From a virus, in IMG/VR virus record IMGVR_UViG_3300032782_000001, positions 1 to 52,403 of that record: a stretch of DNA of 52,403 bases. One strand, written 5' to 3'. A model generated the notes under the pieces. It worked only from the letters and a program-made list of their open reading frames with translations, was not told the origin of the DNA and did no database searches. Below, one piece after another: positions 1 through 52,403 of this stretch. How positions within the stretch are numbered: the first letter of the stretch is position 1; the number at the start of each line of letters is the position of its first letter. The position numbers were made by a program, and so were the translations under genes.

Positions 1-117
1 CAACACCTTGAAACCTTCTCCGAGCTCCGTCCCTCCGTCTTCGGCCATCGCGCTCATCGCATCCGCAACGGCGTCCGCAACTTCGAAATTTTGCAAACGT
101 CCAGCAGATCGGCCCAT
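1..117 (-). CDS. hypothetical protein, N-terminal part only (gene runs off window)
   Basis: ATG near 117 preceded by GGAGGCGACGACC within the conserved upstream cassette; coordinates approximate. Confidence 0.35.
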   Translation of the reverse strand, partial: MGRSAGRLQNFEVADAVADAMSAMAEDGGTELGEGFKVL

Positions 118-165
118 GGTCGTCGCCTCCGTCCGCCAATACGACGGACGGAGGCGAATTTCCGA
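118..165 (-). promoter_or_regulatory. conserved upstream cassette, palindromic variant
   Basis: minus-strand reading GGAAATTCGCCTCCGTCCGTCGTATTGGCGGACGGAGGCGACGACC-ATG; 13-bp inverted repeat pairs the SD with an upstream CCTCC arm. Confidence 0.5.
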
Positions 166-402
166 TCACCCGTCGTCTTGCGCGTCCGCGGTCGCCTCTT
201 CTTCCGTGTCGAAGGGACCGTTCGGCGTCCCGTCAGGCACGCACCCGGGGAAGCAGGCCCACCAGTACCAGCCTGCAGCGAGCTTCTCGCCGTCTTCGGC
301 CTCCAGCTCACCTTCCGGGGCGTAGAAGACCTCGGCGTTCGGCAGAGCCGTCTCTTCGGTCTCACGGCTCTTGTCGGTGTAAATCTGCGGCATTGTCGTC
401 AC
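166..402 (-). CDS. small acidic hypothetical protein (78 aa)
   Basis: ORF track; GGAGGTGACGACA-ATG RBS directly upstream. Confidence 0.6.
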   Translation of the reverse strand: MTTMPQIYTDKSRETEETALPNAEVFYAPEGELEAEDGEKLAAGWYWWACFPGCVPDGTPNGPFDTEEEATADAQDDG

Positions 403-443
403 CTCCGATCTAGAGTACGACCGGAGGTGACGAACTTACGGCC
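403..443 (-). promoter_or_regulatory. conserved upstream cassette, palindromic variant
   Basis: GTCGTCACCTCCG..GAGTACGAC..CGGAGGTGACGAAC inverted repeat around a CGTAC/CGTAT core; CGTAAGTTCG box on the distal side. Confidence 0.55.
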
Positions 444-704
444 TTACGGCACCTGCCAAGTCCCGTCGCCTTCGTAGTAGAAGACAGACGCGCCGCTCGG
501 CAGCTCGACGAACGGGCAGTAACCGCCGCGGTCTGACCCTTCTGGGTGTTCGTCCACGTAGCCCTTGCACCCTTCCGGCAAGGGTACGTCCTGGTCTTCG
601 ACCCAGCCCTCCCCGCGGGCCACTTCCTTCGTCAAAGTCACCACGCCCTTGTGGACAGACGGGGTGCAGCCTTCGAGGTACTTGAGAAGCTCAGTCCTGT
701 TCAC
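444..704 (-). CDS. hypothetical protein (86 aa)
   Basis: ORF track; GTG start 5 nt after GGAGGTGA. Confidence 0.6.
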   Translation of the reverse strand: MNRTELLKYLEGCTPSVHKGVVTLTKEVARGEGWVEDQDVPLPEGCKGYVDEHPEGSDRGGYCPFVELPSGASVFYYEGDGTWQVP

Positions 705-750
705 GTCGTCACCTCCGCACCTGAGTACGCGCGGAGGTGACGAACTTGCC
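705..750 (-). promoter_or_regulatory. conserved upstream cassette, palindromic variant
   Basis: CGTCGTCACCTCCGCACCTGAGTACGCGCGGAGGTGACGAACTTGCCC. Confidence 0.5.
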
Positions 751-757
751 CTTTGTT

Positions 758-1012
758 TTACTTGGACTGGACAACCGTCACTTGGAACTCCGATCCGTCC
801 GTGAGACGGAGGACGAATCCGGCGTTGTTCGTGAGGACCATGGCCTCCTCGAAGGAGCGAAGGTCTGCACCGACCAGCACAGCCCCATCGTCCAAGCCGG
901 ACTCCACCTCGGTCGAAAGACCGATGGTCTCCTGAAGCAGAGTCGCCATTTCCATCTCGTCCATCGTAGCGATGACCTCACCGATCCGGGCCGTGTGTAC
1001 GCTCTTCGCCAT
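758..1012 (-). CDS. hypothetical protein (84 aa)
   Basis: ORF track 758..1072 trimmed to Met21, which follows GGAGGTGACGACG; the longer N-terminus is a read-through of the cassette. Confidence 0.6.
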   Translation of the reverse strand: MAKSVHTARIGEVIATMDEMEMATLLQETIGLSTEVESGLDDGAVLVGADLRSFEEAMVLTNNAGFVLRLTDGSEFQVTVVQSK

Positions 1013-1450
1013 CGTCGTCACCTCCGACTCTGGATACGACGATGGCCGGCGGATTTTCGCTCCGCCGGCCATCGAGACTGCACACCCGCGCTTGCCGGTT
1101 CTCCGGCTCTCAGCAAAGTTTGGAGGCGGCCACCAGCCGCCCGCTTTGACCCTTCCTCATCGGCCTCCTCACTTTCTGCGCCAGACCTCCGGTCTGGGAG
1201 AGCGTTGACCTCACCTATCCACGCCGTGCGAGTTGTCTCTTAACTGGGGGCCGGAGAACGGCAGCTTCGATCTCCCACCGCTAGCTGACGATCTTACCCC
1301 ACCCGGCGGCCGCAAGCCGCGCGATATAACGCAATCGGACTGCCTTTCCTTCGTAGGAGGTTGGTTTCTAGGACCTGTATGCCGCCGCGCGGTGGCCGGC
1401 CACCGCGCTCTCCCCGCTTGCGATCTCCGGTACGCCGCGCGTCGCCGAAC

Positions 1451-1585
1451 TTACGACCGGAGCAACGAGCCGATCGCCTCGCGCGTCTCCAGACAGATCG
1501 CCAGCTGCGCCTCGGTGATCTTGCCCTCGTCGTACCACGCGAGGATCTTCTTCACGCTGCTGAACCGCACGCTCTTCTTCGCCAT
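1451..1585 (-). CDS. small hypothetical protein (44 aa, MAKKSVRFSSVKKILAWYDEGKITEAQLAICLE...)
   Basis: hand-translated; GGAGGTGAGACCG-ATG RBS; below the ORF-track size cut-off; coordinates approximate. Confidence 0.4.
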   Translation of the reverse strand: MAKKSVRFSSVKKILAWYDEGKITEAQLAICLETREAIGSLLRS

Positions 1586-1640
1586 CGGTCTCACCTCCAC
1601 AACCGAATACGACGCGGATCGCCAGACTTACGACCGCGCC
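1586..1640 (-). promoter_or_regulatory. conserved upstream cassette
   Basis: minus reading GTCGTAAGTCTGGCGATCCGCGTCGTATTCGGTTGTGGAGGTGAGACCG-ATG. Confidence 0.5.
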
Positions 1641-1643
1641 CAC

Positions 1644-1684
1644 AATTCCCCTTTAAAATTGAACTGGGAATTTTAAAGGGGAAT
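1644..1684. promoter_or_regulatory. 16-bp inverted repeat (AATTCCCCTTTAAAATT / AATTTTAAAGGGGAAT) between divergent cassettes; operator-like
   Basis: near-perfect palindrome with 8-nt centre, lying exactly between the minus-strand cassette (1586-1640) and the plus-strand cassette (1690-1749). Confidence 0.45.
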
Positions 1685-1689
1685 CCCTC

Positions 1690-1749
1690 GCCCAGCGGGC
1701 GCCGCAAATCCGACAGGGCCCGTCGTATCCAGGGACGGAGGTGATGACG
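1690..1749 (+). promoter_or_regulatory. conserved upstream cassette
   Basis: GCCGCAAATCCGACAGGGCCCGTCGTATCCAGGGACGGAGGTGATGACG-ATG. Confidence 0.5.
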
Positions 1750-2115
1750 ATGACGACGAACAACGCAGCGAGCTACCCGTTCCTCAGCAAGGCCCAGATC
1801 AAGGATCGCCTGGCCCAAGACCCGGACTTCGTCCGGGAGTGCGCCCTGATCATGCAGGATCGCCAGACGGCCTACGAGCAGGCCACCCTCACCACGAAGG
1901 ACCGCAACCGCAAGGGCTGGATGAGCAGCCACGCCGTCAACGGCGGCAAGCTCACCGCCAAGCTCCGCCAGGGAGAGGCCCTCGAAGCCGAGGAGTGGCT
2001 CAAGCTCCAGGAGATGGTCTCGCACTACGGCAAGCAGCTCGCGAGCCACTTCCGGGAGGCGGCCATCGAAGCCAACCCGACCCTCAAGGCCGCGGCCGCG
2101 ATCTTCGGCGTCTGA
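1750..2115 (+). CDS. hypothetical protein (about 122 aa)
   Basis: ORF track 1741..2115; start ambiguous among three in-frame ATGs within or after GGAGGTGATGACGATG, and 1750 gives canonical spacing. Confidence 0.55.
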   Translation: MTTNNAASYPFLSKAQIKDRLAQDPDFVRECALIMQDRQTAYEQATLTTKDRNRKGWMSSHAVNGGKLTAKLRQGEALEAEEWLKLQEMVSHYGKQLASHFREAAIEANPTLKAAAAIFGV

Positions 2116-2123
2116 TCCAACCA

Positions 2124-2153
2124 GGCCCCGCCCGGGTTCTTCCGGGCGGGGCC
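2124..2153 (+). terminator. GC-rich perfect 12-bp hairpin (GGCCCCGCCCGG..CCGGGCGGGGCC)
   Basis: directly after the 2115 stop; no clear U-tract. Confidence 0.45.
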
Positions 2154-2164
2154 TGCCCGTCAAA

Positions 2165-2214
2165 GCGGCCGCAAATCTGATGCGGCCGCGCGTATTGACA
2201 TTCGGAGGGTAACG
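2165..2214 (+). promoter_or_regulatory. conserved upstream cassette
   Basis: CCGCAAATCTGATGCGGCCGCGCGTATTGACATTCGGAGGGTAACG-ATG. Confidence 0.5.
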
Positions 2215-2463
2215 ATGATCGACACGAGCTGCACGCTCACCGTGGGCGACTTGCTGGAAGCATTGAAGGCCGGTCGCGTGACCCCGGACACCTGCCTGGG
2301 ATACGCCGTTCGAGGGTTCCCGTCCGATGGCGTGGAGTCCATCTCTGCCATCAGCTTCCACAAATACGAGGACGGGACCCGGGTCCTCATCTTCTTGAAC
2401 GACGTTAACTCCCCACAAGTCGCTCGCGACGTCGTACCGCTGGAAGCCGAAGATTTGACCTGA
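2215..2463 (+). CDS. hypothetical protein (82 aa)
   Basis: ORF track; cassette upstream; hairpin AAGGCCGG..CCGGCCTT downstream at 2469-2501. Confidence 0.55.
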   Translation: MIDTSCTLTVGDLLEALKAGRVTPDTCLGYAVRGFPSDGVESISAISFHKYEDGTRVLIFLNDVNSPQVARDVVPLEAEDLT

Positions 2464-2509
2464 CCCCTAAGGCCGGGCTCGCGAAAGCGGGTTCCGGCCT
2501 TCGTCGTTC

Positions 2510-2731
2510 TTACTCTGATGGGATGTTAAATCCCTTGGGGTGACCTTCAGGAATATCTGCCAAGATATCTTTTGAAAGATCCCCTTTAAAAGCCAATCCA
2601 ATACACCCCTTTGAACAATAGTCCTTACGGATCGCCTTCAAAGACGAGTCCCCCTCTACTTTAAGGACTAGCCAGTTAGAAGGGATGGACTGCCCGACAA
2701 CCGATTTTCCGCAAGTATTACAAACCCACAT
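2510..2731 (-). CDS. Cys-rich small protein (CxxC...CxxxC), AT-rich island
   Basis: ORF track 2510..2785 trimmed to Met19; the track N-terminus translates the 2739-2777 hairpin. Confidence 0.4.
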   Translation of the reverse strand: MWVCNTCGKSVVGQSIPSNWLVLKVEGDSSLKAIRKDYCSKGCIGLAFKGDLSKDILADIPEGHPKGFNIPSE

Positions 2732-2738
2732 GAAGAAC

Positions 2739-2777
2739 AATACTTGGCAGGGGATCGTCGATCCCCTGCCAAGTATT
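2739..2777. repeat. perfect 19-bp inverted repeat AATACTTGGCAGGGGATCG/CGATCCCCTGCCAAGTATT (TGGCAGGGG hairpin family)
   Basis: read directly; same stem motif as 31395-31430 and 44086-44112. Confidence 0.7.
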
Positions 2778-2816
2778 TGTTTCAACCAGGGAATTTGCCC
2801 GTGTCGGGCCGAGCTT

Positions 2817-3272
2817 TCAAGATGGGACGACGAAATTTCCGCTTGAAAGAGCTGCCTGAAGGGACTTCATCATCACTTCCGGCGGGACGACACGCACGTC
2901 TCCCTCGACATCCGCGGCCATCCCAACCAGATCTTCCCAAGTGGCCGGAGGCGTCTCACCCTCCTCCAAATCCCACCCGACTTGGTCCCAAACCCCCTCC
3001 ATGTCGTCGTAAAGACCCATGGAGCCCCTGGTCCCACCCCCATGGATTTTCTCGTCAGCCGCTTCCACCGCGGCAGCCATCTCCGGAGTCCCTCCACCCG
3101 GAACTTTGAAAGCCTGCCATCCCCACGGCCCACTAACCGCCACATACGCGTCGCTCATAGCCGCCAGTACGCGGCGCAGCGCCGCACTTACGCGGACGCG
3201 ACTCGGTTTTTGACTGCGGTCAATTTTATCCGCAATTTGGCGCAAAGAAGCAGCAACCCGAGAAGGCGTCAT
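2817..3272 (-). CDS. hypothetical protein, paralog of 14874..15284 (shared N-terminal 40 aa PSRVAASLRxIADKIDRSxxPSRVRVS)
   Basis: ORF track trimmed to Met6 by comparison with the paralog; the shared 5' region contains an in-frame copy of the cassette at about 3150-3205. Confidence 0.6.
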   Translation of the reverse strand: MTPSRVAASLRQIADKIDRSQKPSRVRVSAALRRVLAAMSDAYVAVSGPWGWQAFKVPGGGTPEMAAAVEAADEKIHGGGTRGSMGLYDDMEGVWDQVGWDLEEGETPPATWEDLVGMAADVEGDVRVVPPEVMMKSLQAALSSGNFVVPS

Positions 3273-3414
3273 GCTTCTCTCCGTCAAAGGAGTTTTAGAA
3301 TCACGTCGCCACTTGCGTCAGCGGACCAAATTTTTGCCCCGCTTGCGTACGCGCGCGCAGGTATGGCAGGTATTTCTGCGATCCCTGCCAGGGATCGAGC
3401 CGATCCTTCTAGTT

Positions 3415-3585
3415 AGGTTCGCCTTTTTGGCGTTTCTTTACTGAAGAGCCAAGTCATTCCGAGCACGGTGGTCACCAACCCCACCAAGAAGTAAGGCGGC
3501 GGGTATTCGTAGAGAAGCGCACCCAGCAAAGTAAAGCTGAGTCCGGAGATCACCAGGGCGACGGGAAAAAGGCGAGGCTTCACGA
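3415..3585 (-). CDS. possible small 2-TM membrane protein (57 aa, GTG start)
   Basis: hand-translated; no SD; sits right after a terminator-like hairpin (3598-3646) followed by TTTTT; weak. Confidence 0.2.
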
Positions 3586-3659
3586 GTAAAAACCGGACCC
3601 TGGAGCCGCATGGTCGCCGGTTGGAGGTGACGACGGTCGGCTCCAGGGTCCCAAGGTGT

Positions 3660-3845
3660 TCAGTCGATGCGCCGCGCCTCCAAGCCCTTCTTCGTCGGAC
3701 GAAGGGTTCCGTCCACCTCGACGATGAAACCCTTCTTGACGAGGGCGAATCGCCGTCGACCGTCGATGGCGTGGGCCGGACACGGCTCCTTCACGTCGTC
3801 GCAATAGACAATTGAGAGCAGGGCCATCCAGGTTTCGAAAGTCAC
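3660..3845 (-). CDS. hypothetical protein (61 aa)
   Basis: ORF track; AAGGAGGAATCGCC-GTG start overlapping the upstream stop (GTGA). Confidence 0.5.
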   Translation of the reverse strand: MTFETWMALLSIVYCDDVKEPCPAHAIDGRRRFALVKKGFIVEVDGTLRPTKKGLEARRID

Positions 3846-4201
3846 GGCGATTCCTCCTTCTTAGAACGCTCTGCGTCAAGGACCTTCTTGGCCCGGACGA
3901 ACAACTCCCGCCAGTAGACGTGGCTGAAGTAAACGGAGATAGACGAGTTCTTCCCCGGATTGAGGCCCCGGAGGCACTCGAGCAAGTCAGCATCCGAAAG
4001 CCCGTTCGCCGTGGCGAACGCTGCCTCGTACTGCGCTTGAGGAACGAGATTGAAGAGCTGCTCCACGAGCGGAACCTTCTCAGGTAGGTCCGGCGGACCG
4101 TCGCTCGGAGCCGGCGCGTTGTCCTTCACCAGCTTGGCAATGGCCTGAAGCTGGGCCTTTGCCTCCTCGAGCTTGTGCTCAACTTTCTCGTCGGATCCCA
4201 T
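3842..4201 (-). CDS. hypothetical protein (119 aa)
   Basis: ORF track; GGAGGTTTTGATTAA-ATG. Confidence 0.6.
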   Translation of the reverse strand: MGSDEKVEHKLEEAKAQLQAIAKLVKDNAPAPSDGPPDLPEKVPLVEQLFNLVPQAQYEAAFATANGLSDADLLECLRGLNPGKNSSISVYFSHVYWRELFVRAKKVLDAERSKKEESP

Positions 4202-4245
4202 TTAATCAAAACCTCCGACCGATCTTACGTTGAAAAGCAGAAGGT

Positions 4246-4473
4246 TTACGACGTTTCGTAGACCTTCAAACTCTCCCACGCCGGGATAGCAAACTGCTCG
4301 TCGTAGTCCCGCTCCGTGTCGTTCATGTCCTGCCGCCAGTCGATCTCGTGCTGATAGCAGGACTTGCAAACGATGGCATTGGAATCGCCACCCGTCGGCA
4401 GAAGCCGGACTTCACCTTCGACGCAGATCCCGAGCTGCTTGTCACAGCGAGGATTGTTGTAATGAGTCGCCAA
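4246..4473 (-). CDS. Cys-rich small protein (75 aa, TTG start)
   Basis: ORF track 4246..4650 trimmed to Leu60 (TTG), which follows GGAGGTGACGAAC; the residues upstream (PEVTNL) are the cassette read-through. Confidence 0.5.
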   Translation of the reverse strand: MATHYNNPRCDKQLGICVEGEVRLLPTGGDSNAIVCKSCYQHEIDWRQDMNDTERDYDEQFAIPAWESLKVYETS

Positions 4474-4520
4474 GTTCGTCACCTCCGGATCCAAATACGA
4501 CCGGAGGTGACGAACTTGCG
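4474..4520 (-). promoter_or_regulatory. conserved upstream cassette, palindromic variant (17-bp arms AAGTTCGTCACCTCCGG / CCGGAGGTGACGAACTT)
   Basis: read directly; central TCGTATTTGGAT. Confidence 0.55.
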
Positions 4521-4528
4521 CCGTCGCG

Positions 4529-4999
4529 TCAGTCCAGACGATCGTCCTGACCACAACGAGGGTCGCACTGGCCCGGAGGCGCCCCGCACTCCTCGCAATC
4601 GTCCGAGTGGTCTTCCGGGTCGGAATTGTCATCGCAGATGGGAGTCCCACCCAAGGCTTCGAGAACCGCCGTCACCGTCTTGCAAACGGACGTCTCGGCC
4701 GTCCGAGGAGAACAGAGGGTCTCGCAAATTTTCCAAGACCGGACGTATTGCCAACCGTCGACGTAAGGAAGGGACAATCCCTCCCAACGGTCGTGACGCC
4801 AAGGGATCTCCCCGTGGTTCTCCTTGTCGATGTGCTTCGCCAACAGGTCGCAGACGACCCGGGCAAGCTCCTCCGAAGCACACAGGACCAAATGGTCCGT
4901 GTCCGGAGCCTCCCCGTCGTAATCGCCGTAGATCGCCCAGCAAGGCACGGCCAGAATCGGCTTGGCCAACTCGTAGATCTTCTCGAGGTCCTCAGTCAC
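4529..4999 (-). CDS. hypothetical protein, Cys/Asp-rich C-terminus (156 aa)
   Basis: ORF track; GTG start after GGAGGTGACGAC; cassette at 5000-5050. Confidence 0.6.
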   Translation of the reverse strand: MTEDLEKIYELAKPILAVPCWAIYGDYDGEAPDTDHLVLCASEELARVVCDLLAKHIDKENHGEIPWRHDRWEGLSLPYVDGWQYVRSWKICETLCSPRTAETSVCKTVTAVLEALGGTPICDDNSDPEDHSDDCEECGAPPGQCDPRCGQDDRLD

Positions 5000-5062
5000 G
5001 TCGTCACCTCCGCGATCGGATACGACGCGGCCCGGCGGATTTCTGCGATCGCGCCGAGTTCT

Positions 5063-5359
5063 TCAAAAACTCCCGGCGGTTGAGCTGCGGTCGAACGACA
5101 GGATCATGTCGTTCCCGAAGAGTTTCTCGGCCACCTTCCGGTTCTCCGTCGGAGTTCCTTCTTCCAAGGGATGGACTTTGGAAGCCGGCACCCGGACGTT
5201 CTCGTACATGGAGTGCCACTTCACGACGTACGTGACCCTTCCAATCCCCGGCTTCCGATTCGGGTCGAGCTCGTTGGAGACCACCTCGCCTTCCACGAGC
5301 CGTCCCTTGAGGACGAAACCGACCTTCGAACCCTTCGGAAGAACCTTGTAACCACTCAT
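5063..5359 (-). CDS. hypothetical protein (98 aa)
   Basis: ORF track; AGGAGGTGATGGCCGG-ATG; cassette at 5360-5410. Confidence 0.6.
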   Translation of the reverse strand: MSGYKVLPKGSKVGFVLKGRLVEGEVVSNELDPNRKPGIGRVTYVVKWHSMYENVRVPASKVHPLEEGTPTENRKVAEKLFGNDMILSFDRSSTAGSF

Positions 5360-5437
5360 CCGGCCATCACCTCCTGCCCCCGATACGCCGCGGAACCGCC
5401 AGATTTGCGCCCCGGCTTCAAAGGGGACCTTTAAAGA

Positions 5438-5638
5438 CTAACTCTTCATGACTTCAAGGATGATTTTCTCTTCGCAAGGGACCCACTCCGGAACGGGTCC
5501 AGTACCTTGGACTGGCACGTGGAGATTCCAAGGAGGCTTCCTGGAAGACCAGTGGACTCCTCCGCATTTGGAACACCTCCATTTTAGAGCTCCTTCGGGT
5601 TCTTCCTGGACCCAGACGTGCCCCGAATGTCTTCCCAT
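5438..5638 (-). CDS. small Cys-rich protein, tail ...ILEVMKS (V-[MH]-x-S tail family)
   Basis: ORF track. Confidence 0.5.
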   Translation of the reverse strand: MGRHSGHVWVQEEPEGALKWRCSKCGGVHWSSRKPPWNLHVPVQGTGPVPEWVPCEEKIILEVMKS

Positions 5639-5654
5639 AAGCTAAAACGTAAAT

Positions 5655-5692
5655 TCGAACCGGTCAGACGTATCCGGAATCAACAAACATAA
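5655..5692 (+). promoter_or_regulatory. orphan plus-orientation copy of the cassette boxes (CGTAAATTCG..GACGTATCCGG) without SD
   Basis: read directly; followed by G-rich degenerate repeats (GGAAGTTCCGG-like) antisense to the minus ORF 5716..6276. Confidence 0.35.
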
Positions 5693-5715
5693 ATGTACCG
5701 GAAGACGGGATCATT

Positions 5716-6276
5716 TCAACGAACGTCCGGTATTTCGGGGGGTTTGGAAGTTCCGGGTGATTGGGAGTTGGAGGTCCGGAAGTTCGGGGATTTGGAAGTT
5801 TCGGGAGGTTGGGGATGTTCCGTCGGCTCGTCGGGGTATGGGGCTGGTTCAGGCGTCGATTTCGGTCTTTGCCTCCAGCTCCTCCCAGTCTTCTGGCATG
5901 TGATCACCAGGTTTTGAAAATCCCGTTGTTTTCTCGGGATGGTCGGTGGCAGTCTTGCGGGTGTCCGGCGGCTCATTGGTTCTTGAGGGAGTATGATGGG
6001 TGTTTGGTACCTGTCTGTTCCCGGCATTTCAGTCTTTGGATCCTGCATGGCTGGCATTCCGTCTCTTGGGACGAAGCCCTTGTAGCCCAAGTCATGTTCT
6101 CTTGAGTCTGGCCCTGGAACGGGTCCTTCTTGCGTTCCGTTGCCCCTTCCTTCGTCTCGAACCAGTCTGACGGTCCTCTTGGGCCCTAGAACCTCCCCGA
6201 CGCCACGGAAAAACCGCTCCCTTTCGCGGGCGCCCGCGCAGGTGTGCCATATATTGGCCGAACTCCTGTCATACAT
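5716..6276 (-). CDS. hypothetical protein with Pro/Ser-rich low-complexity C-terminus
   Basis: ORF track; no SD or cassette; competing plus ORF 5693..5917. Confidence 0.3.
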   Translation of the reverse strand: MYDRSSANIWHTCAGARERERFFRGVGEVLGPKRTVRLVRDEGRGNGTQEGPVPGPDSREHDLGYKGFVPRDGMPAMQDPKTEMPGTDRYQTPIILPQEPMSRRTPARLPPTIPRKQRDFQNLVITCQKTGRSWRQRPKSTPEPAPYPDEPTEHPQPPETSKSPNFRTSNSQSPGTSKPPEIPDVR

Positions 6277-6432
6277 TTTCCTACATAATGAACAGGGATT
6301 CTGTTTTATGGTCTGTCGGGTCTATGTTAAGGCGTGTGGCCCTAGGGGTGTTGTTTTGAAATTTCCTTGTTGGACCGCCAAACTGGATTCCAACTTGTTA
6401 AAGGTGATCTTCCCCCTAGTCACCTTTCATTC

Positions 6433-6693
6433 TCAGCTCGACATGATGTTCCATACGACGAATTCGTTGAAGGAGATTTCACGGATGTCGGGTGGAAGAA
6501 TGGTTCCGTCGTCCATTCTTTTGTAGGTTTTGGAGACTCGTTGCCATTCTTCGGCGCAGGTTGGGCAGCAGCTGAAGGTGTTTTTGGTGGTCAGGCCTTG
6601 GAAGTAGACGGAGGTTGGGTTGGGGCAGGGTCCTTTGAAGGACAGGCAGGATTCTGGGTCCCAGGCGAAGTCTTTGGGGTTTCGGACGGTCAT
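6433..6693 (-). CDS. Cys-rich small protein, tail ...NEFVVWNIMSS (tail family)
   Basis: ORF track; ATGA overlap with upstream gene. Confidence 0.55.
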   Translation of the reverse strand: MTVRNPKDFAWDPESCLSFKGPCPNPTSVYFQGLTTKNTFSCCPTCAEEWQRVSKTYKRMDDGTILPPDIREISFNEFVVWNIMSS

Positions 6694-6947
6694 GCGTCCA
6701 TCACTTGGGCGACGAGGAATTCTGCTTCTGAGAGTTCTTCCACTTTAACCCATTGGCCAAGGAATTTCAGATATCGCGGTTTATCGGCGTGGGGGCTGAG
6801 GAATTGGAGTTTTCCGTGGGTGGGGCATCGGGCGAAGGTTCGGATGGTTCGTCCGAACAATGTACCTCGGAAGAATTTTGTGGCGGGTTCGCCGCATTCT
6901 TTTTCCGGGTCTAGCGGGTTTTCTGCGTAGTCGCAGGAGTTCTTCAC
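6690..6947 (-). CDS. Cys-rich small protein, tail ...EAEFLVAQVMDA (tail family)
   Basis: ORF track; GTGA overlap with upstream gene. Confidence 0.55.
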   Translation of the reverse strand: MKNSCDYAENPLDPEKECGEPATKFFRGTLFGRTIRTFARCPTHGKLQFLSPHADKPRYLKFLGQWVKVEELSEAEFLVAQVMDA

Positions 6948-7159
6948 GAGTCCATCACCTGTCGGCAGATGAATTCTTCTCGGGAGATTTCAATCGGCTC
7001 CATCGGAGCCCCGCGGATTTCCATCGGAAGCAGTCCGTTTAGGCAACATTGGTTACAAGTTCCCCATACGAACATTTTTCCTTCTTGGCGTTCGTACTGG
7101 AAGAATCGAGAGGCTTCGTTCTGGCAGTCGTCTATGCAGGGGATGGGTTCCGTTTTCAC
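6944..7159 (-). CDS. Cys-rich small protein, tail ...REEFICRQVMDS (tail family)
   Basis: ORF track. Confidence 0.55.
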   Translation of the reverse strand: MKTEPIPCIDDCQNEASRFFQYERQEGKMFVWGTCNQCCLNGLLPMEIRGAPMEPIEISREEFICRQVMDS

Positions 7160-7932
7160 GAGTCCATCACTTGGGCGACCAGGTACTCTTCCAGGGAGAT
7201 TTCCTGGATGTCATGTCCTGAATCTCGGGCGTGGTATCCGCATCGGGCCACGTTCAGGCGGGCGATCCTTCCTGAGAATTCGAATTCATCTCGGAAGAAT
7301 CGGACGGCCGGGTTTTGGCATTGTCCGGGGTCCAGTTTTTCCCAGTCGCATGGAATTCGGGGGTTTTCCGCGTCCCAGAGTTTTTGAAGCCTCTCCATTT
7401 CTTTCTGGAGGAGTGCTTGTCCGTCGAGTCCGTAGATCTGGTTGTCGAATTCGATGATTTTTTTCCGGTGTTCGGAGGGTCGGCTTGGGAGGCCCAGCGG
7501 GTTGACCATGAGCCAGTGCAGTTCTTTCGGAATCCGGTTTCCGGGGGAGGTGTCCAGGATGACCGGTTGTGGTCCTTCTCCGTCTTTCGGGTCTCCGTAT
7601 TCTTGACCGTCGTAGACGACCACGGGGAATGCGCCTTGGAGGTTGGGGAAGTGTGGGGAGTATTGGAAGATGTCAATTCGTCCGCATTGGAGCGCCATCC
7701 ATCGGCAGATGGTCCAGATGTATTCCCTTTCCAGGGAGCTACAGTTGTAGTCGAAGCCGATCCTGCACGGTCCGTCGTCGTAGGATAGGCTTTCGTTCGT
7801 CGGCAGTCCGTCTTCCAGTGGACCTCGGTAGTAGACTGGTTGGTCTGCCGGTTTTCCCAGGAGTTCGGGGAATTTCCGCAGGTTCTTTTCCAGGAAGGCG
7901 AGCATTCGCTTTTTGGCGATTTCGCTAGCCAT
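7156..7932 (-). CDS. hypothetical protein (258 aa), tail ...LEEYLVAQVMDS (tail family)
   Basis: ORF track 7156..7956 trimmed to Met9. Confidence 0.55.
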   Translation of the reverse strand: MASEIAKKRMLAFLEKNLRKFPELLGKPADQPVYYRGPLEDGLPTNESLSYDDGPCRIGFDYNCSSLEREYIWTICRWMALQCGRIDIFQYSPHFPNLQGAFPVVVYDGQEYGDPKDGEGPQPVILDTSPGNRIPKELHWLMVNPLGLPSRPSEHRKKIIEFDNQIYGLDGQALLQKEMERLQKLWDAENPRIPCDWEKLDPGQCQNPAVRFFRDEFEFSGRIARLNVARCGYHARDSGHDIQEISLEEYLVAQVMDS

Positions 7933-7959
7933 TGGCGCAGTAATGCTGTAGCCCACCGT

Positions 7960-8163
7960 TTAGCTCTCCATGACTTGTCGGACGACGAATTCTTCCAGGG
8001 TAACAAGTTTAGATTCCCATCCCTGGATGGAGTGAACTCGACATCTTGAAATGAATAGACGGGATGCTTTGAAGTAGTAGAAGTAAATGGATCTTTTACC
8101 GCACCTCGGTTCCTCGACAAGCCGGTCGGCTCCAGCATCGCACGGAATGAATTCGTCTCTCAT
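7960..8163 (-). CDS. Cys-rich small protein, tail ...LEEFVVRQVMES (tail family)
   Basis: ORF track 7960..8457 trimmed to Met99, which forms an ATGA overlap with the upstream stop; the track N-terminus is junk-like. Confidence 0.5.
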   Translation of the reverse strand: MRDEFIPCDAGADRLVEEPRCGKRSIYFYYFKASRLFISRCRVHSIQGWESKLVTLEEFVVRQVMES

Positions 8164-8348
8164 GATTCCATGACTTGTCGGATGACGAATTCTTCTCGTG
8201 AAATTTCTTTCGTATATTTTTCTCGCCGGCAGGTCGGGCAGTGTGAAGCGCAGCGTCCTTTCAATTTCCGGAATTTGGAGATTTGGAAGAATCGGATAGC
8301 TGGCAGTCCGCAGACGTATCCCGGTTGTGTGTAGTCGCAGGTGATCAC
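8160..8348 (-). CDS. Cys-rich small protein, tail ...REEFVIRQVMES (tail family)
   Basis: ORF track 8160..8753 trimmed to the GTG that overlaps the stop of 8345..8650 (GTGA). Confidence 0.5.
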   Translation of the reverse strand: MITCDYTQPGYVCGLPAIRFFQISKFRKLKGRCASHCPTCRREKYTKEISREEFVIRQVMES

Positions 8349-8650
8349 GGGTTTTCCGGCAGGAATTGCACGTCCACCAGGATGTCCGGGTCCACCCGAG
8401 CGTAGTACCCGTATTCGGCTTTGTCCAACCGATCGTCTCGAATCCCGATATCGCCAAAGCGGCTCACCGACGCGATCAGCACTTTGGAGCCGGCTTTCGC
8501 CATCCGCGTCGTCGTGTGTTCTTCCACCGGATGGGATCCATCCCAGATATGCATTTGGCAGTCCACCAGGAGGGTCGCGGTGGCGAAGTAGCCTTTGACT
8601 TCGAAAGTCGCCTTTCGCCGATACATCTCTTCCAAGATCTTCGCGTCCAT
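8345..8650 (-). CDS. hypothetical protein (101 aa), non-family gene inside the tandem array
   Basis: ORF track; cassette at 8651-8698 (GAAATCCG..GACGTATTGCG..GGAGGCGACG-ATG). Confidence 0.55.
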   Translation of the reverse strand: MDAKILEEMYRRKATFEVKGYFATATLLVDCQMHIWDGSHPVEEHTTTRMAKAGSKVLIASVSRFGDIGIRDDRLDKAEYGYYARVDPDILVDVQFLPENP

Positions 8651-8698
8651 CGTCGCCTCCAGATCGCAATACGTCTCGACCTTTCGGATTTCCGTCGA

Positions 8699-8947
8699 TC
8701 AGGAATCCATGACTTCGTGGATTACAAATTCTTCCAGGGTCACCTCGGTCCATCCGCTAACGCCATGTTCATCACATCTGGCGTTGCAGCCCGATCGGAA
8801 GACGTAAAACCTCGTCGCGTCTCGTCCGCACGTCTTATTCACGAGCCACGGATAAGACGTGCGGACGAGACGCGACGAGGTTTTACGTCTTCCGCACGTC
8901 TTATCCGTGGCTCGTGAATAGTGGTCACAAGGGATGAGCCTTGTCAC
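8699..8947 (-). CDS. Cys-rich protein, tail ...LEEFVIHEVMDS (tail family), carrying an in-frame palindromic insertion
   Basis: ORF track 8699..9409 trimmed to the GTG that overlaps the stop of 8944..9291; CDS contains the nested inverted repeat 8801-8917. Confidence 0.45.
   Translation of the reverse strand: MTRLIPCDHYSRATDKTCGRRKTSSRLVRTSYPWLVNKTCGRDATRFYVFRSGCNARCDEHGVSGWTEVTLEEFVIHEVMDS
8801..8917. repeat. nested inverted repeat: 38-bp perfect arms (8801-8838 / 8852-8889) around a 13-nt spacer, then a second copy of the arm end plus the inverted spacer (8892-8917)
   Basis: read directly: GACGTAAAACCTCGTCGCGTCTCGTCCGCACGTCTTAT-TCACGAGCCACGG-ATAAGACGTGCGGACGAGACGCGACGAGGTTTTACGTC-TT-CCGCACGTCTTAT-CCGTGGCTCGTGA. 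Confidence 0.75.
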
Positions 8948-9291
8948 TCCTGGTTGTACGGGTCCACTCGACATTCCAGCCTCGTCCACACGTCTTGGAA
9001 CCAGGTTTCCATCTTCTCGACCGAATCTCCCTCCCTCAACGATCGGGAGATGTCGAAAAAGTCGTCTTGGTTCCTTCGATAGAACCGGGCTTCGGCAGAG
9101 AAGGCGGTGTCTCCGCCGTAAGGCCGATGATCCCACCAATACACGTGAATGCAGTACAACTTCTTGACGTAGGTCGTGTCTTGGTCGAGGAAACTTCCTC
9201 GGATCCATTTGGACCACAAGCCGTCCGCCTTGTGAGGCTTGGATTCCCGGTACCCGGCTTTTTCGAGATCTGCTTCGGTGATCATCGTCAA
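8944..9291 (-). CDS. hypothetical protein (115 aa)
   Basis: ORF track; overlaps upstream gene stop. Confidence 0.6.
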   Translation of the reverse strand: MTMITEADLEKAGYRESKPHKADGLWSKWIRGSFLDQDTTYVKKLYCIHVYWWDHRPYGGDTAFSAEARFYRRNQDDFFDISRSLREGDSVEKMETWFQDVWTRLECRVDPYNQE

Positions 9292-9950
9292 ACCTCCACC
9301 ACTTGATATCCGATCTCGCGCGGTTGCCTTTCCTCGTCCAGATAAGCTGAATTGCAGAACTCCATCTCTTGGATGGTTTGGCGACCGAATCCGCCGTGCA
9401 CGTGTCCACTGAGCACGGCTTTCACTCGATGATCCGACTCGTAGAACAGGAAGTTGTACAGGTGAATGTTCCCCCTTTGCAGATCCAGGATCATGCTGGG
9501 CGGACAGTGGGCGAGCAACACGTCCGCCATTTTCAGCTCATCTTGGATCCAACGGAACTCTTGCCACATGTCTTGTGACCGACGTTCCCAGTTCCACTCC
9601 CCTTGAAGGTACGGGATGAAAGGGATCCCGTAGAACGTTCGGTCTTCCCACGTGATCAACTTCTTCGTCACGTTGACGGCGCGGATCCCGCCGGCTTTCA
9701 ACAGATCCTCGACGCGTTCCGGTTCCAGAAAGTCGTGATTTCCCGCCACGAACAGGAACGGCCGGTCTCCAAGCCATTCCTTCAATTTCTTCATCCTCCT
9801 CCGGAGCCAGTCCTCTTGGAACTTGGGCTCGACGGACCAGTCTCCACGCGTCTCGTTCGGCATGAAATCCCCCGAATGGACGACAGGCGCATCCAAATCC
9901 GGCAAATCCGGGAGCCTCCCATGCGTGTCAGAAACGTGGATGAGTTTCAT
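9288..9950 (-). CDS. calcineurin-like metallophosphoesterase
   Basis: motifs IHVSDTHG (DxH), GDF, GNHD, GHVH; ORF track trimmed to Met5 after GGTGAG RBS. Confidence 0.8.
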   Translation of the reverse strand: MKLIHVSDTHGRLPDLPDLDAPVVHSGDFMPNETRGDWSVEPKFQEDWLRRRMKKLKEWLGDRPFLFVAGNHDFLEPERVEDLLKAGGIRAVNVTKKLITWEDRTFYGIPFIPYLQGEWNWERRSQDMWQEFRWIQDELKMADVLLAHCPPSMILDLQRGNIHLYNFLFYESDHRVKAVLSGHVHGGFGRQTIQEMEFCNSAYLDEERQPREIGYQVVEV

Positions 9951-10000
9951 CTCACCAACCAATACGGCTCGACCCGTCGAATTTACGCCGACATCACTTC
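9951..10000 (-). promoter_or_regulatory. conserved upstream cassette
   Basis: minus reading GGCGTAAATTCGACGGGTCGAGCCGTATTGGTTGGTGAG-ATG; its TAA doubles as the stop codon of 9983..10237. Confidence 0.5.
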
Positions 10001-10237
10001 CCAGACGAGGAATTCTTCTTCAGTTATCCGGATCCATTTGTCTCCCAGGAACCCTGGTTTAAATCTGAGTGAATACTGATGTAGATTGCAAACAGCTGCG
10101 GCCCGATTCCCCGTAGGGCTCAATAGGAAGAAGTGTCTTGCAGGCCCGTTCGGCATCGACCCTTCTTCGCGTCTCTGCGCTTCGCACATCTCGCATTTTC
10201 GGACGCCACTTGTAAAATCTTCCATGTCGTCTGACAA
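9983..10237 (-). CDS. Cys-rich small protein, tail ...EEEFLVWEVMSA (tail family)
   Basis: ORF track. Confidence 0.55.
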   Translation of the reverse strand: MSDDMEDFTSGVRKCEMCEAQRREEGSMPNGPARHFFLLSPTGNRAAAVCNLHQYSLRFKPGFLGDKWIRITEEEFLVWEVMSA

Positions 10238-10442
10238 TCGGAAAGTTTGTCAGTCTAAACAACCACCCTGCAATGATCCGGCGGTCTTTGTCTATCACTA
10301 CTGGGATCCGCCTCCAGACCATCCCGGCTTGTCTCACCTGCCAAAAGACGACGAGGCCGCATTATGCGCGCGGTTACTGCAATCCCTGCTACCAGCGCGC
10401 CAAGCGGCCTTCAAGAGCTAAGTCGGCTTTCCGTGAGGAATT

Positions 10443-10724
10443 TCAAACCCACTCGAAGCCGAGACAGGAAAGGACGCTGGAAAGCCAGTCTCCGATGAGC
10501 TCCGGGTCCTGATCGGTGTCTCCCTCGAGGAGCTCGCCGTACTCCTTGTTGGCCTTTTGGATCTCCTCCCAGAGCTCGAACTTGTTGAGGGCGTCCGTGC
10601 CGATGCGCTTGTCGTTTCCGAAGTGGAACTTCCCGCCTCGGAGTTCTCCTTCCGCTTCCAGCTCATCCCAAGCCGCGTCGTACTGCTCGAACGTGGGGAG
10701 CTCGCCGTAGGTCATCGAGATCAT
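10443..10724 (-). CDS. acidic hypothetical protein (93 aa)
   Basis: ORF track 10443..10970 trimmed to Met83 after GGAGGTGACGCG; cassette at 10725-10790. Confidence 0.6.
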   Translation of the reverse strand: MISMTYGELPTFEQYDAAWDELEAEGELRGGKFHFGNDKRIGTDALNKFELWEEIQKANKEYGELLEGDTDQDPELIGDWLSSVLSCLGFEWV

Positions 10725-10915
10725 CGCGTCACCTCCGCGATCGGATACGCCGTGACTCGTTGGATTTACGATCGCGTTGTACGGTTCCCTAAGTGATCGT
10801 CCTTGACGATATTCCGACTTGCACTGCGGACCTCGGCGGTCTTTGGGATGATGAACCTCTTTGCAAGAATCCGGTCCGGTGGGTATTAGTGACACCCAAC
10901 GCTTGCCGACACTCC

Positions 10916-11032
10916 ATGGATGATTTTCCAGAGGGAGTTTGTGATGAGCATAAGATGCATCTGCGCCCAAGAGATGATCAAGTCATCCTGAGCGTAGAAG
11001 AATTCATCTGCTACGACGTCTCTACCTCTTGA
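10916..11032 (+). pseudogene. possible degenerate, inverted tail-family member (...SVEEFICYDVSTS)
   Basis: plus-strand ORF amid minus genes, no RBS, imperfect tail. Confidence 0.25.
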
Positions 11033-11035
11033 AAT

Positions 11036-11230
11036 TTATTCGCCGTGACGCGTGCTTTTCAGCTCCTGCATCTCGACATTGAGCGCCTTGAGTTCCTTGT
11101 AGAACCCGAGCTTCTTGGCGAGTGCTGCGATCTTCTTGAGATCCGATCGCTTCACGACCACGTGAGCTCGCATCCACTTCCGAGCGTCTTCTTCTCGGAA
11201 GATATCCTCGGTGTTGTTGATGTAGATCAT
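11036..11230 (-). CDS. hypothetical protein (65 aa)
   Basis: ORF track trimmed to Met8 after GGAGGG. Confidence 0.5.
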   Translation of the reverse strand: MIYINNTEDIFREEDARKWMRAHVVVKRSDLKKIAALAKKLGFYKELKALNVEMQELKSTRHGE

Positions 11231-11295
11231 TCGCCCTCCATCAACGTACACTTCTTTCCGGCTGAACCCTTGTAGGCGTGAAGGGAGTCGAACCC

Positions 11296-11514
11296 TTAAG
11301 ACATCATTACTTCATGGACGATGAACTCTGCTCGAGTGAGTTCCTGGACGAATCCCTTCTTGATTTCTTCCAAGAAAGTCGGATCCTCCGCGACGCATCG
11401 TTTGCAGCGGATAATGGGTCGCTTGCTGATGGTTCCTACAAAGAACCGGACGTCCTTGCTCATGCACATCGTGGTTTCCCACCCGAAGGGTACTTGGTTC
11501 TGGCAATAATCCAT
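11296..11514 (-). CDS. Cys-rich small protein, tail ...RAEFIVHEVMMS (tail family)
   Basis: ORF track 11296..11568 trimmed to Met19; cassette at 11515-11570. Confidence 0.55.
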   Translation of the reverse strand: MDYCQNQVPFGWETTMCMSKDVRFFVGTISKRPIIRCKRCVAEDPTFLEEIKKGFVQELTRAEFIVHEVMMS

Positions 11515-11590
11515 ACTAGTCCCGGAAACCAGCCAATACGACGACCGGCGAATTTGCGCTATTGCCAAGTATGGCTGAGGACAGTTTACA

Positions 11591-11667
11591 GGTGGACCGG
11601 AAGGGATTCGAACCCTCAGTTAGGAAGTTTTTAAAACCTCTGTGTCTGCCTTTTCCACCACCGGTCC
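11591..11667 (-). tRNA. tRNA-like gene, anticodon UAA (Leu-type anticodon but short variable arm)
   Basis: 7/7-bp acceptor GGACCGG/CCGGTCC, T-arm GAGGG-TTCGAAT-CCCTT, anticodon arm GAGGT-TTTAAAA-ACTTC, 3-bp D-stem, 77 nt ending ACC; coordinates approximate. Confidence 0.55.
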
Positions 11668-11687
11668 GGATTGGTTCCTTCTTCGGT

Positions 11688-11855
11688 TCAGTTTTCTTTG
11701 AGCCAATTACGATGACTGGCTGCTCGGAGTTTTTCCAGTTTTCGCAGTTCTTTTAATTCTCGTAGCCATTTTGCTAGTTGCTTATGATCTCTTCCGCAAG
11801 GAGTGTCCTCGGAGGATTTTTCTTCCGCATGTTTAATAGCTTCTTCGAGTCTCAT
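11688..11855 (-). CDS. small AT-rich basic protein (55 aa) upstream of the tRNA
   Basis: hand-translated; no SD; coordinates approximate. Confidence 0.3.
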   Translation of the reverse strand: MRLEEAIKHAEEKSSEDTPCGRDHKQLAKWLRELKELRKLEKLRAASHRNWLKEN

Positions 11856-11867
11856 CCAGTGTATCCT

Positions 11868-12098
11868 TTACGCTTCCGGCAGCTTCACATGGATCCAGCC
11901 GAGAGACTTCGAGTTGTTGAGGCTCGGCTTCCTCTCACCTTCTCGAGCTGGCTGAGTATCCCCGGCCTTACGTTCCAGAACATCGAAGTTCGTGGCAGCC
12001 GTGTTCTTCTGACGAATCTCGTTGAAGGCCATCTGAGCGGCCTCTTCCGGCGAATTGGCCTCGAAGTCCATGTCCCAGCGCACGCGGTAATTCTTCAT
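11868..12098 (-). CDS. hypothetical protein (77 aa)
   Basis: ORF track trimmed to Met34 after AAGGAGAAGCG; ATGA overlap with upstream gene. Confidence 0.55.
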   Translation of the reverse strand: MKNYRVRWDMDFEANSPEEAAQMAFNEIRQKNTAATNFDVLERKAGDTQPAREGERKPSLNNSKSLGWIHVKLPEA

Positions 12099-12469
12099 CG
12101 CTTCTCCTTCGGAGCCTTCTTTGCTGGACGAACACTCGCCTTGTTGAACCTTCCTGAGACGAGGCTGATGACGCCAAGGAGCGTGGCCTCCCCACAAAGG
12201 ATGGAGCCTTCCGCAGCGTCGTAGAGGTAAATGCCCTCGAAAGGGTGACTCACCAACCCGAGGTAATCCTCTTCGTATTCCTGGACGACCTTCCGGTCCT
12301 TCCAGAACTGTTGGGCGCGTTTGGTGGCGAGTTGGATGTCGGAGTATGCTCCGAGGATGACATCCGTTGTCTCGTCATCTTGGACGATGACGTCCGGATC
12401 TCCTTCACCGTCTTGGTCCGTCACCACGTCGTAGTTGTTCCAAACGGTTCCCAGGATCACAACTGCCAT
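12095..12469 (-). CDS. acidic hypothetical protein (124 aa)
   Basis: ORF track trimmed to Met4 after GGAGGTGACGACG; cassette at 12470-12525. Confidence 0.6.
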   Translation of the reverse strand: MAVVILGTVWNNYDVVTDQDGEGDPDVIVQDDETTDVILGAYSDIQLATKRAQQFWKDRKVVQEYEEDYLGLVSHPFEGIYLYDAAEGSILCGEATLLGVISLVSGRFNKASVRPAKKAPKEKR

Positions 12470-12520
12470 CGTCGTCACCTCCAGATCAGGATACGACGTG
12501 ATCCGCCGAATTTGCGCTGG

Positions 12521-12709
12521 TCAGGCCGACATCACTTCGTACACGAGCCACGAGTTTCTCTCTTCGGGGGACATGGACTGAATAACTTCATCCAAGTTTG
12601 CCTGAAGCCTTTGCCGAAAGACTTCACGTTTCTCTTCGGACCTGGTGTCGTTCGTCAGCACATCTTGCAGTTGAGCGCTGATCCAGAACGCATCTTGAAC
12701 TTTGCTCAT
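12521..12709 (-). CDS. small protein, tail ...SWLVYEVMSA (tail family)
   Basis: ORF track; ATGA overlap. Confidence 0.5.
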   Translation of the reverse strand: MSKVQDAFWISAQLQDVLTNDTRSEEKREVFRQRLQANLDEVIQSMSPEERNSWLVYEVMSA

Positions 12710-13029
12710 GATGCATGGACCGCCAAGATGGTCATCTGACGCTTCACACGTTCTTTGATTTCCTCGAGGGGTCCGAAGAAGATGCGAAACCCGACGCCAT
12801 CCTTCGTGTACCAGATCTCACGACCATTGGCCTCTTGGGCGATGTTCATCCCGATCTGGATGTACTCGTGGGGCTCCAAATCCTGCCCCACATAATCGAA
12901 ATCCGTGAGTCCACCCTCGGTGAAATCCCCATTATCCAACGGGAAGATCTCGGCGTCGTTCTCTCGAGCGACAATGAACTCGGCGACAAGCGCCTGGAGT
13001 TCCTCATCCTCCTTGAATTTCAGCTCCAT
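12706..13029 (-). CDS. hypothetical protein (107 aa)
   Basis: ORF track 12706..13182 trimmed to Met52 after GGAGGATGGCTC. Confidence 0.55.
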   Translation of the reverse strand: MELKFKEDEELQALVAEFIVARENDAEIFPLDNGDFTEGGLTDFDYVGQDLEPHEYIQIGMNIAQEANGREIWYTKDGVGFRIFFGPLEEIKERVKRQMTILAVHAS

Positions 13030-13229
13030 GAGCCATCCTCCAGCTTCTTCAGCTCCACGAGCGCCTTGGCATATGCCTCTTCGATCATCGACCGACGAGC
13101 CAATGCGAGGTGAGCTTTTTCGTGGTCGACGACTGCCTTCCGCTCGGACGCCGTGAGCTTCCGGATCATGCCGGGGTCCCAACAGACAGAACAGGTTCCA
13201 GCCTTGTAAACCATCTTAGGTTCGGCCAT
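13020..13229 (-). CDS. hypothetical protein (69 aa, CxxC)
   Basis: ORF track trimmed to Met4 after GGAGGTGACGATA; cassette at 13230-13280. Confidence 0.55.
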   Translation of the reverse strand: MAEPKMVYKAGTCSVCWDPGMIRKLTASERKAVVDHEKAHLALARRSMIEEAYAKALVELKKLEDGSWS

Positions 13230-13277
13230 TATCGTCACCTCCAGATCTGAGTACGTCGGCGACCGGCGAATTTACGA

Positions 13278-13841
13278 TCACGCCTCCATCACGTCGAACA
13301 CATAACATAACTGAAGGGCTTTTTCCTTGGAAATTTCCTCGAATTTCTTGACCTCTTTGGCAAGTATGCAGACTTCACAAAGTCCAAATGGAGGTTCTCC
13401 CTGGAAGAACTTCTTAGCCGGCTTCCGCTCGGCGGTTTTCCCGAGGTCTCTACCTTTGGAATCGTATTTTGAATGCATGTTCCTGCAAAACATCAGCATC
13501 CCGGAAGGAGGAAGTGGAGTTGATGATAAGAAGGCTTCTTGTTCGGGTAGTCCTGTGAGGTCGGATTTATTTATCGCTCCCGCTCCAAGCGCTCTTACCT
13601 GGTCGAGGACGTGCATGACCGATTGGTACTTGGTGAGACGCAGATCCTGAATGATTTCTGTACTGAGACCACTTTTGAGTAGCCTTTGAACCGAGCCCAC
13701 AGGCACGTGTTCCATCATGGAGCACACTTGCACATAACGCTCCGTGGCGTACCGCTTGTAGCCCTTTTCGTAAAGCCCTTTCGCCTCCAGCATGGCTTGA
13801 CGAATTTTGTCCATCAAAGCATTCAACGATATGTCGTCCAT
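13278..13841 (-). CDS. hypothetical protein (187 aa), tail ...LCYVFDVMEA (tail family)
   Basis: ORF track; stop lies inside the downstream gene's cassette. Confidence 0.6.
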   Translation of the reverse strand: MDDISLNALMDKIRQAMLEAKGLYEKGYKRYATERYVQVCSMMEHVPVGSVQRLLKSGLSTEIIQDLRLTKYQSVMHVLDQVRALGAGAINKSDLTGLPEQEAFLSSTPLPPSGMLMFCRNMHSKYDSKGRDLGKTAERKPAKKFFQGEPPFGLCEVCILAKEVKKFEEISKEKALQLCYVFDVMEA

Positions 13842-13849
13842 GATTCGAC

Positions 13850-14170
13850 CTAGCTATACATGACCGTCCAGACAGTCCACTCTTCGTCCGAAAGCTTGCG
13901 GATTTTCCCATGGAAGATGGTGTCTTCTCCCATAAAGCCCTTGTTCATGCACGACTTGCAGACGAGGAACATGGTGGCCCGGATCTTATCCAGCTTATCC
14001 AGACTCCCTACATTGGAATGCTGTTGAAGGTATTCTTCGGCGAAGACGAAAGCTGCAATGGGCTTCCCTGACTGAGTCCCCATGTGATTGGAACATGATG
14101 GGTCGCAGCAACGACCAGCTGTACCCCTCTTGGCCCTGGCCAGAAGCACCATCAGCTCTCGGTCGTTCAT
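13850..14170 (-). CDS. Cys-rich protein (106 aa), tail ...EEWTVWTVMYS (tail family)
   Basis: ORF track trimmed to Met10 after GGGAG. Confidence 0.5.
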   Translation of the reverse strand: MNDRELMVLLARAKRGTAGRCCDPSCSNHMGTQSGKPIAAFVFAEEYLQQHSNVGSLDKLDKIRATMFLVCKSCMNKGFMGEDTIFHGKIRKLSDEEWTVWTVMYS

Positions 14171-14172
14171 AT

Positions 14173-14325
14173 CTACTCCCAGTTCTCGACTTTCCAAGCG
14201 GACTGGCGCTCCTTGGCGCGTCGATCCGCTCGATGACGCATCTTCGCAGCCTTGCAGTTAAGAATGGCCGTAAGGCATTCGATGGAACGGGGCTTTTTAG
14301 GCTGCCGAGCCTTGCGAATCTTCAT
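14173..14325 (-). CDS. small very basic protein (50 aa, MKIRKARQPKKPRSIECL...)
   Basis: hand-translated; GGAGGTGACGACG-ATG; cassette at 14326-14380; not in ORF track (under 60 aa). Confidence 0.4.
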   Translation of the reverse strand: MKIRKARQPKKPRSIECLTAILNCKAAKMRHRADRRAKERQSAWKVENWE

Positions 14326-14372
14326 CGTCGTCACCTCCAGGCGAAAATACGCCGGGGGCTGACGGACTTCCG

Positions 14373-14787
14373 CTATGCGACTTGCACCTGCTGGACAATC
14401 CTCTTAGCGAGGTATACGTTGCATTCCGCGATGAAGGCATCGTTGATGGCGTAATATCGATTGTCGAGATCATCGGTATCCTCACCAGACACCGCGTCCG
14501 GGTCGAATTTCATCGCCAGTTGGACGAGCCGCAGAACTTTCGCGGACAGGTCCGTGTTCATCTGATTCAGGGCGAACTTCAGGAACGGAAACCCGACGTC
14601 GTAGCGGTTGCCGAGCCACTGGGAGAAGCCCCCCGTTTTGAACCTGATGGTTCAATTGCCCGAGAACGGCGGCGTCCCTTTGCAGAGGCTCGAGACTCAT
14701 GAGGAAGGTCTCCGTCGACCAATCACTGTGGTCTCGCCACAGGTCGTATGCCTCGTTCATGAGCCTCTGGTGCACGGAATCCGGCAT
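14373..14787 (-). pseudogene. single gene split into two ORFs by a +1 frameshift at a C6/G6 homopolymer (14637-14642)
   Basis: ORFs 14482..14787 and 14373..14561 read sensibly only when joined (...LNHQVQNGG / TGGFSQWLGNRYDVGFPFLKFALNQMNTDL...); run of six G on the coding strand at the junction. Confidence 0.5.
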
Positions 14788-14873
14788 ATGTCGCCTCCGG
14801 CACCGAATACGACGCGGCCCGGCGGACTTACGACCGGCCGGGCCCTAGACTTTCAAGCGTAATTGCTTTAACG

Positions 14874-15284
14874 TCAGCTTACGCCGAGGAAATCGGCGAC
14901 GGCATCCATTACGATCTGCTGGATCCCTTCGGGATCTTGCGTAATATCGAAACCCGGTTTCCCCTCAATGCTCCCGTTCTTCCAATCCCAACCGCCGACG
15001 TTGCCCGCATCGTCCAGCATCAAAATCATGACGCCAGCAACAGGGTTCCCATCGACCAGTCCTTGAAACTTGGCTGCAGGTTCATTTGGTTTCTTTGTAA
15101 CTTCCGTCATCTCTAGACGGTATCCGCCAGGCTGCATCGGATCGCCGGATTCCGCCTCGCCTTCGTTCATACTCGCGAGTACGACGCGGATCGCCGAACT
15201 TACGCGGACGCGACTCGGATTGGAAGATCGGTCAATTTTATCGGCGATCTCTCGCAAGGAGGCGGCAACCCGAGAAGGTATCAT
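14874..15284 (-). CDS. hypothetical protein, paralog of 2817..3272 (shared N-terminal 40 aa)
   Basis: ORF track; about 130-nt identity block with 3145-3290 including an in-frame cassette copy at 15165-15225. Confidence 0.6.
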   Translation of the reverse strand: MIPSRVAASLREIADKIDRSSNPSRVRVSSAIRVVLASMNEGEAESGDPMQPGGYRLEMTEVTKKPNEPAAKFQGLVDGNPVAGVMILMLDDAGNVGGWDWKNGSIEGKPGFDITQDPEGIQQIVMDAVADFLGVS

Positions 15285-15311
15285 GCCTCAATCCCTCAAA
15301 AGAGGGCTAGT

Positions 15312-15509
15312 TCAGTGAGGCCAGAGCGGAACCGAGAAGTATGCTTCAGGCGGAATACCAGGAACCGTTGCGGGGATGGGATCCACAATCGTGTTCGTGG
15401 GCTTCGGCACGTATTTGACGGGGTTATTGGTGGGTACGTATGAAGCCGGGTCAACCTTCGTCGACTGGGCCGTGAGCTGTCCGAGATCGGTGTATGCGAC
15501 GGTTGCCAT
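15312..15509 (-). CDS. Pro/Thr/Val-rich small protein (65 aa)
   Basis: ORF track; weak RBS. Confidence 0.35.
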   Translation of the reverse strand: MATVAYTDLGQLTAQSTKVDPASYVPTNNPVKYVPKPTNTIVDPIPATVPGIPPEAYFSVPLWPH

Positions 15510-15524
15510 ACAACCTTATCGCAA

Positions 15525-15749
15525 TTAAAGACCTTGCGATGCAACGAAAGACTCTTGGACGTCTTCCTTCCGAAGGACCATTCCACCCCCGTTCCAGCCG
15601 AGACTGTATGGGTGGTCTTCATGCCACTTCGTCCATCTTCCTTCACCTCCGTGAGGTGGGTGCTCTGTGATGGATAGTTTGAGAGTTAGTGGCAGTTCCA
15701 ACTCGGGAGAAAGCTTGGAAAGCACTTCCATGAGTTCACATACTTTCAT
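15525..15749 (-). CDS. hypothetical protein (75 aa)
   Basis: ORF track 15525..15803 trimmed to Met19; the longer N-terminus translates the 15769-15790 hairpin arm. Confidence 0.5.
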   Translation of the reverse strand: MKVCELMEVLSKLSPELELPLTLKLSITEHPPHGGEGRWTKWHEDHPYSLGWNGGGMVLRKEDVQESFVASQGL

Positions 15750-15768
15750 GGGTTCTCCACAGAATAAG

Positions 15769-15843
15769 AAGGCGCCTCGAGAAAGGGACCGTTCCTGAAC
15801 CATTTCTCAGATCCAGCTCCGGGTCCCTTTCTCGAGGCGCCTT
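15769..15843. repeat. 22-bp perfect inverted repeat (AAGGCGCCTCGAGAAAGGGACC / GGTCCCTTTCTCGAGGCGCCTT) with 31-nt spacer
   Basis: read directly; intergenic between two minus-strand genes. Confidence 0.7.
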
Positions 15844-15849
15844 CCTCCG

Positions 15850-16017
15850 TCAGTCCTTGTAACCGGTCGATACCTTCGGAATCGTTTCATCTCCGATGCG
15901 GAGCAGCTTCTTCGAGATGCGGCGGAACTCCTTGTGAGCCCGGCGCTTGTGCTCCCCCTTGGTTGCAGAGGATGCACGCTTGCACTGACGACAATTGCAC
16001 GAGTAGTAGACCTTCAT
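15850..16017 (-). CDS. basic zinc-ribbon protein (55 aa; MKVYYSCNCRQCKRASSATKGEHKRRAHKEF...)
   Basis: hand-translated in a frame different from track ORF 15887..16081; GAAGGAGGTTCTCG-ATG; coordinates approximate. Confidence 0.5.
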   Translation of the reverse strand: MKVYYSCNCRQCKRASSATKGEHKRRAHKEFRRISKKLLRIGDETIPKVSTGYKD

Positions 16018-16148
16018 CGAGAACCTCCTTCAATTCATCGCCAGCCTCCTTTCCGTGAGCTAGTTTAGCACTGTGTTTCACAGGTCAGCTCACTTCCACC
16101 TGTTTAGATCATTGTACTAGGCGTGGGCACTGATCTATTACCTGGGAA

Positions 16149-16358
16149 TCATCGTTTGGTCGTTCCAGTCGAGGACTCTAGATGAGCCCTAATAGCCGCA
16201 GCCCAATCCCGGAGTGCTGACGTATGAACGACTGAGAGATGCCCGGTGGCCGTATAAATGAGGTGGTTCTGTCCTTGTGGTAGAACCCAGCCGCCGCCAT
16301 CTCCGGTTTTGGCAGCTTCTTCGATACACTCGAGAACCTCATCTAACGGTCGGGTCAT
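16149..16358 (-). CDS. hypothetical protein (69 aa)
   Basis: ORF track; start 3 nt after upstream stop. Confidence 0.5.
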   Translation of the reverse strand: MTRPLDEVLECIEEAAKTGDGGGWVLPQGQNHLIYTATGHLSVVHTSALRDWAAAIRAHLESSTGTTKR

Positions 16359-16359
16359 T

Positions 16360-16611
16360 TCAATCGTCCCAACCTTCCGGCATCTTCTCTGAGACGTCCA
16401 GTCCTGCTTTCTCGAGGCTATCCTCGATGGACTGGTAGATTTCGTTGGCCGTCAACAAGGCCTTCCCCTCTCGAATCGAGAGAACGACATCTTCGAGGAG
16501 CGCGCGGACCTCCGCTTCGGAGAGATCCGCGATCGTCTTCTGGGCGACCGACTGCTTCTGAGCGGCTTTCTTCTGAGCGGCTTTCTTCTGAGCGGCTTTC
16601 TTGGTTGCCAT
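16360..16611 (-). CDS. small protein with N-terminal KKAAQ x3 basic repeats (possible DNA-binding)
   Basis: ORF track trimmed to Met9 after GAGGAGAGAACA; 15-nt tandem repeat x3 at 16553-16600. Confidence 0.55.
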   Translation of the reverse strand: MATKKAAQKKAAQKKAAQKQSVAQKTIADLSEAEVRALLEDVVLSIREGKALLTANEIYQSIEDSLEKAGLDVSEKMPEGWDD

Positions 16612-16621
16612 TGTTCTCTCC

Positions 16622-16957
16622 TCAGTCGAACACACCGCGCTGGCAAGCCTCCTCGAGGCTGTAATCTTCCTCGTCTTCCTCGTCTTCCTCGTCCTCGTCG
16701 CTCTCGTAGGCGACTTGCGGAAAGTACACGATGACGTCGCGACCCATCGAATCGCTGTGGGCTCCTTGCAATTCCTCCGCGATCGTCTGCATGTCGCACG
16801 AGACGTCGGCGGCAGCCTGGAAAAGTGCCCCGTAGATCTCGGTGATGCTGGACCCCTCGATGCCGAGGCAATCCTTACCGAACATGAACCGGCCGGAATA
16901 CGACCGGACGTGGAGCTCCGCGGCCTCGGCCAAATCTTGCAATGCGCTCTTCGTCAT
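16622..16957 (-). CDS. hypothetical protein with polyacidic C-terminus (ESDEDEEDEEDEED)
   Basis: ORF track 16622..17236 trimmed to Met94 after GGAGGTGACGAA; TCTTCCTCG x3 tandem repeat on plus strand; palindromic cassette at 16958-17010. Confidence 0.55.
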   Translation of the reverse strand: MTKSALQDLAEAAELHVRSYSGRFMFGKDCLGIEGSSITEIYGALFQAAADVSCDMQTIAEELQGAHSDSMGRDVIVYFPQVAYESDEDEEDEEDEEDYSLEEACQRGVFD

Positions 16958-17016
16958 TTCGTCACCTCCACGGTTCGATACGCGCGGAGGTGACGAATTT
17001 GCGCCGGCCGATCGAC

Positions 17017-17472
17017 TTATTCCTTCCGGATGCTCTGGATCATCTCCTTGGCATGCCGGTCGGCGTAGTTCGCGATGTGTCGCTGAATGTTGTCGAGGTC
17101 CCGGAAAGCCCGGTCCACCCGAGTGGCCAGGAAATCCTTCGTGGACTCCTTGGACTTGAAATCGATCTGGAGATCCTTTTTGATCGCCTCCATTCGATTG
17201 AGCGCGTCGACCAACATCTTCAGGCGCGCGTTGCAAACCTCATCGACCTTGGCGACCTGGCCGTTGAGCTCATCGATCCTCTCGGCCAACTTGATCACAT
17301 CGGGCTTCTGACGGGGTCGCTTGACGAGATACGCCCCGTGGAATCCGAACGGGCCCACGGAGGTCCGGTCGTCGACGAACTCCCATCCGTCAGACGTGTG
17401 CTTCTCGAGTTCGCTCCCGCGAACTTCCTTGAAAACGAAGCCTTCTCCGCTGGTCGCATTCGTGTCGGTCAT
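17017..17472 (-). CDS. hypothetical protein (151 aa, coiled-coil-like C-terminus)
   Basis: ORF track; GGAGGCGTT-ATG; cassette at 17473-17525. Confidence 0.65.
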   Translation of the reverse strand: MTDTNATSGEGFVFKEVRGSELEKHTSDGWEFVDDRTSVGPFGFHGAYLVKRPRQKPDVIKLAERIDELNGQVAKVDEVCNARLKMLVDALNRMEAIKKDLQIDFKSKESTKDFLATRVDRAFRDLDNIQRHIANYADRHAKEMIQSIRKE

Positions 17473-17529
17473 AACGCCTCCGACCTCCGATACGGCGCGA
17501 GCCGCCGAACTTGCGCCCGGCGGCTCGTA

Positions 17530-17644
17530 TTGAAGTGCAATAGTCTGGACCAGGTGATTGACTCCTGGATAGGAGCCGCGAAGATGGCCGAAATGGAGGT
17601 GACGACTTCTTCGAAGTCACCTGGTCCAGACTATTGCACTTCAA
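17530..17644. repeat. 28-bp perfect inverted repeat (TTGAAGTGCAATAGTCTGGACCAGGTGA / TCACCTGGTCCAGACTATTGCACTTCAA) flanking a 59-bp spacer
   Basis: read directly; lies between the 3' end of the lipoprotein gene and the cassette of 17017..17472. Confidence 0.75.
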
Positions 17645-17797
17645 CCTGATGGAGTGGAAGCGGCACCCGATGCGCCAGACCCCGCCGAAAGGCGAGTTCC
17701 CCTGCCAGGGCGGACGGTTTCAGGGAATTCGGTGGCAGCCTCTTGTCCCTTTGTCGCCCCTTACTATGGTCTGCTATCAGGCGCCGCTTTCACTCCA

Positions 17798-18214
17798 CTA
17801 GGGCTTCCTCCACTTTCCCTCGTACTCATCCCAAACCGCAATTTGCGCGCGAGGTTCGCAGAACTTTGCCTCCCTCACCGTAGCAAAAAAGATAAGCGCT
17901 GCAAAATCATCTCCTTCAGGAGTCCAAGTTCCCGTGGCGACTGGGCCCAACTGCCTGAGGAGCTTGCCATCGGCAGAATACACCGAACCGCGCGCCATGA
18001 CTCTCGCTGAATCACAGTCAACAGGCGGCTCGGCTCGCACGGACTCGGGCCGGTCGGCGCGCGCCAAGGGCCGCGACGGGGCGAGGAAGGGCCGCGACGG
18101 GGCGAGGAAGGGCCGCGACGGGCCGACCGATGCGCGCTCCACACAGCCGATGAGCACTACGCCGATCACGACGAGTACAGCACTTCGACCAGATTGGCTC
18201 CACACCTGGGACAT
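17798..18214 (-). CDS. predicted secreted lipoprotein (signal peptide with LIGC lipobox) with SRPFLAP x3 linker
   Basis: ORF track; GAGGAAGAAGGAAA-ATG; 21-nt tandem repeat at about 18065-18125. Confidence 0.55.
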   Translation of the reverse strand: MSQVWSQSGRSAVLVVIGVVLIGCVERASVGPSRPFLAPSRPFLAPSRPLARADRPESVRAEPPVDCDSARVMARGSVYSADGKLLRQLGPVATGTWTPEGDDFAALIFFATVREAKFCEPRAQIAVWDEYEGKWRKP

Positions 18215-18465
18215 TTTCCTTCTTCCTCTACCTTCTCATCACAAAATTTCTCATGCCATCCACAGTGGAACCCCTGTGCGATCAGTATATGAACACAAGG
18301 ACCTGGCTCTTCTCGGAAGGCAGCACAATTGCATGCATACCCGAACGGGATTCCCAATCTCGGGTCTGTAGGAGTGATGAGTTGGACCTTATAGGTCCTC
18401 CCTTCATCCTCCACGTCCTGTGACCACTTGGTCCAAGTTTCACAGGCTTTAACCAGCTGCCTCAC
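18166..18465 (-). CDS. Cys-rich protein (99 aa; CNC...C..HC..C..CPRCG)
   Basis: ORF track; GTG start with no SD; 49-nt overlap with the lipoprotein gene start; AT-rich palindrome CTTGTAAAATTTACAAG upstream at 18487-18503. Confidence 0.35.
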   Translation of the reverse strand: MRQLVKACETWTKWSQDVEDEGRTYKVQLITPTDPRLGIPFGYACNCAAFREEPGPCVHILIAQGFHCGWHEKFCDEKVEEEGKCPRCGANLVEVLYSS

Positions 18466-18514
18466 GTGAAAGTTTACATGGAATCTTGTAAAATTTACAA
18501 GATTTTACGCGTGT

Positions 18515-18814
18515 TCAGCGATATGGACTGTCGGCCTTCCTGTCGGGGAGTTCACGAATGGCTTGGACGACGAATCGATACTTGCCCTGGAAAATCAGGA
18601 TGGTCTGGTCATCTCCGTGCCACGTGAAATAAGTGAAATCCGTGTCCTTGTTCGCCCCGAGCTCCGCTCCCAGCTTGAAGAAGACAGCATCCCTTTTGCC
18701 GGCTCCAAGGTCTTGAGGTTGGATGACCCGGGTTGCTGCCTTGAAGAGCGCGTCGGCGTCCTTGGAGTATGCGATCTCTTCGAGGAAGGTGGAATATTCG
18801 AGCTTCGCATTCAT
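18515..18814 (-). CDS. hypothetical protein (99 aa)
   Basis: ORF track trimmed to Met26. Confidence 0.45.
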   Translation of the reverse strand: MNAKLEYSTFLEEIAYSKDADALFKAATRVIQPQDLGAGKRDAVFFKLGAELGANKDTDFTYFTWHGDDQTILIFQGKYRFVVQAIRELPDRKADSPYR

Positions 18815-18822
18815 GGATCGGA

Positions 18823-19212
18823 CTACGCCGAGCGGCGGCGAATTTGATCCGTCTCTATCCAACTTTGTTCTGGCGTGCAACGAATCCACGAACGATAGAA
18901 TTCATCGCTTTCCACCAGGAGTTTATCTCCAGCACACTCAATTTCAATCAGACCGAGGAGCCCATAGAGACCTTCATGGATGCTCAGGAAGCCGCCTTTA
19001 GGCCTGGCTGCCAAGATTTCCGTGATGTGAGACACGGTTCCCGGTGCCAAAAACTTAATGACAGCCGGATTCTTCCAGGATCCTTCGATCTCTTTGCGAG
19101 AAAGGGGCCTCACCCGAATCCAAGAGTCACCTATCTCGGTGCGCTTTCTCCGGCGATTATGTTCCAGAACGAAATTTCCGACTTCTTCCGAGAAGTCCCA
19201 TTCTTCCTTCAT
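18823..19212 (-). CDS. hypothetical protein (129 aa)
   Basis: ORF track. Confidence 0.55.
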   Translation of the reverse strand: MKEEWDFSEEVGNFVLEHNRRRKRTEIGDSWIRVRPLSRKEIEGSWKNPAVIKFLAPGTVSHITEILAARPKGGFLSIHEGLYGLLGLIEIECAGDKLLVESDEFYRSWIRCTPEQSWIETDQIRRRSA

Positions 19213-19224
19213 AAGAAACGTTAC

Positions 19225-19428
19225 TCAGGACTCCATAGTATCTACGACGATTTCCAAGTTCCTGGCGATCTGTAGCGCTTCGCTGTCAGTGTCGCACCTG
19301 ACAACTACTTCACCTCCCCATGGTGAATCACTCATACTCTGGACCTTCATAGGAATGAACTGCGGCTTCCCAGATCCAGGTATCCTTACGACTGCGTAGA
19401 ATCCTACTTCTTGATCGGAATTTTTCAA
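19225..19428 (-). CDS. small protein, tail ...EIVVDTMES (tail family)
   Basis: ORF track; TTGA stop-start overlap. Confidence 0.45.
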   Translation of the reverse strand: MKNSDQEVGFYAVVRIPGSGKPQFIPMKVQSMSDSPWGGEVVVRCDTDSEALQIARNLEIVVDTMES

Positions 19429-19628
19429 GATTCCATGACCAAGAAGACCAAGAATTCTTCCTTGGTCATCTTTAGAGAGACGCTCTGACGATAAAGAGGA
19501 ATTCCCATCCCCTCATGTTCAGAACACCGGCTTTGAAAAGGGAACCCGGCAACGCCGCGGTAGAAGTGGGTCCCATCACGTCCGCATATGACGCATTGGC
19601 ACATTTCTTCATCAGTTAGTGTGCTCAT
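19425..19628 (-). CDS. Cys-rich small protein, tail ...KEEFLVFLVMES (tail family)
   Basis: ORF track; ATGA overlap. Confidence 0.55.
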   Translation of the reverse strand: MSTLTDEEMCQCVICGRDGTHFYRGVAGFPFQSRCSEHEGMGIPLYRQSVSLKMTKEEFLVFLVMES

Positions 19629-20038
19629 GACTCCATGACTCCGCGCACCAGCTTTAGAGCTTTCCTCTTCTGCTTGATGGCTTTATCGTGCTTTTCGAAC
19701 CAATCGGTTCCCTTAATGATGAACCCGATTTCAGAATGCACTGCAGTCCAGAATTTCTCCCAGTCTACATGCCCATCCAACATTTTGTAGATATGGGCTG
19801 TGGCGCGATCTTCCAAGATATCTTCGAGAAACTTGTCTTTAGCCCAGGTTCCTTCCCCTACGAGGGTCAAGAACTCTTGGCCAATCGTGTGGGGGTTCTG
19901 ATTCAGGAACGCGCACGGATCGAGCGAAGGCAGTGTCTTGAGCACGAAATCTTTGGCCCAGAGAGCGAACCACCAGTCGATGAGACTGATGAAGACAGCT
20001 TCCGATCCGGAGATGATTCCCGAATGGATAGACCTCAT
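19625..20038 (-). CDS. hypothetical protein (137 aa), tail ...KLVRGVMES (tail family)
   Basis: ORF track trimmed to Met6 after GGAGGCAATA; cassette boxes at 20039-20085. Confidence 0.55.
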   Translation of the reverse strand: MRSIHSGIISGSEAVFISLIDWWFALWAKDFVLKTLPSLDPCAFLNQNPHTIGQEFLTLVGEGTWAKDKFLEDILEDRATAHIYKMLDGHVDWEKFWTAVHSEIGFIIKGTDWFEKHDKAIKQKRKALKLVRGVMES

Positions 20039-20102
20039 TATTGCCTCCATCATCCAATACGCGCGACCGGACCAAACTTGCCCGGCGACGCCATATTGTC
20101 GC

Positions 20103-20291
20103 CTACGACTCCATGACCTCGTAGATGAGGCACATGGCGATGAACTCTTCTTGAGAAATGCGTAGATCCATCAAGTCAGGATCGTTATCGATTCGGTTCC
20201 CGAAACAGTCAGCACACCATGCAAACGGCTTCCCGTCGAAGACGAATTCTTCCGCTTCGCGGAGACATTGCCTACAAGGAATAGTGTTCAC
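20103..20291 (-). CDS. Cys-rich small protein, tail ...CLIYEVMES (tail family)
   Basis: ORF track; GTG start 9 nt after the upstream TGA. Confidence 0.5.
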   Translation of the reverse strand: MNTIPCRQCLREAEEFVFDGKPFAWCADCFGNRIDNDPDLMDLRISQEEFIAMCLIYEVMES

Positions 20292-20300
20292 GATTTCTAA

Positions 20301-20846
20301 TCAAGATTCGTGGACTTCACGCACGGGATCTTGCTTGTAGATGACCTCGGCCCACCCCTCACCGAGGTAGATCTGACCGTGACCGTCTTCTTCCGTTCCC
20401 TCGCAGAGGGGACACGGGAGGTGTTCGTCCGCGTCCTCACACCCCTCCCAAGAACAAGCAGTCTCGCCAGAACTTGTGAAGTGTGCCACGCGATACCACT
20501 TCCCGTCCTCGTCTTCGATGACTTCAGGTGGAAGACCCCAAGAGCAATCTTGGACGATGGTCCGATATGACACATCGTAGAAATCCGGATAATCCCGCTT
20601 GGCGAGATAATCCGGGATTCCTTCGAACCAGAAAATGTACTGAGCCTGTCCACTCACCGTGTGATTGTTCGGGTCTGACGGGGTGCTGGTCTCGATGACC
20701 ACCCAAGGCTCGTCTTCGAGCTCTCCGCCCGTCAGACCGAAGACTTGCTCCACCCGCTCACGCTCAATGGCTGCGTCTTGGGCCTGGCGCTTACGCTCCA
20801 GTTCCGCCTCGTGATCCTCCACAGCCTTCAAATCCAGCTGCTCCAT
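20301..20846 (-). CDS. acidic, Cys-rich hypothetical protein (181 aa), tail ...DPVREVHES (tail family, His variant)
   Basis: ORF track trimmed to Met4 after GGAGGTGACGACG; cassette at 20847-20890. Confidence 0.6.
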   Translation of the reverse strand: MEQLDLKAVEDHEAELERKRQAQDAAIERERVEQVFGLTGGELEDEPWVVIETSTPSDPNNHTVSGQAQYIFWFEGIPDYLAKRDYPDFYDVSYRTIVQDCSWGLPPEVIEDEDGKWYRVAHFTSSGETACSWEGCEDADEHLPCPLCEGTEEDGHGQIYLGEGWAEVIYKQDPVREVHES

Positions 20847-20888
20847 CGTCGTCACCTCCGCGATTGAATACGACGCCGACTGCTGAAT

Positions 20889-21161
20889 TTACGTCGCGAG
20901 CGCTCCGGCTGCCCAGTGGAGCGTATCTCGAAGCTTTTCGGCTTCCTCCTCGTCTTGCCTATTGTATCCCCACTTGTAAAGCTGACTGTCAATGGCCGCC
21001 GCGAGAGTACCAGCCTTGTCACCTGCTTCATCGAGAAGCTGCTGGAGCCCGGGGCCGGGCGGCAAGACCTCGCGATCCTGAAGCTCCTCCCAAGCCTTTT
21101 GGATGATCTCCTTGAGTTGTCCGTCCGAGAGACTTTCGTAATTGGGTTGACTGGCGTCCAT
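20889..21161 (-). CDS. hypothetical protein (90 aa)
   Basis: ORF track trimmed to Met4; cassette at 21162-21205. Confidence 0.55.
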   Translation of the reverse strand: MDASQPNYESLSDGQLKEIIQKAWEELQDREVLPPGPGLQQLLDEAGDKAGTLAAAIDSQLYKWGYNRQDEEEAEKLRDTLHWAAGALAT

Positions 21162-21203
21162 ATACTGCACCTCCGCGATCGAATACGACGCGGATGTGCG
21201 AAT

Positions 21204-21416
21204 TTACGCCGCTGCCGTGTCCAAGGTTGCAGCTTCTTCTTTTAGAAGCGATGCGGCTTTTTCTGCTATGGTGGCAAGTAAAAGCATTTGCTCGGACGAA
21301 ATTCTCTCAAACCCCTGATTCGAAATTTCGTCTATGTCCCGATCAGGTACTAGCTTCAATACATGACCGGCCAAAAGCATGATCCTGACAAGACACACTT
21401 TGGAATCAATGGTCAT
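21204..21416 (-). CDS. hypothetical protein (70 aa)
   Basis: ORF track; AGGAGGGGGAGTC-ATG. Confidence 0.55.
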   Translation of the reverse strand: MTIDSKVCLVRIMLLAGHVLKLVPDRDIDEISNQGFERISSEQMLLLATIAEKAASLLKEEAATLDTAAA

Positions 21417-21427
21417 GACTCCCCCTC

Positions 21428-21584
21428 CTAAATTACTTCAATATTCGCCATCATCGTCGAGGACGACTACCTCTCCGGGCCCCAATTTCTGATTCGGCGA
21501 GTATTGATTCACGGCGGGTTCGTGAACAATAGGTGACGAATCAGCGTCAACGGGGTCTGAGATTTCCGAATGTGTGGTCTCCAT
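21428..21584 (-). CDS. possible small acidic protein (51 aa) at the edge of the divergence region
   Basis: hand-translated; no SD; coordinates approximate. Confidence 0.25.
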
Positions 21585-21759
21585 GAACTTACATCTCATT
21601 GAGAATTCACCAACGCCTTGCGCCGAGACTTAGGGAGAAGTATACTTTAGTAAAGGGACGAAACCACCGGCGGGAATCGGCATCCAATCAGACATCATCT
21701 GTAGGCAGACGATGAAAGTTTCGCGGTCCGGAACGTACCAGATCCTGGAGGGCGTGCGT

Positions 21760-22140
21760 ATGCGCCAGGAGATGAGAACGAAGCCGTCCGTGGAGGCCGG
21801 CATCAAGTCCGATTCCACGGACGGTCGAGCGCGTGTTGTCGACTACCAGCCGGGCAATGGTACGAGGTATGTCCTCGTTTTGACGAGCCTTTCAGGTCAT
21901 CCGAGCCAAGAGAAAGTTCTGACTCGAGAAGATCAGTGTGCTCTCGTCTGGGTTCAAAATTTCAAGCGTGGATGGATCGCTGGATTCGGCGGTACGAATC
22001 TCGTTCATTATTCTGACATCCAGAAGCATCTAGGTTGCTCCATCATGGATGCCGTCTCTTTGGCGGAAATTATTGGATTCCTTCTCAATCGACCGTGCGT
22101 TTCGGTAGATGATTTTCTCCGCGAAAAGAACGCCGTTTAG
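21760..22140 (+). CDS. hypothetical protein (126 aa)
   Basis: ORF track 21712..22140 trimmed to Met17 after GGAGGGCGTGCGT. Confidence 0.5.
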   Translation: MRQEMRTKPSVEAGIKSDSTDGRARVVDYQPGNGTRYVLVLTSLSGHPSQEKVLTREDQCALVWVQNFKRGWIAGFGGTNLVHYSDIQKHLGCSIMDAVSLAEIIGFLLNRPCVSVDDFLREKNAV

Positions 22141-22215
22141 GGTGGCATACCCCGTTCTAATCCCTGCCAGGGATTATGTAACCTGGTCCTAAGCTCCTTT
22201 TGAAATGCTTAGGGC

Positions 22216-22281
22216 ATGGCAGCTCAGACTGTTGCAATCACTTTCGGCACCACAGGACTCGGTCCGTATTGCAGGCCGTAA
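22216..22281 (+). pseudogene. 22-codon duplicate of the 5' end of gene 22426..22830 together with its leader (MAAQTVAITFGTTGLGPYCRP*)
   Basis: about 50-nt repeat CTCCTTTTG.GAAT..T.GGG..TATGGC.GCTCA.AC at 22186-22235 and 22395-22445; coordinates approximate. Confidence 0.4.
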
Positions 22282-22425
22282 ACATCGTTATGGGCTTAAC
22301 ATCCAAAGTGGAACAGAGTTTTATAAATATTTGAAACGAGAAAATTTCCCTGGAATCTTCCGGGTTCTTTGTTTTAATCATAACTGCGGCAAGCTTCACT
22401 AAACTCCTTTTGGGAATTTGGGTGT

Positions 22426-22830
22426 ATGGCCGCTCAAACGGTATCGATCTCGGTCGGATGTCAGTGGACGCCGCCTTTCGCGGTGCTCAACTCGGGCAAC
22501 AGCTCTTTCAACCTGAGCGCCCAGTACAACGCCCAAAATGTCGGGCAGATCGACATTCCTGGAGCAACGACTACGCCGACGGTCTTCCCGATTCCCTTTG
22601 GGACCGTGGCGAGTTGCAAGATGCTCATCATCAAGAACTGCATGTCGAGTGATATCGGCGTCCGATTCAATGGAGCAGTCGCAAATGAGTTCCAGGTGGC
22701 GCCTGGAGGTATGGTGATGGTTTCGATGCCGCAAGCACCTGTCACCAATCCTGTGACTTCAATTTCTGTCGTGACGACGTCCGTCCCCGGAGCGACCGAA
22801 TATGTCAGCTTCTGGGTTTTTGGCGACTGA
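22426..22830 (+). CDS. hypothetical Thr/Val/Pro-rich protein (134 aa), possibly structural or secreted
   Basis: ORF track; followed by a 9-bp hairpin AAGTGGCAG..CTGCCACTT at 22843-22871. Confidence 0.6.
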   Translation: MAAQTVSISVGCQWTPPFAVLNSGNSSFNLSAQYNAQNVGQIDIPGATTTPTVFPIPFGTVASCKMLIIKNCMSSDIGVRFNGAVANEFQVAPGGMVMVSMPQAPVTNPVTSISVVTTSVPGATEYVSFWVFGD

Positions 22831-22844
22831 AGTAAAGTGGCAGA

Positions 22845-23090
22845 GTGAAAGATCCTGCCACTTGTAACCATTTCTTTGAATGGGAGTTCAACCCTCCTCC
22901 GAGGTCAACTCTCACGCGGAAGGAAATCCGCGACTTGGTTCGTTCGGAAGAGGCTTTGAAAGCCTATTGCGAAAAGGACGCTGCGGAGTTTAAAGCCCGG
23001 GGTCCAGCTGATCCGAAGGAATTCGGTCGGATTCTTTGCAGGTGGTGTCGGAAAGAACGTCAAGACTCCGATTTCCAACGGTTAGCGTAA
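22845..23090 (+). CDS. hypothetical protein (81 aa); start uncertain because the first codons lie in the terminator hairpin
   Basis: ORF track. Confidence 0.3.
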   Translation: MKDPATCNHFFEWEFNPPPRSTLTRKEIRDLVRSEEALKAYCEKDAAEFKARGPADPKEFGRILCRWCRKERQDSDFQRLA

Positions 23091-23131
23091 ATTCGGCACT
23101 CCACCGCGTACTCGCGGTCCGGAGGTGACGA
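23062..23131 (+). promoter_or_regulatory. conserved upstream cassette
   Basis: CGTAAATTCGGCACTCCACCGCGTACTCGCGGTCCGGAGGTGACGA-ATG. Confidence 0.5.
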
Positions 23132-23731
23132 ATGTCACTTTCATGTGTGATAACTGTCAAAGGCCACGGACGAGATAAGCCTCAGCTGGGCTCGTTGAAG
23201 AACGACCAGACACGGGTTGTAAAGGACTTCATCAAGGGTGTCGATTCTTACTATCGGACCGTATTCAATCACGTCCAATCGTGCCCCAAATGCGACCCTC
23301 AAGAAGTCCTTGAGGCTTATCTCACGGATCGGAATCGTCCCAAGTTCGGCGGCCTGACTTCAGCGGGCTTGGCGAAACTTGCCCTGCGTTACGAGAAGAA
23401 TTTCGGCAACCGAGTGTCTCAAAAGACTGTGCGGGAATTCCTCTGGCGCGTCGGATCAGTTGACCGTTTGACAGAATTTGCATCCCGGCTCGAGCCAGAG
23501 GAAGTGGTCTCCGGCGTTTACCTCATGTTCCAGCGCTGGGTGAGTGAACCTAGCTCATTTAATGAGACTTGGGTTAACTCTTGTGTGGAGGCTTCCAAGA
23601 ATTTCCAGTGCCCCTACGCGCACATCTTCGAAAGTGTGTTCATTCTCAGGAAGAACGGGGTAACCGTGCTTCCACCCGAACGGGACGAGCTCATCAAGCT
23701 CGCGACCGTCGCTTTCGTCATGGACTGCTAG
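23132..23731 (+). CDS. hypothetical protein (199 aa), tail ...VAFVMDC
   Basis: ORF track. Confidence 0.6.
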   Translation: MSLSCVITVKGHGRDKPQLGSLKNDQTRVVKDFIKGVDSYYRTVFNHVQSCPKCDPQEVLEAYLTDRNRPKFGGLTSAGLAKLALRYEKNFGNRVSQKTVREFLWRVGSVDRLTEFASRLEPEEVVSGVYLMFQRWVSEPSSFNETWVNSCVEASKNFQCPYAHIFESVFILRKNGVTVLPPERDELIKLATVAFVMDC

Positions 23732-24174
23732 TGGAGGGGGACTTCAGTCAGCTCTGACATCTGGAGACGCATCCGTTCTACGTGATCTGAAAATGCGAGG
23801 TAATCACCTCGAGAAGCTGCCCAGCAAGCAGCTTCTCCCCAAAAAGCGCATGCCTCAAGAGCGAGGCGCCAATGGCGAGATGCTCGAGGTGCTTCATGGA
23901 CACGAATCCTTTGAAGAATTCTACATGCTGCTGCGAGGGTCCGTCGACATTCTACGGGGCCAAGTGATCGAAGATGGCCACTCATTTCAGGGAGACCAGC
24001 CGCATCAGTCATACACGGCATGAGTTGACGGACAACCGAATCAGCTTCAGGCAAGAGCTCCATGCTTTGGGAAGCACGCGGGTACAAAGACTTCATTCCA
24101 ACAAGTTACAACAGAGCCGCGAGCTCCGCAAATTCGACAGATCGGCACGTATGCAATTGTCAGGAGGTGCCGAC

Positions 24175-24801
24175 ATGTCGGACAACAAGAAGGGTTCGAG
24201 TTACGAGAGGATTTACCAAGCACTGCTGGACACGACGGAGGGCAAGGGGATCCAGGCGCGGGTGAAGCAGGCCATCGAGAACGTTCGGGTCACGGGCTAC
24301 CAGTTCAAGCTCAACAGCTCGGACGACGGACGGCCCGTCGCCGTGCCGCATTTCACGACGAACTGGGCGAAGGAACGGTCCTTCACGAAGAACAACATCT
24401 ACTGCAGCGTCTACGATCTCTTCACTACCGAAGAGTTCAATGCCATCGTGGAGGCCCACTTCGAGAAGGATGTGAAGACGTTCTTCTGCCGCAAGGACAC
24501 CGTGCTCAAGGGTTGCCGTGACGAGCGTGGCCGCAAGCACATCTCGTCGTTCGCTGCCTGGGCAGGGACTCAGATCGAAAATCTGACCGCCGACATCCGG
24601 GACGCAGCCGTCATCCGCCTCGAAAGTCAAGCTACGGAGCTTGCGTCCACCGCGGATTTCTTGCAGGACAGGCACAACGCGCTCCTGCGGTTCTGCCACG
24701 ACGAGGTGGTTCAGGTCATGTCGCGCTACGCGTTTCTCGGGACGGACGTCCTGAAGGGCGCACTCAAGGAGTTCTGCGTGGCAGATGTGATGGAGGCGTG
24801 A
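24175..24801 (+). CDS. hypothetical protein (208 aa), tail ...EFCVADVMEA (tail family)
   Basis: ORF track 23974..24801 trimmed to Met68 after AGGAGGTGCCGAC; cassette at 24125-24174. Confidence 0.6.
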   Translation: MSDNKKGSSYERIYQALLDTTEGKGIQARVKQAIENVRVTGYQFKLNSSDDGRPVAVPHFTTNWAKERSFTKNNIYCSVYDLFTTEEFNAIVEAHFEKDVKTFFCRKDTVLKGCRDERGRKHISSFAAWAGTQIENLTADIRDAAVIRLESQATELASTADFLQDRHNALLRFCHDEVVQVMSRYAFLGTDVLKGALKEFCVADVMEA

Positions 24802-24802
24802 C

Positions 24803-25360
24803 ATGACACGGGAAGACGTCTTGATGAGTCTATCGGTCAAGGCTCTCCTGGCCGTCAACCCGAACTTGAGGAATTCTGACACCTGGAAGGAGGACGTACG
24901 CAAAACCATTCGGTACGTCCTCCAATGCCAGGTGTCAGGGTCCCATTTCAGCGACACTGTGCCTCCCCTCCCTGTTGTCGTGCTCAAGAGCGGCAAAGGA
25001 GACAAGAAGTGCCATGTCGTTCCAGGCTCGGCAGTGAAAGCCATTATCCACGGAGGCACATTCTTCGAACCGGTAGGCCCTATCCGTGATGCCTGTCTGG
25101 AGGCGCTGTATAAAGTCTTGGAACCGGACGGGAAACGTGTAGAAACGATGGTGGTGGAGGCCGCTCAAAAACTACTGAACGACCCGGTACGGGTTCAAAA
25201 GAAAAAGGACCAGATCGCCAGCCAGAGGGCCGCTTACAAGGCCAAAAAGACCGAGCAGCTCCGCGGCGCGTTTCGCGACTACTTGAAAGATGGATGGACG
25301 GAGGAGGAAATCCTCCGAATCCTGCATGAAGCACAAGTGGCGGAGGTCATGGATTCTTGA
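24803..25360 (+). CDS. hypothetical protein (185 aa), tail ...EAQVAEVMDS (tail family)
   Basis: ORF track; start 1 nt after upstream TGA. Confidence 0.6.
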   Translation: MTREDVLMSLSVKALLAVNPNLRNSDTWKEDVRKTIRYVLQCQVSGSHFSDTVPPLPVVVLKSGKGDKKCHVVPGSAVKAIIHGGTFFEPVGPIRDACLEALYKVLEPDGKRVETMVVEAAQKLLNDPVRVQKKKDQIASQRAAYKAKKTEQLRGAFRDYLKDGWTEEEILRILHEAQVAEVMDS

Positions 25361-25414
25361 AGGACTTCTGGAGGCTCGTCCTCGCCATCGTCCGTTCGAA
25401 GGTGTCATGGAAGC

Positions 25415-25597
25415 ATGATTCATTGTTTTGAAGGCTGTGACAAACCAGTCATTGCTGGATATTCCGCTCAGGTTAACGATAGCCAGAGGCGCTTCCAATT
25501 TGTGTGTGAAGACCACGAAAAGCGATTCTTTCCGTGGGATGGTTGGATAAAACTGACCGATGAAGAGCTATTGGTTTACGAAGTCATGACATCATGA
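25415..25597 (+). CDS. Cys-rich small protein, tail ...DEELLVYEVMTS (tail family)
   Basis: ORF track. Confidence 0.55.
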   Translation: MIHCFEGCDKPVIAGYSAQVNDSQRRFQFVCEDHEKRFFPWDGWIKLTDEELLVYEVMTS

Positions 25598-25794
25598 CCA
25601 CCGTTATTCATTGCGAATACATGGAACCCGGAAAGTGTAAGCGACAGGCTAGAGTCGCTTATTGGGTTCCTTCTAGCAATGAAGTCTGGTTCAGGTGTAA
25701 TCGACACAAGCTCCATGTTCGGACTACGGAGACTTTATGGGCACGAAAAATTCCAATTTCGGAAGGAATTGTTCTTTCTGTCATGGAGTCGTGA
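25594..25794 (+). CDS. Cys-rich small protein, tail ...EGIVLSVMES (tail family)
   Basis: ORF track; ATGA overlap. Confidence 0.55.
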   Translation: MTTVIHCEYMEPGKCKRQARVAYWVPSSNEVWFRCNRHKLHVRTTETLWARKIPISEGIVLSVMES

Positions 25795-25891
25795 TCGACT
25801 GTAAAGTGCTCGGCCCCAACTTCAAAAGCAGTGCGGCGCGCAGCCGCAAATTCGCCGCTGCTCCGCGTATCGGGCAGTGGAGGTGACGCGA

Positions 25892-27001
25892 ATGCTCACG
25901 AACATCAACGAGATCGATCAAGAGACGCTCATGCGGGTTCTCCGCTTCACGATCAAGTCGGGGGGCAATCTCATGACCTTCGGGCCGGCCGGCATCGGCA
26001 AGACCGAGATGGCCATGCAGGCCTGCAAGGAGGAGGGTTACAGGTTCGTCTATCTGAACCTGTCCGTCCTCGAGGCTCCGGACATGGTGGGCCTGCCGCA
26101 GGTCCAGGATGGCAAGACGAGCTATGCTCCGCCGGAGACCATCCCGCTGCGCGACGACAACCAGAAGAAGGTGGTGCTGCTCGTGGATGAGGTCGACAAG
26201 GCCAAGCCCGAGCTGCAGAACCCCTGCCTCGAGCTCTTCCAGTTCCGCGCCATGAACGGTCGCGAGATGAACATCCACAGCGTCATCGCGACGGGCAACC
26301 TGCCCGACGAGGGCGCCTTCTCGCAGCCCGTCAGCCACGCGCTCACGAACCGGTGCCTCGTGTTCAGGGTCACTCACGCCTTCGATCCGTGGCTGCAGTG
26401 GGCGACCGGCCCCGCGGCGGTCCATCCTCTCATCGTGGGCTTCCTCAGCAAGAACCCGGAGTACCTGCTCATGCCGGATGCCTCGGGTGACACCACGGCT
26501 TACTGCCATCCGAGCCCTCGCCAGTGGACCCTCGCCGCGAAGGACCTGGAGCACACGTCGACGGCGGACCACATCGACTTCCAGACGCTCCTCATCGCGG
26601 GTCGCGTCGGGACGGCGGCCGCCGTCAAGTTCCGGGTCTGGCTGGAGCACTACCGCCACGTCGAGCCCCTCATCGAGGCGCTCGTCAAGAAGGGCGAGCA
26701 CCCGGACATCAAGAACATGGCGATCGACCGCCAGTTCGTTTGTGCCCTGAGCGCCGTGGGTGCCATCGCAGCCGAATGCCGCAAGACGCTCGCCCCTGGC
26801 AAGGACAAGGAAGAGCAGAAGAAGAAGACCCACAAGTACACGGAGAACGTCTTCACGTGGCTCGGGAAGCTCCCCTCGGAGTTCGTCATCGGGGCCGTCA
26901 AGACGGTCCTCAACATGAAGATGATCCAGGACTACGACCTCACGAAGATCGCTCCGTTCATGCAGGAGTACATGAAGGTCAGGCAGGCCTTCAAGGACTG
27001 A
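25892..27001 (+). CDS. MoxR/AAA_5-type AAA+ ATPase
   Basis: Walker A GPAGIGKT, Walker B VVLLVDEVDKA; ORF track trimmed to Met6 after GGAGGTGACGCGA; cassette at 25840-25891; 11-bp perfect hairpin CCGAGTCTGCG..CGCAGACTCGG at 27027-27083. Confidence 0.8.
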   Translation: MLTNINEIDQETLMRVLRFTIKSGGNLMTFGPAGIGKTEMAMQACKEEGYRFVYLNLSVLEAPDMVGLPQVQDGKTSYAPPETIPLRDDNQKKVVLLVDEVDKAKPELQNPCLELFQFRAMNGREMNIHSVIATGNLPDEGAFSQPVSHALTNRCLVFRVTHAFDPWLQWATGPAAVHPLIVGFLSKNPEYLLMPDASGDTTAYCHPSPRQWTLAAKDLEHTSTADHIDFQTLLIAGRVGTAAAVKFRVWLEHYRHVEPLIEALVKKGEHPDIKNMAIDRQFVCALSAVGAIAAECRKTLAPGKDKEEQKKKTHKYTENVFTWLGKLPSEFVIGAVKTVLNMKMIQDYDLTKIAPFMQEYMKVRQAFKD

Positions 27002-27154
27002 TCTAGTATTCTCATAATCTTGACAAACCGAGTCTGCGTTAAGTTGATCTTATGGAAACAGAAGATCCTTCGCAGACTCGGATCGACGTCTAATTTCAGG
27101 AAGGGCAATCAAGGACTGGCACGGAATACTCCAGGTAAGATGAGATGTAATTGA

Positions 27155-27379
27155 ATGCCTCATGCCTGGATGAAGTATGAATCTGCAAACGCATACCGTC
27201 CTTACGGAGAAATGACTGGCACATACTTCCGTTTTGTATGTGCAAATTGTGGCCAAACCAAGATGCGAACAGATTCTCCCGAGTCTGATGAACGTCTTTG
27301 GACCAGCCCTTCTTGGTCCCCAAATGCCGTCCTGATGTCTTGCGAAGAAATCGTAGTTCTTGCAGTCATGGACTCTTGA
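27155..27379 (+). CDS. Cys-rich small protein, tail ...CEEIVVLAVMDS (tail family)
   Basis: ORF track. Confidence 0.5.
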   Translation: MPHAWMKYESANAYRPYGEMTGTYFRFVCANCGQTKMRTDSPESDERLWTSPSWSPNAVLMSCEEIVVLAVMDS

Positions 27380-27465
27380 ATGGCAGACATTCAAGCCGTC
27401 AAGGATTGACTTAAATTCTGAGAGTCTCCACGTATGTAGGTTCCAGGCCTTAGGAGGGCCATCTA

Positions 27466-28428
27466 ATGACCAAGGCAGCCGCTAAGCAGTCCGTTGTCAC
27501 CAGCCTCAATCAACTCGAGCATCTCTTGAGGTCTCAGGAGACTTCCACTCCCATCACGGACGTAGCACTCTCGGCTGCCGCTGCCAGGGAGATCATCGAG
27601 AAGTGGGGCAAGGGAAACAGGCCTGTCTCGGATGTGACGGTCCAAAAATATAAGGGGGATATGGAGAACAACCGCTGGCGTTCCCATTCCCCCATCGGGT
27701 TCGGTGTGTTTCCGGACAAGATTCAGATTGGCGATGGGCAGCACAGGCTCATCGCACAGGACAAATCCTCCACCACGCAGGTCTACAGCGTTCAAGCATT
27801 CTCGGATAGTGACGAGTTCGAGGTCTTCGTCAAGACGGTGGACTCTGGGAAGCCCCGGAAGTTGTCGGATCTCTTCAGCATCCTCGAGACCTTCCCCCCG
27901 AATCAGTCCGCTCGGGCCCAGGCCATCACCAATTTCATGATGAAGTTTAGTGACATCAAGCTCACTACCGAATCTCAGCAGGACAAGGTGGACTATGCCA
28001 CTAGTCACCTCAAAGCCATCAGGTTCGCTTCCAGCCTGAACTCGAAGGAGTTCCAATCTCACGTCGCCGCGGCAATCGCCATCGCTCACAAGAAGCATCA
28101 GCGTGTTGTCGAAGCATTCGTGGATGCTGTTCACTCTGGTGTCGGCCTTGCAGCTGGTTCTCCAGCTCTCGTATTCAAGAATGCACTCAATGATTTGAAT
28201 TGTATCGCGCTGACCAACAAGAAGGAGGTCAAGCCTCGAGATCGTGCAATGGCAGTGACTTTGCGGGTGATTTACGACCACGCTCGCAACAAGAAGACTT
28301 CACACGTCAAAAAAACTCGCACGGACTCGAAGTACCTCCATGAGGTGATTACGTATTTCATCTCTTCGGATGTCGCTGACCAGTATCTGGCTCGGCATGC
28401 CAAAGAGGACACTTCTCACACTCCGTGA
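27466..28428 (+). CDS. ParB/Srx-fold protein with DGQHR motif (DndB-like family)
   Basis: IQIGDGQHRLIA motif; AGGAGGG RBS. Confidence 0.65.
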   Translation: MTKAAAKQSVVTSLNQLEHLLRSQETSTPITDVALSAAAAREIIEKWGKGNRPVSDVTVQKYKGDMENNRWRSHSPIGFGVFPDKIQIGDGQHRLIAQDKSSTTQVYSVQAFSDSDEFEVFVKTVDSGKPRKLSDLFSILETFPPNQSARAQAITNFMMKFSDIKLTTESQQDKVDYATSHLKAIRFASSLNSKEFQSHVAAAIAIAHKKHQRVVEAFVDAVHSGVGLAAGSPALVFKNALNDLNCIALTNKKEVKPRDRAMAVTLRVIYDHARNKKTSHVKKTRTDSKYLHEVITYFISSDVADQYLARHAKEDTSHTP

Positions 28429-28435
28429 GGTATTG

Positions 28436-29365
28436 ATGGACATCAGGCATGTTCCGATTGAGGTCGACGACATCGTCGTCGACCATGACGTCATGATCCG
28501 GGATCGTTTGGATGAATCCTGGGTAAGGGAGCTCGCTGCCCTTTACGAAGATCGTCATCAGATCGATCCGATTCTTCTCATGAAAGACAAAGACGGAATC
28601 ATCCGCTTGGTGCACGGATTCTATCGGGTGGCCGCGCTGAAAATGTGCGGCCATTCCGGTACAACTGCAGAGATCCGCGAAGGTTCAAAGGATCAAGCCA
28701 TTCTTGCTGCATGCAGGGTGGACCATCATGGGTTGAGGAGGACTATTCAAGAGCAAAAGAAGGCAGTATTTCGGGTGAAAGAATCAGCCGAAATGAAGAA
28801 TTCAAGTAATAGGGCCATCGGAATTTATTGTGGTATTCCGGAGTGGGCCGTCGTCAAAATTCTTTTGGGCGAGGAACCTATCCTTGGTCCCAGGGTTTGC
28901 CATGTTTCAGTTCCTGGCGAACTCCCTTTGAAGAAGAACTTGACTGCCCTCTACGCGAAAATCGACTCGGCTCTCCGAGCTAATCCGAGCATGAATAGCA
29001 CGGAAATCAGCAAACTCTTGAAGTGCAACAGGGCGCTCGTTGCGAAGAGGCGGATTGAGATCGGAGTTCCTCAGGCTAACTTTCCGGGAAAGGCAAAACC
29101 TGAAGCTCGAGCCAGTATCATTGAATTACTGAAAAATAACCCCAAAAGGACTCTGGCTTCTATTGCTGAAGAGGTGGGAGTAGCCCCGTCCACTGTCAGT
29201 GGGATTAGGGACAAGCTACTAAAGGAGAAGAAGGAACAAGACGAGAAAAAGAAGGAACAAGCCCCGGCTCCCTCTGATGAAATGCCTTCGGCTCCCTTCA
29301 GGAAGGGAGCCCAACCCGATCCTCGCCTTACGTTCCAACAGTATAAGGTACGTTCAGGATCTTGA
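28436..29365 (+). CDS. ParB-like N-terminal domain protein with C-terminal HTH
   Basis: ILLMKDKDGIIRLVHGFYRVAALK (ParB GxxR box), HTH-like TLASIAEEVGVAPSTVSGIR; ORF track 28370 trimmed to Met23 after TGAGGTATTG; 15-bp hairpin downstream at about 29478-29513. Confidence 0.65.
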   Translation: MDIRHVPIEVDDIVVDHDVMIRDRLDESWVRELAALYEDRHQIDPILLMKDKDGIIRLVHGFYRVAALKMCGHSGTTAEIREGSKDQAILAACRVDHHGLRRTIQEQKKAVFRVKESAEMKNSSNRAIGIYCGIPEWAVVKILLGEEPILGPRVCHVSVPGELPLKKNLTALYAKIDSALRANPSMNSTEISKLLKCNRALVAKRRIEIGVPQANFPGKAKPEARASIIELLKNNPKRTLASIAEEVGVAPSTVSGIRDKLLKEKKEQDEKKKEQAPAPSDEMPSAPFRKGAQPDPRLTFQQYKVRSGS

Positions 29366-29578
29366 TTCAAGACTGGTTGCAAATCAATGTATATCCGAAG
29401 TTACCGTCGATGGACGGTTCAAGGACTGACGATCCCCTGAGGATCGCAAAGGAGTGGCGTTCGCACGTCACCTCCGCTCGCCTCGGAAGGTCTGGAATGG
29501 GCCAGATCTTCCGAGGCTGAGCCTTGTCGTGTAAGATCGTTCCGATTATGCACAGGAGATTGTCTCCTCGGTGATGCC

Positions 29579-29833
29579 TTGAAGGTCTTTAGGGAGAAGG
29601 ACCCGAAATCGGTCCAATGTCACCACGTCTACACCACCTTTGAAGTGGTACGGGAACAAGGACGATGTAAATATAAGGCATCCCGGTTCTTCATGTTGAT
29701 AGCGCTGGGGGCGTACTACGGATTTTGTAGGAAACATTGGAATGATGGTGAGAGATTGAATTCACCAGGAGAAACTCGGGCCACGGAGATCACCCGAGAC
29801 CAATACGTCGTCCATGAAATCATGGACTCTTGA
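29579..29833 (+). CDS. Cys-rich small protein, tail ...RDQYVVHEIMDS (tail family)
   Basis: ORF track; start uncertain (TTG). Confidence 0.45.
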   Translation: MKVFREKDPKSVQCHHVYTTFEVVREQGRCKYKASRFFMLIALGAYYGFCRKHWNDGERLNSPGETRATEITRDQYVVHEIMDS

Positions 29834-29899
29834 AAGGCAATTTGGCGTCGATCCGCAAATTCAGCGATCCGACGCGTATCGATCTGTGGAGGTGACGAA

Positions 29900-31387
29900 A
29901 TGCAGATGTCCGATGTCTCCAGGCTGAAAGACCCGAAGCGGGTCTGCACGAAGGAGGACGGGTCTTACGACCACGCCCGTCTCGCCCTCTTGCAAAAGAA
30001 GGTTTCCGACTGCATGACGAAGATGTTCCGCAAGCCCGAGGGCGGCGGAAACCCCTTCCTCTACGCCCTCACCCTGCCCAAGCCGCACGAGCTCGCCATC
30101 GAGCTCCCCGGGCCCAATGGGAAGGACTTCCACACGGCTGCCACCGACGGCAAGAAGTTCTGGTGGCACCCGGACTTCCTCGAGAAGCTGGACTCGGAAG
30201 AGGTGCCCACGGTCATGGAGCACGAGGGTTATCACGTGATCCTCTTCCATCCGCAACGTGGCGTGGGGACCAACCCCCGCATCTTCAACTGGGCGATCGA
30301 CTACGTTGTCAACGCCATCATCGAGACCAATCACAAGCAGCTCAACCGCAAGGGCAAGCTTTGGGGCGGGAACCTCGGCGAGCCGCTCTCGTTCGCGGAT
30401 CTTCTCTCGTACATCGATGGAAATTCGGAGCTCCCGAAGGACAAGAATTCCATCTTCGTGGACGTCTCGCTTCACGGACGGAGTCCGGAGTCGATCTACG
30501 AAGAGATCATGGATCATTGGGACAAGAGTCCGCGCAAGTGCTCTCTCTGTACGTGCCTGTCCATCGATCCGAAGACTGGCAAGCCCATCCACGCCCTTCA
30601 CGGCAAGAGCCCAGTGCCGCCGGAGAAACCGCACGACCCCCACTGCGACGGGACCTGCTGTCCCAAGTGTGGCGTCAAGTCGGACCCGCTCGGGTCGATG
30701 GACGCTCACATCCCGGGCGCCCTGACGAAAGATGAGGTCATGGCGGATATCATGCGCGCCAGGGACCAGTCGACGGCCATGAGGGGCACCGTTCCCTCCG
30801 AAGTGGAAGATGCGCTCAAAGAGCTGATGAAGCCTACGCTGAAGTTCACGGACATCGTCAAGTCCTGCTTCATGCGCAAGATCCAGGATGCTGGGATGAA
30901 GAACGACTGGAAGCGCTGCCGACGCCGGTGGTTGGCCTCCAATCCCAAGCAGTATCTCCCGAGGCGCCACACTCATCGGCCCCGGTGGCTTGCGATGGTG
31001 GACACCAGCGGCTCCATGCAGGACGATGATCTCCTCTACGGAATCTCTCAGCTCAAGGTTCTGGGAGACAACACGGAAGGTTACGTCATCCCCTGCGACG
31101 CATCTCCGAAATGGGATGCCATGCAGAAGATCGACAAGGCCACGGACCTGCAGAGGACCAAGATCGTCGGGCGCGGAGGAACGGTCTTCGATCAGTTCTT
31201 CCAGGACTTCCCGAAGAAGATCGGGACGGACTTCGACGTGGTGGTCATCATCACGGACGGAGACTGCGGGACGATCCCCCTGCACCTCAAGCCGCCGTGC
31301 GATGTCGTCTGGGTCATCACCCGGACCATGAAGGAGTATAAGCCCAGCTTCGGACGCGTGGCCCCGCTCCGCCCCTCTCGGATGTGA
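29900..31387 (+). CDS. VWA-domain protein with N-terminal HExxH metallopeptidase-like module (DUF2201-like partner of MoxR ATPases)
   Basis: HEGYHV motif, MIDAS DTSGSM; GGAGGTGACGAA-ATG; cassette at 29850-29899. Confidence 0.75.
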   Translation: MQMSDVSRLKDPKRVCTKEDGSYDHARLALLQKKVSDCMTKMFRKPEGGGNPFLYALTLPKPHELAIELPGPNGKDFHTAATDGKKFWWHPDFLEKLDSEEVPTVMEHEGYHVILFHPQRGVGTNPRIFNWAIDYVVNAIIETNHKQLNRKGKLWGGNLGEPLSFADLLSYIDGNSELPKDKNSIFVDVSLHGRSPESIYEEIMDHWDKSPRKCSLCTCLSIDPKTGKPIHALHGKSPVPPEKPHDPHCDGTCCPKCGVKSDPLGSMDAHIPGALTKDEVMADIMRARDQSTAMRGTVPSEVEDALKELMKPTLKFTDIVKSCFMRKIQDAGMKNDWKRCRRRWLASNPKQYLPRRHTHRPRWLAMVDTSGSMQDDDLLYGISQLKVLGDNTEGYVIPCDASPKWDAMQKIDKATDLQRTKIVGRGGTVFDQFFQDFPKKIGTDFDVVVIITDGDCGTIPLHLKPPCDVVWVITRTMKEYKPSFGRVAPLRPSRM

Positions 31388-31394
31388 TTTGCTG

Positions 31395-31430
31395 ATATAT
31401 GGCAGGGGTCGTTACGACCCCTGCCATATA
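31395..31430. repeat. TGGCAGGGG hairpin family member (ATATATGGCAGGGGTCG-TTA-CGACCCCTGCCATATA)
   Basis: read directly; intergenic, followed by GGGGAGGT-ATG of the next gene. Confidence 0.7.
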
Positions 31431-31444
31431 CTGGGGAGGTAACC

Positions 31445-31741
31445 ATGGACGACGAAGAGGACTACAACTCGCAGCCTCCGCGTAATTTCCGTCAGCGTCT
31501 ATCGATGAAGATCGGTGCCTGGTCAGATGGGATGGACGGGATTCGGACTCGAATCTATCATTTCGAGTCTGGCTGTTTTCATAGACTGCCTTTGCCATCC
31601 AGGGCTGTAAGGTGGTTTCAGAACCTTCTCGTCCGAATTTCATTTGCAGTAGATGACATCTGCCCGGAGTGCCAATGTTCTCCGGGTCATTCACGCGAAT
31701 GTTCGAAATACTGCCCTGTCAAGTACGTGATGGAATCTTGA
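31445..31741 (+). CDS. Cys-rich protein (98 aa), tail ...CPVKYVMES (tail family)
   Basis: ORF track. Confidence 0.55.
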   Translation: MDDEEDYNSQPPRNFRQRLSMKIGAWSDGMDGIRTRIYHFESGCFHRLPLPSRAVRWFQNLLVRISFAVDDICPECQCSPGHSRECSKYCPVKYVMES

Positions 31742-31743
31742 AC

Positions 31744-32070
31744 ATGAACCTTGCAGGATCTCCCAAGCTTGTCGCCAGCCAGCTGCGCAAATTCTTATCG
31801 TCGGCGCGTATCGTTGCGTCGGAAGTTACTGATCCTGTAATCTGGGAGGCGGTCTGTAAGGACCCGAGCTTTTCGGGTCTCATTGAGACGGGTGCAGTAG
31901 CAAGTGCTTACCGGGCTCGGACCCAATTTCTTGGTAGGGACCGGAGGGATTTAACGGTTTACGTCTTCGTCAACTCTCTTACCTTGGATATTGTCGTCCA
32001 TTTCCGGACGAAAAATGCCATGCAAACCATCGTCAACAATGCGGTTATCCAATCCGTAATGGAATCCTGA
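31744..32070 (+). CDS. hypothetical protein (108 aa), tail ...NAVIQSVMES (tail family)
   Basis: ORF track 31669 trimmed to Met26, 3 nt after the upstream stop. Confidence 0.5.
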   Translation: MNLAGSPKLVASQLRKFLSSARIVASEVTDPVIWEAVCKDPSFSGLIETGAVASAYRARTQFLGRDRRDLTVYVFVNSLTLDIVVHFRTKNAMQTIVNNAVIQSVMES

Positions 32071-32072
32071 AC

Positions 32073-32426
32073 ATGACCATGAATCAAAGGGACTTCGCGA
32101 ATTCTGATCAACCCCAAGAGCCCCGGCTCCGTACCAGGGAGTACCAGCCCCGGGACCCCAACCGTCCTCAGGACGATCGTCCTCGTCCTCCTCGCAGGGA
32201 CAGCCAGATCATCCTCACCGCCCGCGCCATCGACACGCAAAACGGCGAGGCCATGGTGTTCGAGTTCAAGGTCTGGATGTTCAAGGTCTGCTGCATCGTG
32301 AACTTCCCTCGATACGAGGACGAGAAGACCGCTCCTGTGTACGTCCGGCTGAAGCCTCTTCATCGAATCGAAGCCGATGATGTGGTTCAGCCTTCGGACG
32401 AGTTCCACCTCGCTGAAAATGGCTGA
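32073..32426 (+). CDS. Pro/Arg-rich hypothetical protein (117 aa)
   Basis: ORF track. Confidence 0.5.
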   Translation: MTMNQRDFANSDQPQEPRLRTREYQPRDPNRPQDDRPRPPRRDSQIILTARAIDTQNGEAMVFEFKVWMFKVCCIVNFPRYEDEKTAPVYVRLKPLHRIEADDVVQPSDEFHLAENG

Positions 32427-32958
32427 ACCCTCTTGTTCCATCCATCCCGACGAGAAAAACTTCTACCTCTATGAGGGGAAGAAACCTCGTTGCAAGTCTT
32501 GCGTTCGGGATGGACTCAAGAGGTCTCGTCTAAAGAGGAAGCAAGCCGCCGCGTCCGCGGGGGTCTCGGCGGCGCCGGCATCGGCCGACGCCCCGGCCCC
32601 CGTGGCGCGGGCGCCACGCGCGGAGAAGCCCAAGCCCGCGCCCGCGCGGCCCCATCCGGCGGCCCCGCGGGCGCGCGGCTCGGTCCAATATCAAACCAAG
32701 GACCGGAACGCTCCTAACTATTGGAGCGTCACTTGGGGTAGACCTCCTGGAGGATGGCAGGGTCCTCCTTCTACGTCTCCGGACGCGTGGGGTCCATTCA
32801 AAGGGATGACGGACGACGAGATCCGTTATCGGAAGACCCTGCGCGGCCAGCCTTATCTGGCTCGGGGGTCAGCGTGGGTGTCTAAGGATGAATGGGACGC
32901 CCACGACAAATGGCTTGAGGAGTACAAAGTCAACCTTGCCAATAAGCACAATCGGTGA
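32419..32958 (+). CDS. zinc-ribbon protein with an 85% GC Ala/Pro-rich linker (179 aa)
   Basis: ORF track 32377 trimmed to Met15, which overlaps the upstream stop; CSIHPDEKN...CKSC. Confidence 0.5.
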   Translation: MAEPSCSIHPDEKNFYLYEGKKPRCKSCVRDGLKRSRLKRKQAAASAGVSAAPASADAPAPVARAPRAEKPKPAPARPHPAAPRARGSVQYQTKDRNAPNYWSVTWGRPPGGWQGPPSTSPDAWGPFKGMTDDEIRYRKTLRGQPYLARGSAWVSKDEWDAHDKWLEEYKVNLANKHNR

Positions 32959-33017
32959 GGTTGTAAAGCCGACAGAAATCGCCGGGCTCGGCGCGTATCA
33001 GACAGTGGAGGTGACAC

Positions 33018-33374
33018 ATGGCTCGTACGCATTCCGATCAGGCGAAGATGGCGGTGGTTCTCGACGTGATGGAGGTGTCGGATGCCTTGAAGGGCAAGTC
33101 CTTCTCCATCACCGGCCATCTCGGTCGTCCGCGCCCCGAAATCGTGGAGATCATCACGAGGGCGGGCGGTCGTTTCGAGGAGAGGCCCAAGAACCTCTGG
33201 GGTAAGGATGCCTATCTGGTCACCAACGCCGACTGGACGAAGAATTCCATCAAGGGGAAGGTCTCGTCCAAGTTCGATGAGGCCAGGCGCAACGGCATCA
33301 AGATCATCTCGGAGGACGAGCTCTACAAGATGATCATCGACAACGACCCCAACATGAAGGACGAAGCATCGTGA
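33018..33374 (+). CDS. stand-alone BRCT-domain protein
   Basis: GKSFSITGHLGRPRPEIVEIITRAGGRFEERPK...AYLVTNAD...FDEARRNGIKIISEDELYKMI matches the LigA-type BRCT pattern; GGAGGTGACAC-ATG; cassette at 32970-33017. Confidence 0.65.
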   Translation: MARTHSDQAKMAVVLDVMEVSDALKGKSFSITGHLGRPRPEIVEIITRAGGRFEERPKNLWGKDAYLVTNADWTKNSIKGKVSSKFDEARRNGIKIISEDELYKMIIDNDPNMKDEAS

Positions 33375-33745
33375 GACAATCCGATGCCGTCGCAGCAACT
33401 GTTTGCTGCTCGGTCGCCATCGGTTTCTTAGCGGGCACGTTCATCAATCTGGCAGGGAAGACCGACCGCGGCGATTTGCCTCCAGTGGCTTCGCACTTCG
33501 AAGTGCGAATCCATGTGGTCGTGGAGACTAATACCCACTACAAGAAACTGTGGGAGGAGGCTATGCGTGTCGTAGACGACTGCGTTGCTACTCCTCCGAA
33601 GAACAACCCGGTGAAGCTAGTTCTCATGGGAGACGGCGTACCGGAGAATCCTTGCGATAACGGGCGTCTTTACGGACGTCGGGACGGCAAGAAGGGCAGT
33701 TCTCTCTACATCTGCGAAGAAGGGAATTGGAGGCCAGTCAAATAA
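33371..33745 (+). CDS. small membrane-anchored protein (N-terminal TM helix)
   Basis: ORF track; GTGA overlap; perfect 10-bp palindrome AACTTGCATT-GTGAA-AATGCAAGTT downstream at about 33905-33930. Confidence 0.5.
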   Translation: MRQSDAVAATVCCSVAIGFLAGTFINLAGKTDRGDLPPVASHFEVRIHVVVETNTHYKKLWEEAMRVVDDCVATPPKNNPVKLVLMGDGVPENPCDNGRLYGRRDGKKGSSLYICEEGNWRPVK

Positions 33746-34015
33746 GCCTCAACTGACTTCCGCGAGGAGGACCGCGAGAACCCTCAACACCGCGAGGTTT
33801 GAGACTTAGAACCGGGTCAAGTCAAGAATACCGAACAACATCTACAGAGCATCGTAGGGGTCCGGTAAGTTGTTACGGCCAGCTAATTGTTGATGGCGGC
33901 CCGGTTAACTTGCATTGTGAAATGCAAGTTCCCTGTGACCTAATAAATAGTCCCAGGCGCCCGGCGTGACGTAAGTCCGCCGGGCTCGCGCGTATTCGGA
34001 TCCGGAGGTGACGTG

Positions 34016-34318
34016 ATGCGAGACACGACGCGAAGCTTCTTGATCATTGCGAAATGCGGGCGCTTCTATGCCTGGGACTACGGGTCCGGAAATACGCCCG
34101 AAGAAGCTGGAAAGGAATTCATCGGCATCCTCGAATGTGGGGGCGACATCTGGGAGACCGAAGACGGAAATCTTCCGGAATCTCTCATCAATGAGTTCTA
34201 CGAGATCATTGCTGAGGTAGACGTCACCAACCTCAGCCACGAGTCTATCGTGACTATGGCCGAATTTCTCAAGAAGATGTCTGACCTGAGCGTGGTCGAA
34301 CAGGTGATGGTGGCCTGA
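34016..34318 (+). CDS. acidic small protein, tail ...SVVEQVMVA (tail family)
   Basis: ORF track; cassette at 33968-34015. Confidence 0.55.
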   Translation: MRDTTRSFLIIAKCGRFYAWDYGSGNTPEEAGKEFIGILECGGDIWETEDGNLPESLINEFYEIIAEVDVTNLSHESIVTMAEFLKKMSDLSVVEQVMVA

Positions 34319-34368
34319 TCGACGTAAATTCAACAGGCTCGTGCGTATTGACACTCGGAGGTGATGCG

Positions 34369-34809
34369 ATGGCGCAGCGGAGCTTCGTGGATTTCCGTCT
34401 CGGACTGTCCGGTCAAGCTTGGGCAGTGCTCCATTTGTTGGATGGGGAACCGAGCTTTGCTCCATTCAACCTGACCACCCACGAGTACGAGCTCGAAATC
34501 AAGACTTCGGCCTTCTACAACGGTCGGGAACGCGGATTTGTGTTGGATGTTCAACACAGCTTCCTCGACAATCGGGATCACCTCTACGTGGTGTGCGCAA
34601 ACCAGCGTAGCTCGGACAGTCTCGTCATCTACAAGTGGACGGGTCCTCTACGCATGAACCCTCCCACTGTTGCCGACCTGACGGAACAGGTTTACAACGT
34701 TTTCTTGAACTCGCCCGAGGAAGCTGCTAAGCGCATTCGGGAGATCATCGGCGACTACTTGGACCGAGAATCGAAAGAAAAGACCGTCGCATCCGTCATG
34801 GAATCGTGA
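34369..34809 (+). CDS. hypothetical protein (146 aa), tail ...KTVASVMES (tail family)
   Basis: ORF track 34348 trimmed to Met8 after GGAGGTGATGCG; cassette at 34320-34368. Confidence 0.6.
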   Translation: MAQRSFVDFRLGLSGQAWAVLHLLDGEPSFAPFNLTTHEYELEIKTSAFYNGRERGFVLDVQHSFLDNRDHLYVVCANQRSSDSLVIYKWTGPLRMNPPTVADLTEQVYNVFLNSPEEAAKRIREIIGDYLDRESKEKTVASVMES

Positions 34810-34810
34810 A

Positions 34811-35245
34811 ATGGTCTCCGAAAAGAACAGGTGGACTCTCGATTGGGTCCGTGAGAGAGTGCGACAGAAACACCATCGCATCCTTACAAAGTATCTTTTG
34901 CGTCGCGACCAGGCTGTAGCAGACGATCACCTTGCAGCAGGATGGTCGACCGATCGCATCGTGCGAGAGGGATTCGACGTAAAAGAAGGACAGACAGCAG
35001 TGCCGCAAGCGGCAATCAAGTGCTTGAGGAATTGTTCTGACCTTGATCCTCGCGTCGTACGAGACGTTGTCTTGCAAAGCAAAGATTTCAAACAGCATTT
35101 GGCGTTTGAGGCCGCGCTGAAGAAACTGTTGTTGCCCACTACCATCGACACACGAGGCTATTCACCCGAACGTGTCTCTCTTTTGAGGGAAACATGGATC
35201 GAGATTCGGAATCGGAACACGATTCTTGAAGTCATGGAATCATGA
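34811..35245 (+). CDS. hypothetical protein (144 aa), tail ...RNTILEVMES (tail family)
   Basis: ORF track. Confidence 0.55.
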   Translation: MVSEKNRWTLDWVRERVRQKHHRILTKYLLRRDQAVADDHLAAGWSTDRIVREGFDVKEGQTAVPQAAIKCLRNCSDLDPRVVRDVVLQSKDFKQHLAFEAALKKLLLPTTIDTRGYSPERVSLLRETWIEIRNRNTILEVMES

Positions 35246-35294
35246 CCGGCGTAAATTCGATCGATTGCGACGTATTGGATCGTGGAGGTGACGA

Positions 35295-36020
35295 ATGGAC
35301 CCCGATGCGGAACGTAAGTATTCGTTCGTCGTAGACAGTGACTCGTCTGAGGAAGGAGCGCGCGATGCGCTTCTGAGTCTACGTCGTACGATTAAGCTCG
35401 GCAAGCTCGCTGAGCGCGCCCTGCTCAACATCAAGACTCACGGTCACCATAATGGCCGCGTCCTTGTCATGTCCGGCAAGCCCGGCTATGGGTCGGATAT
35501 CTCGGAGTACAGGTTCCCTCAATATATCAAACCGACGCGTGAAACGGTCCCCGGATACGGTCAATACGAAGTTATCCTCGGCAATCTTCATAACGGCATC
35601 CATGGCGATGCTGTTACGAAGGAAGTTCTCGTCATTCTGAAATGCCAGGGGTGGAGTGCAGGATCATGGGATCCGGTTCACCTCAAAGTCGGAAACGCTC
35701 GCGTCAAGACTTCTGACGAAGTGGTCTTTGTCCATGACCGAACGTGGGGACCCGACCTCCCAAACAACAGGACCATCTCCAAGCTCTACACGCGAGCCAC
35801 AACCGAGAAGGCTTTGGAAGCATACAAGGAGATCGCCGTAACTTTGGCTTGCAATATCATTCGCTTCAATCAAAATGACATCAGGAACCAATCCGTTCCT
35901 CAGGTCATCTTCGACACCCGGAAAATTCTCAGCCAGTGGCTCATCGAAGATGGTTTCATCGAGGAGTTCTGTCAACGCCTCCGCCGCACGGCACATGTGG
36001 CAATGGTAATGGATTCATGA
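35295..36020 (+). CDS. hypothetical protein (241 aa), tail ...AHVAMVMDS (tail family)
   Basis: ORF track; GGAGGTGACGA-ATG; cassette at 35247-35294. Confidence 0.6.
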   Translation: MDPDAERKYSFVVDSDSSEEGARDALLSLRRTIKLGKLAERALLNIKTHGHHNGRVLVMSGKPGYGSDISEYRFPQYIKPTRETVPGYGQYEVILGNLHNGIHGDAVTKEVLVILKCQGWSAGSWDPVHLKVGNARVKTSDEVVFVHDRTWGPDLPNNRTISKLYTRATTEKALEAYKEIAVTLACNIIRFNQNDIRNQSVPQVIFDTRKILSQWLIEDGFIEEFCQRLRRTAHVAMVMDS

Positions 36021-36310
36021 AACCGATACACAAACTCCACGGTCCTCGCCTAGAACGTCGTCAAGCCGAGAATCGGAAGTCGCTTCACAAGTTTCTGTCC
36101 AAACAACATCGGCCGATCCGTCGATATTTGACGGATGTATCCCCGGAACTTCTCTTCAAGGTCATCCGGTTCTTTGCATTGCATCCGGACCTGGCTTCTT
36201 CTTTCTCCGATTTCGTGAAGGAGGAGAAGCAACTCGTTAAAGATCTGGACGTGGAAGACGTAAAACACGTCCAGATGCTCATCATCGTGGAAGAAGTTCA
36301 GGAGTCCTGA
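36017..36310 (+). CDS. hypothetical protein (97 aa), tail ...IIVEEVQES
   Basis: ORF track 35936 trimmed to Met28 (ATGA overlap). Confidence 0.5.
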   Translation: MKPIHKLHGPRLERRQAENRKSLHKFLSKQHRPIRRYLTDVSPELLFKVIRFFALHPDLASSFSDFVKEEKQLVKDLDVEDVKHVQMLIIVEEVQES

Positions 36311-36311
36311 A

Positions 36312-36599
36312 ATGTCAGACGTCCCGAAACCAATCCGAAATGCGTGGAAGCGGATCAAGCAGGCTTGGGAATCCAGCCGCATCCACAGGCAAAGTCAACC
36401 GGGCGTCTGGACAATCTTCCATGTCGGAAAGAGGACTTATCGTTGTACGCAAACTGGCCTGAATACCATCGAGATCCAGTTTTTCGACAGCGGTGCCTTC
36501 AAGCAAGAAGTAGCCGGTCGTCTTCCGGAGAAGATCGATCTGCACGGCCTCCAGAAGGCTTTGGACCTTCTGGAGGTCGAACGTGTGATGACTGCCTAA
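36312..36599 (+). CDS. hypothetical protein (95 aa), tail ...LLEVERVMTA
   Basis: ORF track. Confidence 0.5.
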   Translation: MSDVPKPIRNAWKRIKQAWESSRIHRQSQPGVWTIFHVGKRTYRCTQTGLNTIEIQFFDSGAFKQEVAGRLPEKIDLHGLQKALDLLEVERVMTA

Positions 36600-36862
36600 G
36601 CAGCGTGCGCTTCCAGCCCGATGGCCTTCTTCATCGCCTTGGTCATCCAAGGAGCAGAGGCCAGATATGCCTGGAGTGCTTCGTTACTCGGCAGGTCCTT
36701 CACCTTACCTTCGCCCTTGATGATAGAGAGCACGATGCTATGAATCCTAGCATCATGTCCAGGTGCGAACCTGGAGCTCGTCTGCGCCTTGCAGCCACAG
36801 AGACAATGCTTGGAAGTCGCCTTGGTCGCAGTGACCTTGGTCGCAGTCTTCTTGGTCTTCAT
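36596..36862 (-). CDS. basic Cys/His protein (88 aa; MKTKKTATKVTATKATSKHCLCGC...), possible DNA-binding
   Basis: ORF track trimmed to Met18 after GGGAGGAAATACCCAT; convergent with upstream plus genes. Confidence 0.45.
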   Translation of the reverse strand: MKTKKTATKVTATKATSKHCLCGCKAQTSSRFAPGHDARIHSIVLSIIKGEGKVKDLPSNEALQAYLASAPWMTKAMKKAIGLEAHAA

Positions 36863-36943
36863 ATGGGTATTTCCTCCCTTGAGGAAACTAAACCCATCTT
36901 GGAATTCGCACAAGTTCGGAGAATCCCGAACCCGACGTCGGAC

Positions 36944-37336
36944 TCACCCGAGGTCGTCCATGTCGGGCGGACCCGCCGGTGCTGGGTGTGTGCCGGCGTC
37001 GGCGGGCTCGGGCGCGGGCTCGGCGCCCAGCTCCTCCTCACCTCGCGCCTCCTCGATCGACCCCGCCAGCTCCGCCGCCTCTTCGGCAAGCTTCTCAAGC
37101 GCTGCCTTTCCGAAAATGACTTTGAAAGCTTCGGCGTCCACTTCTTGAGCCGTGTCAACCCGAGTCACCTTTTGGACGTCGAAGGTCTCCACTGAACATT
37201 CTACTTCGTATTCTACGGCCTCTCCCGATCCATCAGCTAGGACAGCCATAACCTTCACCTCGGAAGGTGCGCCAGTCTCAGCCGCACGACGCGACTTGGC
37301 GGCGAGGATGTCCCTAGCGATCTTCAGGAAATTCAT
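36944..37336 (-). CDS. hypothetical protein with acidic Pro/Ala-rich C-terminus (130 aa)
   Basis: ORF track. Confidence 0.5.
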   Translation of the reverse strand: MNFLKIARDILAAKSRRAAETGAPSEVKVMAVLADGSGEAVEYEVECSVETFDVQKVTRVDTAQEVDAEAFKVIFGKAALEKLAEEAAELAGSIEEARGEEELGAEPAPEPADAGTHPAPAGPPDMDDLG

Positions 37337-37409
37337 ACTCCTTGAAGGTTACCAAAGTCTTAGACTGGCTTCAAGGATTCCCTGTATTTGCTATCCCAGG
37401 CGTGAGGTT

Positions 37410-37661
37410 TCATGATTCCATGACCTCTTGAACGACGGCCTCTTCCAGTGACATGACGACGTAAGTCCTCGGGAAGATGAAGTCCCCGGCGCACAATCGA
37501 CACACGGGATATGCCTTCTTTTGGGATGCGTTGAATAACGCGGAATGAACTTGTCTTGGACAATCGAATCCGAACCGGACCTCAGTATAACTGATCGAAT
37601 TGAATTCGCGGACTTCATGAAGGCTCGGGTGAGCGCATTTCATGTGGTCTTGAATGGACAT
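37410..37661 (-). CDS. Cys-rich small protein, tail ...LEEAVVQEVMES (tail family)
   Basis: ORF track trimmed to Met30, 4 nt after the upstream TGA. Confidence 0.5.
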   Translation of the reverse strand: MSIQDHMKCAHPSLHEVREFNSISYTEVRFGFDCPRQVHSALFNASQKKAYPVCRLCAGDFIFPRTYVVMSLEEAVVQEVMES

Positions 37662-37665
37662 GGAG

Positions 37666-37935
37666 TCATGACTCCATGACTTCTCGGACGAGAGCTTCCT
37701 CCGGATCCATTGGGGTAAATAGACTACCGAGAATAGCAGACTTGTCACATTGGAAACAGAGGAAATATGCCTTCTTTTCTTCTTCGTGGTATACGGCTGA
37801 GAACACAGGGTTGTAGCAACCGGAAAGCATCCTGATCCTGTTATGGATCACGGTTGGTTGACAACACTTCAGATGGTGAAGCCGACGCTTCTGAATCCTG
37901 ACGCACTCCTTTTCAGACTTTCCTACGAGTTCCAT
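37666..37935 (-). CDS. Cys-rich small protein, tail ...PEEALVREVMES (tail family)
   Basis: ORF track 37666..38244 trimmed to Met104; the track N-terminus is junk-like. Confidence 0.5.
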   Translation of the reverse strand: MELVGKSEKECVRIQKRRLHHLKCCQPTVIHNRIRMLSGCYNPVFSAVYHEEEKKAYFLCFQCDKSAILGSLFTPMDPEEALVREVMES

Positions 37936-37972
37936 CTGAGTGGTTGCCTCCGTAGATGACAATCTCAAATAA

Positions 37973-38443
37973 CTAGGATTCGTGGACGTCCCGACATTTA
38001 TTGAGTTGACACTCCGTCCCATGTCCTGGGTTGGCATGACGGTTCTTGTTCTCAGCGTGTCGCCCACACCGAGGGCAAATACCGCTTTTGTTGATGCCCC
38101 TCTTCCCGAACCGACGGTAACTCGTCGACGGAACATTCGGCCTCGTTGCAGGTGGAGGGGACTGCCGGCGAATGATATAGGTCGTTCCAACCAATCGGAG
38201 GTGCTCGTAATGCACCAATTCTTCGATGGTGGCTTCAGCGTCATTCATGCTTGCCGTTGGCCAAGCTTGCTGGAGAATGAAGAACACTTGCTCCGTGGAG
38301 ATCTTCTCGATGTGACTCCATCGCGAATCCCCGAATGTGGAGAATCCAAGACCCTTGGGTCGAGCGTGCTTGCCGAATGGATCGACCGTGCACATGATGA
38401 GAGCCGGCATGTCCGTTCGATGCGACTCCTTTCGAAATTCCAT
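37973..38443 (-). CDS. zinc-ribbon protein (CX2CX18CX4C), tail ...KCRDVHES; tandem paralog of 38445..38945
   Basis: shared C-terminus GICPRCG..NKNRHAN.GHGTEC.LN; ORF track. Confidence 0.55.
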   Translation of the reverse strand: MEFRKESHRTDMPALIMCTVDPFGKHARPKGLGFSTFGDSRWSHIEKISTEQVFFILQQAWPTASMNDAEATIEELVHYEHLRLVGTTYIIRRQSPPPATRPNVPSTSYRRFGKRGINKSGICPRCGRHAENKNRHANPGHGTECQLNKCRDVHES

Positions 38444-38444
38444 A

Positions 38445-38945
38445 CTAGCTCTCCATCACCTGCCTAACGCGATTCAATTTGCACTCCGTCCCATGCCCCG
38501 AATTTGCATGACGGTTCTTGTTTTTGGAATATTCACCGCATCGGGGACAAATTCCGGCGTGCGGATTTTGACTGTTGTATCGAGATGGGATCAACGGAGT
38601 TTCTGGGAGATCCGGGAGACTGAAGGCCCGGAAACTGTCTTCTCGAAGGAACCCCTCTGCAAGAAGGATTTCGACGGTGGACTGGACTTCCTCTTGGGAG
38701 ATCTTCTCCCATTTCTCTTCCAAAACCTTGGTGATTTCGGCGAGAGTGACCTTCGAAAGCCGAGCTCGTCGCATCCTTTCATCTTCACGCCTGAGATTTT
38801 CTTCCCAGGGCAGGCGCATTTTGTTTGTCTCTCGATACCTGGCACGACGCTGCGCCGCGGTCGGCCGGAAGGTTACACGAACGTGCTCCGGCATGTCAAA
38901 CTGATGCTGAAGTTTGCGAAAAGCCACAACATCCTCACAATACAC
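38445..38945 (-). CDS. zinc-ribbon protein, tail ...NRVRQVMES; tandem paralog of 37973..38443
   Basis: ORF track; GTG start right after the hairpin CCCGGA..TCCGGG at about 38950-38971. Confidence 0.5.
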   Translation of the reverse strand: MYCEDVVAFRKLQHQFDMPEHVRVTFRPTAAQRRARYRETNKMRLPWEENLRREDERMRRARLSKVTLAEITKVLEEKWEKISQEEVQSTVEILLAEGFLREDSFRAFSLPDLPETPLIPSRYNSQNPHAGICPRCGEYSKNKNRHANSGHGTECKLNRVRQVMES

Positions 38946-38988
38946 GAGAGCCCGGAAGATTTGGCCTCCGGGCTCTCGGGAAGTGGAA

Positions 38989-40059
38989 CTACTTGGTGGA
39001 CTTCACGGTCACCCGGACGCAACCCTTCGGCGTCTTGGCGAAATAGTCCTTGTAGTGCCGAAGGAGCAGGTTCCAAATGATCCGCTTGTGCGTCTCTTGC
39101 TCGCCGGTCGTCGGGTCACGACCCATCAGAGGGCGCTGCTCCTCCCGCACCTCACTCCCGATGTCCACCCGGACAATCTTGTGGAGGGGAACGACCGTCG
39201 CGCGCAGCGGCTTGCTGAAGAAGGCACCCTGGAGGTACTTCAGGGAGTTCGTGAACTGCCACTTCCAATCGGCCTTCTTGCACCAGATCTCGACCGAGCC
39301 GGGGTATTTCTCCGACTCCTTGATCTCGACGACGCAGAGGCTCTCGCGCAGGAGGGAGGCCAGCATCCTGTAGCCGAGGCTCTCGATGGCGTCGGTGCAC
39401 GCCTTGTGGACCTCGCTCTTGCGATTGAGGCTGCAGACGCGGACCAGACCGTTGACCATGCCCCGAATGCCCTGCGGCTTGTAATTCTGGACCAGGAACT
39501 CCACGAGTTCCGGGTACTCCGCCAGATCGATCATGGCCTGCATCTCGTCGCCGTCCTTCGGCTCCTCGAAGTAGCCCTTCTTGCTGCAGATCGGCCCGAG
39601 ACCGCGCTCCACGGACTCGGAGTCCGTCAGCTTCAGCGCGCAGTGGGCGCAATGCGTGCACACGCCCTCGAGGATGAGCTGCCCATGGCGCTGCTTCTGC
39701 TTCAGGACGCCGCCGACGATGCCGTTCTGGGGCAGGTTCAACTGCGCCATCTGCGAGACCAGGACGGGCTTGGGGCCGCTTTCGGGCGCGGGCTCCTCCT
39801 TCGCGGGGTTGCCATCGTTCGACTCGGACGGGTACTCGTCCCGAGCCGAATCCGGCTCGGAATCCATCTCGGCCTGGTAAGCCGCTCGCTCTTGCTCGGC
39901 CTCCTGGCGACCGAATTCGTTCTTCATCGCGATCCAATCTTGCGCTGCTTGATCCATCGTGTCACCTCCATCGTCCGATACGCCGGGAGGCGCCGAATTT
40001 GCGGCTCGCCTGTCGGCTTCTTCTTCAATGCGAAGGAGGAATTCCTTGAGTTTGCTCAT
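38989..40059 (-). CDS. hypothetical Cys/His-containing protein; two candidate starts (40059 coupled by ATGA overlap, or 39957 after the in-frame cassette)
   Basis: ORF track; the cassette (GCAAATTCG..CGTATCGG..GGAGGTGACACG-ATG) lies in-frame at 39958-40015 and encodes ...AANSAPPGVSDDGGDT-M. Confidence 0.55.
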   Translation of the reverse strand: MSKLKEFLLRIEEEADRRAANSAPPGVSDDGGDTMDQAAQDWIAMKNEFGRQEAEQERAAYQAEMDSEPDSARDEYPSESNDGNPAKEEPAPESGPKPVLVSQMAQLNLPQNGIVGGVLKQKQRHGQLILEGVCTHCAHCALKLTDSESVERGLGPICSKKGYFEEPKDGDEMQAMIDLAEYPELVEFLVQNYKPQGIRGMVNGLVRVCSLNRKSEVHKACTDAIESLGYRMLASLLRESLCVVEIKESEKYPGSVEIWCKKADWKWQFTNSLKYLQGAFFSKPLRATVVPLHKIVRVDIGSEVREEQRPLMGRDPTTGEQETHKRIIWNLLLRHYKDYFAKTPKGCVRVTVKSTK

Positions 40060-40745
40060 GACGACATCACTACTTCCGTAAGGGCTTCACGTAGGATGGT
40101 GACCATCTCATCGAAGTCACCTCCGTGTTGGAATGCGTGAATTGCGCCTTCCTTCAAGACGCTGTATGCACGTTTGGTCTGATGCTTGGAGAATTTCTTG
40201 TTCAGGCCGCCGTTTTGAATGAATTGGAATGCTTCGGATACGGCAGCATCAATTGCGTTTGGCTTTCCTGCAAGTAGAACTTCCAGATCCATCAGGAAAC
40301 GAACTTCCCAAGAGACATGGTGAATGTACACAGTCAAACCTAACTTGGATTCAACATGATTTTTCTCAACTGCTGCAGTCTTTAGGAATTGAGCAATCAA
40401 GTCATTCTTTTGGAAGAAGCTCTTAGCGAATGACTTCATGGCCTCTTCTTTCATGAGGCCAATAGTCCGGGGCTCACGTCGGCCTTCGTACGGACAGAAA
40501 TGAAGTGTGTACTTGACGTCCCCTACTTTCACCTGTACGTCTGCTTTATTTCCTGTAGGATTGGGACGCGCTCGACCAGGAACCGCTTTCATGAGTGCAG
40601 TCGCAGCCGATTGCACGGAATCTGCCCAAAGAGGCTTCCTAAAGACGGATTGGATGACAAACTCCGCCGCCCGTTCATAATCAGAAGCCGGCGGGGAGGT
40701 ATGTTGGTAAGTCCGGAGATAACAAGCAGGTTTCGTGCTGTTCAT
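40056..40745 (-). CDS. hypothetical protein (229 aa), tail ...LTEVVMSS (tail family)
   Basis: ORF track; GGAGGGTAAGGA-ATG; cassette at 40746-40805 is about 94% identical over about 50 nt to the one at 39958-40015. Confidence 0.6.
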   Translation of the reverse strand: MNSTKPACYLRTYQHTSPPASDYERAAEFVIQSVFRKPLWADSVQSAATALMKAVPGRARPNPTGNKADVQVKVGDVKYTLHFCPYEGRREPRTIGLMKEEAMKSFAKSFFQKNDLIAQFLKTAAVEKNHVESKLGLTVYIHHVSWEVRFLMDLEVLLAGKPNAIDAAVSEAFQFIQNGGLNKKFSKHQTKRAYSVLKEGAIHAFQHGGDFDEMVTILREALTEVVMSS

Positions 40746-40892
40746 TCCTTACCCTCCATCCGGTCTATACGCCGGGAGGCGCCGGATTTGCGGCTCGCCT
40801 GTTGGACTCTTCAATTCGAATTCTTTGAATTTCCCCAAAGCGGTGTACGCTGGGATTAGCTCATCTGCGAAAATTTCAAGTCAAAGGCGATC

Positions 40893-41723
40893 ATGGCGAA
40901 GATTGACGACATTTTGAAAGAAATTCAAAAAAATTTCGATAAAAGTATTTTTGGACCCCCTGAACCTGGATCGCTCCGACTGGGAAGGAAACCAATGGTT
41001 TCTACCTACGAAGCCATGCAACCATTGGTTCAAGTTCGGTCTAACTGGGATGCCTTTGTCAGTTTTATTCGGAAAGCAGAAGTAGTCGTCAGGGCACCCA
41101 AGTTTCTCAGGAAATCTAAAGGTATTTATTATGGCCACATCAACGTTGGAACCGGACGAGGGATTTTTCCTCAAGTGTTCTTGAAAGTCGGGACTAATGA
41201 AATCCAAGTCCCAACTCCAACTAGCCTTGACACATCCTTGATGCGTTCCGATAAATTGGTTGTCTACCAACTACCGGGGATTGGATGGCTTCATGGATGC
41301 AAGCTCCAGTTGGGTCACATTCCGGAAGGTGTCAGCGGCGACCATAAACAGAAGATTTGCGAACTTCTCGTTGAAGATTGTGGGGAGGAGAAATATGCGT
41401 CCTTGAAGGCGCGGATTCAGTTCGAATGGGATGCGGTTCAAAAGAATGCCGATGAGCTAATGAAGGCCCACCTTTCAGGCAGTCAGTCTCATAAAGAACG
41501 GGATAGCTTCGTAACGAAGCTATCCAACCTTTTAGCAAAAAGTCCAGATCTAATTGAAGTCGACCCTGACGTTGTATTGACCATCTTCCAAATGGATCCG
41601 AAGGAATTGGAAAAGATGATCGGATTTATGAAGCGGAATGTGGCAGATATTGACGTGATCGTAGAAGAGGATGTGAAGAAAGCCCAAGACTTGGCGAAAG
41701 TGCAATCTGTCATGGAGAGTTGA
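40893..41723 (+). CDS. hypothetical protein (276 aa), AT-richer gene, tail ...KVQSVMES (tail family)
   Basis: ORF track; no cassette; palindromic AATTCGAATT in the divergent intergenic region. Confidence 0.55.
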   Translation: MAKIDDILKEIQKNFDKSIFGPPEPGSLRLGRKPMVSTYEAMQPLVQVRSNWDAFVSFIRKAEVVVRAPKFLRKSKGIYYGHINVGTGRGIFPQVFLKVGTNEIQVPTPTSLDTSLMRSDKLVVYQLPGIGWLHGCKLQLGHIPEGVSGDHKQKICELLVEDCGEEKYASLKARIQFEWDAVQKNADELMKAHLSGSQSHKERDSFVTKLSNLLAKSPDLIEVDPDVVLTIFQMDPKELEKMIGFMKRNVADIDVIVEEDVKKAQDLAKVQSVMES

Positions 41724-41788
41724 AGATAATATGACAACACGGCGCAAATTCATCTGATCACGGCGTATCGGCCGGTGGAGGTGACGCC

Positions 41789-42097
41789 ATGATGAATTCC
41801 GAGCAGATGGTGAACACGTTGAAGAACGTCCCTGAGGGAGCGCTCCTCTTCGTCAGTTACATCGCCGGCCGTGAGCCCACCGAGCGCGCCATCCAGGAGG
41901 CGAAGCCTCACACGGAGAACCCTGCGCGCAGTCGACGCCACTTCGTCGGCACCCTTTCGCGCGTCTGGACTGCCCGCAACGGTGACCCCATTCTCACTAT
42001 TCACGCACACAACCGCAACACGGGCGACAAAGCCGGGGGTTACCGGTCTTTCAATCCGAGCCTCGGTCAACTGCTCGCCGTGCAGGTTCTCTCATGA
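41789..42097 (+). CDS. hypothetical protein (102 aa)
   Basis: ORF track; GGAGGTGACGCC-ATG; cassette at 41738-41788. Confidence 0.6.
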   Translation: MMNSEQMVNTLKNVPEGALLFVSYIAGREPTERAIQEAKPHTENPARSRRHFVGTLSRVWTARNGDPILTIHAHNRNTGDKAGGYRSFNPSLGQLLAVQVLS

Positions 42098-42480
42098 AAT
42101 TCATCCGCCAACAGGTCAGTGATAAGGGAATCGTTACGGACTTCTACTGGAAGACGTGGCGGCATCACAAGATCATCGTGGCATTCGAGTATGAGCTCTC
42201 ATGCGATGCCCACTGGGATGGCGACGAACCTATTCCTGATCATTACGAGTGCTACGATATCCTCGTGAAGGCCAGGTTCCAAGGTCACGAAGGAACTGCC
42301 AGTCTCTGCAATAGTTGGATTGATCCACGCACGGAAGGTCGGCGCGGCTCCAACTATCTCTATACTGTGGCCTGCGACCTCCTGGAGGAAGCTATCCACG
42401 AAATGGGAAAAAAGCTCATCCAGAGCGGTCACGTCTGCAAGAACAAACTCTGCATCGTCGAGTCCGTTCACGAATCTTAA
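42094..42480 (+). CDS. Cys-rich hypothetical protein (128 aa), tail ...CIVESVHES
   Basis: ORF track; ATGA overlap; 7-bp hairpin downstream. Confidence 0.55.
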   Translation: MKFIRQQVSDKGIVTDFYWKTWRHHKIIVAFEYELSCDAHWDGDEPIPDHYECYDILVKARFQGHEGTASLCNSWIDPRTEGRRGSNYLYTVACDLLEEAIHEMGKKLIQSGHVCKNKLCIVESVHES

Positions 42481-42627
42481 TAGGACCCGGCCAGTAGAGT
42501 CCTTCATGGGACTCTGGACGATCTATTGTCATACTGTATGTCGGGTTGACAAAACAAACTTTGGCGAAGAGGTGGAAGAACCACGTCAACGCAGCCAAGT
42601 TGTCCAAAGGACGATGGCATTTCCCGA

Positions 42628-42852
42628 ATGCCATTCGAAAATATGGAGATGTGGCGTTCTCGCATGAAGTGCTGCTTCACGCTTTGTCCCCGAGATGCTT
42701 GTCTGGTCTTTCATGACTCAAATCATGAGTGGCCTATGTGCAAAGAGCACGAGGAAGAAGGAGAAAAGGACCTGAAAGCTCAATTTGAGGACAATCCTAT
42801 TCAGGTTATTTCCGGTCCTGAATTTCTTGTTTGGGAAGTCATGGAGTCATGA
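42628..42852 (+). CDS. Cys-rich small protein, tail ...PEFLVWEVMES (tail family)
   Basis: ORF track. Confidence 0.55.
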   Translation: MPFENMEMWRSRMKCCFTLCPRDACLVFHDSNHEWPMCKEHEEEGEKDLKAQFEDNPIQVISGPEFLVWEVMES

Positions 42853-42853
42853 A

Positions 42854-43063
42854 GTGAAATGCGGATTCGGAACCGAGAAGGACCCGGAATTCTCTTGCCC
42901 AAAAGCAGCCACTGTCGGGTTGCAATCTCGAACGCATAGAAATCACATTTTTATTCGTTGCAAAGAGCACTCCCTGGAACTTATCCTTCGGGGATTGTAC
43001 GACGTCATCGACCTGGAAGATGCCGAAAATTTCACTGTCGTCTATGAGATCATGAAGTCCTGA
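42854..43063 (+). CDS. Cys-rich small protein (GTG start), tail ...FTVVYEIMKS (tail family)
   Basis: ORF track 42785 trimmed to the GTG just after the upstream stop. Confidence 0.45.
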   Translation: MKCGFGTEKDPEFSCPKAATVGLQSRTHRNHIFIRCKEHSLELILRGLYDVIDLEDAENFTVVYEIMKS

Positions 43064-43139
43064 TCTGTTGTAAATTCTGCAAGGCCCGTCGGATCCGCAA
43101 ATTCGGCGGGCCGCGACGTATCTGGATCTGGAGGTGACT

Positions 43140-44084
43140 GTGCGCGATCTATCGAGGCTCAGGTATTTGCTTAGGTGGGCCCAACTCAATAAGACCTTCG
43201 AAAGGGTCCCGGCCAGTGGAATCCATGTTCCGCTTCGCGACAGTGTGACCCGGTATCAAATCCCAGTGGCCGGGGCCGAATTCCGTCGTGTGAACAATCC
43301 GCACGGGAATCCCGTCGCCAAGCTCCTCGTGGGCTCTCAGGAGATCCAGATCGGAGCCGAGGGATTGGACGACGCCGAGAAGCTGGAAATTGCCCTGGAA
43401 ACTCTCTTCCAGGAGAGGCCGCCAGTGTGGGAATCTCCAGATCTTTCGGACGCCATTCAGCAGGCGTTGTCCCACGCTCGACGAGATGACGTCAAATCCC
43501 GTTTCAATAAGGTCGTCACCGGTCCCATGGACACCGATGAATATACCCATTGGATGAATTTCACCCTTGGTTTGGCTGAGGGGGAGTGTTCGAAAGAATC
43601 TCGAACGGAAATGGTCCTGGGCCATTACATCACCACGACTTATATCTTCAAAGGAACGGAAGCTCAAGCCATTTCCAGCTTGGAAGGACTCCGCGACGTC
43701 AAGCGAATGCCGACTCCGCGTCGTGTGCTCGTCAAAATGGTGCATCTCCGGATGTCGAAGATGCGCAAGGAAGTGGAAGAAGAGAACAATCGTCGGAGGA
43801 AGCAAAGGGCCGAAGACGCATTGCAAGCCAGCCTTCCTCCCAATGATCCGAACAAGCAGAAGAATTACCACCCTAGTGGTAAACCCGACGTCATTATTGG
43901 AGATCTGGATAACCGCGCCAATTGCAAGATGTCAGCATCCAAAGCCAACTATGACGCTGGGTACTGGACCATCCGGCGGGAAGCTGAAAACCTGATGAAA
44001 TGTCTGCAGCGAGAAGACATTGACGATAGCATTATTCACGATGCTTGGAAATTGTATCTCGTCGGCGATGTGATGCAATCATAA
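43140..44084 (+). CDS. hypothetical protein (about 314 aa), tail ...LVGDVMQS (tail family)
   Basis: ORF track; cassette at 43085-43139; start GTG ambiguous (43134 or 43140). Confidence 0.6.
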   Translation: MRDLSRLRYLLRWAQLNKTFERVPASGIHVPLRDSVTRYQIPVAGAEFRRVNNPHGNPVAKLLVGSQEIQIGAEGLDDAEKLEIALETLFQERPPVWESPDLSDAIQQALSHARRDDVKSRFNKVVTGPMDTDEYTHWMNFTLGLAEGECSKESRTEMVLGHYITTTYIFKGTEAQAISSLEGLRDVKRMPTPRRVLVKMVHLRMSKMRKEVEEENNRRRKQRAEDALQASLPPNDPNKQKNYHPSGKPDVIIGDLDNRANCKMSASKANYDAGYWTIRREAENLMKCLQREDIDDSIIHDAWKLYLVGDVMQS

Positions 44085-44085
44085 C

Positions 44086-44112
44086 TGGCAGGGGTTTACT
44101 AAACCCCTGCCA
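44086..44112. repeat. TGGCAGGGG hairpin family member (TGGCAGGGGTTTA-C-TAAACCCCTGCCA)
   Basis: read directly; intergenic. Confidence 0.7.
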
Positions 44113-44128
44113 CATATCTGGAGAAATT

Positions 44129-44581
44129 ATGTACGGGAGTGGCTCTTCCAATGAGCAGATGAATACGTTGCTGGCCGAGCGCATCTTCAAGTGGTTGCTC
44201 GACCGTGGTGATTTCATTGAATGGCTGGACCGCCAGCTCATGGACCAAGGATTGGAACTCTTCGCTCAATTGGACTCTCTCACCGCCATGGATGTTGGCC
44301 GAGTCCTTCTCGGCATGCCCGAATGGATTAAAACGAGGTACCGGACCGTTGGAGGTGGTGGCTCCGACGTCCCAACTTTCTTCACGGAGCGCGTGAAGGA
44401 AGAAGTGGCGAAAGATTCCTTCCTCGAGTCATGTGTTGGTAAGTCCGTCCCTGTGACCGCCGCCTGTTTGTCGATGGTCGGTGAGGCTGTCAAACGGACG
44501 AGGTTCTACACGGAGAATGCAACCGAGATGCGACGTCGGATCCGCCATACTAAGGTTGTCCGCCACGTCATGGACTCATGA
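44129..44581 (+). CDS. hypothetical protein (150 aa), tail ...KVVRHVMDS (tail family)
   Basis: ORF track 44045 trimmed to Met29 after TGGAGAAATT. Confidence 0.55.
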   Translation: MYGSGSSNEQMNTLLAERIFKWLLDRGDFIEWLDRQLMDQGLELFAQLDSLTAMDVGRVLLGMPEWIKTRYRTVGGGGSDVPTFFTERVKEEVAKDSFLESCVGKSVPVTAACLSMVGEAVKRTRFYTENATEMRRRIRHTKVVRHVMDS

Positions 44582-44919
44582 GCGTACTTTCCCTCGTGAG
44601 CAATCCATTCCAAAGCCTCGACGAGGCCTGTACGCGAGTTCTTGAACACCTATTTCCGGAGAACAACCGGACTGAAATCGTCATGGACTTATCCTATGAT
44701 GAGCAGGAACTCCTCAAGAGTGGCTGGGTCCGAGGTCTCAACGATTGGTGGCGTCATCCTGATGCTCCACTGGATGAGAGCATGAGTCTCTTCTTTGCGA
44801 AGAAGGTGCAAAGGAAGATCGCTCAGTACGACATGCGGAAAGACCAGGAATGGCGGAAAGACTACACGTCCTACCGCATGGCCGTGTCTTCAGTCCACTT
44901 CGACACCTTTACTGACTAA
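44578..44919 (+). CDS. hypothetical protein (113 aa)
   Basis: ORF track; ATGA overlap. Confidence 0.55.
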   Translation: MSVLSLVSNPFQSLDEACTRVLEHLFPENNRTEIVMDLSYDEQELLKSGWVRGLNDWWRHPDAPLDESMSLFFAKKVQRKIAQYDMRKDQEWRKDYTSYRMAVSSVHFDTFTD

Positions 44920-45016
44920 ACACCCCGCTTTCAAACAGACCGAAAGGCCCCGATAGAGCATGCCGTGGCGGCGTAAATTCCCATCGATCGGCCGTACCGA
45001 TCGGTGGAGGTGACAC

Positions 45017-46285
45017 GTGTCCGATCTCATCGAAGGTCAGATCCAATACGTCCAAGGGAGTGGGAAGAAGCCTTATGAGCTCCAGCTCAAAGGCGGCGTC
45101 TACAGCTGCTCTTGCATGGCTTGGCGCAACCAGAGCATCCCCATCAACAAGAGGACGTGCAAGCATCTCAAAATGGTGCGCGGAGACGCCGCCGAACAAG
45201 TGCGCGTCTCCGGAACTTTCCATCAAGCCGGCGTCACGTCGGGCCGCATTCAAACGGCAGTTCCCAACCAGACCAAGCCGCCACGCACCGACCCTGATTA
45301 TGAATTCACGCCGCAAGAAGACGGCCGCATCCCGATCATGACGTCGGACGAGTACGTGGCGGCGCAGCGACAGGCATTGACCCTTCTTGCAGAAGGGTCC
45401 TTTCGGGACAAGGAGTCCGTTCTCGCAGACGCCGAGCTGAAGGCCGGTCGCAAGCTTCGCCCCGACGAGAAGACCAAGCTCTTCGGGCCGCCCGTGCTCC
45501 TCGCGCATCCGTTCGAGGACGCCGAGGGCGTGGACCCGACGGGCTGGTGGATGTCCGAGAAGCTGGATGGGGTGCGCGCTTACTGGGACGGCAAGCAGTT
45601 CCTCTCGCGCCAGGGCAATGTCTTCCACGCGCCAGATTGGTTCAAGGCGGGTCTGCCGGACCATCCGCTCGATGGCGAACTCTGGACGGACCGTCGATCC
45701 TTCCAGCAGACCATCAGCATCGTCAAGTCGATTGATGCGGGTGAGAGGTGGAAGGCCATCAAGTACATGGTCTTCGATCTCCCGCACCTGACCACGCATT
45801 TCGAGCACCGGTACGAGCAGCTCGACAATCTCATGCTCGCCTCCACGAGCAAAGTGCTCAAGATGGTACAGCAGCGCTCATGCACGAGTCTGAACGACCT
45901 CAAGCAGGAACTCGAAAGGGTCGTCAAGCTTGGAGCCGAAGGGCTCATGATCCGCAAGCCCAAAAGCATGTACGAAGCGGGCCGAAGTTGGTCCATCCTG
46001 AAGGTGAAGCCATGGCGTGATTCCGAAGCCACCGTCGTTGGCTATGAGGCCGGAAAGGGTCGTCACAAGGGCAGGACGGGCGGGCTTATCGTCCGGCTCG
46101 ATGTCCCCTTCACCGACCCTCGTCTGAAGCGCGGCGCTGAATTCAATATCGGCACGGGCCTCTCGGACGAAGACCGCCGCAACCCTCCGGCCATTGGGAA
46201 GGTAGTCACGTTCCGCTACATGGACACCACCGATGCGGGGGTCCCGAAGGGCGCCAGCTTCGTCTCAGTGCGGGATTACGAATGA
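45017..46285 (+). CDS. ATP-dependent DNA ligase with N-terminal SWIM-type zinc finger
   Basis: SWIM-like CSCMAWRNQ...CKHL; ligase motif I EKLDGVRAY, motif III LDGELW, motif V EGLMIRKP..ILKVK; GGAGGTGACAC-GTG; cassette at 44955-45016. Confidence 0.8.
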   Translation: MSDLIEGQIQYVQGSGKKPYELQLKGGVYSCSCMAWRNQSIPINKRTCKHLKMVRGDAAEQVRVSGTFHQAGVTSGRIQTAVPNQTKPPRTDPDYEFTPQEDGRIPIMTSDEYVAAQRQALTLLAEGSFRDKESVLADAELKAGRKLRPDEKTKLFGPPVLLAHPFEDAEGVDPTGWWMSEKLDGVRAYWDGKQFLSRQGNVFHAPDWFKAGLPDHPLDGELWTDRRSFQQTISIVKSIDAGERWKAIKYMVFDLPHLTTHFEHRYEQLDNLMLASTSKVLKMVQQRSCTSLNDLKQELERVVKLGAEGLMIRKPKSMYEAGRSWSILKVKPWRDSEATVVGYEAGKGRHKGRTGGLIVRLDVPFTDPRLKRGAEFNIGTGLSDEDRRNPPAIGKVVTFRYMDTTDAGVPKGASFVSVRDYE

Positions 46286-46512
46286 CTATGGGCAGTCAAA
46301 AAGCCCCTACCGTGAAATCGACTATTAGGTCCTCTCCACGAGGAGGGAATCAGAACAAGACCAGCACGTTCGTCAACGAACCGGCTGTGGAGATCACCTT
46401 GGCGAATTACCGGCATTCTCAGGTGCTATCCATCAAACAGGCGGAAGTTCTCGCCAAGAAACTCATGAAACTCGTCAACGAACACAAGGTCCGGGAGGTC
46501 ATGGAATCATGA
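46282..46512 (+). CDS. hypothetical protein (76 aa), tail ...HKVREVMES (tail family)
   Basis: ORF track; ATGA overlap. Confidence 0.5.
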   Translation: MTMGSQKAPTVKSTIRSSPRGGNQNKTSTFVNEPAVEITLANYRHSQVLSIKQAEVLAKKLMKLVNEHKVREVMES

Positions 46513-46664
46513 GGCGCGAAGAAGACTGTTACCACGACTGGGAGCTCACCTACGCCGACGGCCCGCTCGATACTTCCGACTGGAAGTGCAAATGCTGTGG
46601 GAAGCATGTCGTCGGACAACGAGGGCAAGAGCCTCCTCCTGCCCGCGACAACGAGGAGTCATGA
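46509..46664 (+). CDS. small Cys-rich protein (51 aa; ...WKCKCCGKH...)
   Basis: hand-translated; ATGA overlaps at both ends; below ORF-track size cut-off. Confidence 0.4.
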   Translation: MRREEDCYHDWELTYADGPLDTSDWKCKCCGKHVVGQRGQEPPPARDNEES

Positions 46665-46897
46665 AAGCGATTGCTCCCGAGAGCCTCACGGAGTCTCTCA
46701 ACGAGATCATCTCTACATGCATTCACGGACCTGGAGGTGACCCTGACCGTTGCCATATGAGGGCCGCCGCTAAAGCATTCGTCCTCCTGCGGCGCATGGG
46801 ACTCCCCATCCATGGGGAGGAGGATTATGAAGATCAGCTGAGGAAGTGCAATGCCTCGGAAGTTGACTTCCTGGCAGAAGAAGGGCTCCCCGAATGA
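46661..46897 (+). CDS. hypothetical protein (78 aa)
   Basis: ORF track 46586 trimmed to Met26 (ATGA overlap). Confidence 0.5.
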   Translation: MKAIAPESLTESLNEIISTCIHGPGGDPDRCHMRAAAKAFVLLRRMGLPIHGEEDYEDQLRKCNASEVDFLAEEGLPE

Positions 46898-47328
46898 AAT
46901 TCTTCGTTCCTGCCTGCGGAGATCGCATCATCCTCATGAAGCCATGGACCTTCCCTCTCTATCTGGAGAAGCGGAACATGCAATTCGCCAAAGTCCGCGG
47001 CTTGGTGGACGCCAAGGCGGATAATTGGATGGGCGTCAGGGAAGGTGATCGTTGGACTGGCAAGTACAAATCTGTAAGCATCACGCTCGGAGCCGGCACG
47101 ATCATCGAGTGTGATCGCATTTATATCCGCACTTTCAACAAGTCCCGGATCCATCTGGAAGAGGATTACGACAGCATTACCTGGAAAGTGACTAATAACG
47201 GGAAAGCCGTTCGACATGGTCGTTTCTGGGTGAAACTCCCAGATTGCTACAATATTGAATTCGAGCTCCAGGTAGACTCTCTCTATCGAGATCGGGTCAA
47301 GGTTGTCAAGGAGGTTATGGAATCGTGA
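46894..47328 (+). CDS. hypothetical protein (144 aa), tail ...VKVVKEVMES (tail family)
   Basis: ORF track. Confidence 0.55.
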   Translation: MKFFVPACGDRIILMKPWTFPLYLEKRNMQFAKVRGLVDAKADNWMGVREGDRWTGKYKSVSITLGAGTIIECDRIYIRTFNKSRIHLEEDYDSITWKVTNNGKAVRHGRFWVKLPDCYNIEFELQVDSLYRDRVKVVKEVMES

Positions 47329-47603
47329 AGCTGTTTCTCCCAACGGGTCGGAGATGCAACTTCAAGGTAGCTCGTGATTCCTCCAATCCACCTTCGAAAC
47401 ATGACGTAAAACTTTGCGGTGAACCAACCATTGCGTATTGGTTAACTAAACCAGATGTTATACCGTTTGACGAACATCATCAATTGGTTAAACGGTGTGA
47501 GGAGCATACTCCTAATACTCGCCATTGGATGAGCTCTCGAGGAGAGTGGTGGTCCGAGATTTCTGAACAAGAACTGATCGTATTGGAGGTGATGGAATCA
47601 TGA
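47325..47603 (+). CDS. Cys-containing small protein, tail ...QELIVLEVMES (tail family)
   Basis: ORF track; GTGA overlap. Confidence 0.5.
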   Translation: MKLFLPTGRRCNFKVARDSSNPPSKHDVKLCGEPTIAYWLTKPDVIPFDEHHQLVKRCEEHTPNTRHWMSSRGEWWSEISEQELIVLEVMES

Positions 47604-47830
47604 TCAAAGGCAGCCAAATCAATACCGCGTCTCAAGTCGCCCGAGATCTGGAAGAGATCAAGATGAAGATCCGTGATCTCCAGAAGAAACTCGGTTCTGC
47701 GCAGTTGAACGACGACGCGTCGAAGCTTGGCGGTCTTGCCGAGCACTGTTGGGAAATTTCTCATGGTCTCGAACGCAAGGCTCTTGAATCGTTCTTGGCA
47801 GCTCGTCGTGGAGAGGAGCTGCCGCAATGA
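47600..47830 (+). CDS. hypothetical protein (76 aa)
   Basis: ORF track; ATGA overlap. Confidence 0.5.
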   Translation: MIKGSQINTASQVARDLEEIKMKIRDLQKKLGSAQLNDDASKLGGLAEHCWEISHGLERKALESFLAARRGEELPQ

Positions 47831-48009
47831 CCAGGAGCCGTCTAGATGATGCTAATGCCTCAAGGCAACGAATGAGTGATGCTGCCAAGAAGGCATTTCT
47901 CGCACGCTTCCGGAAAGAGTGTGTTCGAGGTCTCCGAGGTGGAGTGACCTCAGAAGAGCTGCAACAAGCTCTCGACATGGCCCTTGTCCAAGACGTCCAC
48001 GAATCATGA
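47827..48009 (+). CDS. small basic protein, tail ...LVQDVHES (tail family, His variant)
   Basis: ORF track. Confidence 0.5.
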   Translation: MTRSRLDDANASRQRMSDAAKKAFLARFRKECVRGLRGGVTSEELQQALDMALVQDVHES

Positions 48010-48242
48010 GCGATTCCGATAATGTCCACTACGTCTATCGACTGGAGGATGTGTATTATTCAGATCGGATCTTTCATCCTGAGATTCTCGTAGAGAGGAA
48101 GGACGGTCTTTACGTCTACAATGGTGACACCTGCATCCAATCCCACTTCTTGGCTGAACTCTGCGGTCGAGATCTGACTTGCCGAGAAGCCAACATAATG
48201 AAATCTCGACTCCAACAGGTTGCTGACGTTCAGGATGCCTGA
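48006..48242 (+). CDS. hypothetical protein (78 aa)
   Basis: ORF track 47919 trimmed to Met30 (ATGA overlap). Confidence 0.5.
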   Translation: MSDSDNVHYVYRLEDVYYSDRIFHPEILVERKDGLYVYNGDTCIQSHFLAELCGRDLTCREANIMKSRLQQVADVQDA

Positions 48243-48326
48243 TGTATGGCATGGATCAGCTTTATCCTTGTCATATATTTTGTAAAGCTATGTCATAGAT
48301 CTTGGAAATTATGAGATTCTGAACCC

Positions 48327-48557
48327 ATGTCGAATTCCAAAAAATCTCACCCATTTTACGTCGCTCGGAGAGCGTACATATATGAGCCAGGGAAACGCTC
48401 TCTACCTGAATATCTCGTAATTCATACCTCTCAGGAATATTGCATCGGGTGTTTCACGCGATCAGGTTATGAAATTGTCAGCGTGAAGCTCGGAATGCGA
48501 CACGCAAAAAGATTAGCTGGCAAGCTAAACGACGTTCGGAAAATCATGGATTCCTGA
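48327..48557 (+). CDS. small protein, tail ...NDVRKIMDS (tail family), AT-rich
   Basis: ORF track; AT-rich leader with TGTCATA direct repeats. Confidence 0.5.
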   Translation: MSNSKKSHPFYVARRAYIYEPGKRSLPEYLVIHTSQEYCIGCFTRSGYEIVSVKLGMRHAKRLAGKLNDVRKIMDS

Positions 48558-48977
48558 ATGGATGATCTGGAGATTCAATCAAGAATAACTTCTCTTCAAG
48601 AATCCAAGCGGATCACATCTGCGGTGGAGGCCATATTGAATGAGGTAAATCTTGGAGAGATATTCCAGTTTATCCAATTGGGAGTCATGGAATCTGTCGA
48701 TCAAGGGCCGCTTTTAACTGCCATCTGGTCTGTGCCTAATGCGGATGACTTGAGCACGACAATGAAATTCCGGGCTGTCACTGAAATTATGGTCAAACCG
48801 GAAGACTCGGATTTCGTTCCAACAATCCATAAAACGTGTCGAGCCTTAGTGTTTCATGTATTGGCTCATGAACTACATGAATTTTATCAGTACCAAGGGA
48901 AAAGAGTATTTGAGCCTCATCCCACAGGCAACGTGAGCCCATTCATCATCCGATGGATGATGATACCTATACCATGA
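48558..48977 (+). CDS. hypothetical protein (139 aa)
   Basis: ORF track. Confidence 0.5.
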   Translation: MDDLEIQSRITSLQESKRITSAVEAILNEVNLGEIFQFIQLGVMESVDQGPLLTAIWSVPNADDLSTTMKFRAVTEIMVKPEDSDFVPTIHKTCRALVFHVLAHELHEFYQYQGKRVFEPHPTGNVSPFIIRWMMIPIP

Positions 48978-49029
48978 AGTAGCAGGAATTCTTACGATTC
49001 TGACGTACAGATATGTGGAGGCAATTCGA

Positions 49030-49725
49030 ATGAAGGACAACGAGGAACGGAGCACGCACGAGAGTTACGGGATGGTGAGCTTCAGCCGGCGCACCGGGAA
49101 CCCGGGACGCTTGTTTGGTTCTCCACTCAATCAGCACGAAAGTTACGTTTGCCTCTCCATCCGCAAGTCGGAACTCATCCGAGATGGCCTCCATGATAGG
49201 ACATACGGCTCGATTCGGGGTGACCTCATTGAGGTGGACATGTCGGCAGCGCAGTTTGCCGAACTTCTGACGACCATGAACGTTGGCATGGGAGTCCCAT
49301 GCACGATTTCCAGTTTCAACGGGCGTCAAATGGAAAGGCCCCCGGAGATCGAGCATGAAGTGGAGAAGGTTCGCACGACCTTCAAGAAGGAACTTTCCAA
49401 TCTTGTCGCAGAGACCAAGAAGAACACCAAAGAAATTTGGGACCTTTTGGACACGAAAGGTTCTCTCTCGAAGGCTGACCGCGAGAAGATCAAAGCTCAT
49501 TTGAGTCACATCAGTATGGAGCTGGAAGCCAACATGCCTTACACGTTGGATATGTTCCGAGAAGCGACCGAAAAGGTCGTCGTTCACGCGAAAGCTGAAG
49601 TGGACGCGTTTGTGACGGCAAACGTCGTCCAAACCGGTCTTCGGACCCTCATCGAACAATCCCAGAAATCTCAGACTCCAGCACTGCCTGCACCGGAGGA
49701 CGATGAGACGGCCGGAGACCGTTGA
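49030..49725 (+). CDS. hypothetical protein (231 aa)
   Basis: ORF track 49015 trimmed to Met6 after TGGAGGCAATTCGA. Confidence 0.55.
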   Translation: MKDNEERSTHESYGMVSFSRRTGNPGRLFGSPLNQHESYVCLSIRKSELIRDGLHDRTYGSIRGDLIEVDMSAAQFAELLTTMNVGMGVPCTISSFNGRQMERPPEIEHEVEKVRTTFKKELSNLVAETKKNTKEIWDLLDTKGSLSKADREKIKAHLSHISMELEANMPYTLDMFREATEKVVVHAKAEVDAFVTANVVQTGLRTLIEQSQKSQTPALPAPEDDETAGDR

Positions 49726-49755
49726 GATCTAATCTTCCCAACGTACGTTCGGTTC

Positions 49756-49884
49756 ATGGCTAAAAAATCTAAGCCTTGTTGCCCCAAGTGCAAGTCGAAG
49801 GACTTGAAGGTATATCAAGTCGTCCACAACGTCCCGCACTATCGCTGCCAGGGATGCAACTGGGAAGGCCGACCGAAGAAGTAA
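49756..49884 (+). CDS. 4-Cys zinc-ribbon mini-protein (42 aa; CPKC...CQGC)
   Basis: hand-translated; below ORF-track size cut-off; no SD. Confidence 0.4.
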   Translation: MAKKSKPCCPKCKSKDLKVYQVVHNVPHYRCQGCNWEGRPKK

Positions 49885-49916
49885 ATGGGAGACAAGATAA
49901 TAGTCTTGTCTCCCAT
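49885..49916. terminator. bidirectional rho-independent-type terminator (12-bp stem ATGGGAGACAAG..CTTGTCTCCCAT, T-rich tail)
   Basis: read directly; sits between convergent genes 49756..49884 (+) and 49951..50169 (-). Confidence 0.6.
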
Positions 49917-49950
49917 TTCCGTATTTGTATGCATTTGTGTTTGTTCGGCC

Positions 49951-50169
49951 CTAACGAACGTGAACAGGTCCAATGACTGGGCCTCCCCCAATCCCTCCAA
50001 GGATTGAGACGAGCCATATAATCAAAAAAATCGCGCAGATAACCAGAACCGCGATCCGTGCAAAATTCTTGATAGCCGGATCGATGGGCAGGAGAGATAC
50101 TACGTAGAGCAAAAGCCCTACGATAATCGCAATCACGATGGCGTAGATTAGCAACGCAACAAGCGACAT
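49951..50169 (-). CDS. small hydrophobic membrane protein (2 TM, 72 aa)
   Basis: ORF track; AGGAGGTTGAGTT-ATG. Confidence 0.55.
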   Translation of the reverse strand: MSLVALLIYAIVIAIIVGLLLYVVSLLPIDPAIKNFARIAVLVICAIFLIIWLVSILGGIGGGPVIGPVHVR

Positions 50170-50217
50170 AACTCAACCTCCTAGGGAACGGGGCTGTTAG
50201 TGTGGCGCTTGTGTTGG

Positions 50218-50448
50218 CTAGGCTGCCACGGGTGGGACGATCTTGTATTCCCGCTCGGGATGAACGATTTTGAGTTCGTCCACTTTGGCAGTGGCTTCTT
50301 CAGCAGTCGCGAACTCTCCCTTCAACGTCTTGTACTCAGACTGGCCTGCGGTGTTGTCACGCCATTGGATGACGAACAGGAGCCGATGTTTCCCGGATTC
50401 GGGGGCATTCGTATCTTCTACGTTGGACTGGGTGTTGTGCTTTGCCAT
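50218..50448 (-). CDS. hypothetical protein (76 aa)
   Basis: ORF track; AT-rich upstream region with perfect 15-bp palindrome AACCTGATACAGGTT at about 50508-50522. Confidence 0.5.
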   Translation of the reverse strand: MAKHNTQSNVEDTNAPESGKHRLLFVIQWRDNTAGQSEYKTLKGEFATAEEATAKVDELKIVHPEREYKIVPPVAA

Positions 50449-50733
50449 AAGAATACTTTTAGCAATATTTGTTCCATATTGGTGAATTCATTCTAACGGT
50501 TAAGTGTGCCAACCTGTATCAGGTTGAATATGACTAATAATAATGTATATCATGATTCTTCCAAGAACACTCGTTCCGACCGATGGAAATTCTGGTGTCA
50601 GCAGGGTACCGATTTTAGGAACAGACCTCAGGAATCCTGGTAGGTTACGCTAAATGGCACCTCTCCGAGGTACTATTTAATAGCCCCGGTTCTTGAGAAG
50701 GTCCGGCTTTTTAGGATCGGGGCTGTTAAATAC

Positions 50734-51120
50734 ATGTCGGACTGTCCCAAAGACTTGGTGTTTCCGTTCCATTATGAGAGCGGTGGAATTTCTTGGCACT
50801 TGGAACGGCCCCTCCGTGAAGGTGGTCGGTTTTCAACATCGGTCAACGGGATAACATCTGAATTCTGGCTGACGGGATCTGAACGTTGGTCCGGCCGACG
50901 CCGGATTCTTCCTGGTTTAATCCGTCGTTTTGTTCGAAAATGCCGGAAACTTCGGCCTGGTCACATATGGTCAGTCCAGTCTCTAGATTTCGGGACTTGG
51001 GGAGTCTCGTGTGTCCATTGTGGACTCAATCAACATTGGGTTCCAAGATTCCGTGATGTCCCTGATCTCGGTACCCTGAATTGCAGAATGCGTCAGGTAT
51101 CTCAAGTGATGGAGAGTTGA
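50734..51120 (+). CDS. Cys-containing protein (128 aa), tail ...RMRQVSQVMES (tail family)
   Basis: ORF track. Confidence 0.5.
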   Translation: MSDCPKDLVFPFHYESGGISWHLERPLREGGRFSTSVNGITSEFWLTGSERWSGRRRILPGLIRRFVRKCRKLRPGHIWSVQSLDFGTWGVSCVHCGLNQHWVPRFRDVPDLGTLNCRMRQVSQVMES

Positions 51121-51130
51121 CGGAGGGCTA

Positions 51131-51415
51131 ATGACCTCTGTAATCGGAATCGAACAAGTTATTGCTTGCCTCTGTCAAAGGAAAATTTCTTTGGTCGATG
51201 AAATTCATCAGCGGGACGAAGCCGATATGGCTCTGGCGGATCTCTTCGGGGGATCCGAAATCATGTTGGACCTTTCTAAAGAATTCCGATCAGATGGTGC
51301 CTGGTTGATTGTCACCTGGTGGTTAGAAACTGAAATGGAACAATCTCAATTTGAGGTTCCTGTGGAAATGCTTTGTCCTGGAAACGAATCTGTTTTGATT
51401 GTTATGCTTTCTTAA
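51131..51415 (+). CDS. acidic hypothetical protein (94 aa)
   Basis: ORF track; ACGGAGGGCTA-ATG. Confidence 0.55.
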   Translation: MTSVIGIEQVIACLCQRKISLVDEIHQRDEADMALADLFGGSEIMLDLSKEFRSDGAWLIVTWWLETEMEQSQFEVPVEMLCPGNESVLIVMLS

Positions 51416-51496
51416 ATATATGGCATATATTAAAACGACCCTTCTGCCATATATTCACGGTATGCCACATATTTAAACGATCCCTGCCATGCGTCC

Positions 51497-51925
51497 ATGC
51501 GATTTCAGTTCTTGAGCGTAAGATCTGACGTGGGGCAATATCGTATTGACCCGTCTCTCTTACCGGATTTGAGTGAGTTTGATACTACTAAGCCCGAACT
51601 TCAAACCCCTGCTCTTCCATCAGAGCACGTTTCGATCGTCTCAGACGGTATATTAGGTGAAGAATTCGGTGGTTGTTGGACGGTCGTTGACCGAGGGGAG
51701 CGGAGACCTCCAGGACAAAAACGATATGGGGTTGTGTCGTTTGATCATCAGCCGGCTAGGGTAATCATTCGCCCAGATCCATGGCGAGCAAAGAACGGAG
51801 CCAAGATCACTGTCGATCCCTCATCTCCTCCTGTTATTCTTTCTGAAGGAGGCCCTATGACGTATGAAGAAGCGTGCGAATCTGCTCGCCGCATGAATGA
51901 GATTTTGGAAGTTCACGAGTCTTAA
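51497..51925 (+). CDS. hypothetical protein (142 aa), tail ...NEILEVHES (tail family, His variant)
   Basis: ORF track; preceded by degenerate TGCCAT repeats at 51420-51490. Confidence 0.5.
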   Translation: MRFQFLSVRSDVGQYRIDPSLLPDLSEFDTTKPELQTPALPSEHVSIVSDGILGEEFGGCWTVVDRGERRPPGQKRYGVVSFDHQPARVIIRPDPWRAKNGAKITVDPSSPPVILSEGGPMTYEEACESARRMNEILEVHES

Positions 51926-52134
51926 TGCAATTTGAACGCTTCTGTACTCATTATTCCACTAATGACGCCCGGGCTCCTTGCGGTTCTCTAGCGATTTGGG
52001 CTTATGTGAATATGGATGCACCACACCCTTTACGAACTGTCAGTTTCCGCTGTGGTCTACATCTTGTGGATAATACGTTTTTCAGAAAACTTTCCATGGA
52101 AGAATGGCTGATTTTGGAAGTCCACGAATCCTGA
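51925..52134 (+). CDS. Cys-rich small protein, tail ...EEWLILEVHES (tail family)
   Basis: ORF track; TAATG overlap. Confidence 0.5.
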   Translation: MQFERFCTHYSTNDARAPCGSLAIWAYVNMDAPHPLRTVSFRCGLHLVDNTFFRKLSMEEWLILEVHES

Positions 52135-52400
52135 TGGGCCGATATAACCTTCGCAGCTTTTCTCCGGACGTTCCTGCTTGCTGCGGGGCTCCAGATGACG
52201 ATCCTTGCGGAGAACCATCTTCCGCATTCTTTATTCAAGAAGTTCCTTTAAGGAGTTTTTCTCCTAGGACCACTGCATGGTTCGGTGTATGCGCCGTTTG
52301 TTCATTCAAATGGCGACGCCTGATCGAGAATGAGAAAAAGCTTCGAATTAAAGAAATTTCCTACGAAGAATATATTGTCTACGAGGTCATGGCGTCATGA
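52134..52400 (+). CDS. Cys-rich small protein, tail ...EEYIVYEVMAS (tail family)
   Basis: ORF track 52104 trimmed to Met11 (TGATG overlap); the next gene begins with an ATGA at 52397. Confidence 0.5.
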   Translation: MGRYNLRSFSPDVPACCGAPDDDPCGEPSSAFFIQEVPLRSFSPRTTAWFGVCAVCSFKWRRLIENEKKLRIKEISYEEYIVYEVMAS

Positions 52401-52403
52401 AAT

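What the first reader, a model, noticed from the sequence alone, without database searches (positions are those of the whole stretch)
118..45016. An approximately 45-bp promoter-plus-RBS cassette repeated at least 35 times: GNAA[AG]TTCG, about 14 nt, CGTCGTAT[TC]CG, about 6 nt, GGAGGTGA, about 4 nt, ATG
Copies lie upstream of operon-leading genes on both strands:
- Minus strand: about 118, 403, 705, 1013, 1586, 3340, 4474, 5000, 5360, 8651, 9951, 10725, 11515, 12470, 13230, 14326, 14788, 16958, 17473, 20039, 20847, 21162, 39958 and 40746.
- Plus strand: about 1690, 2165, 23062, 24125, 25840, 29850, 32970, 33968, 34320, 35247, 41738, 43085 and 44955.

The two boxes are separated by 14-17 nt like a sigma-70-family -35/-10 pair, and the CGTC/CGTA box resembles ECF-type -10 elements. 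The perfect GGAGGTGA then leaves a leader of only about 15-20 nt. No sigma factor or RNA polymerase gene is visible in this window.

The cassette is so stereotyped that ORF-finder N-termini repeatedly read through it, giving the recurrent artefact peptide PEVTNL. Two adjacent copies (39958-40015 and 40746-40805) are about 94% identical over 50 nt.
Basis: seen in the sequence. Interest (0 to 1): 0.8.

Follow-up and report, generated by a model that had tools for sequence, protein, structure and literature searches.

The report
Repeated jumbo-phage promoter-plus-RBS cassette
A roughly 50-base control cassette (a two-box promoter that appears to start the RNA exactly at a perfect ribosome-binding site) is repeated about 60 times in one 51-kb block of an uncultivated giant phage and its relatives. 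It is a real phage-specific promoter class whose reader is still unidentified.

Summary

**What is there**
- 35 of the 37 listed sites are genuine.
- About 45 copies lie in the window, and 59-68 in window plus flanks. Shuffled sequence gives 0-5.
- The window belongs to a phage contig of at least 337 kb.

**Architecture** (very rigid)
- Box 1: CGyAAATyCG.
- Fixed 11-nt spacer.
- Box 2: CGTAYY.
- Exactly 7 nt.
- GGAGGTGAcga, then ATG 12-13 nt after the first G.

**Why it looks like a promoter**
- Copies without an SD place an ATG exactly where GGAGG normally starts (7 of 24; no other offset exceeds 2). That implies leaderless mRNAs and puts the start site on the first G of the SD.
- On that numbering box 1 is -34..-25 and box 2 is -13..-8. 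G-12/T-11 matches ECF-type -10 elements.
- At orthologous genes in diverged relatives the boxes persist while spacers and flanks drift.
- Sigma-70-type promoters and intrinsic terminators are not enriched.
- All copies sit within window coordinates -6316..44975 of about 119 kb examined.

**Extras**
- A stem-loop often overlaps box 1.
- About 17% of spacers carry an anti-SD (CCTCC).
- Gene modules swap between cassettes. This resembles the PeSL cassettes of T4-like phages, but with a non-sigma-70 consensus.

**Limits**
- No RNA polymerase or complete sigma factor was found.
- No start site has been measured.

The parts
115..164 (-). Cassette with SD; inferred TSS 130; gene start 117. The spacer CCTCCGTCCG pairs with CGGACGGAGG.
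391..440 (-). Cassette with SD; TSS 406; gene start 393. Spacer carries the anti-SD TCACCTCCG.
702..750 (-). Cassette with SD; TSS 716; GTG start 704. Spacer carries an anti-SD.
1010..1059 (-). Cassette with SD; TSS 1025; gene start 1012. A stem-loop has box 1 in its loop.
1421..1455 (-). Two-box promoter with no SD and no ORF; TSS 1421. It points into the 1075-1421 gap.
1583..1632 (-). Cassette with SD; TSS 1598; gene start 1585.
1703..1752 (+). Cassette with SD; TSS 1737; gene start 1750. Divergent from the copy at 1583-1632.
2170..2217 (+). Cassette with SD (GGAGGGTA); TSS 2204; gene start 2215.
3156..3192 (-). Leaderless copy: ATG at 3158, exactly 7 nt after CGTACT; 113-aa ORF.
4471..4520 (-). 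Cassette with SD; TSS 4486; TTG start 4473. A 15-bp anti-SD:SD stem is possible.
4723..4757 (+). Orphan two-box site, antisense to gene 4529-4999; no SD or ORF.
4997..5045 (-). Cassette with SD; TSS 5011; GTG start 4999.
5357..5409 (-). Cassette with SD. This is the only copy whose spacer is 1 nt longer. Gene start 5359.
5648..5682 (+). Orphan two-box site with no SD or ORF.
8648..8694 (-). Cassette with SD (GGAGGCGA); gene start 8650.
9948..9987 (-). Two-box promoter; TSS 9953. ATG at 9950 follows a 3-nt leader; 220-aa gene.
10722..10770 (-). Cassette with SD; gene start 10724.
12467..12516 (-). Cassette with SD; gene start 12469.
13227..13276 (-). Cassette with SD; gene start 13229.
14323..14372 (-). 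Cassette with SD; gene start 14325.
14785..14832 (-). Cassette with SD (GGAGGCGA); gene start 14787. A stem-loop surrounds box 1.
15168..15204 (-). Leaderless copy: ATG at 15170, 7 nt after CGTACT; 98-aa ORF.
16955..17003 (-). Cassette with SD; gene start 16957. Spacer carries an anti-SD.
17470..17515 (-). Cassette with SD; gene start 17472. A 9-bp stem surrounds box 1.
18812..18848 (-). Weaker leaderless copy (15.6 bits): ATG at 18814, 7 nt after CGTAGT. Its ortholog in L011 is SD-led.
20036..20082 (-). Cassette with SD (GGAGGCAA); gene start 20038.
20844..20893 (-). Cassette with SD; gene start 20846.
21159..21208 (-). Cassette with SD; gene start 21161.
21713..21762 (+). Weak copy (13 bits) with SD; gene start 21760.
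23086..23134 (+). Cassette with SD at offset 8; gene start 23132.
24127..24177 (+). Cassette with SD at offset 9; gene start 24175.
25845..25894 (+). Cassette with SD upstream of the MoxR-type AAA ATPase (start 25892). The orthologous copy in L031 keeps the boxes and has a different spacer-discriminator stem.
27410..27468 (+). Weak two-box site (11 bits) with a longer leader; gene start 27466.
29854..29902 (+). Cassette with SD upstream of the DUF2201/VWA protein (start 29900). The copy is conserved in L031.
31786..31820 (+). Two-box promoter with no adjacent SD; the leader would be longer.
32973..33020 (+). Cassette with a weaker box 1 (16.5 bits) and an SD; gene start 33018.
33970..34018 (+). 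Cassette with SD; gene start 34013 or 34016.
34323..34371 (+). Cassette with SD; gene start 34369.
35250..35297 (+). Cassette with SD; gene start 35295.
39955..40003 (-). Cassette with SD upstream of the DUF6011 protein (start 39957). CCTCC in the spacer.
40743..40792 (-). Cassette with SD (GGAGGGTA); gene start 40745. Near-duplicate of the copy at 39955-40003.
41743..41791 (+). Cassette with SD; gene start 41789.
43096..43142 (+). Cassette with SD; GTG start 43140. A second, partial box 1 lies 27 nt upstream (43072).
44972..45019 (+). Last cassette, upstream of the ATP-dependent DNA ligase (GTG 45017). A long cassette-free run of overlapping genes follows.

Best explanation
Each copy is a complete expression cassette of an uncultivated jumbo phage (contig of at least 337 kb).

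**Proposed mechanism**
- It is a class-specific bipartite promoter: box 1 CGyAAATyCG at -34..-25 and box 2 CGTAYY at -13..-8, with invariant spacing.
- The transcript starts exactly at the first G of a perfect Shine-Dalgarno sequence. The mRNA therefore begins 5'-GGAGGUGAcgaNN-AUG, a 12-13 nt leader.
- In a minority of copies the transcript starts at the A of the start codon, giving a leaderless mRNA.
- The promoter is not a housekeeping sigma-70 type. Its geometry best fits a dedicated sigma-like specificity factor of the ECF/group-4 kind: a rigid short spacer, G-12/T-11 in box 2, and an A-rich core in box 1. That factor is probably phage-encoded and lies elsewhere in the genome.
- About 60 cassettes drive mostly small genes without database relatives, plus a few DNA-metabolism genes, on both strands of one 51-kb block. 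That pattern suggests one temporal class.

**Secondary features**
- A GC-rich stem-loop often overlaps box 1. It probably attenuates or terminates read-through from the upstream gene.
- About 17% of window-phage copies (11 of 63) carry an anti-SD in the promoter spacer. It would hide the SD only in read-through transcripts.
- The repeated cassettes act as exchange points for gene modules.

**Shown versus inferred**
- Shown: the repeat itself, its geometry, its placement, its conservation, and the absence of sigma-70 signals.
- Inferred: promoter activity, the start-site position, the kind of reader, and the roles of the hairpins.
For: **Abundance and placement**
- 68 hits above 8 bits against 0-5 in simulations.
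- 49 of 59 copies are followed by an SD and a start codon opening an ORF of 44-495 aa on the same strand.
- All copies lie within -6316..44975 of about 119 kb examined.

**Rigid geometry**
- 58 of 59 copies have identical box spacing.
- 45 of 49 have GGAGG exactly 7 nt after box 2.

**Separable modules and the inferred start site**
- In 125 non-redundant copies from this phage and its relatives, the position 7 nt after box 2 holds GGAG in 93 and ATG in 7.
- Among the 24 copies with no SD nearby, ATG occurs 7 times at offset 7 and at most twice at any other offset.
- Those ATGs open ORFs of 98-114 aa in the cases scored.
- An orthologous gene pair switches between the leaderless form (window 18845) and the SD-led form (L011) while keeping the boxes.

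**Phylogenetic footprint**
- 14 orthologous gene pairs with 36-80% protein identity keep CG.AAAT and CGTA while flanks and spacers diverge.
- More distant relatives (L160) keep box 2, the spacing and the leaderless geometry, with box 1 reading CGTAGCTC.

**No competing signal**
- Sigma-70-type promoters: 4 found against 6.7 expected, and 12 against 12.3.
- Intrinsic terminators: 22 against 22.7, and 17 against 19.5.

**Not a cellular regulon**
- Only single chance matches occur in 185,579 species genomes.

**Hairpins and module exchange**
- The stem around box 1 is stronger than in permuted pairings (z about 5) in two independent sets.
- CCTCC occurs in the spacer of 11 of 63 copies against 1.4 expected.
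- L074 and the window are 99.7% identical up to the ATGGA after one cassette. They are then unrelated until about 10 nt before the next cassette.
Against: - No transcription start site, RNA or protein data exist for this phage. The start site is inferred from geometry only.
- No RNA polymerase and no sigma factor with a region 2 was found in about 119 kb. At least two thirds of the genome could not be read.
- The A-rich core of box 1 lies about 2 bp closer to box 2 than the AAC motif does in textbook ECF promoters. Box 1 is also 10 bp long. This comparison rests on my own recollection of ECF promoters.
- An SD at the extreme 5' end of an mRNA is unusual.
- The pairing between spacer and discriminator is only weakly above permuted controls once the constant SD is excluded (z 1.4-1.8).
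- Five to seven strong two-box copies have no obvious gene downstream or lie antisense to a gene (1452, 4726, 5651, -3194, -2660).
Confidence: 0.65

Rival explanations
1. The sites are promoters with the same inferred start site, but they are read by a phage-encoded RNA polymerase that needs no sigma factor. Candidates are a virion-packaged or non-virion multisubunit enzyme, as in phiKZ and AR9, or a single-subunit enzyme.
For: - The genome is jumbo-sized: 337-436 kb contigs.
- In jumbo phages that encode RNA polymerases, a conserved motif can be found upstream of presumed early operons (PMC7598289).
- The cassette-led genes are mostly small genes without database relatives, as is typical of early genes.
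- No sigma factor was found.
Against: - Known virion-polymerase early motifs are single AT-rich blocks of about 10 nt centred near -10. Late promoters are tiny motifs at the start site.
- Here there are two boxes, reaching to -34, with a variable GC-rich spacer.
- No beta/beta'-like or T7-like polymerase gene appears in about 119 kb. Such genes are very divergent, and most of the genome is unread.
Confidence: 0.2
2. The boxes are binding sites for a phage transcription factor (activator or repressor) rather than the core promoter. One candidate is the neighbouring protein with an Xre-type HTH, a sigma-A-like region 4 and a KOW motif. It could act like a combined T4 MotA/AsiA (sigma appropriation) or like a mycobacteriophage stoperator repressor.
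For: - A 511-aa protein sits about 1.4 kb beyond the left edge of the cassette block. It is not itself preceded by a cassette.
- It has two predicted DNA-binding domains plus a KOW motif.
- Its family is syntenic in a related phage that also carries cassettes.
- Box 1 is centred at about -30, like a MotA box (my own knowledge).
Against: - Box 2 lacks the A-11/T-7 signature needed if host sigma-A region 2 still read the -10 element (logo).
- No other core promoter signal is present at these genes.
- The exact coupling of box 2 to the leaderless ATG argues that box 2 itself positions the start site.
- The homolog P0003 keeps the sigma-A-type recognition residues RERIRQ, which predicts TTGACA-like binding rather than box 1.
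- The link rests on adjacency only.
Confidence: 0.1
3. The cassette acts at the RNA level. It would be a processing site, a translational operator or an SD-sequestering switch inside long polycistronic transcripts, and not a promoter.
For: - Stem-loops overlap box 1, and some copies carry an anti-SD:SD stem.
- The SD is part of the repeat.
Against: - The conserved bases do not form the stems. The stems are built from the variable flanks, in shifting registers.
- Hairpins are present in only about a third of copies.
- Copies occur at divergent gene pairs where no upstream transcript exists (for example 1583-1632 against 1703-1752).
- The SD-less and leaderless copies make no sense as translational operators.
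Confidence: 0.03
4. The repeats are mainly recombination or mobile sequences with no regulatory role.
For: Gene modules are exchanged between cassettes. The copies at 39955-40003 and 40743-40792 are near-duplicates.
Against: - Strict orientation relative to genes, a fixed distance to start codons, and base-specific conservation confined to two short boxes across diverged orthologous sites are hallmarks of expression signals.
- Recombination is better seen as a by-product, as for PeSLs.
Confidence: 0.02

Closest known systems
PeSL (promoter-early stem-loop) cassettes of T4-like phages (PMC2839356, PMC4122927)
   Same: - Short composite intergenic cassettes repeated many times between small genes without database relatives.
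- Each combines a promoter, a stem-loop placed between or over the promoter boxes, and an SD plus start codon at the 3' end.
- They serve as crossover points for swapping gene modules.
   Different: - PeSL promoters match the host sigma-70 consensus with an AT-rich upstream region. Here the boxes are CGyAAATyCG and CGTAYY in GC-rich DNA.
- The spacing to the SD is fixed to the nucleotide.
- The phage is unrelated and jumbo-sized.
- Terminator activity of the stem-loops has not been tested here.
ECF (group 4) sigma-factor promoters, for example B. subtilis sigma-W TGAAAC-N16-CGTATA and E. coli sigma-E with G-12 T-11 C-10 (my own knowledge; the sigma-E -10 detail is quoted in PMC7598289)
   Same: - Bipartite, with a rigid spacer.
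- A CGTA/CGTC-type -10 element whose G and T fall at -12/-11 relative to the inferred start.
- An A-rich -35 core.
   Different: - The A-rich core lies about 2 bp closer to box 2.
- Box 1 is a 10-bp quasi-palindrome (CG...CG) that lacks the AAC motif.
- No ECF sigma gene has been found.
Early promoters of phiKZ/AR9-type jumbo phages, read by a virion RNA polymerase (PMC7598289)
   Same: A highly conserved motif that can be found by sequence analysis alone, present in dozens of copies upstream of presumed early operons of a jumbo phage.
   Different: - Those motifs are single AT-rich blocks of about 10 nt centred near -10.
- Here there are two GC-flanked boxes reaching to -34.
- No split beta/beta' genes were seen in the 119 kb read.
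Start-associated sequences (SAS/ESAS) of Cluster K mycobacteriophages (PMC3203893)
   Same: - A conserved SD-containing repeat immediately upstream of the start codons of non-structural genes, in one orientation.
- A second conserved element upstream in about half the cases.
- Confined to one part of the genome.
   Different: - SAS is a 13-bp unit 3-7 bp from the start codon, with 11-19 copies.
- ESAS is a pair of 17-bp inverted repeats thought to bind a protein.
- Neither has been shown to be a promoter.
- The sequences are unrelated to those here.
T4 lysozyme gene e and I-TevI: a late promoter lies inside a hairpin that hides the ribosome-binding site in early read-through transcripts (my own knowledge)
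   Same: In the anti-SD subset (for example 391-440, 702-750, 4471-4520, 16955-17003), the -10 box lies in the loop and the inferred start lies at the 5' end of the 3' arm. Only promoter-initiated RNA would therefore have a free SD.
   Different: - Only about 17% of copies have this feature.
- It is untested.
- The promoter type differs.

Membership tests
Housekeeping sigma-70/sigma-A promoter | TTGACA-like -35 and TATAAT-like -10 (A-11 and T-7), 16-18 bp apart | tested here: not met
   The logo shows CGyAAATyCG and CGTAYY, with no conserved T at the -7 equivalent. The consensus scan finds no enrichment: 4 against 6.7 expected, and 12 against 12.3.
ECF-type (group 4) sigma promoter | -10 element with CGT, G/T at -12/-11 relative to the start site | tested here: met
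   CGTA occupies -13..-10 when +1 is placed at the leaderless ATG or first G of the SD. The start site is inferred, not measured.
ECF-type (group 4) sigma promoter | -35 element with an AAC core about 16-17 bp upstream of CGT | tested here: not met
   The core is AAAT/AAGT. Only 14-15 bp separate it from CGT, and the distance is invariant.
ECF-type (group 4) sigma promoter | A cognate sigma factor with regions 2 and 4 encoded by the phage or host | tested here: inconclusive
   None was found in about 119 kb. More than 200 kb of the genome, and the host, could not be accessed.
PeSL-type composite regulatory cassette | Repeated intergenic unit combining a promoter, an overlapping stem-loop, an SD and a start codon, between small genes without database relatives | tested here: met
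   Architecture. A stem around box 1 occurs in about one third of copies, z about 5 against permutation. The median downstream ORF is about 100 aa.
PeSL-type composite regulatory cassette | The promoter part matches the host sigma-70 consensus (early promoter) | tested here: not met
PeSL-type composite regulatory cassette | Cassettes bound gene-module insertions, deletions or replacements between close relatives | tested here: met
   L074 against the window: the break points fall at the start codon after one cassette and about 10 nt before the next. This is a single clear case.
PeSL-type composite regulatory cassette | The stem-loop terminates or attenuates transcription | not testable with these tools
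   No U-tract follows the stems. Canonical terminators are not enriched.
phiKZ/AR9-type virion-RNAP early promoter | A single AT-rich conserved block of about 10 nt centred near -10 | tested here: not met
   The element is bipartite and GC-flanked. The definition is from PMC7598289.
T7-like single-subunit RNAP promoter | One contiguous conserved block of about 20 bp from about -17 to +6 | tested here: not met
   The conserved positions are split by an 11-nt variable spacer and extend to -34. The +1 region is dispensable in the leaderless copies.
N4 virion-RNAP hairpin promoter | A 5-7 bp stem with a 3-nt loop and conserved bases, centred near -11, present at every promoter | tested here: not met
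   Pairing between spacer and discriminator is weak and inconsistent (z 1.4-1.8 without the SD). Loops are 6-16 nt.
Cluster K SAS/ESAS | The 13-bp unit GGGATAGGAGCCC 3-7 bp upstream of the start codon | tested here: not met
   The sequence and spacing differ.

The most novel reading that the evidence does not exclude
The cassettes may define an undescribed phage transcription system.
- A polymerase-specificity factor unlike known sigma factors could read a 10-bp box at -30 and a CGTA box at -12. One possibility is the syntenic family carrying an Xre-type HTH plus a sigma-A region-4 mimic (with an added KOW motif in this phage). It would dock on the host beta-flap in place of sigma region 4.
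- The system would be built so that every transcript begins precisely at its ribosome-binding site or at its AUG.
- Anti-SD sequences in the spacer would act as built-in insulators that silence read-through translation.
Probability: 0.12. Interest if true: 0.75.

Novelty: new variant of a known kind. Interest (0 to 1): 0.5.

Why it matters
**Immediate use**
- It gives a nucleotide-precise, testable map of about 60 promoters, inferred start sites and translation starts for a clade of uncultivated giant phages. That clade is seen here in ENA, Logan and JGI metagenome assemblies.
- The map includes leaderless genes that gene callers miss or mis-start.
- It provides a search pattern that retrieves relatives directly from metagenomes.

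**If the start-site inference holds**
- This would be a natural minimal expression unit: about 35 bp of promoter plus a 12-nt leader.
- It would also be a rare case in which one promoter class is hard-wired to either an SD or an AUG at +1.

**Wider points**
- The cassettes extend the idea of mobile regulatory cassettes, which shuffle genes without database relatives, beyond T4-like phages and beyond host sigma-70 promoters.

Tried and rejected
**Searches for the cassette or relatives elsewhere**
- A strict cassette pattern found no match in IMG/VR viral contigs.
- Megablast of 24 kb found no match in GenBank phages. Protein hits were only distant, at about 24% identity to MoxR and VWA proteins of N4-like and other phages.
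- A scan of 185,579 species genomes gave 50 single matches, about the number I estimated for chance, and no locus with several copies. An apparent excess of Terricaulis and Caulobacterales hits contained no matrix-positive sites.

**RNA-level checks**
- Rfam found only one tRNA and nothing in 1000-1500.
- The 347-nt region downstream of promoter 1452(-) folds no better than shuffles (z -0.15). It is therefore not supported as a structured RNA.

**Alternative promoter readings**
- I considered reading box 1 as a sigma-70 -10 element (TAAATT) paired with the TTGAAG seen upstream of some copies. I rejected it because the TTGAAG spacing varies from 17 to 21 nt and no position upstream of -3 is conserved.
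- I considered a sigma-28-type reading (TAAA-N15-GCCGATAA). The position before AAAT is C as often as T and the spacing is 2 nt off. This is a comparison from memory only.

- Pfam and PHROG scans of 150 and 128 ORFs found no polymerase and no complete sigma factor.
- I extended the contig in both directions to about 119 kb in total, with the same negative result.
- The 511-aa candidate P0001 has no close homologs and no sigma match in the PDB by sequence.
- Its family profile matches only sigma-A region 4. It is therefore not a complete sigma factor.

**Hairpin test**
- Pairing between the spacer and the 7-nt discriminator alone is not convincingly above permutation.

Full report
**Context**

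The window is phage DNA. It carries one tRNA-Leu(UAA), an ATP-dependent DNA ligase, a MoxR-type AAA ATPase and a DUF2201/VWA protein. Most other genes are small and have no database relatives.

An exact protein look-up places the window on a 337,333-bp ENA metagenome contig. It also matches Logan and JGI assemblies, the longest 436 kb. This is therefore an uncultivated jumbo phage. It has no near relative among GenBank phages.

I joined 9.5 kb on each side to the window. I later read further out, so that about 119 kb was examined in all.

Yes.
- The box-2 core with up to one mismatch occurs 19 times against 2.3 expected.
- A 29-nt weight matrix spanning both boxes gives 68 hits above 8 bits in 71.5 kb. 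Simulated sequence gives 0-5. Most real hits score 20-35 bits, whereas the best simulated scores are mostly below 14.
The site near 3340 is not a cassette. The site near 11515 is degenerate.
- About ten more copies lie in the window and about twenty just to its left.
- The PEVTNL peptide is real. The two adjacent copies share 37 of 38 bases in the core, but identity over the full ~58 nt aligned is below the stated 94%.

**Anatomy**

Positions are numbered from the first A of AAAT. The logo shows:
- CGyAAATyCG at -3..6.
- A weakly C-rich spacer.
- CGTATy at 18-23.
- A pyrimidine at 30.
- GGAGGTGAcg at 31-40.
- The start codon at about 44-46.
- Nothing conserved further upstream.

The geometry is very rigid. 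The distance between the boxes is identical in 58 of 59 copies. GGAGG begins exactly 7 nt after the box-2 hexamer in 45 of 49 SD-bearing copies. 39 of the 54 GGAGGTGA octamers in the region sit at that position. Genes without a cassette have weaker SDs.

**The key result: boxes and SD are separable, which locates the start site**

Several strong two-box copies lack the SD. In these, an ATG that opens a real ORF sits exactly 7 nt after the hexamer, the offset where GGAGG otherwise begins.
- In the window and its left flank: 3189, 15201, 18845, -6003 and -6316.
- In relatives: L074, L067, L031, L077 and L160.
- Among 125 non-redundant copies that position holds GGAG in 93 and ATG in 7.
- Among the 24 copies with no SD nearby, ATG occurs 7 times at offset 7 and at most twice at any other offset.

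A leaderless mRNA needs its AUG at the 5' end. The simplest reading is therefore that transcription starts at this position. SD-bearing transcripts would then begin 5'-GGAGGUGA and have a 12-13 nt leader.

An orthologous gene is leaderless in the window (18845) and SD-led in L011. This shows that the promoter and the translation module are independent units sharing one +1.

On this numbering box 1 is -34..-25 and box 2 is -13..-8.

**Promoter or something else?**

Evidence that the boxes are a promoter:
- The cassettes are intergenic and point the same way as the following ORF on both strands. This includes back-to-back divergent pairs.
- Sigma-70-type promoters and intrinsic terminators are at or below chance. 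The cassette is therefore the only over-represented transcription-like signal.
- The conserved bases are not the paired ones, and hairpins are present in only a subset. That argues against an RNA motif.

A pattern scan of JGI metagenomes followed by matrix rescoring found many contigs with several copies.
- Some are near-identical to the window (L018, L073, L074).
- Many are diverged (L015, L022/L040/L066, L014/L037, L011, L031, L047, L077, L089, L030).

At 14 orthologous gene pairs with 36-80% protein identity, CG.AAAT and CGTA persist while spacers and flanks diverge.

A more distant relative found through a protein homolog (L160) keeps box 2, the spacing and the leaderless geometry, with box 1 reading CGTAGCTC.

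No cellular genome among 185,579 species carries multiple copies.

**Distribution**

All copies lie between window coordinates -6316 and 44975. None occur in about 32 kb to the left or about 36 kb to the right. The block has 56% G+C; the flanks have 48-53%. This pattern fits one temporal gene class.

**Who reads it?**

This is unresolved.
- Box 2 lacks the T-7 of a housekeeping -10 element.
- CGTA with G-12/T-11 and a rigid spacer is ECF-like. The sigma-E detail is quoted in PMC7598289; the rest is from my own knowledge.
- The A-rich core of box 1 sits about 2 bp closer than usual, and box 1 is 10 bp long.
- Known early motifs of jumbo-phage virion polymerases are single AT-rich blocks near -10. 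That does not fit.
- Pfam and PHROG scans of 278 ORFs, plus the precomputed domain annotations of the extended loci, found no polymerase and no sigma factor with a region 2.

The only transcription-like protein is a 511-aa protein about 1.4 kb left of the cassette block.
- It has a weak Sigma70_r4 hit and a KOW motif.
- Full HMMER finds a family with an N-terminal Xre-like HTH plus a region 4.
- The family profile matches region 4 of SigA/RpoD with E about 1e-24.
- A homolog is syntenic in L160, upstream of the same DEAD-box helicase.
- It lacks region 2, and P0003 keeps the sigma-A recognition residues.

**Secondary features**

- A GC-rich stem built from the variable flank and the first half of the spacer, with box 1 in or near the loop, occurs in about one third of copies. 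It exceeds permuted pairings in two independent sets (z about 5).
- Some copies show compensatory changes, for example GGGGCCGG/CCGGCCCC against GGGACCGG/CCGGTCCC.
- An anti-SD (CCTCC) is enriched in the spacer: 11 of 63 copies against 1.4 expected in this phage, and 6 of 62 against 1.6 in relatives.
- In copies such as 391-440, 702-750, 4471-4520 and 16955-17003 it gives a 12-15 bp stem, with box 2 in the loop and the inferred start at the base of the 3' arm. Only read-through RNA would have its SD hidden. This is the arrangement known for T4 gene e and I-TevI (my own knowledge).
- Pairing with the 7-nt discriminator alone is not convincing.

**Comparison with known systems**

The closest analogue is the PeSL cassette of T4-like phages. 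PeSLs combine a promoter, an overlapping stem-loop, an SD and a start codon between small genes without database relatives, and they mediate modular shuffling (PMC2839356, PMC4122927).

The shuffling aspect is seen here too. L074 and the window are 99.7% identical up to the ATGGA after one cassette. They then carry unrelated genes until about 10 nt before the next cassette.

The differences are the non-sigma-70 consensus, the nucleotide-exact coupling of start site and SD or AUG, and the unrelated jumbo phage.

Cluster K SAS/ESAS repeats are a looser analogue.

**Verdict**

This is a real and strongly non-random promoter-plus-RBS cassette.

It is a new variant of a known kind: phage class-specific promoters and PeSL-like cassettes.

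Noticed in passing
window 8796-8920: A perfect 43-bp inverted repeat (8796-8838 / 8852-8894, 13-nt loop) overlaps a second 33-bp inverted repeat (8836-8868 / 8888-8920). Two independent assemblies (ENA and Logan) both end here. It could be a replication origin, a strong structural block or a genome end; which is unknown.
   Followed up: partly
L001:16607-18142 (+), i.e. window coordinates -7734..-9269 on the minus strand, just outside the window: A 511-aa protein with an Xre-like HTH, a sigma-A-type region 4, a coiled coil and a KOW motif. Its family (about 30 distant members) lacks sigma region 2. It lies upstream of a DEAD-box helicase, and the same arrangement is found in a related phage contig (L160). 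It may mimic or decoy sigma region 4, or act as a transcription factor.
   Followed up: partly
window 1075-1421 (-): A strong two-box promoter (1421-1455) points into a 347-nt stretch with no ORF of 50 aa or more on that strand (ORF list), no Rfam match and no unusual folding stability. The product is unknown.
   Followed up: partly
window 4723-4757 (+), 5648-5682 (+); window coordinates -3194 (+) and -2660 (+), seen on the minus strand of L108 at 5461 and 4927: High-scoring two-box sites with no SD or ORF, lying antisense to or between predicted genes. They may drive antisense or small RNAs. The -3194(+) site stands back-to-back with the -3216(-) cassette.
   Followed up: no
window coordinates -6316..45000 against the flanks: The cassette block has 56% G+C; the flanks have 48-53%. 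Genes led by a cassette have third-codon-position G+C of 0.7-0.93, against roughly 0.45-0.6 for many others. The genome is compositionally heterogeneous.
   Followed up: partly
window 11515-11667 (-): tRNA-Leu (anticodon UAA) at 11591-11667 is followed directly by a degenerate cassette: box 1 is intact, the spacer is 3 nt shorter and there is no SD.
   Followed up: partly
window 2739-2777, 3370-3400, 44086-44112; also 38945-38978 and 49883-49918: Long, nearly perfect hairpins. Several share the arm TGGCAGGG(G). They may be a second repeated element or terminators.
   Followed up: no
L074:912-1157 against window coordinates -5759..-6303 (minus strand): Between two cassettes, one unrelated gene in L074 replaces two genes plus an internal cassette in the window phage. 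The sequence on one side is 99.7% identical.
   Followed up: yes
window 25892-27001 and 29900-31387 (+): A MoxR-type AAA ATPase and a DUF2201 metallopeptidase/VWA protein, a pairing also found in N4-like and other phages. Each has its own cassette, and both cassettes are conserved in the relative L031.
   Followed up: partly
window 45017-48009 and onward (+): After the last cassette (upstream of the DNA ligase) the genes form a long run with 4-nt overlapping stop/start codons and no cassettes. This looks like one long operon or a different promoter class.
   Followed up: no

What the first reader, a model, noticed from the sequence alone, without database searches (positions are those of the whole stretch)
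118..17010. Palindromic cassette variants in which an anti-SD arm (TTCGTCACCTCCG) can pair with the downstream SD (CGGAGGTGACGAA)
At about 118-165, 403-443, 705-750, 4474-4520 and 16958-17010 the spacer between the two boxes is replaced by the reverse complement of the SD region. This gives 13-17-bp perfect inverted repeats centred on the CGTAT box. If transcribed from upstream (read-through from the preceding gene), the RNA would sequester the SD in a stem. A transcript starting inside the palindrome would have a free SD.

This looks like a built-in switch between coupled (read-through) and promoter-driven expression. Alternatively the palindrome is a dimeric-protein operator overlapping the promoter.
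Basis: partly seen in the sequence, partly recalled or inferred. Interest (0 to 1): 0.6.

Follow-up and report, generated by a model that had tools for sequence, protein, structure and literature searches.

The report
Promoter cassettes that hairpin their ribosome site
In an uncultivated huge phage, five copies of a repeated promoter-plus-ribosome-site cassette carry a spacer complementary to their own ribosome-binding site; RNA entering from upstream would fold it shut while RNA started inside stays open, a design known from phage T4.

Summary
About 36 genes in the window are preceded by a cassette of fixed geometry: CG-N-AAATTC, N12, CGTAT, N8, GGAGGTGACGA, then the start codon. In five minus-strand copies (gene starts 117, 393, 704, 4473, 16957) the N12 spacer is the reverse complement of the SD segment. 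This gives 12-18 bp perfect stems of about -30 to -36 kcal/mol. Chance expects 0.008 such copies.

The two boxes also occur without an SD, including leaderless-like copies, and a pyrimidine always precedes GGAGG. I therefore read them as a phage-specific promoter that starts at the first G of GGAGG. That start site is inferred, not mapped. The anti-SD arm would then lie upstream of the start. Opening the SD costs 16-25 kcal/mol in read-through RNA, against 3-8 in RNA from the cassette's own promoter.

Relatives, which are 270-440 kb metagenomic phages, show the same variant. Their arms covary and the register shifts, which argues against a protein operator. The hairpin is kept in orthologues at 78-80% identity and lost at 58% or below.

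The architecture matches T4 genes e, soc and I-TevI, set inside PeSL-like promoter/stem-loop cassettes. Function is untested. A terminator or attenuator role is the main rival.

The parts
115..161 (-). Palindromic cassette A. Box1 AAATTC 161-156; anti-SD arm 157-145 (TCGCCTCCGTCCG); box2 CGTAT 143-139; SD arm 135-123 (CGGACGGAGGCGA; GGAGG 130-126); ATG 117-115. The gene runs off the window end.
   Evidence: whole-region fold -42.3 kcal/mol, z = -4.4. The arms differ from the other copies but are perfectly complementary.
391..437 (-). Palindromic cassette B. Box1 AAGTTC 437-432; anti-SD arm 433-422; box2 CGTAC 419-415; SD arm 407-396 (GGAGG 406-402); ATG 393-391. Gene 393-166 (75 aa).
   Evidence: z = -5.9; hairpin -29.5 kcal/mol. 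The counterpart L027:476 keeps the stem with a G.U to C-G change.
702..747 (-). Palindromic cassette C. Box1 AAGTTC 747-742; anti-SD arm 743-731; box2 CGTAC 729-725; SD arm 718-706 (GGAGG 716-712); GTG start 704-702. Gene 704-444 (86 aa).
   Evidence: z = -5.1; hairpin -31.6 kcal/mol. The orthologous cassette L027:163 pairs in a shifted register, CCTCCGCGCC / GGCGCGGAGG, at -29.1 kcal/mol.
4471..4518 (-). Palindromic cassette D, an 18-bp perfect palindrome: CAAGTTCGTCACCTCCGG (4518-4501) / CCGGAGGTGACGAACTTG (4488-4471). Box1 lies inside the left arm, box2 CGTAT is at 4499-4495, and the TTG start 4473-4471 lies inside the right arm. Gene 4473-4246 (75 aa).
   Evidence: z = -5.9; hairpin -35.9 kcal/mol. 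Kept in L025 (80% aa identity) with one inner mismatch.
16955..17000 (-). Palindromic cassette E. Box1 AAATTC 17000-16995; anti-SD arm 16997-16983; box2 CGTAT 16982-16978; SD arm 16972-16958 (GGAGG 16969-16965); ATG 16957-16955. Gene 16957-16622 (111 aa).
   Evidence: z = -4.3; 15 bp with one sense-strand G.U. Orthologues L022, L023 and L024 are not palindromic.
20852..20890 (-). One ordinary (non-palindromic) copy of the same cassette, given as reference: AAATTC-N12-CGTAT-N8-GGAGGTGACGA. About 30 more copies lie on both strands across the window; searches list them all.
   Evidence: 36 box1-N12-box2 matches against 0.2 expected; logo.
15168..15201 (-). Box1-N12-box2 module followed by N8 and then directly ATG, with no SD. 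This is a leaderless-like copy. It places the inferred start site 8-9 nt after box2.
   Evidence: Similar cases: 9962-9984(-) with CGTAT-N11-ATG before a metallophosphoesterase, and L029 with CGTAC-N7-ATG.
21170..21205 (-). Partial anti-SD cassette. Spacer GCACATCCGCG pairs with CGCGGAGGTGC (10 of 11 positions). The copy-specific GTGC after GGAG is matched by GCAC in the spacer.
   Evidence: opening the SD costs 13.1 kcal/mol in read-through RNA. Other intermediates lie at box2 positions 24148(+), 14351(-) and 44993(+).

Best explanation
The window comes from a 436-kb metagenomic contig that looks like a huge phage. It uses a repeated intergenic cassette:
- a phage-specific promoter made of box1 (CG-N-AAATTC), 12 nt, and box2 (CGTAT);
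- 8 nt, then a very strong ribosome-binding segment (GGAGGTGACGA);
- the start codon.

Transcription most likely starts at the first G of GGAGG. This is inferred.

The 12-nt promoter spacer is free to vary. In five cassettes it has become the reverse complement of the SD segment. RNA that enters such a cassette from the upstream gene contains both arms. It folds into a 12-18 bp hairpin that buries the SD, and once also the start codon, so it cannot be translated. The hairpin may also attenuate transcription. RNA started at the cassette's own promoter lacks the 5' arm and has an open SD.

The net effect is insulation: the downstream gene is expressed only when its own promoter fires.

**Shown:** the cassette, the palindromes, their stability, their recurrence and covariation in relatives, and the computed difference in accessibility.
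**Inferred:** promoter identity, start site, the existence of read-through RNA, and the effect on translation.
For: 1. **Non-random palindromes.** 5 of 35 cassettes against 0.008 expected. Fold z-scores are -4.3 to -5.9.
2. **The two boxes form a separable module.**
   - 36 matches against 0.2 expected.
   - They occur with SD distances of N8, N9, N10 and N17.
   - They occur with no SD, directly before ATG (15179; 9962; L029).
   - They precede the first genes of divergent units, at box2 positions 1611(-)/1724(+) and 21734(+).
   - Sigma70-type promoters are depleted in 1-18000, 1 against 6.2 expected.
3. **Start-site context.** Position +12, just before GGAGG, is a pyrimidine in 54 of 54 copies although the search did not require it. 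This fits the usual Y(-1)/R(+1) start context (own knowledge).
4. **SD accessibility.** Opening the SD costs 15.6-24.6 kcal/mol in read-through RNA of the five copies. The median for other cassettes is 4.6. It costs 3.1-7.8 if the RNA starts 1 nt before GGAGG.
5. **Pairing, not sequence, is maintained.**
   - Copy A has different arms.
   - L045:936 pairs GATCGCACCTCCGCTC with GAGCGGAGGTGCGATC.
   - The orthologous cassette L027:163 pairs in a shifted register.
   - L027:476 shows a G.U to C-G change.
   - The inner variable pairs covary, score 0.150 against 0.093, reached by 2 of 500 shuffles.
6. **Wobble pairs.** Among the roughly 17 strong stems, 5 internal G.U and 0 A.C are seen on the sense strand.
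7. **Recurrence.** The same variant occurs in independent relatives: L012, L014, L025, L027, L045, L051, L076.
8. **Precedent.** The same architecture is experimentally established in T4 genes e, soc, 49, I-TevI/II/III, segB and in Aeh1 mobE (PMC3014915, PMC2988022).
Against: - There are no transcript data. The promoter and the start site are inferred from sequence alone.
- The anti-SD state is lost in orthologues at 58% identity or below: L022, L023, L024, L029, L030, L026, L031. It is therefore not a long-lived requirement of these genes.
- In L027 the palindromic cassette follows the g704 orthologue, as in the window, but precedes an unrelated gene. The hairpin may therefore belong functionally to the upstream gene.
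- Neighbouring copies share long identical stretches. The arms may spread by gene conversion rather than arise under independent selection.
- The G.U bias rests on 5 pairs. Hairpins of the other class (spacer paired upstream) show no bias, 4 G.U against 5 A.C.
- The covariation sample was chosen for pairing.
Confidence: 0.5

Rival explanations
1. **Terminator, attenuator or 3'-end hairpin serving the upstream gene, as in T4-type PeSL cassettes.** The stem-loop stops or stabilises RNA coming from upstream. The free spacer must supply one arm. The only downstream partner available is the invariant SD, so covering the SD is incidental. RNase III cutting of the long perfect stem would be a variant of this idea.
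For: [quoted passage not shown] One of them terminates as well as rrnB T1 (PMC2839356).
- About as many cassettes pair the spacer with upstream sequence, leaving box1 in the loop: 1038, 14811, 17494, 33991, L015:986, L023, L030:962.
- Overall the spacers form more structure than shuffled spacers, mean z = -1.47.
- The palindromic cassette stays with the upstream gene when the downstream gene differs.
Against: - No U-tract follows any of the five stems, and canonical terminators are not enriched.
- The stems cover all of GGAGG every time, and in copy D the start codon too.
- A spacer paired upstream would do the same job without touching the SD.
- The two roles are not exclusive.
Confidence: 0.25
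2. **By-product with no function.** Quasi-palindrome correction (template switching) or gene conversion between cassettes copies the complement of the invariant SD into the unconstrained spacer. The copies then persist for a while and decay.
For: - The state turns over between orthologues.
- Palindromic copies cluster: three in a row in the window and three in a row in L045. They share long identical stretches, and L045:1172 and L045:936 are identical over about 40 nt.
- Graded intermediates exist at box2 positions 21187, 14351, 24148 and 44993.
Against: - A -30 kcal/mol block on the SD is unlikely to be neutral if read-through RNA matters.
- The orthologous pair W729 / L027:163 keeps strong pairing through several substitutions and a register shift.
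- The variant recurs with different arms in at least four genomes.
Confidence: 0.13
3. **DNA-level element.** The palindrome is an operator for a dimeric DNA-binding protein overlapping the promoter, or a cruciform that modulates promoter opening.
For: - The inverted repeat spans the promoter from the -35-like box to the start site.
- GACGA beyond the 16S-complementary GGAGGTGA is conserved in all cassettes and is not explained by anti-SD pairing (own knowledge of the 16S 3' end).
- HTH proteins are encoded nearby, for example 28436-29365.
Against: - The symmetry centre, and with it the spacing between the CCTCC and GGAGG cores, varies: registers 6, 7, 8 and 9.
- Arm sequences differ between copies but stay complementary.
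- Contiguous perfect arms of 12-18 bp are atypical for operators.
- The internal non-Watson-Crick pairs in strong stems are G.T on the sense strand only.
- Only 5 of 35 promoters would be regulated.
Confidence: 0.07

Closest known systems
T4-type 'promoter inside the hairpin' translational control: T4 genes e, soc, 49, I-TevI/II/III, segB; Aeh1 mobE
   Same: A stable hairpin sequesters the SD and/or start codon in long transcripts from upstream. A promoter placed in the DNA that encodes the 5' arm gives transcripts without that arm, and these are translated (PMC3014915, PMC2988022). Here the anti-SD arm lies between the two promoter-like boxes and the inferred start is at the first base of the SD arm.
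   Different: - The phage lineage and the promoter type are unrelated: not TATAAATA and not sigma70-like.
- The hairpin is a variant of a repeated, fixed-geometry cassette, and its 3' arm is the invariant cassette SD. One anti-SD spacer therefore fits any downstream gene.
- The arms are longer and perfect.
- There is no experimental support here.
- The genes concerned are ORFans, not lysis or homing-endonuclease genes.
PeSL (promoter-early stem-loop) cassettes of T4-like phages RB49/phi1, PST, nt-1
   Same: - Both are intergenic composite motifs of promoter, variably placed stem-loop, SD and start codon.
- Both flank small ORFan genes.
- In PeSLs the stem-loops often lie between or over the promoter boxes.
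- Homology between relatives breaks at the cassettes (PMC2839356, PMC4122927). Compare: homology with L027 runs from box1 of one cassette to the ATG of the next.
   Different: - PeSLs carry sigma70-like early promoters with AT-rich upstream regions. The cassettes here have unrelated boxes with 12-nt spacing and an invariant 8-nt distance to the SD.
- PeSL stem-loops are interpreted as terminators, not SD-sequestering stems.
- Mini-circle formation was not examined here.
Start-associated sequences (SAS/ESAS) of Cluster K mycobacteriophages
   Same: Both are conserved repeats that embed the SD a few bases before start codons of a subset of non-structural genes and extend beyond what 16S pairing explains. 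About half of the SAS have an upstream pair of inverted repeats (PMC3203893).
   Different: - The SAS is GGGATAGGAGCCC, which is an unrelated sequence.
- ESAS inverted repeats are imperfect 17-mers lying upstream of the SAS with their own consensus. They do not pair with the SD.
- ESAS presence is conserved per gene family, whereas the anti-SD state here turns over.

Membership tests
T4-type RBS-sequestering hairpin with internal promoter (functional class) | A stable RNA hairpin that includes the SD and/or the start codon | tested here: met
   12-18 bp stems cover all of GGAGG, and in copy D also the TTG start. Hairpins are -29.5 to -35.9 kcal/mol; z = -4.3 to -5.9.
T4-type RBS-sequestering hairpin with internal promoter (functional class) | A promoter placed so that its transcripts lack the 5' arm | tested here: inconclusive
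   Intact two-box modules overlap the 5' arm in all five copies. The start is inferred at the first G of GGAGG from leaderless-like copies and an invariant pyrimidine at +12. No start has been mapped.
T4-type RBS-sequestering hairpin with internal promoter (functional class) | Read-through transcripts from upstream exist and are poorly translated | not testable with these tools
   Only computed: opening the SD costs 16-25 kcal/mol against 3-8 kcal/mol. Each copy has a co-directional upstream gene ending 8-19 nt before the arm.
PeSL cassettes (T4-like phages) | Intergenic composite of promoter, stem-loop, SD and start codon, flanking ORFans | tested here: met
   Cassette catalogue. Hairpins use the spacer in about a third of copies. 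Only 2 of 78 further proteins match any Pfam family (3 families, two of them BRCT).
PeSL cassettes (T4-like phages) | Sigma70-like early promoter with an AT-rich upstream region; T4-like genome | tested here: not met
   The boxes AAATTC-N12-CGTAT do not fit TTGACA-N17-TATAAT. The sigma70 scan finds 1 site in 18 kb. There is no nucleotide match to any deposited phage; the two proteins tried gave at best about 24% identity or no match.
PeSL cassettes (T4-like phages) | Mosaic or recombination boundaries coincide with the cassettes | tested here: met
   One case: homology between the window and L027 starts at box1 and ends at the next ATG, and the flanking genes are unrelated.
Cluster K SAS/ESAS | 13-bp SAS GGGATAGGAGCCC 3-8 bp before the start; ESAS is a pair of imperfect 17-bp inverted repeats upstream of the SAS | tested here: not met
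   The conserved segment here is GGAGGTGACGA, and the inverted repeat includes the SD itself. Definition from PMC3203893.
Canonical intrinsic terminator | GC-rich hairpin followed directly by a U-tract | tested here: not met
   The stems are followed by ACGAC/ACGAA and the start codon. None of the five is called by the terminator scan, which is not enriched overall (19 against 19.8).
Dimeric-protein operator | Two half-sites of fixed sequence at fixed spacing | tested here: not met
   The register of the palindrome is 6, 7, 8 or 9, and arm sequences differ between copies while staying complementary.
Known RNA families (Rfam) | Match at gathering score | tested here: not met
   Only tRNA-Leu at 11593-11667 is found.

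The most novel reading that the evidence does not exclude
A lineage of huge phages (270-440 kb) may run much of its accessory genome from one standard, recombination-prone promoter/SD cassette. In that reading the promoter spacer acts as a programmable slot:
- left random, it does nothing;
- paired upstream, it terminates;
- written as a universal anti-SD, it makes the next gene strictly dependent on its own promoter, whatever that gene is. The SD arm is identical in all cassettes, so the insulator survives cassette-mediated gene swapping.

This would be a portable, gene-independent translational insulator rather than a gene-specific leader structure.
Probability: 0.3. Interest if true: 0.6.

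Novelty: new variant of a known kind. Interest (0 to 1): 0.45.

Why it matters
If confirmed, this would show that the T4 trick of hiding a ribosome-binding site from read-through RNA, with the promoter placed inside the hairpin, arose independently in an unrelated, uncultivated huge-phage lineage. There it is built into a modular cassette.

It would also give a sequence rule for reading gene-expression units in huge-phage 'dark matter'. About 36 promoter-like sites lie in 52 kb of ORFans, with a predicted start site.

A compact 50-nt part that combines promoter, SD and an optional insulator could be useful in synthetic biology.

The cassettes also mark the boundaries where genes are exchanged between these phages.

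Tried and rejected
- **Mirror-image SD plus TTG on the plus strand driving ORFs 746-1243, 4516-5235 and 16999-17649.** Rejected. Codon-usage scores are -0.20, -0.60 and +0.04 per codon, against +0.28 to +0.49 for the minus-strand genes. These sites have no CGTAT box in that orientation, and homologues exist for the minus-strand proteins.
- **Translational coupling by a terminating ribosome melting the stem.** Judged unlikely. Upstream stop codons end 8-19 nt before the arm, so at most the first 1-2 bp would be reached. This is an inference from the known ribosome footprint.
- **Cassette as a structured RNA with box1 always in a hairpin loop.** Rejected. Only a subset form that hairpin, and the number of spacer bases paired upstream equals the shuffled expectation, 4.07 against 3.94.
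- **N4-type hairpin promoter.** Rejected. Only 5 of 35 cassettes are palindromic, and the stems and loops are far larger.
- **Integron attC or MITE.** Considered and dropped. The geometry and the included SD do not fit.
- **Searches that found nothing useful:**
  - megablast against deposited phages;
  - exact cassette patterns in IMG/VR;
  - GTDB genomes, which gave only single chance hits;
  - relatives of the AAA ATPase in IMG/VR;
  - literature search for the motif, which returned primers only;
  - a look-up meant to extend the contig beyond the left end of the window.
- **G.U versus A.C test on upstream-pairing hairpins.** This gave no signal.

Full report
**1. What is in the sequence**

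The left 21 kb of the window is a dense array of small minus-strand genes. Further arrays lie on both strands to the right. A simple SD-plus-start scan showed that many genes are preceded by the same intergenic cassette. Read on the coding strand it is:

C-G-N-AAATTC (box1; variants AAGTTC, AAATCC, AAGTCC) – 12 nt – CGTAT (box2; sometimes CGTAC) – 8 nt – GGAGGTGACGA – 1-3 nt – start codon.

- The two-box pattern alone occurs 36 times, against 0.2 expected.
- A stricter 39-nt pattern occurs 10 times, against 0 expected.
- In 54 aligned copies from the window and its relatives, positions the search did not fix are also conserved. These are CG before box1, a pyrimidine at +5, a pyrimidine at +12 in 54 of 54 copies, and TGACGA after GGAGG.
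- GGAGGTGA matches the 16S 3' end. The following CGA does not (own knowledge of the 16S tail GAUCACCUCC).

**2. The observation**

Five cassettes, all on the minus strand, have a spacer that is the reverse complement of their own SD segment. Their genes start at 117, 393, 704, 4473 and 16957.

- Perfect arms are 13, 12, 13, 18 and 12 bp. In RNA, with one G.U each, the second and fifth reach 15 bp. Loops are 9-14 nt and contain box2.
- The 18-bp copy takes in all of box1 on one side and the TTG start codon on the other.
- The copy at 123-157 has different arms, TCGCCTCCGTCCG / CGGACGGAGGCGA. They match its own variant SD (GGAGGCGA) and its own 8-nt segment.
- Folding the 76-81 nt around each copy gives z = -4.3 to -5.9, and no shuffle does as well. 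The isolated hairpins of three copies are -29.5 to -35.9 kcal/mol.
- Shuffling the 12-nt spacers gives 0.008 cassettes with a perfect run of at least 10 bp over the SD. Five are observed.

The strand is minus. Box2 is in the loop but not at the centre.

**3. What the cassette is**

Several facts make box1-N12-box2 a module separate from the SD and most simply a promoter.

- It occurs at other distances from the SD: N9, N10 and N17.
- It occurs with no SD at all. At 15179-15201(-) it is followed by 8 nt and then ATG. At 9962-9984(-) 11 nt separate it from the ATG of a metallophosphoesterase with the canonical N-terminus MKLIHVSDTHG. In relative L029, CGTAC-N7-ATG precedes an orthologue of the gene at 704.
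- It occurs before no ORF at all, at 1430(-) and 5651(+).
- It precedes the first genes of divergent units, at box2 positions 1611(-)/1724(+) and 21734(+). An RNA-processing signal would have nothing to process there.
- Sigma70-type promoters are depleted in 1-18000, 1 against 6.2 expected. Canonical terminators are not enriched.

The leaderless-like copies and the invariant pyrimidine at +12 followed by G at +13 point to a start at the first G of GGAGG. This is an inference, and no start is mapped. I cannot say which polymerase or sigma reads the boxes. The 12-nt spacing fits neither sigma70 nor typical ECF geometry, and the window encodes no polymerase or sigma.

**4. Where it comes from**

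- A window protein is recorded on a 436,316-bp contig.
- There is no nucleotide match to deposited phages. One protein has only very distant tblastn matches and another has none.
- The cassette finds nothing real in GTDB genomes.
- It does find metagenome contigs L006-L016 with several cassettes each, at GC contents of 44-68%.
- It also finds IMG/VR viral contigs of 393 kb (L045, L051) and 274 kb (L076). A 377-kb contig (L038) has a single cassette-like hit. These three contigs share homologous proteins with the window.
- The cassette therefore belongs to a lineage of uncultivated huge phages. 'Phage' rests on the IMG/VR classification and on PHROG hits.

**5. The palindromes are one end of a range**

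Folding all cassettes shows that spacers form more structure than shuffled spacers, mean z = -1.47, with 19 of 59 below -2. There are two mutually exclusive ways.

- **Paired upstream.** The spacer pairs with the end of the previous gene region, leaving box1 in the loop. Examples are 1038 (14 bp), 14811, 17494, 33991, L015:986, L023 and L030:962.
- **Paired downstream.** The spacer pairs with the 8-nt segment and the SD, leaving box2 in the loop.

The spacer is the only free segment, so a hairpin that uses it must enclose one box or the other. Between plain cassettes and the five palindromes lie intermediates at box2 positions 21187, 24148, 14351 and 44993. Their spacers match copy-specific bases next to the SD.

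**6. Pairing, not sequence, is what is kept**

- Other genomes carry anti-SD cassettes with other arms: L045:936, GATCGCACCTCCGCTC / GAGCGGAGGTGCGATC, 16 bp, where that genome's box1 variant AGATCG is matched by CGATC after the SD; L045:1172; L045:701; L051; L076:9346; L014:306; L014:592; L012.
- The symmetry centre differs between copies, with register values 6, 7, 8 and 9.
- In ten copies sharing one register, the two innermost variable pairs take the forms CG, GC, GU and UA. Nine cells change on both sides, a value reached by 8 of 500 shuffles. The covariation score is 0.150 against 0.093, reached by 2 of 500 shuffles, and slid controls are lower. These copies were chosen for pairing, so this is supporting rather than independent evidence.
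- Internal non-Watson-Crick pairs in the roughly 17 strong stems are 5 G.U and 0 A.C on the sense strand. This mildly favours an RNA structure on the coding strand. The upstream-pairing hairpins show no such bias.

**7. Orthologue test**

| Gene (start) | Relative | Protein identity | State of the cassette |
|---|---|---|---|
| 4473 | L025 | 80% | Palindrome kept, one inner mismatch |
| 4473 | L031, L026 | 54%, 52% | No cassette |
| 704 | L027 | 78% | SD still sequestered, shifted register CCTCCGCGCC / GGCGCGGAGG, -29.1 against -31.6 kcal/mol |
| 704 | L029 | 58% | Leaderless-like |
| 704 | L030 | 48% | Plain cassette |
| 16957 | L022, L023, L024 | 59%, 58%, 39% | None is anti-SD |

In L027 four outer pairs are lost, five inner pairs are gained and the 8-nt segment has changed.

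The cassette after the 704 orthologue in L027 is again palindromic, with a G.U to C-G double change. The gene behind it, however, is unrelated to the window's gene. Nucleotide homology between the window and L027 begins at box1 of one cassette and ends at the ATG of the next.

The hairpin therefore persists over moderate divergence with compensating changes, turns over at larger distances, and can stay with the upstream gene when the downstream gene is replaced.

**8. Mechanism**

With the inferred start, the anti-SD arm is promoter spacer and is not transcribed from the cassette's own promoter.

- Opening GGAGGTGA costs 15.6-24.6 kcal/mol in RNA that includes 80 nt upstream. The median for other cassettes is 4.6.
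- It costs 3.1-7.8 kcal/mol in RNA starting 1 nt before GGAGG.
- Upstream stop codons end 8-19 nt before the arm. A terminating ribosome would hardly open the stem (inference).

This architecture is established experimentally for T4 genes e, soc, 49 and I-TevI, and for related genes. There, long early transcripts hide the ribosome-binding site, and a late promoter in the DNA that encodes the 5' arm gives translatable RNA (PMC3014915, PMC2988022).

The cassette as a whole resembles T4-type PeSLs. These are promoter plus variably placed stem-loop plus SD, flank ORFans, and act as recombination points. Their stem-loops were shown to terminate transcription (PMC2839356, PMC4122927).

I therefore give the SD-sequestering insulator reading 0.5 and the terminator/attenuator reading 0.25. 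The two may act together. A non-functional by-product of conversion or template switching gets 0.13, and a DNA operator or cruciform 0.07.

**9. Novelty and score**

The mechanism is a known kind. The lineage, the promoter-like boxes and the embedding of a universal anti-SD in the spacer of a repeated cassette are new variations. A motif search of the held papers found only unrelated primer matches. Without transcript data the functional claim stays an inference. Interest is 0.45.

Noticed in passing
window 2739-2777, 31396-31430, 44081-44117: Three long near-perfect palindromes share the core TGGCAGGGG...CCCCTGCCA, with 17-19 nt arms 1 nt apart. The second and third lie in gaps between my called genes (31387/31445 and 44084/44129) with no cassette. 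They may be bidirectional terminators or a true dimeric-protein site.
   Followed up: no
window 8796-8920: Nested perfect inverted repeats: 43-nt arms 8796-8838 / 8852-8894, and 33-nt arms 8836-8868 / 8888-8920. They form an unusually large structured non-coding region.
   Followed up: no
window 753-391 (minus strand) versus L027 138-504: Nucleotide homology with a relative starts at box1 of one cassette and ends exactly at the ATG of the next cassette. The genes on both sides are unrelated. The cassettes therefore mark mosaic or recombination boundaries, as PeSLs do.
   Followed up: partly
window 1430-1452 (-) and 5651-5673 (+): Promoter-like box1-N12-box2 modules with no SD or ORF behind them. 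The first is followed by a perfect hairpin, GCGCGGTGGCCGGCCACCGCGC, and could give a small RNA. The second is followed by more than 90 nt with no SD or start codon close behind.
   Followed up: no
window 15168-15201 (-), 9948-9984 (-); L029 about 300-347: Leaderless-like cassettes in which box2 is followed by 7-11 nt and then ATG with no SD. This suggests that the same promoter type also makes leaderless mRNAs.
   Followed up: partly
window 11591-11667 (-) and about 11535-11556 (-): A tRNA-Leu(TAA) gene lies inside the small-gene array. Just downstream is a box1/box2 copy with a 9-nt instead of a 12-nt spacer and no SD.
   Followed up: no
window 1-18000: Sigma70-consensus promoters are depleted, 1 found against 6.2 expected. 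Canonical hairpin-plus-T-tract terminators are at the chance level, 19 against 19.8.
   Followed up: no
L045 positions about 1198, 962, 727 (minus strand): A 393-kb IMG/VR relative has three consecutive anti-SD cassettes, as the window does at 729/419/143. Two of them are identical over about 40 nt, which suggests spread between neighbouring cassettes by conversion or duplication.
   Followed up: partly
L018 (137-kb contig) and L026 (32-kb contig): More distant relatives encode homologues of window proteins, but no cassette was found in 20 kb of either. The cassette is confined to a sub-lineage.
   Followed up: no
window 25892-27001 and 29900-31387: A MoxR-like AAA ATPase and a DUF2201 metallopeptidase/VWA protein lie close together. 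Both have homologues on relative L009, at 73% and 67% identity, and the ATPase has distant matches in N4-like and other phages.
   Followed up: no

What the first reader, a model, noticed from the sequence alone, without database searches (positions are those of the whole stretch)
3145..40059. Cassette copies embedded in-frame inside coding sequence (paralog pair 2817-3272 / 14874-15284, and gene 38989-40059): candidate nested starts or dual isoforms
The paralogs share a roughly 130-nt 5' block, and its codons ...RVRVSAALRRVLAAM are encoded by a full copy of the box pair (CGTAAGT.CGGCG..CGCGTAC). This ends exactly at an internal Met, after which the two proteins diverge completely.

In 38989-40059 the ATGA-coupled start at 40059 gives a 34-aa extension that is the in-frame translation of the cassette. 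An internal ATG follows right after GGAGGTGACACG.

Both cases predict two protein isoforms, or a modular 'N-terminal 40-aa plus promoter' unit that has been duplicated onto different C-terminal domains.
Basis: partly seen in the sequence, partly recalled or inferred. Interest (0 to 1): 0.55.

Follow-up and report, generated by a model that had tools for sequence, protein, structure and literature searches.

The report
Promoter hidden inside a phage protein domain
Two small genes of an uncultured large phage share a 39-residue N-terminal domain whose coding sequence also spells the phage's own promoter, kept intact at silent codon positions in related phages and placed to start a second, shorter product at an internal Met; the third case in the finding is an over-extended gene call.

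Summary
The sequence facts in the finding are all correct. The window comes from a metagenomic phage contig. It carries about 40 copies of a rigid expression cassette: CGYAARTYCG, 11 nt, CGTAY, exactly 9 nt after CGTA, GGAGGTGA, then the start codon.

Paralogs 2817-3272(-) and 14874-15284(-) share a translated 39-aa N-terminal domain and have unrelated C-terminal parts. The domain belongs to a large unnamed family (211 clusters). It contains a full box pair but no Shine-Dalgarno; an ATG (Met39) lies exactly 9 nt after CGTA.

In ten such genes from eight or more independent contigs, the 12 core box bases are 96% conserved. Synonymous divergence is 0.29 in the box codons against 0.70 in codons 2-26. 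Val28 and Val35 are GTA in 19 of 20 cases, although GTA makes up 4.7% of Val codons in this phage. Family members without boxes lack Met39.

Best reading: a selectively maintained internal promoter that probably starts a leaderless mRNA for a short, C-domain-only isoform. The transcription start and both proteins are unproven.

Gene 38989-40059 most likely starts at ATG 39957. Its 34-aa extension is a duplicated non-coding promoter region, and three orthologues lack it.

The parts
2817..3272 (-). Gene p1 (151 aa): N-domain in codons 1-39 (3272-3156), then a C-terminal part unrelated to that of p2.
   Evidence: ORF and translation. N-domain HMM E=4.5e-22. The C-part is related to P0029/P0021 through a GPWGW motif. 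No Pfam or PHROG family.
3168..3192 (-). Embedded box pair CGTAAGT-N14-CGTA inside codons 27-35 of p1.
   Evidence: 0 mismatches. 21.7 bits against a shuffle maximum of 17.9. No GGAGG follows.
3156..3158 (-). Internal ATG (Met39) of p1, 9 nt after CGTA. Predicted 5' end and start codon of a leaderless short form.
   Evidence: Its function is inferred.
2739..2777 (-). 18-bp terminator-like hairpin 40 nt after the p1 stop codon. A transcript from the embedded promoter would cover only the p1 C-part.
14874..15284 (-). Gene p2 (136 aa): N-domain in codons 1-39 (15284-15168), then a beta-sheet plus helix C-domain.
15180..15204 (-). Embedded box pair inside codons 27-35 of p2. It is 92% identical over 25 nt to the intergenic promoter at 1632-1608.
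   Evidence: 28.7 bits.
15168..15170 (-). Internal ATG (Met39) of p2, 9 nt after CGTA.
38989..39957 (-). Most likely true extent of the DUF6011-containing gene (322 aa).
   Evidence: The start follows the cassette. Orthologues L001-L003 start at the equivalent position. Pfam DUF6011 scores 30.6 bits against a cut-off of 26.6. Codon score 0.56 per codon.
39958..40059 (-). The '34-aa extension'. Most likely a non-coding intergenic region holding the gene's own cassette (boxes 40003-39979, GGAGGTGA 39969-39962).
   Evidence: About 85 nt are paralogous to the non-coding region upstream of 40745, with a 10-nt indel. Absent from orthologues. Codon score 0.25 per codon, which is ambiguous.
40767..40802 (-). 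Sister copy of the 39957 promoter (36 nt, 97% identical). It lies in the divergent intergenic region between genes 40745(-) and 40893(+).

Best explanation
The window belongs to a large uncultured phage. Most of its genes are expressed from a stereotyped cassette: a two-box promoter (CGYAARTYCG, 11 nt, CGTAY), exactly 9 nt after CGTA, GGAGGTGA, then the start codon.

Genes p1 and p2 carry a translated 39-residue two-helix N-terminal domain from a widespread, unnamed family. In this phage lineage, codons 27-36 of that domain also encode a complete copy of the promoter boxes. Selection keeps the boxes at the DNA level. The Met39 ATG sits exactly where GGAGG begins in ordinary cassettes.

I infer that transcription starting at this position gives a leaderless mRNA, which is translated into the variable C-terminal domain alone. 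Read-through transcripts from upstream, with only a weak ribosome-binding site, would give the full-length protein. So each gene would make one DNA segment serve as both protein domain and promoter, and would yield two nested products.

The N-domain-plus-promoter module has moved or been homogenised between genes with unrelated C-domains.

The third case (38989-40059) is different. It is an ordinary cassette in an intergenic region that happens to be open in frame, and the real start is ATG 39957.

Shown: the motif statistics, the geometry, translation of the N-domain, DNA-level constraint on the boxes, and absence of the extension in orthologues. Inferred: promoter activity, the position of the transcription start, and translation of the short form.
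For: Cassette:
- 47 matches against 5.2 expected.
- The strand of the motif follows the strand of the genes.
- The distance from CGTA to GGAGG is exactly 9 nt in 46 of 55 Shine-Dalgarno-bearing cassettes in the window and related loci.

The N-domain is translated:
- pN/pS is 0.43 over codons 2-26 while pS is 0.70. One example is Ser20 encoded as AGT, TCT, TCG or AGC.
- 211 family clusters at E<=1e-3.

DNA-level constraint on the boxes, from ten genes in the window and in L007/L009, L012-L016 and L018 (54-71% GC):
- The 12 core box bases show a 96% majority, against 61% for the other third codon positions.
- pS is 0.29 in codons 27-38 and 0.70 in codons 2-26.
- Val28 is GTA in 9 of 10 and Val35 in 10 of 10, whereas GTA is 4.7% of Val codons (19 of 401) in 34 cassette-led genes.
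- The third base of codon 34 is C in 10 of 10 although the residue is R, V, A, G or S. The third base of codon 27 is C in 9 of 10 with R, L or H.
- Between p2 and its orthologue, the changes that touch the boxes (AGT to AAT, CTC to TTG) stay within the promoter consensus (R and Y positions).
- In the 43%-GC phage L031, whose own promoters read (C/A)GTAT, the embedded copy reads AGTAT.

Geometry and start codon:
- ATG lies 9 nt after the -10 GTA in all 11 embedded copies (the ten genes plus L031), with no Shine-Dalgarno in between.
- The five members without boxes or with a decayed -35 box (L005a, L005b, L010, L011, L017) have Leu or Ile at position 39.

What the embedded promoter could serve:
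- Only its own gene's 3' part. The gene after p2 has its own cassette at 14832, and p1 is followed by an 18-bp terminator hairpin. The same holds in L007, L013 and L015.
- The first 40 nt of the predicted short mRNA are less structured than other windows in 8 of 9 genes.

Module mobility: N-module nt identity is 0.79 for p1-p2, 0.72 for p2-orthologue, and 0.62 for p1 against the L018 gene with the same C-domain.

Case 3.
Against: - There are no transcript 5' ends, no proteomics and no cognate sigma factor. None was found among the 30 window ORFs scanned against Pfam.
- The +1 position rests on the fixed 9-nt spacing and on analogy with ECF-type promoters. If transcription starts 2-3 nt earlier, the mRNA is not strictly leaderless.
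- The ten genes are related by descent, so the counts are not independent events.
- Position 39 is hydrophobic across the family and is Met in 41% of 160 domains, many of which probably have no boxes.
- Two candidate leaderless genes outside the family (window 18848; L007 2643) score only 11-15 bits and are not conserved, so a general leaderless gene class is not established.
- The case 3 extension has a mildly coding-like codon score, 0.25 against a gene mean of 0.40.
Confidence: 0.6

Rival explanations
1. The embedded boxes are functional DNA, but not in order to make a short protein. They could bind the phage RNA polymerase holoenzyme or a regulator as a decoy, roadblock or timing device, or they could boost transcription of the gene's 3' part and of downstream genes. 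Met39 would then be only a structural residue.
For: The DNA-level constraint is shown, but its purpose is not. Position 39 is a hydrophobic helix position and is often Met in family members that probably lack boxes. In L012 the downstream 63-aa gene has no cassette of its own.
Against: In most loci the next gene has its own cassette, or there is a terminator or a convergent gene. ATG is present in 11 of 11 box-bearing copies and absent from the five copies without boxes or with a decayed -35 box. The ATG sits at exactly the position that GGAGG occupies in ordinary cassettes.
Confidence: 0.2
2. The boxes are mainly a recombination substrate or scar. The roughly 25-nt promoter homology would let the N-module be swapped in front of other genes, as proposed for promoter-stem-loop cassettes (PeSLs) in T4-type phages. 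Their conservation would reflect recent exchange and not promoter activity.
For: The p1 and p2 modules are more alike than either is to the module of its orthologue. Homology between p1 and p2 ends within a few nt after the ATG. Many near-identical promoters exist in the genome, and p2's boxes are 92% identical to the promoter at 1632. PeSL precedent: PMC2839356, PMC4122927.
Against: The flanks of the boxes (codons 2-26) are saturated at synonymous sites while the boxes are not. That points to long-term constraint and not recent transfer. Recombination with an ordinary Shine-Dalgarno-bearing cassette would not produce the 9-nt-to-ATG arrangement. This rival is compatible with the best explanation and does not exclude it.
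Confidence: 0.12
3. The box pair in p1 and p2 has no function. It results from the amino-acid pattern of helix 2 (x-V-S-x-x-I-R-x-V-L) together with shared ancestry.
For: The family-wide residue pattern V28...R33.V35-L36 predisposes to nGTN...nGTNyT. The sequences are related by descent.
Against: GTA is the rarest Val codon (4.7%) yet is used in 19 of 20 cases, while Val6 in the same genes never uses it. Third bases of codons 27 and 34 stay C while the residue changes. pS drops 2.4-fold in the box region. Members without boxes use GTC or GTG. The L031 copy follows that phage's own -10 variant.
Confidence: 0.05
4. Gene 38989-40059 does make two isoforms: a long form coupled to the upstream gene through ATGA, and a short form from its own cassette.
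For: ATGA overlap and 34 open codons. Codon score of the extension is 0.25 per codon, within the range of genes. The gene caller used for the public record chose the long form.
Against: Orthologues in three related phage contigs have no such extension and start at the internal position. The region is a copy of non-coding DNA with a frame-breaking 10-nt indel. 5 of 36 cassette genes have comparable open extensions, which fits chance where stop codons are rare.
Confidence: 0.1

Closest known systems
In-frame nested genes driven by an internal promoter, e.g. Caulobacter crescentus ftsW/ftsWs (PMC4117421). From my own memory, not checked here: phage T4 gene 49, where a late promoter inside the coding sequence gives a shorter in-frame protein.
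   Same: A promoter lies inside a coding sequence, upstream of an in-frame ATG, so one gene can give a long and a short protein.
   Different: Here the promoter sits in a portable 39-aa domain shared by many genes with unrelated C-terminal parts. It is conserved at synonymous sites across phages of 43-71% GC. It is placed 9 nt from the ATG, which implies a leaderless short mRNA. Neither product has been observed.
Leaderless mRNAs (375 in C. crescentus, PMC4117421; phage lambda cI from PRM, from memory).
   Same: No Shine-Dalgarno. ATG at the predicted 5' end. ATG only, never GTG or TTG. A weakly structured 5' region.
   Different: The 5' end is not mapped. The rest of this genome uses an unusually strong Shine-Dalgarno (GGAGGTGA), so leaderless starts would be the exception here.
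ECF-type (group 4) sigma-factor promoters, e.g. Bacillus subtilis sigma-W, TGAAAC-N16-CGTA (PMC5758882).
   Same: Two short boxes with a rigid spacer. The -10 box is CGTA. The distance from the 'AA' of the -35 box to CGTA is within 1 nt of the sigma-W geometry.
   Different: The -35 box reads CGYAART and not the characteristic AAC. No sigma factor was found in the window. Recognition by an ECF sigma factor is a resemblance only.
PeSL mobile promoter-stem-loop cassettes of T4-type phages (PMC2839356, PMC4122927).
   Same: A highly repeated promoter-containing element stands in front of many small genes of unknown function. Five or six cassettes here are also strong hairpins. There are signs of module exchange.
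   Different: The consensus is different, and the hairpin here pairs the promoter spacer with the ribosome-binding site. The element discussed in this finding lies inside a coding sequence.

Membership tests
Sigma-70-family two-box promoter (generic) | Two conserved boxes with a fixed spacer, over-represented, oriented with the genes and placed just upstream of them. | tested here: met
   47 matches against 5.2 expected. The strand follows the genes. The spacer is fixed at 14 nt. The distance from CGTA to GGAGG is 9 nt in 46 of 55 cassettes.
Sigma-70-family two-box promoter (generic) | Mapped transcription start and dependence on an RNA polymerase holoenzyme. | not testable with these tools
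   No transcript data are available. A Sigma70_r4 protein lies next to a family member on another contig. None was found among the 30 window ORFs scanned.
ECF (group 4) sigma promoter | An 'AAC' motif in the -35 box and a 'CGT' motif in the -10 box (PMC5758882). | tested here: not met
   The -10 CGTA is present, but the -35 box is CGYAA(A/G)T with T, not C, after AAR. It is therefore not filed as an ECF promoter; the geometry is used only as an analogy.
Nested in-frame gene with internal promoter | A promoter within the coding sequence, on the sense strand. | tested here: met
   By sequence and conservation only: 21.7 and 28.7 bits; synonymous-site constraint in ten genes.
Nested in-frame gene with internal promoter | An in-frame start codon downstream of the internal promoter. 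| tested here: met
   ATG 9 nt after the -10 GTA in 11 of 11 copies.
Nested in-frame gene with internal promoter | Both the long and the short protein are produced. | not testable with these tools
   This needs proteomics or start-site ribosome profiling.
Leaderless mRNA | The transcript 5' end coincides with the A of AUG. | not testable with these tools
   Inferred from the ATG occupying the position of the first G of GGAGG in ordinary cassettes.
Leaderless mRNA | No Shine-Dalgarno upstream, and the start codon is AUG. | tested here: met
   The 9 nt before the ATG encode L-A-(A/G/S) and contain no GGAGG. ATG in every copy.
Uncharacterised N-terminal two-helix domain family (no Pfam or PHROG name) | Sequence match to the M-x-P-S-x-x-A-x-x-L-R-x-I-A-x-x-I-D-x-S-x-x-P-S-x-x-x-V profile. 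| tested here: met
   p1 E=4.5e-22 and p2 E=1.7e-21 against the family HMM. 211 clusters in 1.84 billion proteins. No Pfam, PHROG or PDB relative.
Translationally coupled long isoform (case 3, ATGA overlap) | The upstream start and extension are conserved in orthologues. | tested here: not met
   L001, L002 and L003 orthologues start at the equivalent of ATG 39957, with an in-frame stop or no start upstream.
DUF6011 (PF19474) protein (case 3 gene) | Pfam gathering score reached. | tested here: met
   30.6 bits against a cut-off of 26.6, residues 135-161 of the long form.
PeSL-type mobile regulatory cassette | A promoter combined with a stem-loop, flanking small variable genes, with evidence of shuffling. 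| tested here: inconclusive
   5-6 of 33 cassettes form 15-bp hairpins (z from -4 to -9). The module exchange signal rests on one genome. The consensus differs from PeSLs.

The most novel reading that the evidence does not exclude
The N-domain with its embedded promoter is a mobile 'promoter inside a protein domain' module. The promoter fixes the distance to the downstream ATG at 9 nt, so any recombination within the boxes with a gene that starts at its own transcription start would fuse the domain in frame. This would give huge phages a general way to attach one N-terminal domain to arbitrary small genes, while each captured gene still makes its original, untagged product from a leaderless transcript. 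The result would be a systematic two-isoform (tagged and untagged) gene class.
Probability: 0.2. Interest if true: 0.8.

Novelty: new variant of a known kind. Interest (0 to 1): 0.6.

Why it matters
Promoters inside genes are usually found one at a time by transcriptomics. Here, comparative sequence alone gives a clean signature: the rarest Val codon is fixed twice, third codon positions stay constant while the residue changes, and the embedded copy follows each phage's own promoter variant.

If the model is right, three things follow. A widespread, unnamed N-terminal domain of uncultured large phages would be optional on its proteins. The cassette geometry would predict transcription starts to the nucleotide across these genomes. 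Gene callers would systematically mis-set starts in them, as they did for 38989-40059 and about four other genes in this window.

The prediction is directly testable. Synonymous GTA-to-GTC mutations should remove the short product without changing the long protein.

Tried and rejected
- Megablast of 25 kb against GenBank phages: no match.
- The search for homologous proteins with the N-domain alignment: no candidate.
- IMG/VR scans with the N-domain gave either nothing or only box-less members L010 and L011. An alignment of 27 members was too diverse to scan with.
- IMG/VR scan with the cassette DNA pattern: 0 hits.
- IMG/VR scan with the embedded-module DNA pattern: 9 hits, none of them an N-domain gene, so chance matches.
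- GTDB genomes with the N-domain: nothing.
- GTDB genomes with the cassette pattern: 11 hits. Ten are the same conserved coding motif (FHKIRRLPPYVFEEVNK, which looks like an aminotransferase N-terminus) in Caulobacterales and related Alphaproteobacteria MAGs. These are false positives, so I draw no host inference.
- Pfam scan of 30 window ORFs for a sigma factor or RNA polymerase: none found.
- PDB sequence search with the N-domain profile: nothing below E=0.1.
- Two possible leaderless genes outside the family (window 18848/ATG 18814; L007 2643/ATG 2677): low scores of 11-15 bits, and the L007 arrangement is not conserved in its homologues. Not used as support.
- Codon-usage score of the case 3 extension: ambiguous at 0.25 per codon.
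- Literature search for a described promoter of this kind in huge or jumbo phages: nothing found.

Full report
**What the window is**

The DNA ligase encoded at 45017-46285 is found with the identical sequence on ENA metagenome contig ERZ27256589:k141_4065419 (102 kb). Relatives of gene 38989-39957 lie on IMG/VR contigs of 393, 427 and 197 kb. No GenBank phage matches at the DNA level.

Recognisable genes are replication and accessory functions:
- an AAA_5 ATPase;
- a DUF2201 metallopeptidase/VWA protein;
- a ParB-like protein with an HTH domain;
- an ATP-dependent DNA ligase;
- a metallophosphoesterase.

One tRNA-Leu is present. This is part of a large uncultured phage genome filled with small genes of unknown function.

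**The 'cassette'**

CGTAAGT-N14-CGTA with up to 2 mismatches occurs 47 times, against 5.2 expected; none of 100 shuffles reached 47. The strand of the motif follows the strand of the genes.

About 36 copies have the full form CG(T/C)AA(A/G)T(T/C)CG, 11 nt, CGTA(T/C), 8 more nt, GGAGGTGA(CGA), 0-5 nt, then ATG, GTG or TTG. A weight matrix built from these copies gives 25-36 bits for most of them. The shuffle maximum is 17.9 bits, and on average 0.27 shuffle hits per window exceed 12 bits.

The distance from CGTA to GGAGG is exactly 9 nt in 46 of 55 Shine-Dalgarno-bearing cassettes in the window and in related loci.

The -10 box CGTA and the rigid spacing recall ECF-type sigma-factor promoters, such as sigma-W with TGAAAC-N16-CGTA (PMC5758882). 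The -35 box lacks the characteristic AAC, so I use this only as an analogy. No sigma factor was found among the 30 window ORFs scanned. A Sigma70_r4 protein does lie next to a family member on another contig.

**Check of the observation**

- The box pairs are at 3192-3168 and 15204-15180.
- They score 21.7 and 28.7 bits with a matrix that did not include them.
- The p2 copy is 92% identical over 25 nt to the intergenic promoter at 1632-1608.
- No GGAGG follows either copy.
- The in-frame ATG (3158-3156; 15170-15168) lies exactly 9 nt after CGTA, where GGAGG begins in ordinary cassettes.
- After Met39 the two proteins are unrelated (E=1.1).

**The N-terminal block is a real protein domain**

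An exhaustive profile search of 1.84 billion cluster representatives found 211 clusters at E<=1e-3. In nearly all, the match covers residues 1-40 of an 80-250-aa protein. A few have two copies or a C-terminal copy. The C-terminal parts are diverse.

There is no Pfam, PHROG or PDB relative. AlphaFold models the domain as two helices (3-19 and 25-40). In p2 it is followed by a five-stranded sheet and a helix with no convincing structural neighbour.

Among ten genes of the promoter-using lineage, codons 2-26 have pN/pS = 0.43 with pS = 0.70. Synonymous sites are therefore near saturation while the protein sequence is kept. The block is translated. It is not a conserved untranslated leader.

**The embedded boxes are under DNA-level selection**

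I retrieved the DNA of eight further members from independent metagenome contigs that use the same cassette: L007b, L009a, L012, L013, L014, L015, L016 and L018, at 54-71% GC. All ten genes carry the box pair in codons 27-36 and ATG at codon 39.
- The 12 core box positions have a mean majority of 96%, against 61% for the other third codon positions.
- pS is 0.29 in codons 27-38 and 0.70 in codons 2-26.
- Val28 is GTA in 9 of 10 and Val35 in 10 of 10. GTA is 4.7% of Val codons in 34 cassette-led genes of the window, and Val6 of the same domain never uses it.
- The third base of codon 34 is C in 10 of 10 although the residue is R, V, A, G or S. The third base of codon 27 is C in 9 of 10 with R, L or H.
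- Between p2 and its orthologue in L007 (45 synonymous and 23 non-synonymous codon differences in 137 codons), the two changes that touch the boxes are AGT to AAT and CTC to TTG. Both stay within the R and Y positions of the promoter consensus.
- In L031, a 43%-GC phage whose own promoters read GTAA(A/G)T-N15-GTAT preceded by C or A, the embedded copy reads GTAAGT-N15-GTAT preceded by A, again with ATG 9 nt after the GTA.

Members without boxes are L005a, L005b, L010 and L011. L010 lies on the same 393-kb contig as L001. They use GTC, GTG or GTT at Val28 and GTC or a different residue at position 35, and they have Leu or Ile at position 39. Two 43%-GC members, L017 and L019, have partial boxes; L017 has ATA at codon 39.

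**What the embedded promoter could serve**

- The gene downstream of p2 has its own cassette at 14832.
- p1 is followed by an 18-bp terminator-like hairpin at 2777-2739 and then by convergent genes.
- In L007, L013 and L015 the next gene also has its own cassette. In L014 the next gene is convergent.

A transcript from the embedded promoter would therefore mostly cover only the 3' part of its own gene.

The full-length genes have no cassette of their own. They begin 24-45 nt after the preceding gene, with only a weak purine-rich stretch before the ATG. The long form probably comes from read-through transcripts and is translated less efficiently than cassette-led genes.

**Mechanism proposed**

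If the A of CGTA is at -10, as the C of GTC is in ECF promoters (recalled from the structural literature, not checked here), then +1 is the tenth base after it. That base is the first G of GGAGG in ordinary cassettes and the A of ATG in the embedded copies. Both are purines.

This would explain why the 9-nt spacing is so rigid. It predicts a leaderless mRNA that encodes the C-terminal domain alone. Three observations fit:
- the start codon is ATG in every embedded copy, whereas cassette-led genes also use GTG and TTG;
- there is no Shine-Dalgarno;
- the first 40 nt are less structured than other windows in 8 of 9 genes (mean z +0.67).

Internal promoters that give shorter in-frame proteins, and efficient translation of leaderless mRNAs, are established in bacteria (PMC4117421).

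Promoter activity, the position of +1 and translation of the short form are inferences.

**Modularity**

N-module nucleotide identity is 0.79 between p1 and p2. It is 0.72 between p2 and its orthologue L007b. It is 0.62 between p1 and the L018 gene that shares p1's C-domain.

Similarity between p1 and p2 starts about 20 nt before the first ATG and ends within a few nt after Met39. It rests on a single genome.

**Gene 38989-40059**

Here the cassette is complete: boxes, GGAGGTGA and ATG at 39957.
- The orthologues on L001, L002 and L003 each start directly after their own ribosome-binding site. L001 and L002 also have a recognisable box pair there. None has a usable in-frame start further upstream.
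- The 85 nt upstream of 39957 are a paralogous copy of the divergent non-coding region upstream of gene 40745. A 36-nt core is 97% identical, and there is a 10-nt indel.
- 5 of 36 cassette-led genes in the window have an open in-frame extension of 30 codons or more with a start codon.
- The codon score of the extension (0.25 per codon, against a gene mean of 0.40 and an off-frame mean of -0.65) does not decide the matter.

I conclude that the 356-aa form in the public gene call is over-extended, and that the ATGA overlap is coincidental. My confidence in this is about 0.85.

**Verdict**

The paralog pair shows a previously undescribed arrangement: a promoter embedded in, and co-evolving with, a portable protein domain. 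It probably gives nested long and short products. The third gene is an annotation artefact.

Nested genes with internal promoters are a known kind of arrangement. This domain-borne, synonymous-site-conserved, apparently leaderless version is a new variant of it.

Noticed in passing
window cassettes starting at 164(-), 440(-), 750(-), 4520(-), 17003(-); weaker at 21208(-): The spacer between the two promoter boxes (TTCGTCACCTCCG...) is the exact reverse complement of the ribosome-binding block (...CGGAGGTGACGAA). This gives 15-bp hairpins of -29 to -36 kcal/mol (z from -5 to -9). On read-through RNA the Shine-Dalgarno would be sequestered, or the RNA terminated. An RNA started at the cassette's own promoter would lack the 5' arm. 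This resembles the PeSL promoter-stem-loop elements of T4-type phages.
   Followed up: partly
window and loci L001, L007, L012-L016, L018, L031: The distance from CGTA to GGAGG is exactly 9 nt in 46 of 55 cassettes, across phages of 43-71% GC. This suggests that transcripts begin at the first base of the Shine-Dalgarno sequence.
   Followed up: partly
window 4723-4747 (+): A promoter-like box pair (20-21 bits, above every shuffle) lies antisense inside gene 4529-4999(-), with no ribosome-binding site after it. It is a candidate antisense RNA promoter.
   Followed up: no
window 5648-5672 (+); L007 222-198 (-): A promoter (22-25 bits) without a ribosome-binding site is followed by a small hairpin (tccggaatcaacaaa.a.aaat.t.ccg.). 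Both the promoter and the downstream sequence are conserved in the related contig L007. This is a candidate small RNA.
   Followed up: no
window 1455-1431 (-) and 31786-31810 (+): Two more high-scoring promoters (24-29 bits) have no ribosome-binding site or start codon at the usual distance. The first is followed by a G+C-rich hairpin (gcgcggtggccggccaccgcgc).
   Followed up: no
window 18848-18824 (-), ATG 18814: A weak box pair (14-15 bits) has a -10 box that overlaps the TAG stop of ORF 18823-19212. An ATG lies 9 nt after CGTA with no Shine-Dalgarno. This may be a leaderless gene (18515-18814, 99 aa), but the score is within reach of chance.
   Followed up: partly
window ORFs 4246-4650, 10443-10970, 16622-17236, 23974-24801 and 38989-40059: The longest-ORF starts run 34-93 codons upstream through the gene's own cassette. 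The likely real starts are 4473, 10724, 16957, 24175 and 39957. Gene callers will tend to over-extend genes in this genome.
   Followed up: partly
contig of family member P0038 (JGI 3300050821; no DNA available): A 260-aa protein with Sigma70_r4/r4_2 domains and a 5'-3' exonuclease lie just upstream of an N-domain gene. This hints that these phages encode their own sigma factor.
   Followed up: no
window 25892-27001, 28370-29365, 29900-31387 (+): An AAA_5 (MoxR-like) ATPase, a ParB-like protein with an HTH domain, and a DUF2201 metallopeptidase/VWA protein sit close together, each behind its own cassette.
   Followed up: no
L005 528-686 and 2656 onward (+): A 5-kb peat metagenome contig carries two box-less N-domain genes, one of them a stand-alone 52-aa protein. 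They lie next to a 642-aa protein that reads as a peptidoglycan glycosyltransferase (by eye from the translation; not scanned). So the domain also occurs outside the promoter-using phage lineage.
   Followed up: partly
window 11591-11667 (-): tRNA-Leu (anticodon TAA), the only Rfam or ARAGORN hit in the window.
   Followed up: yes
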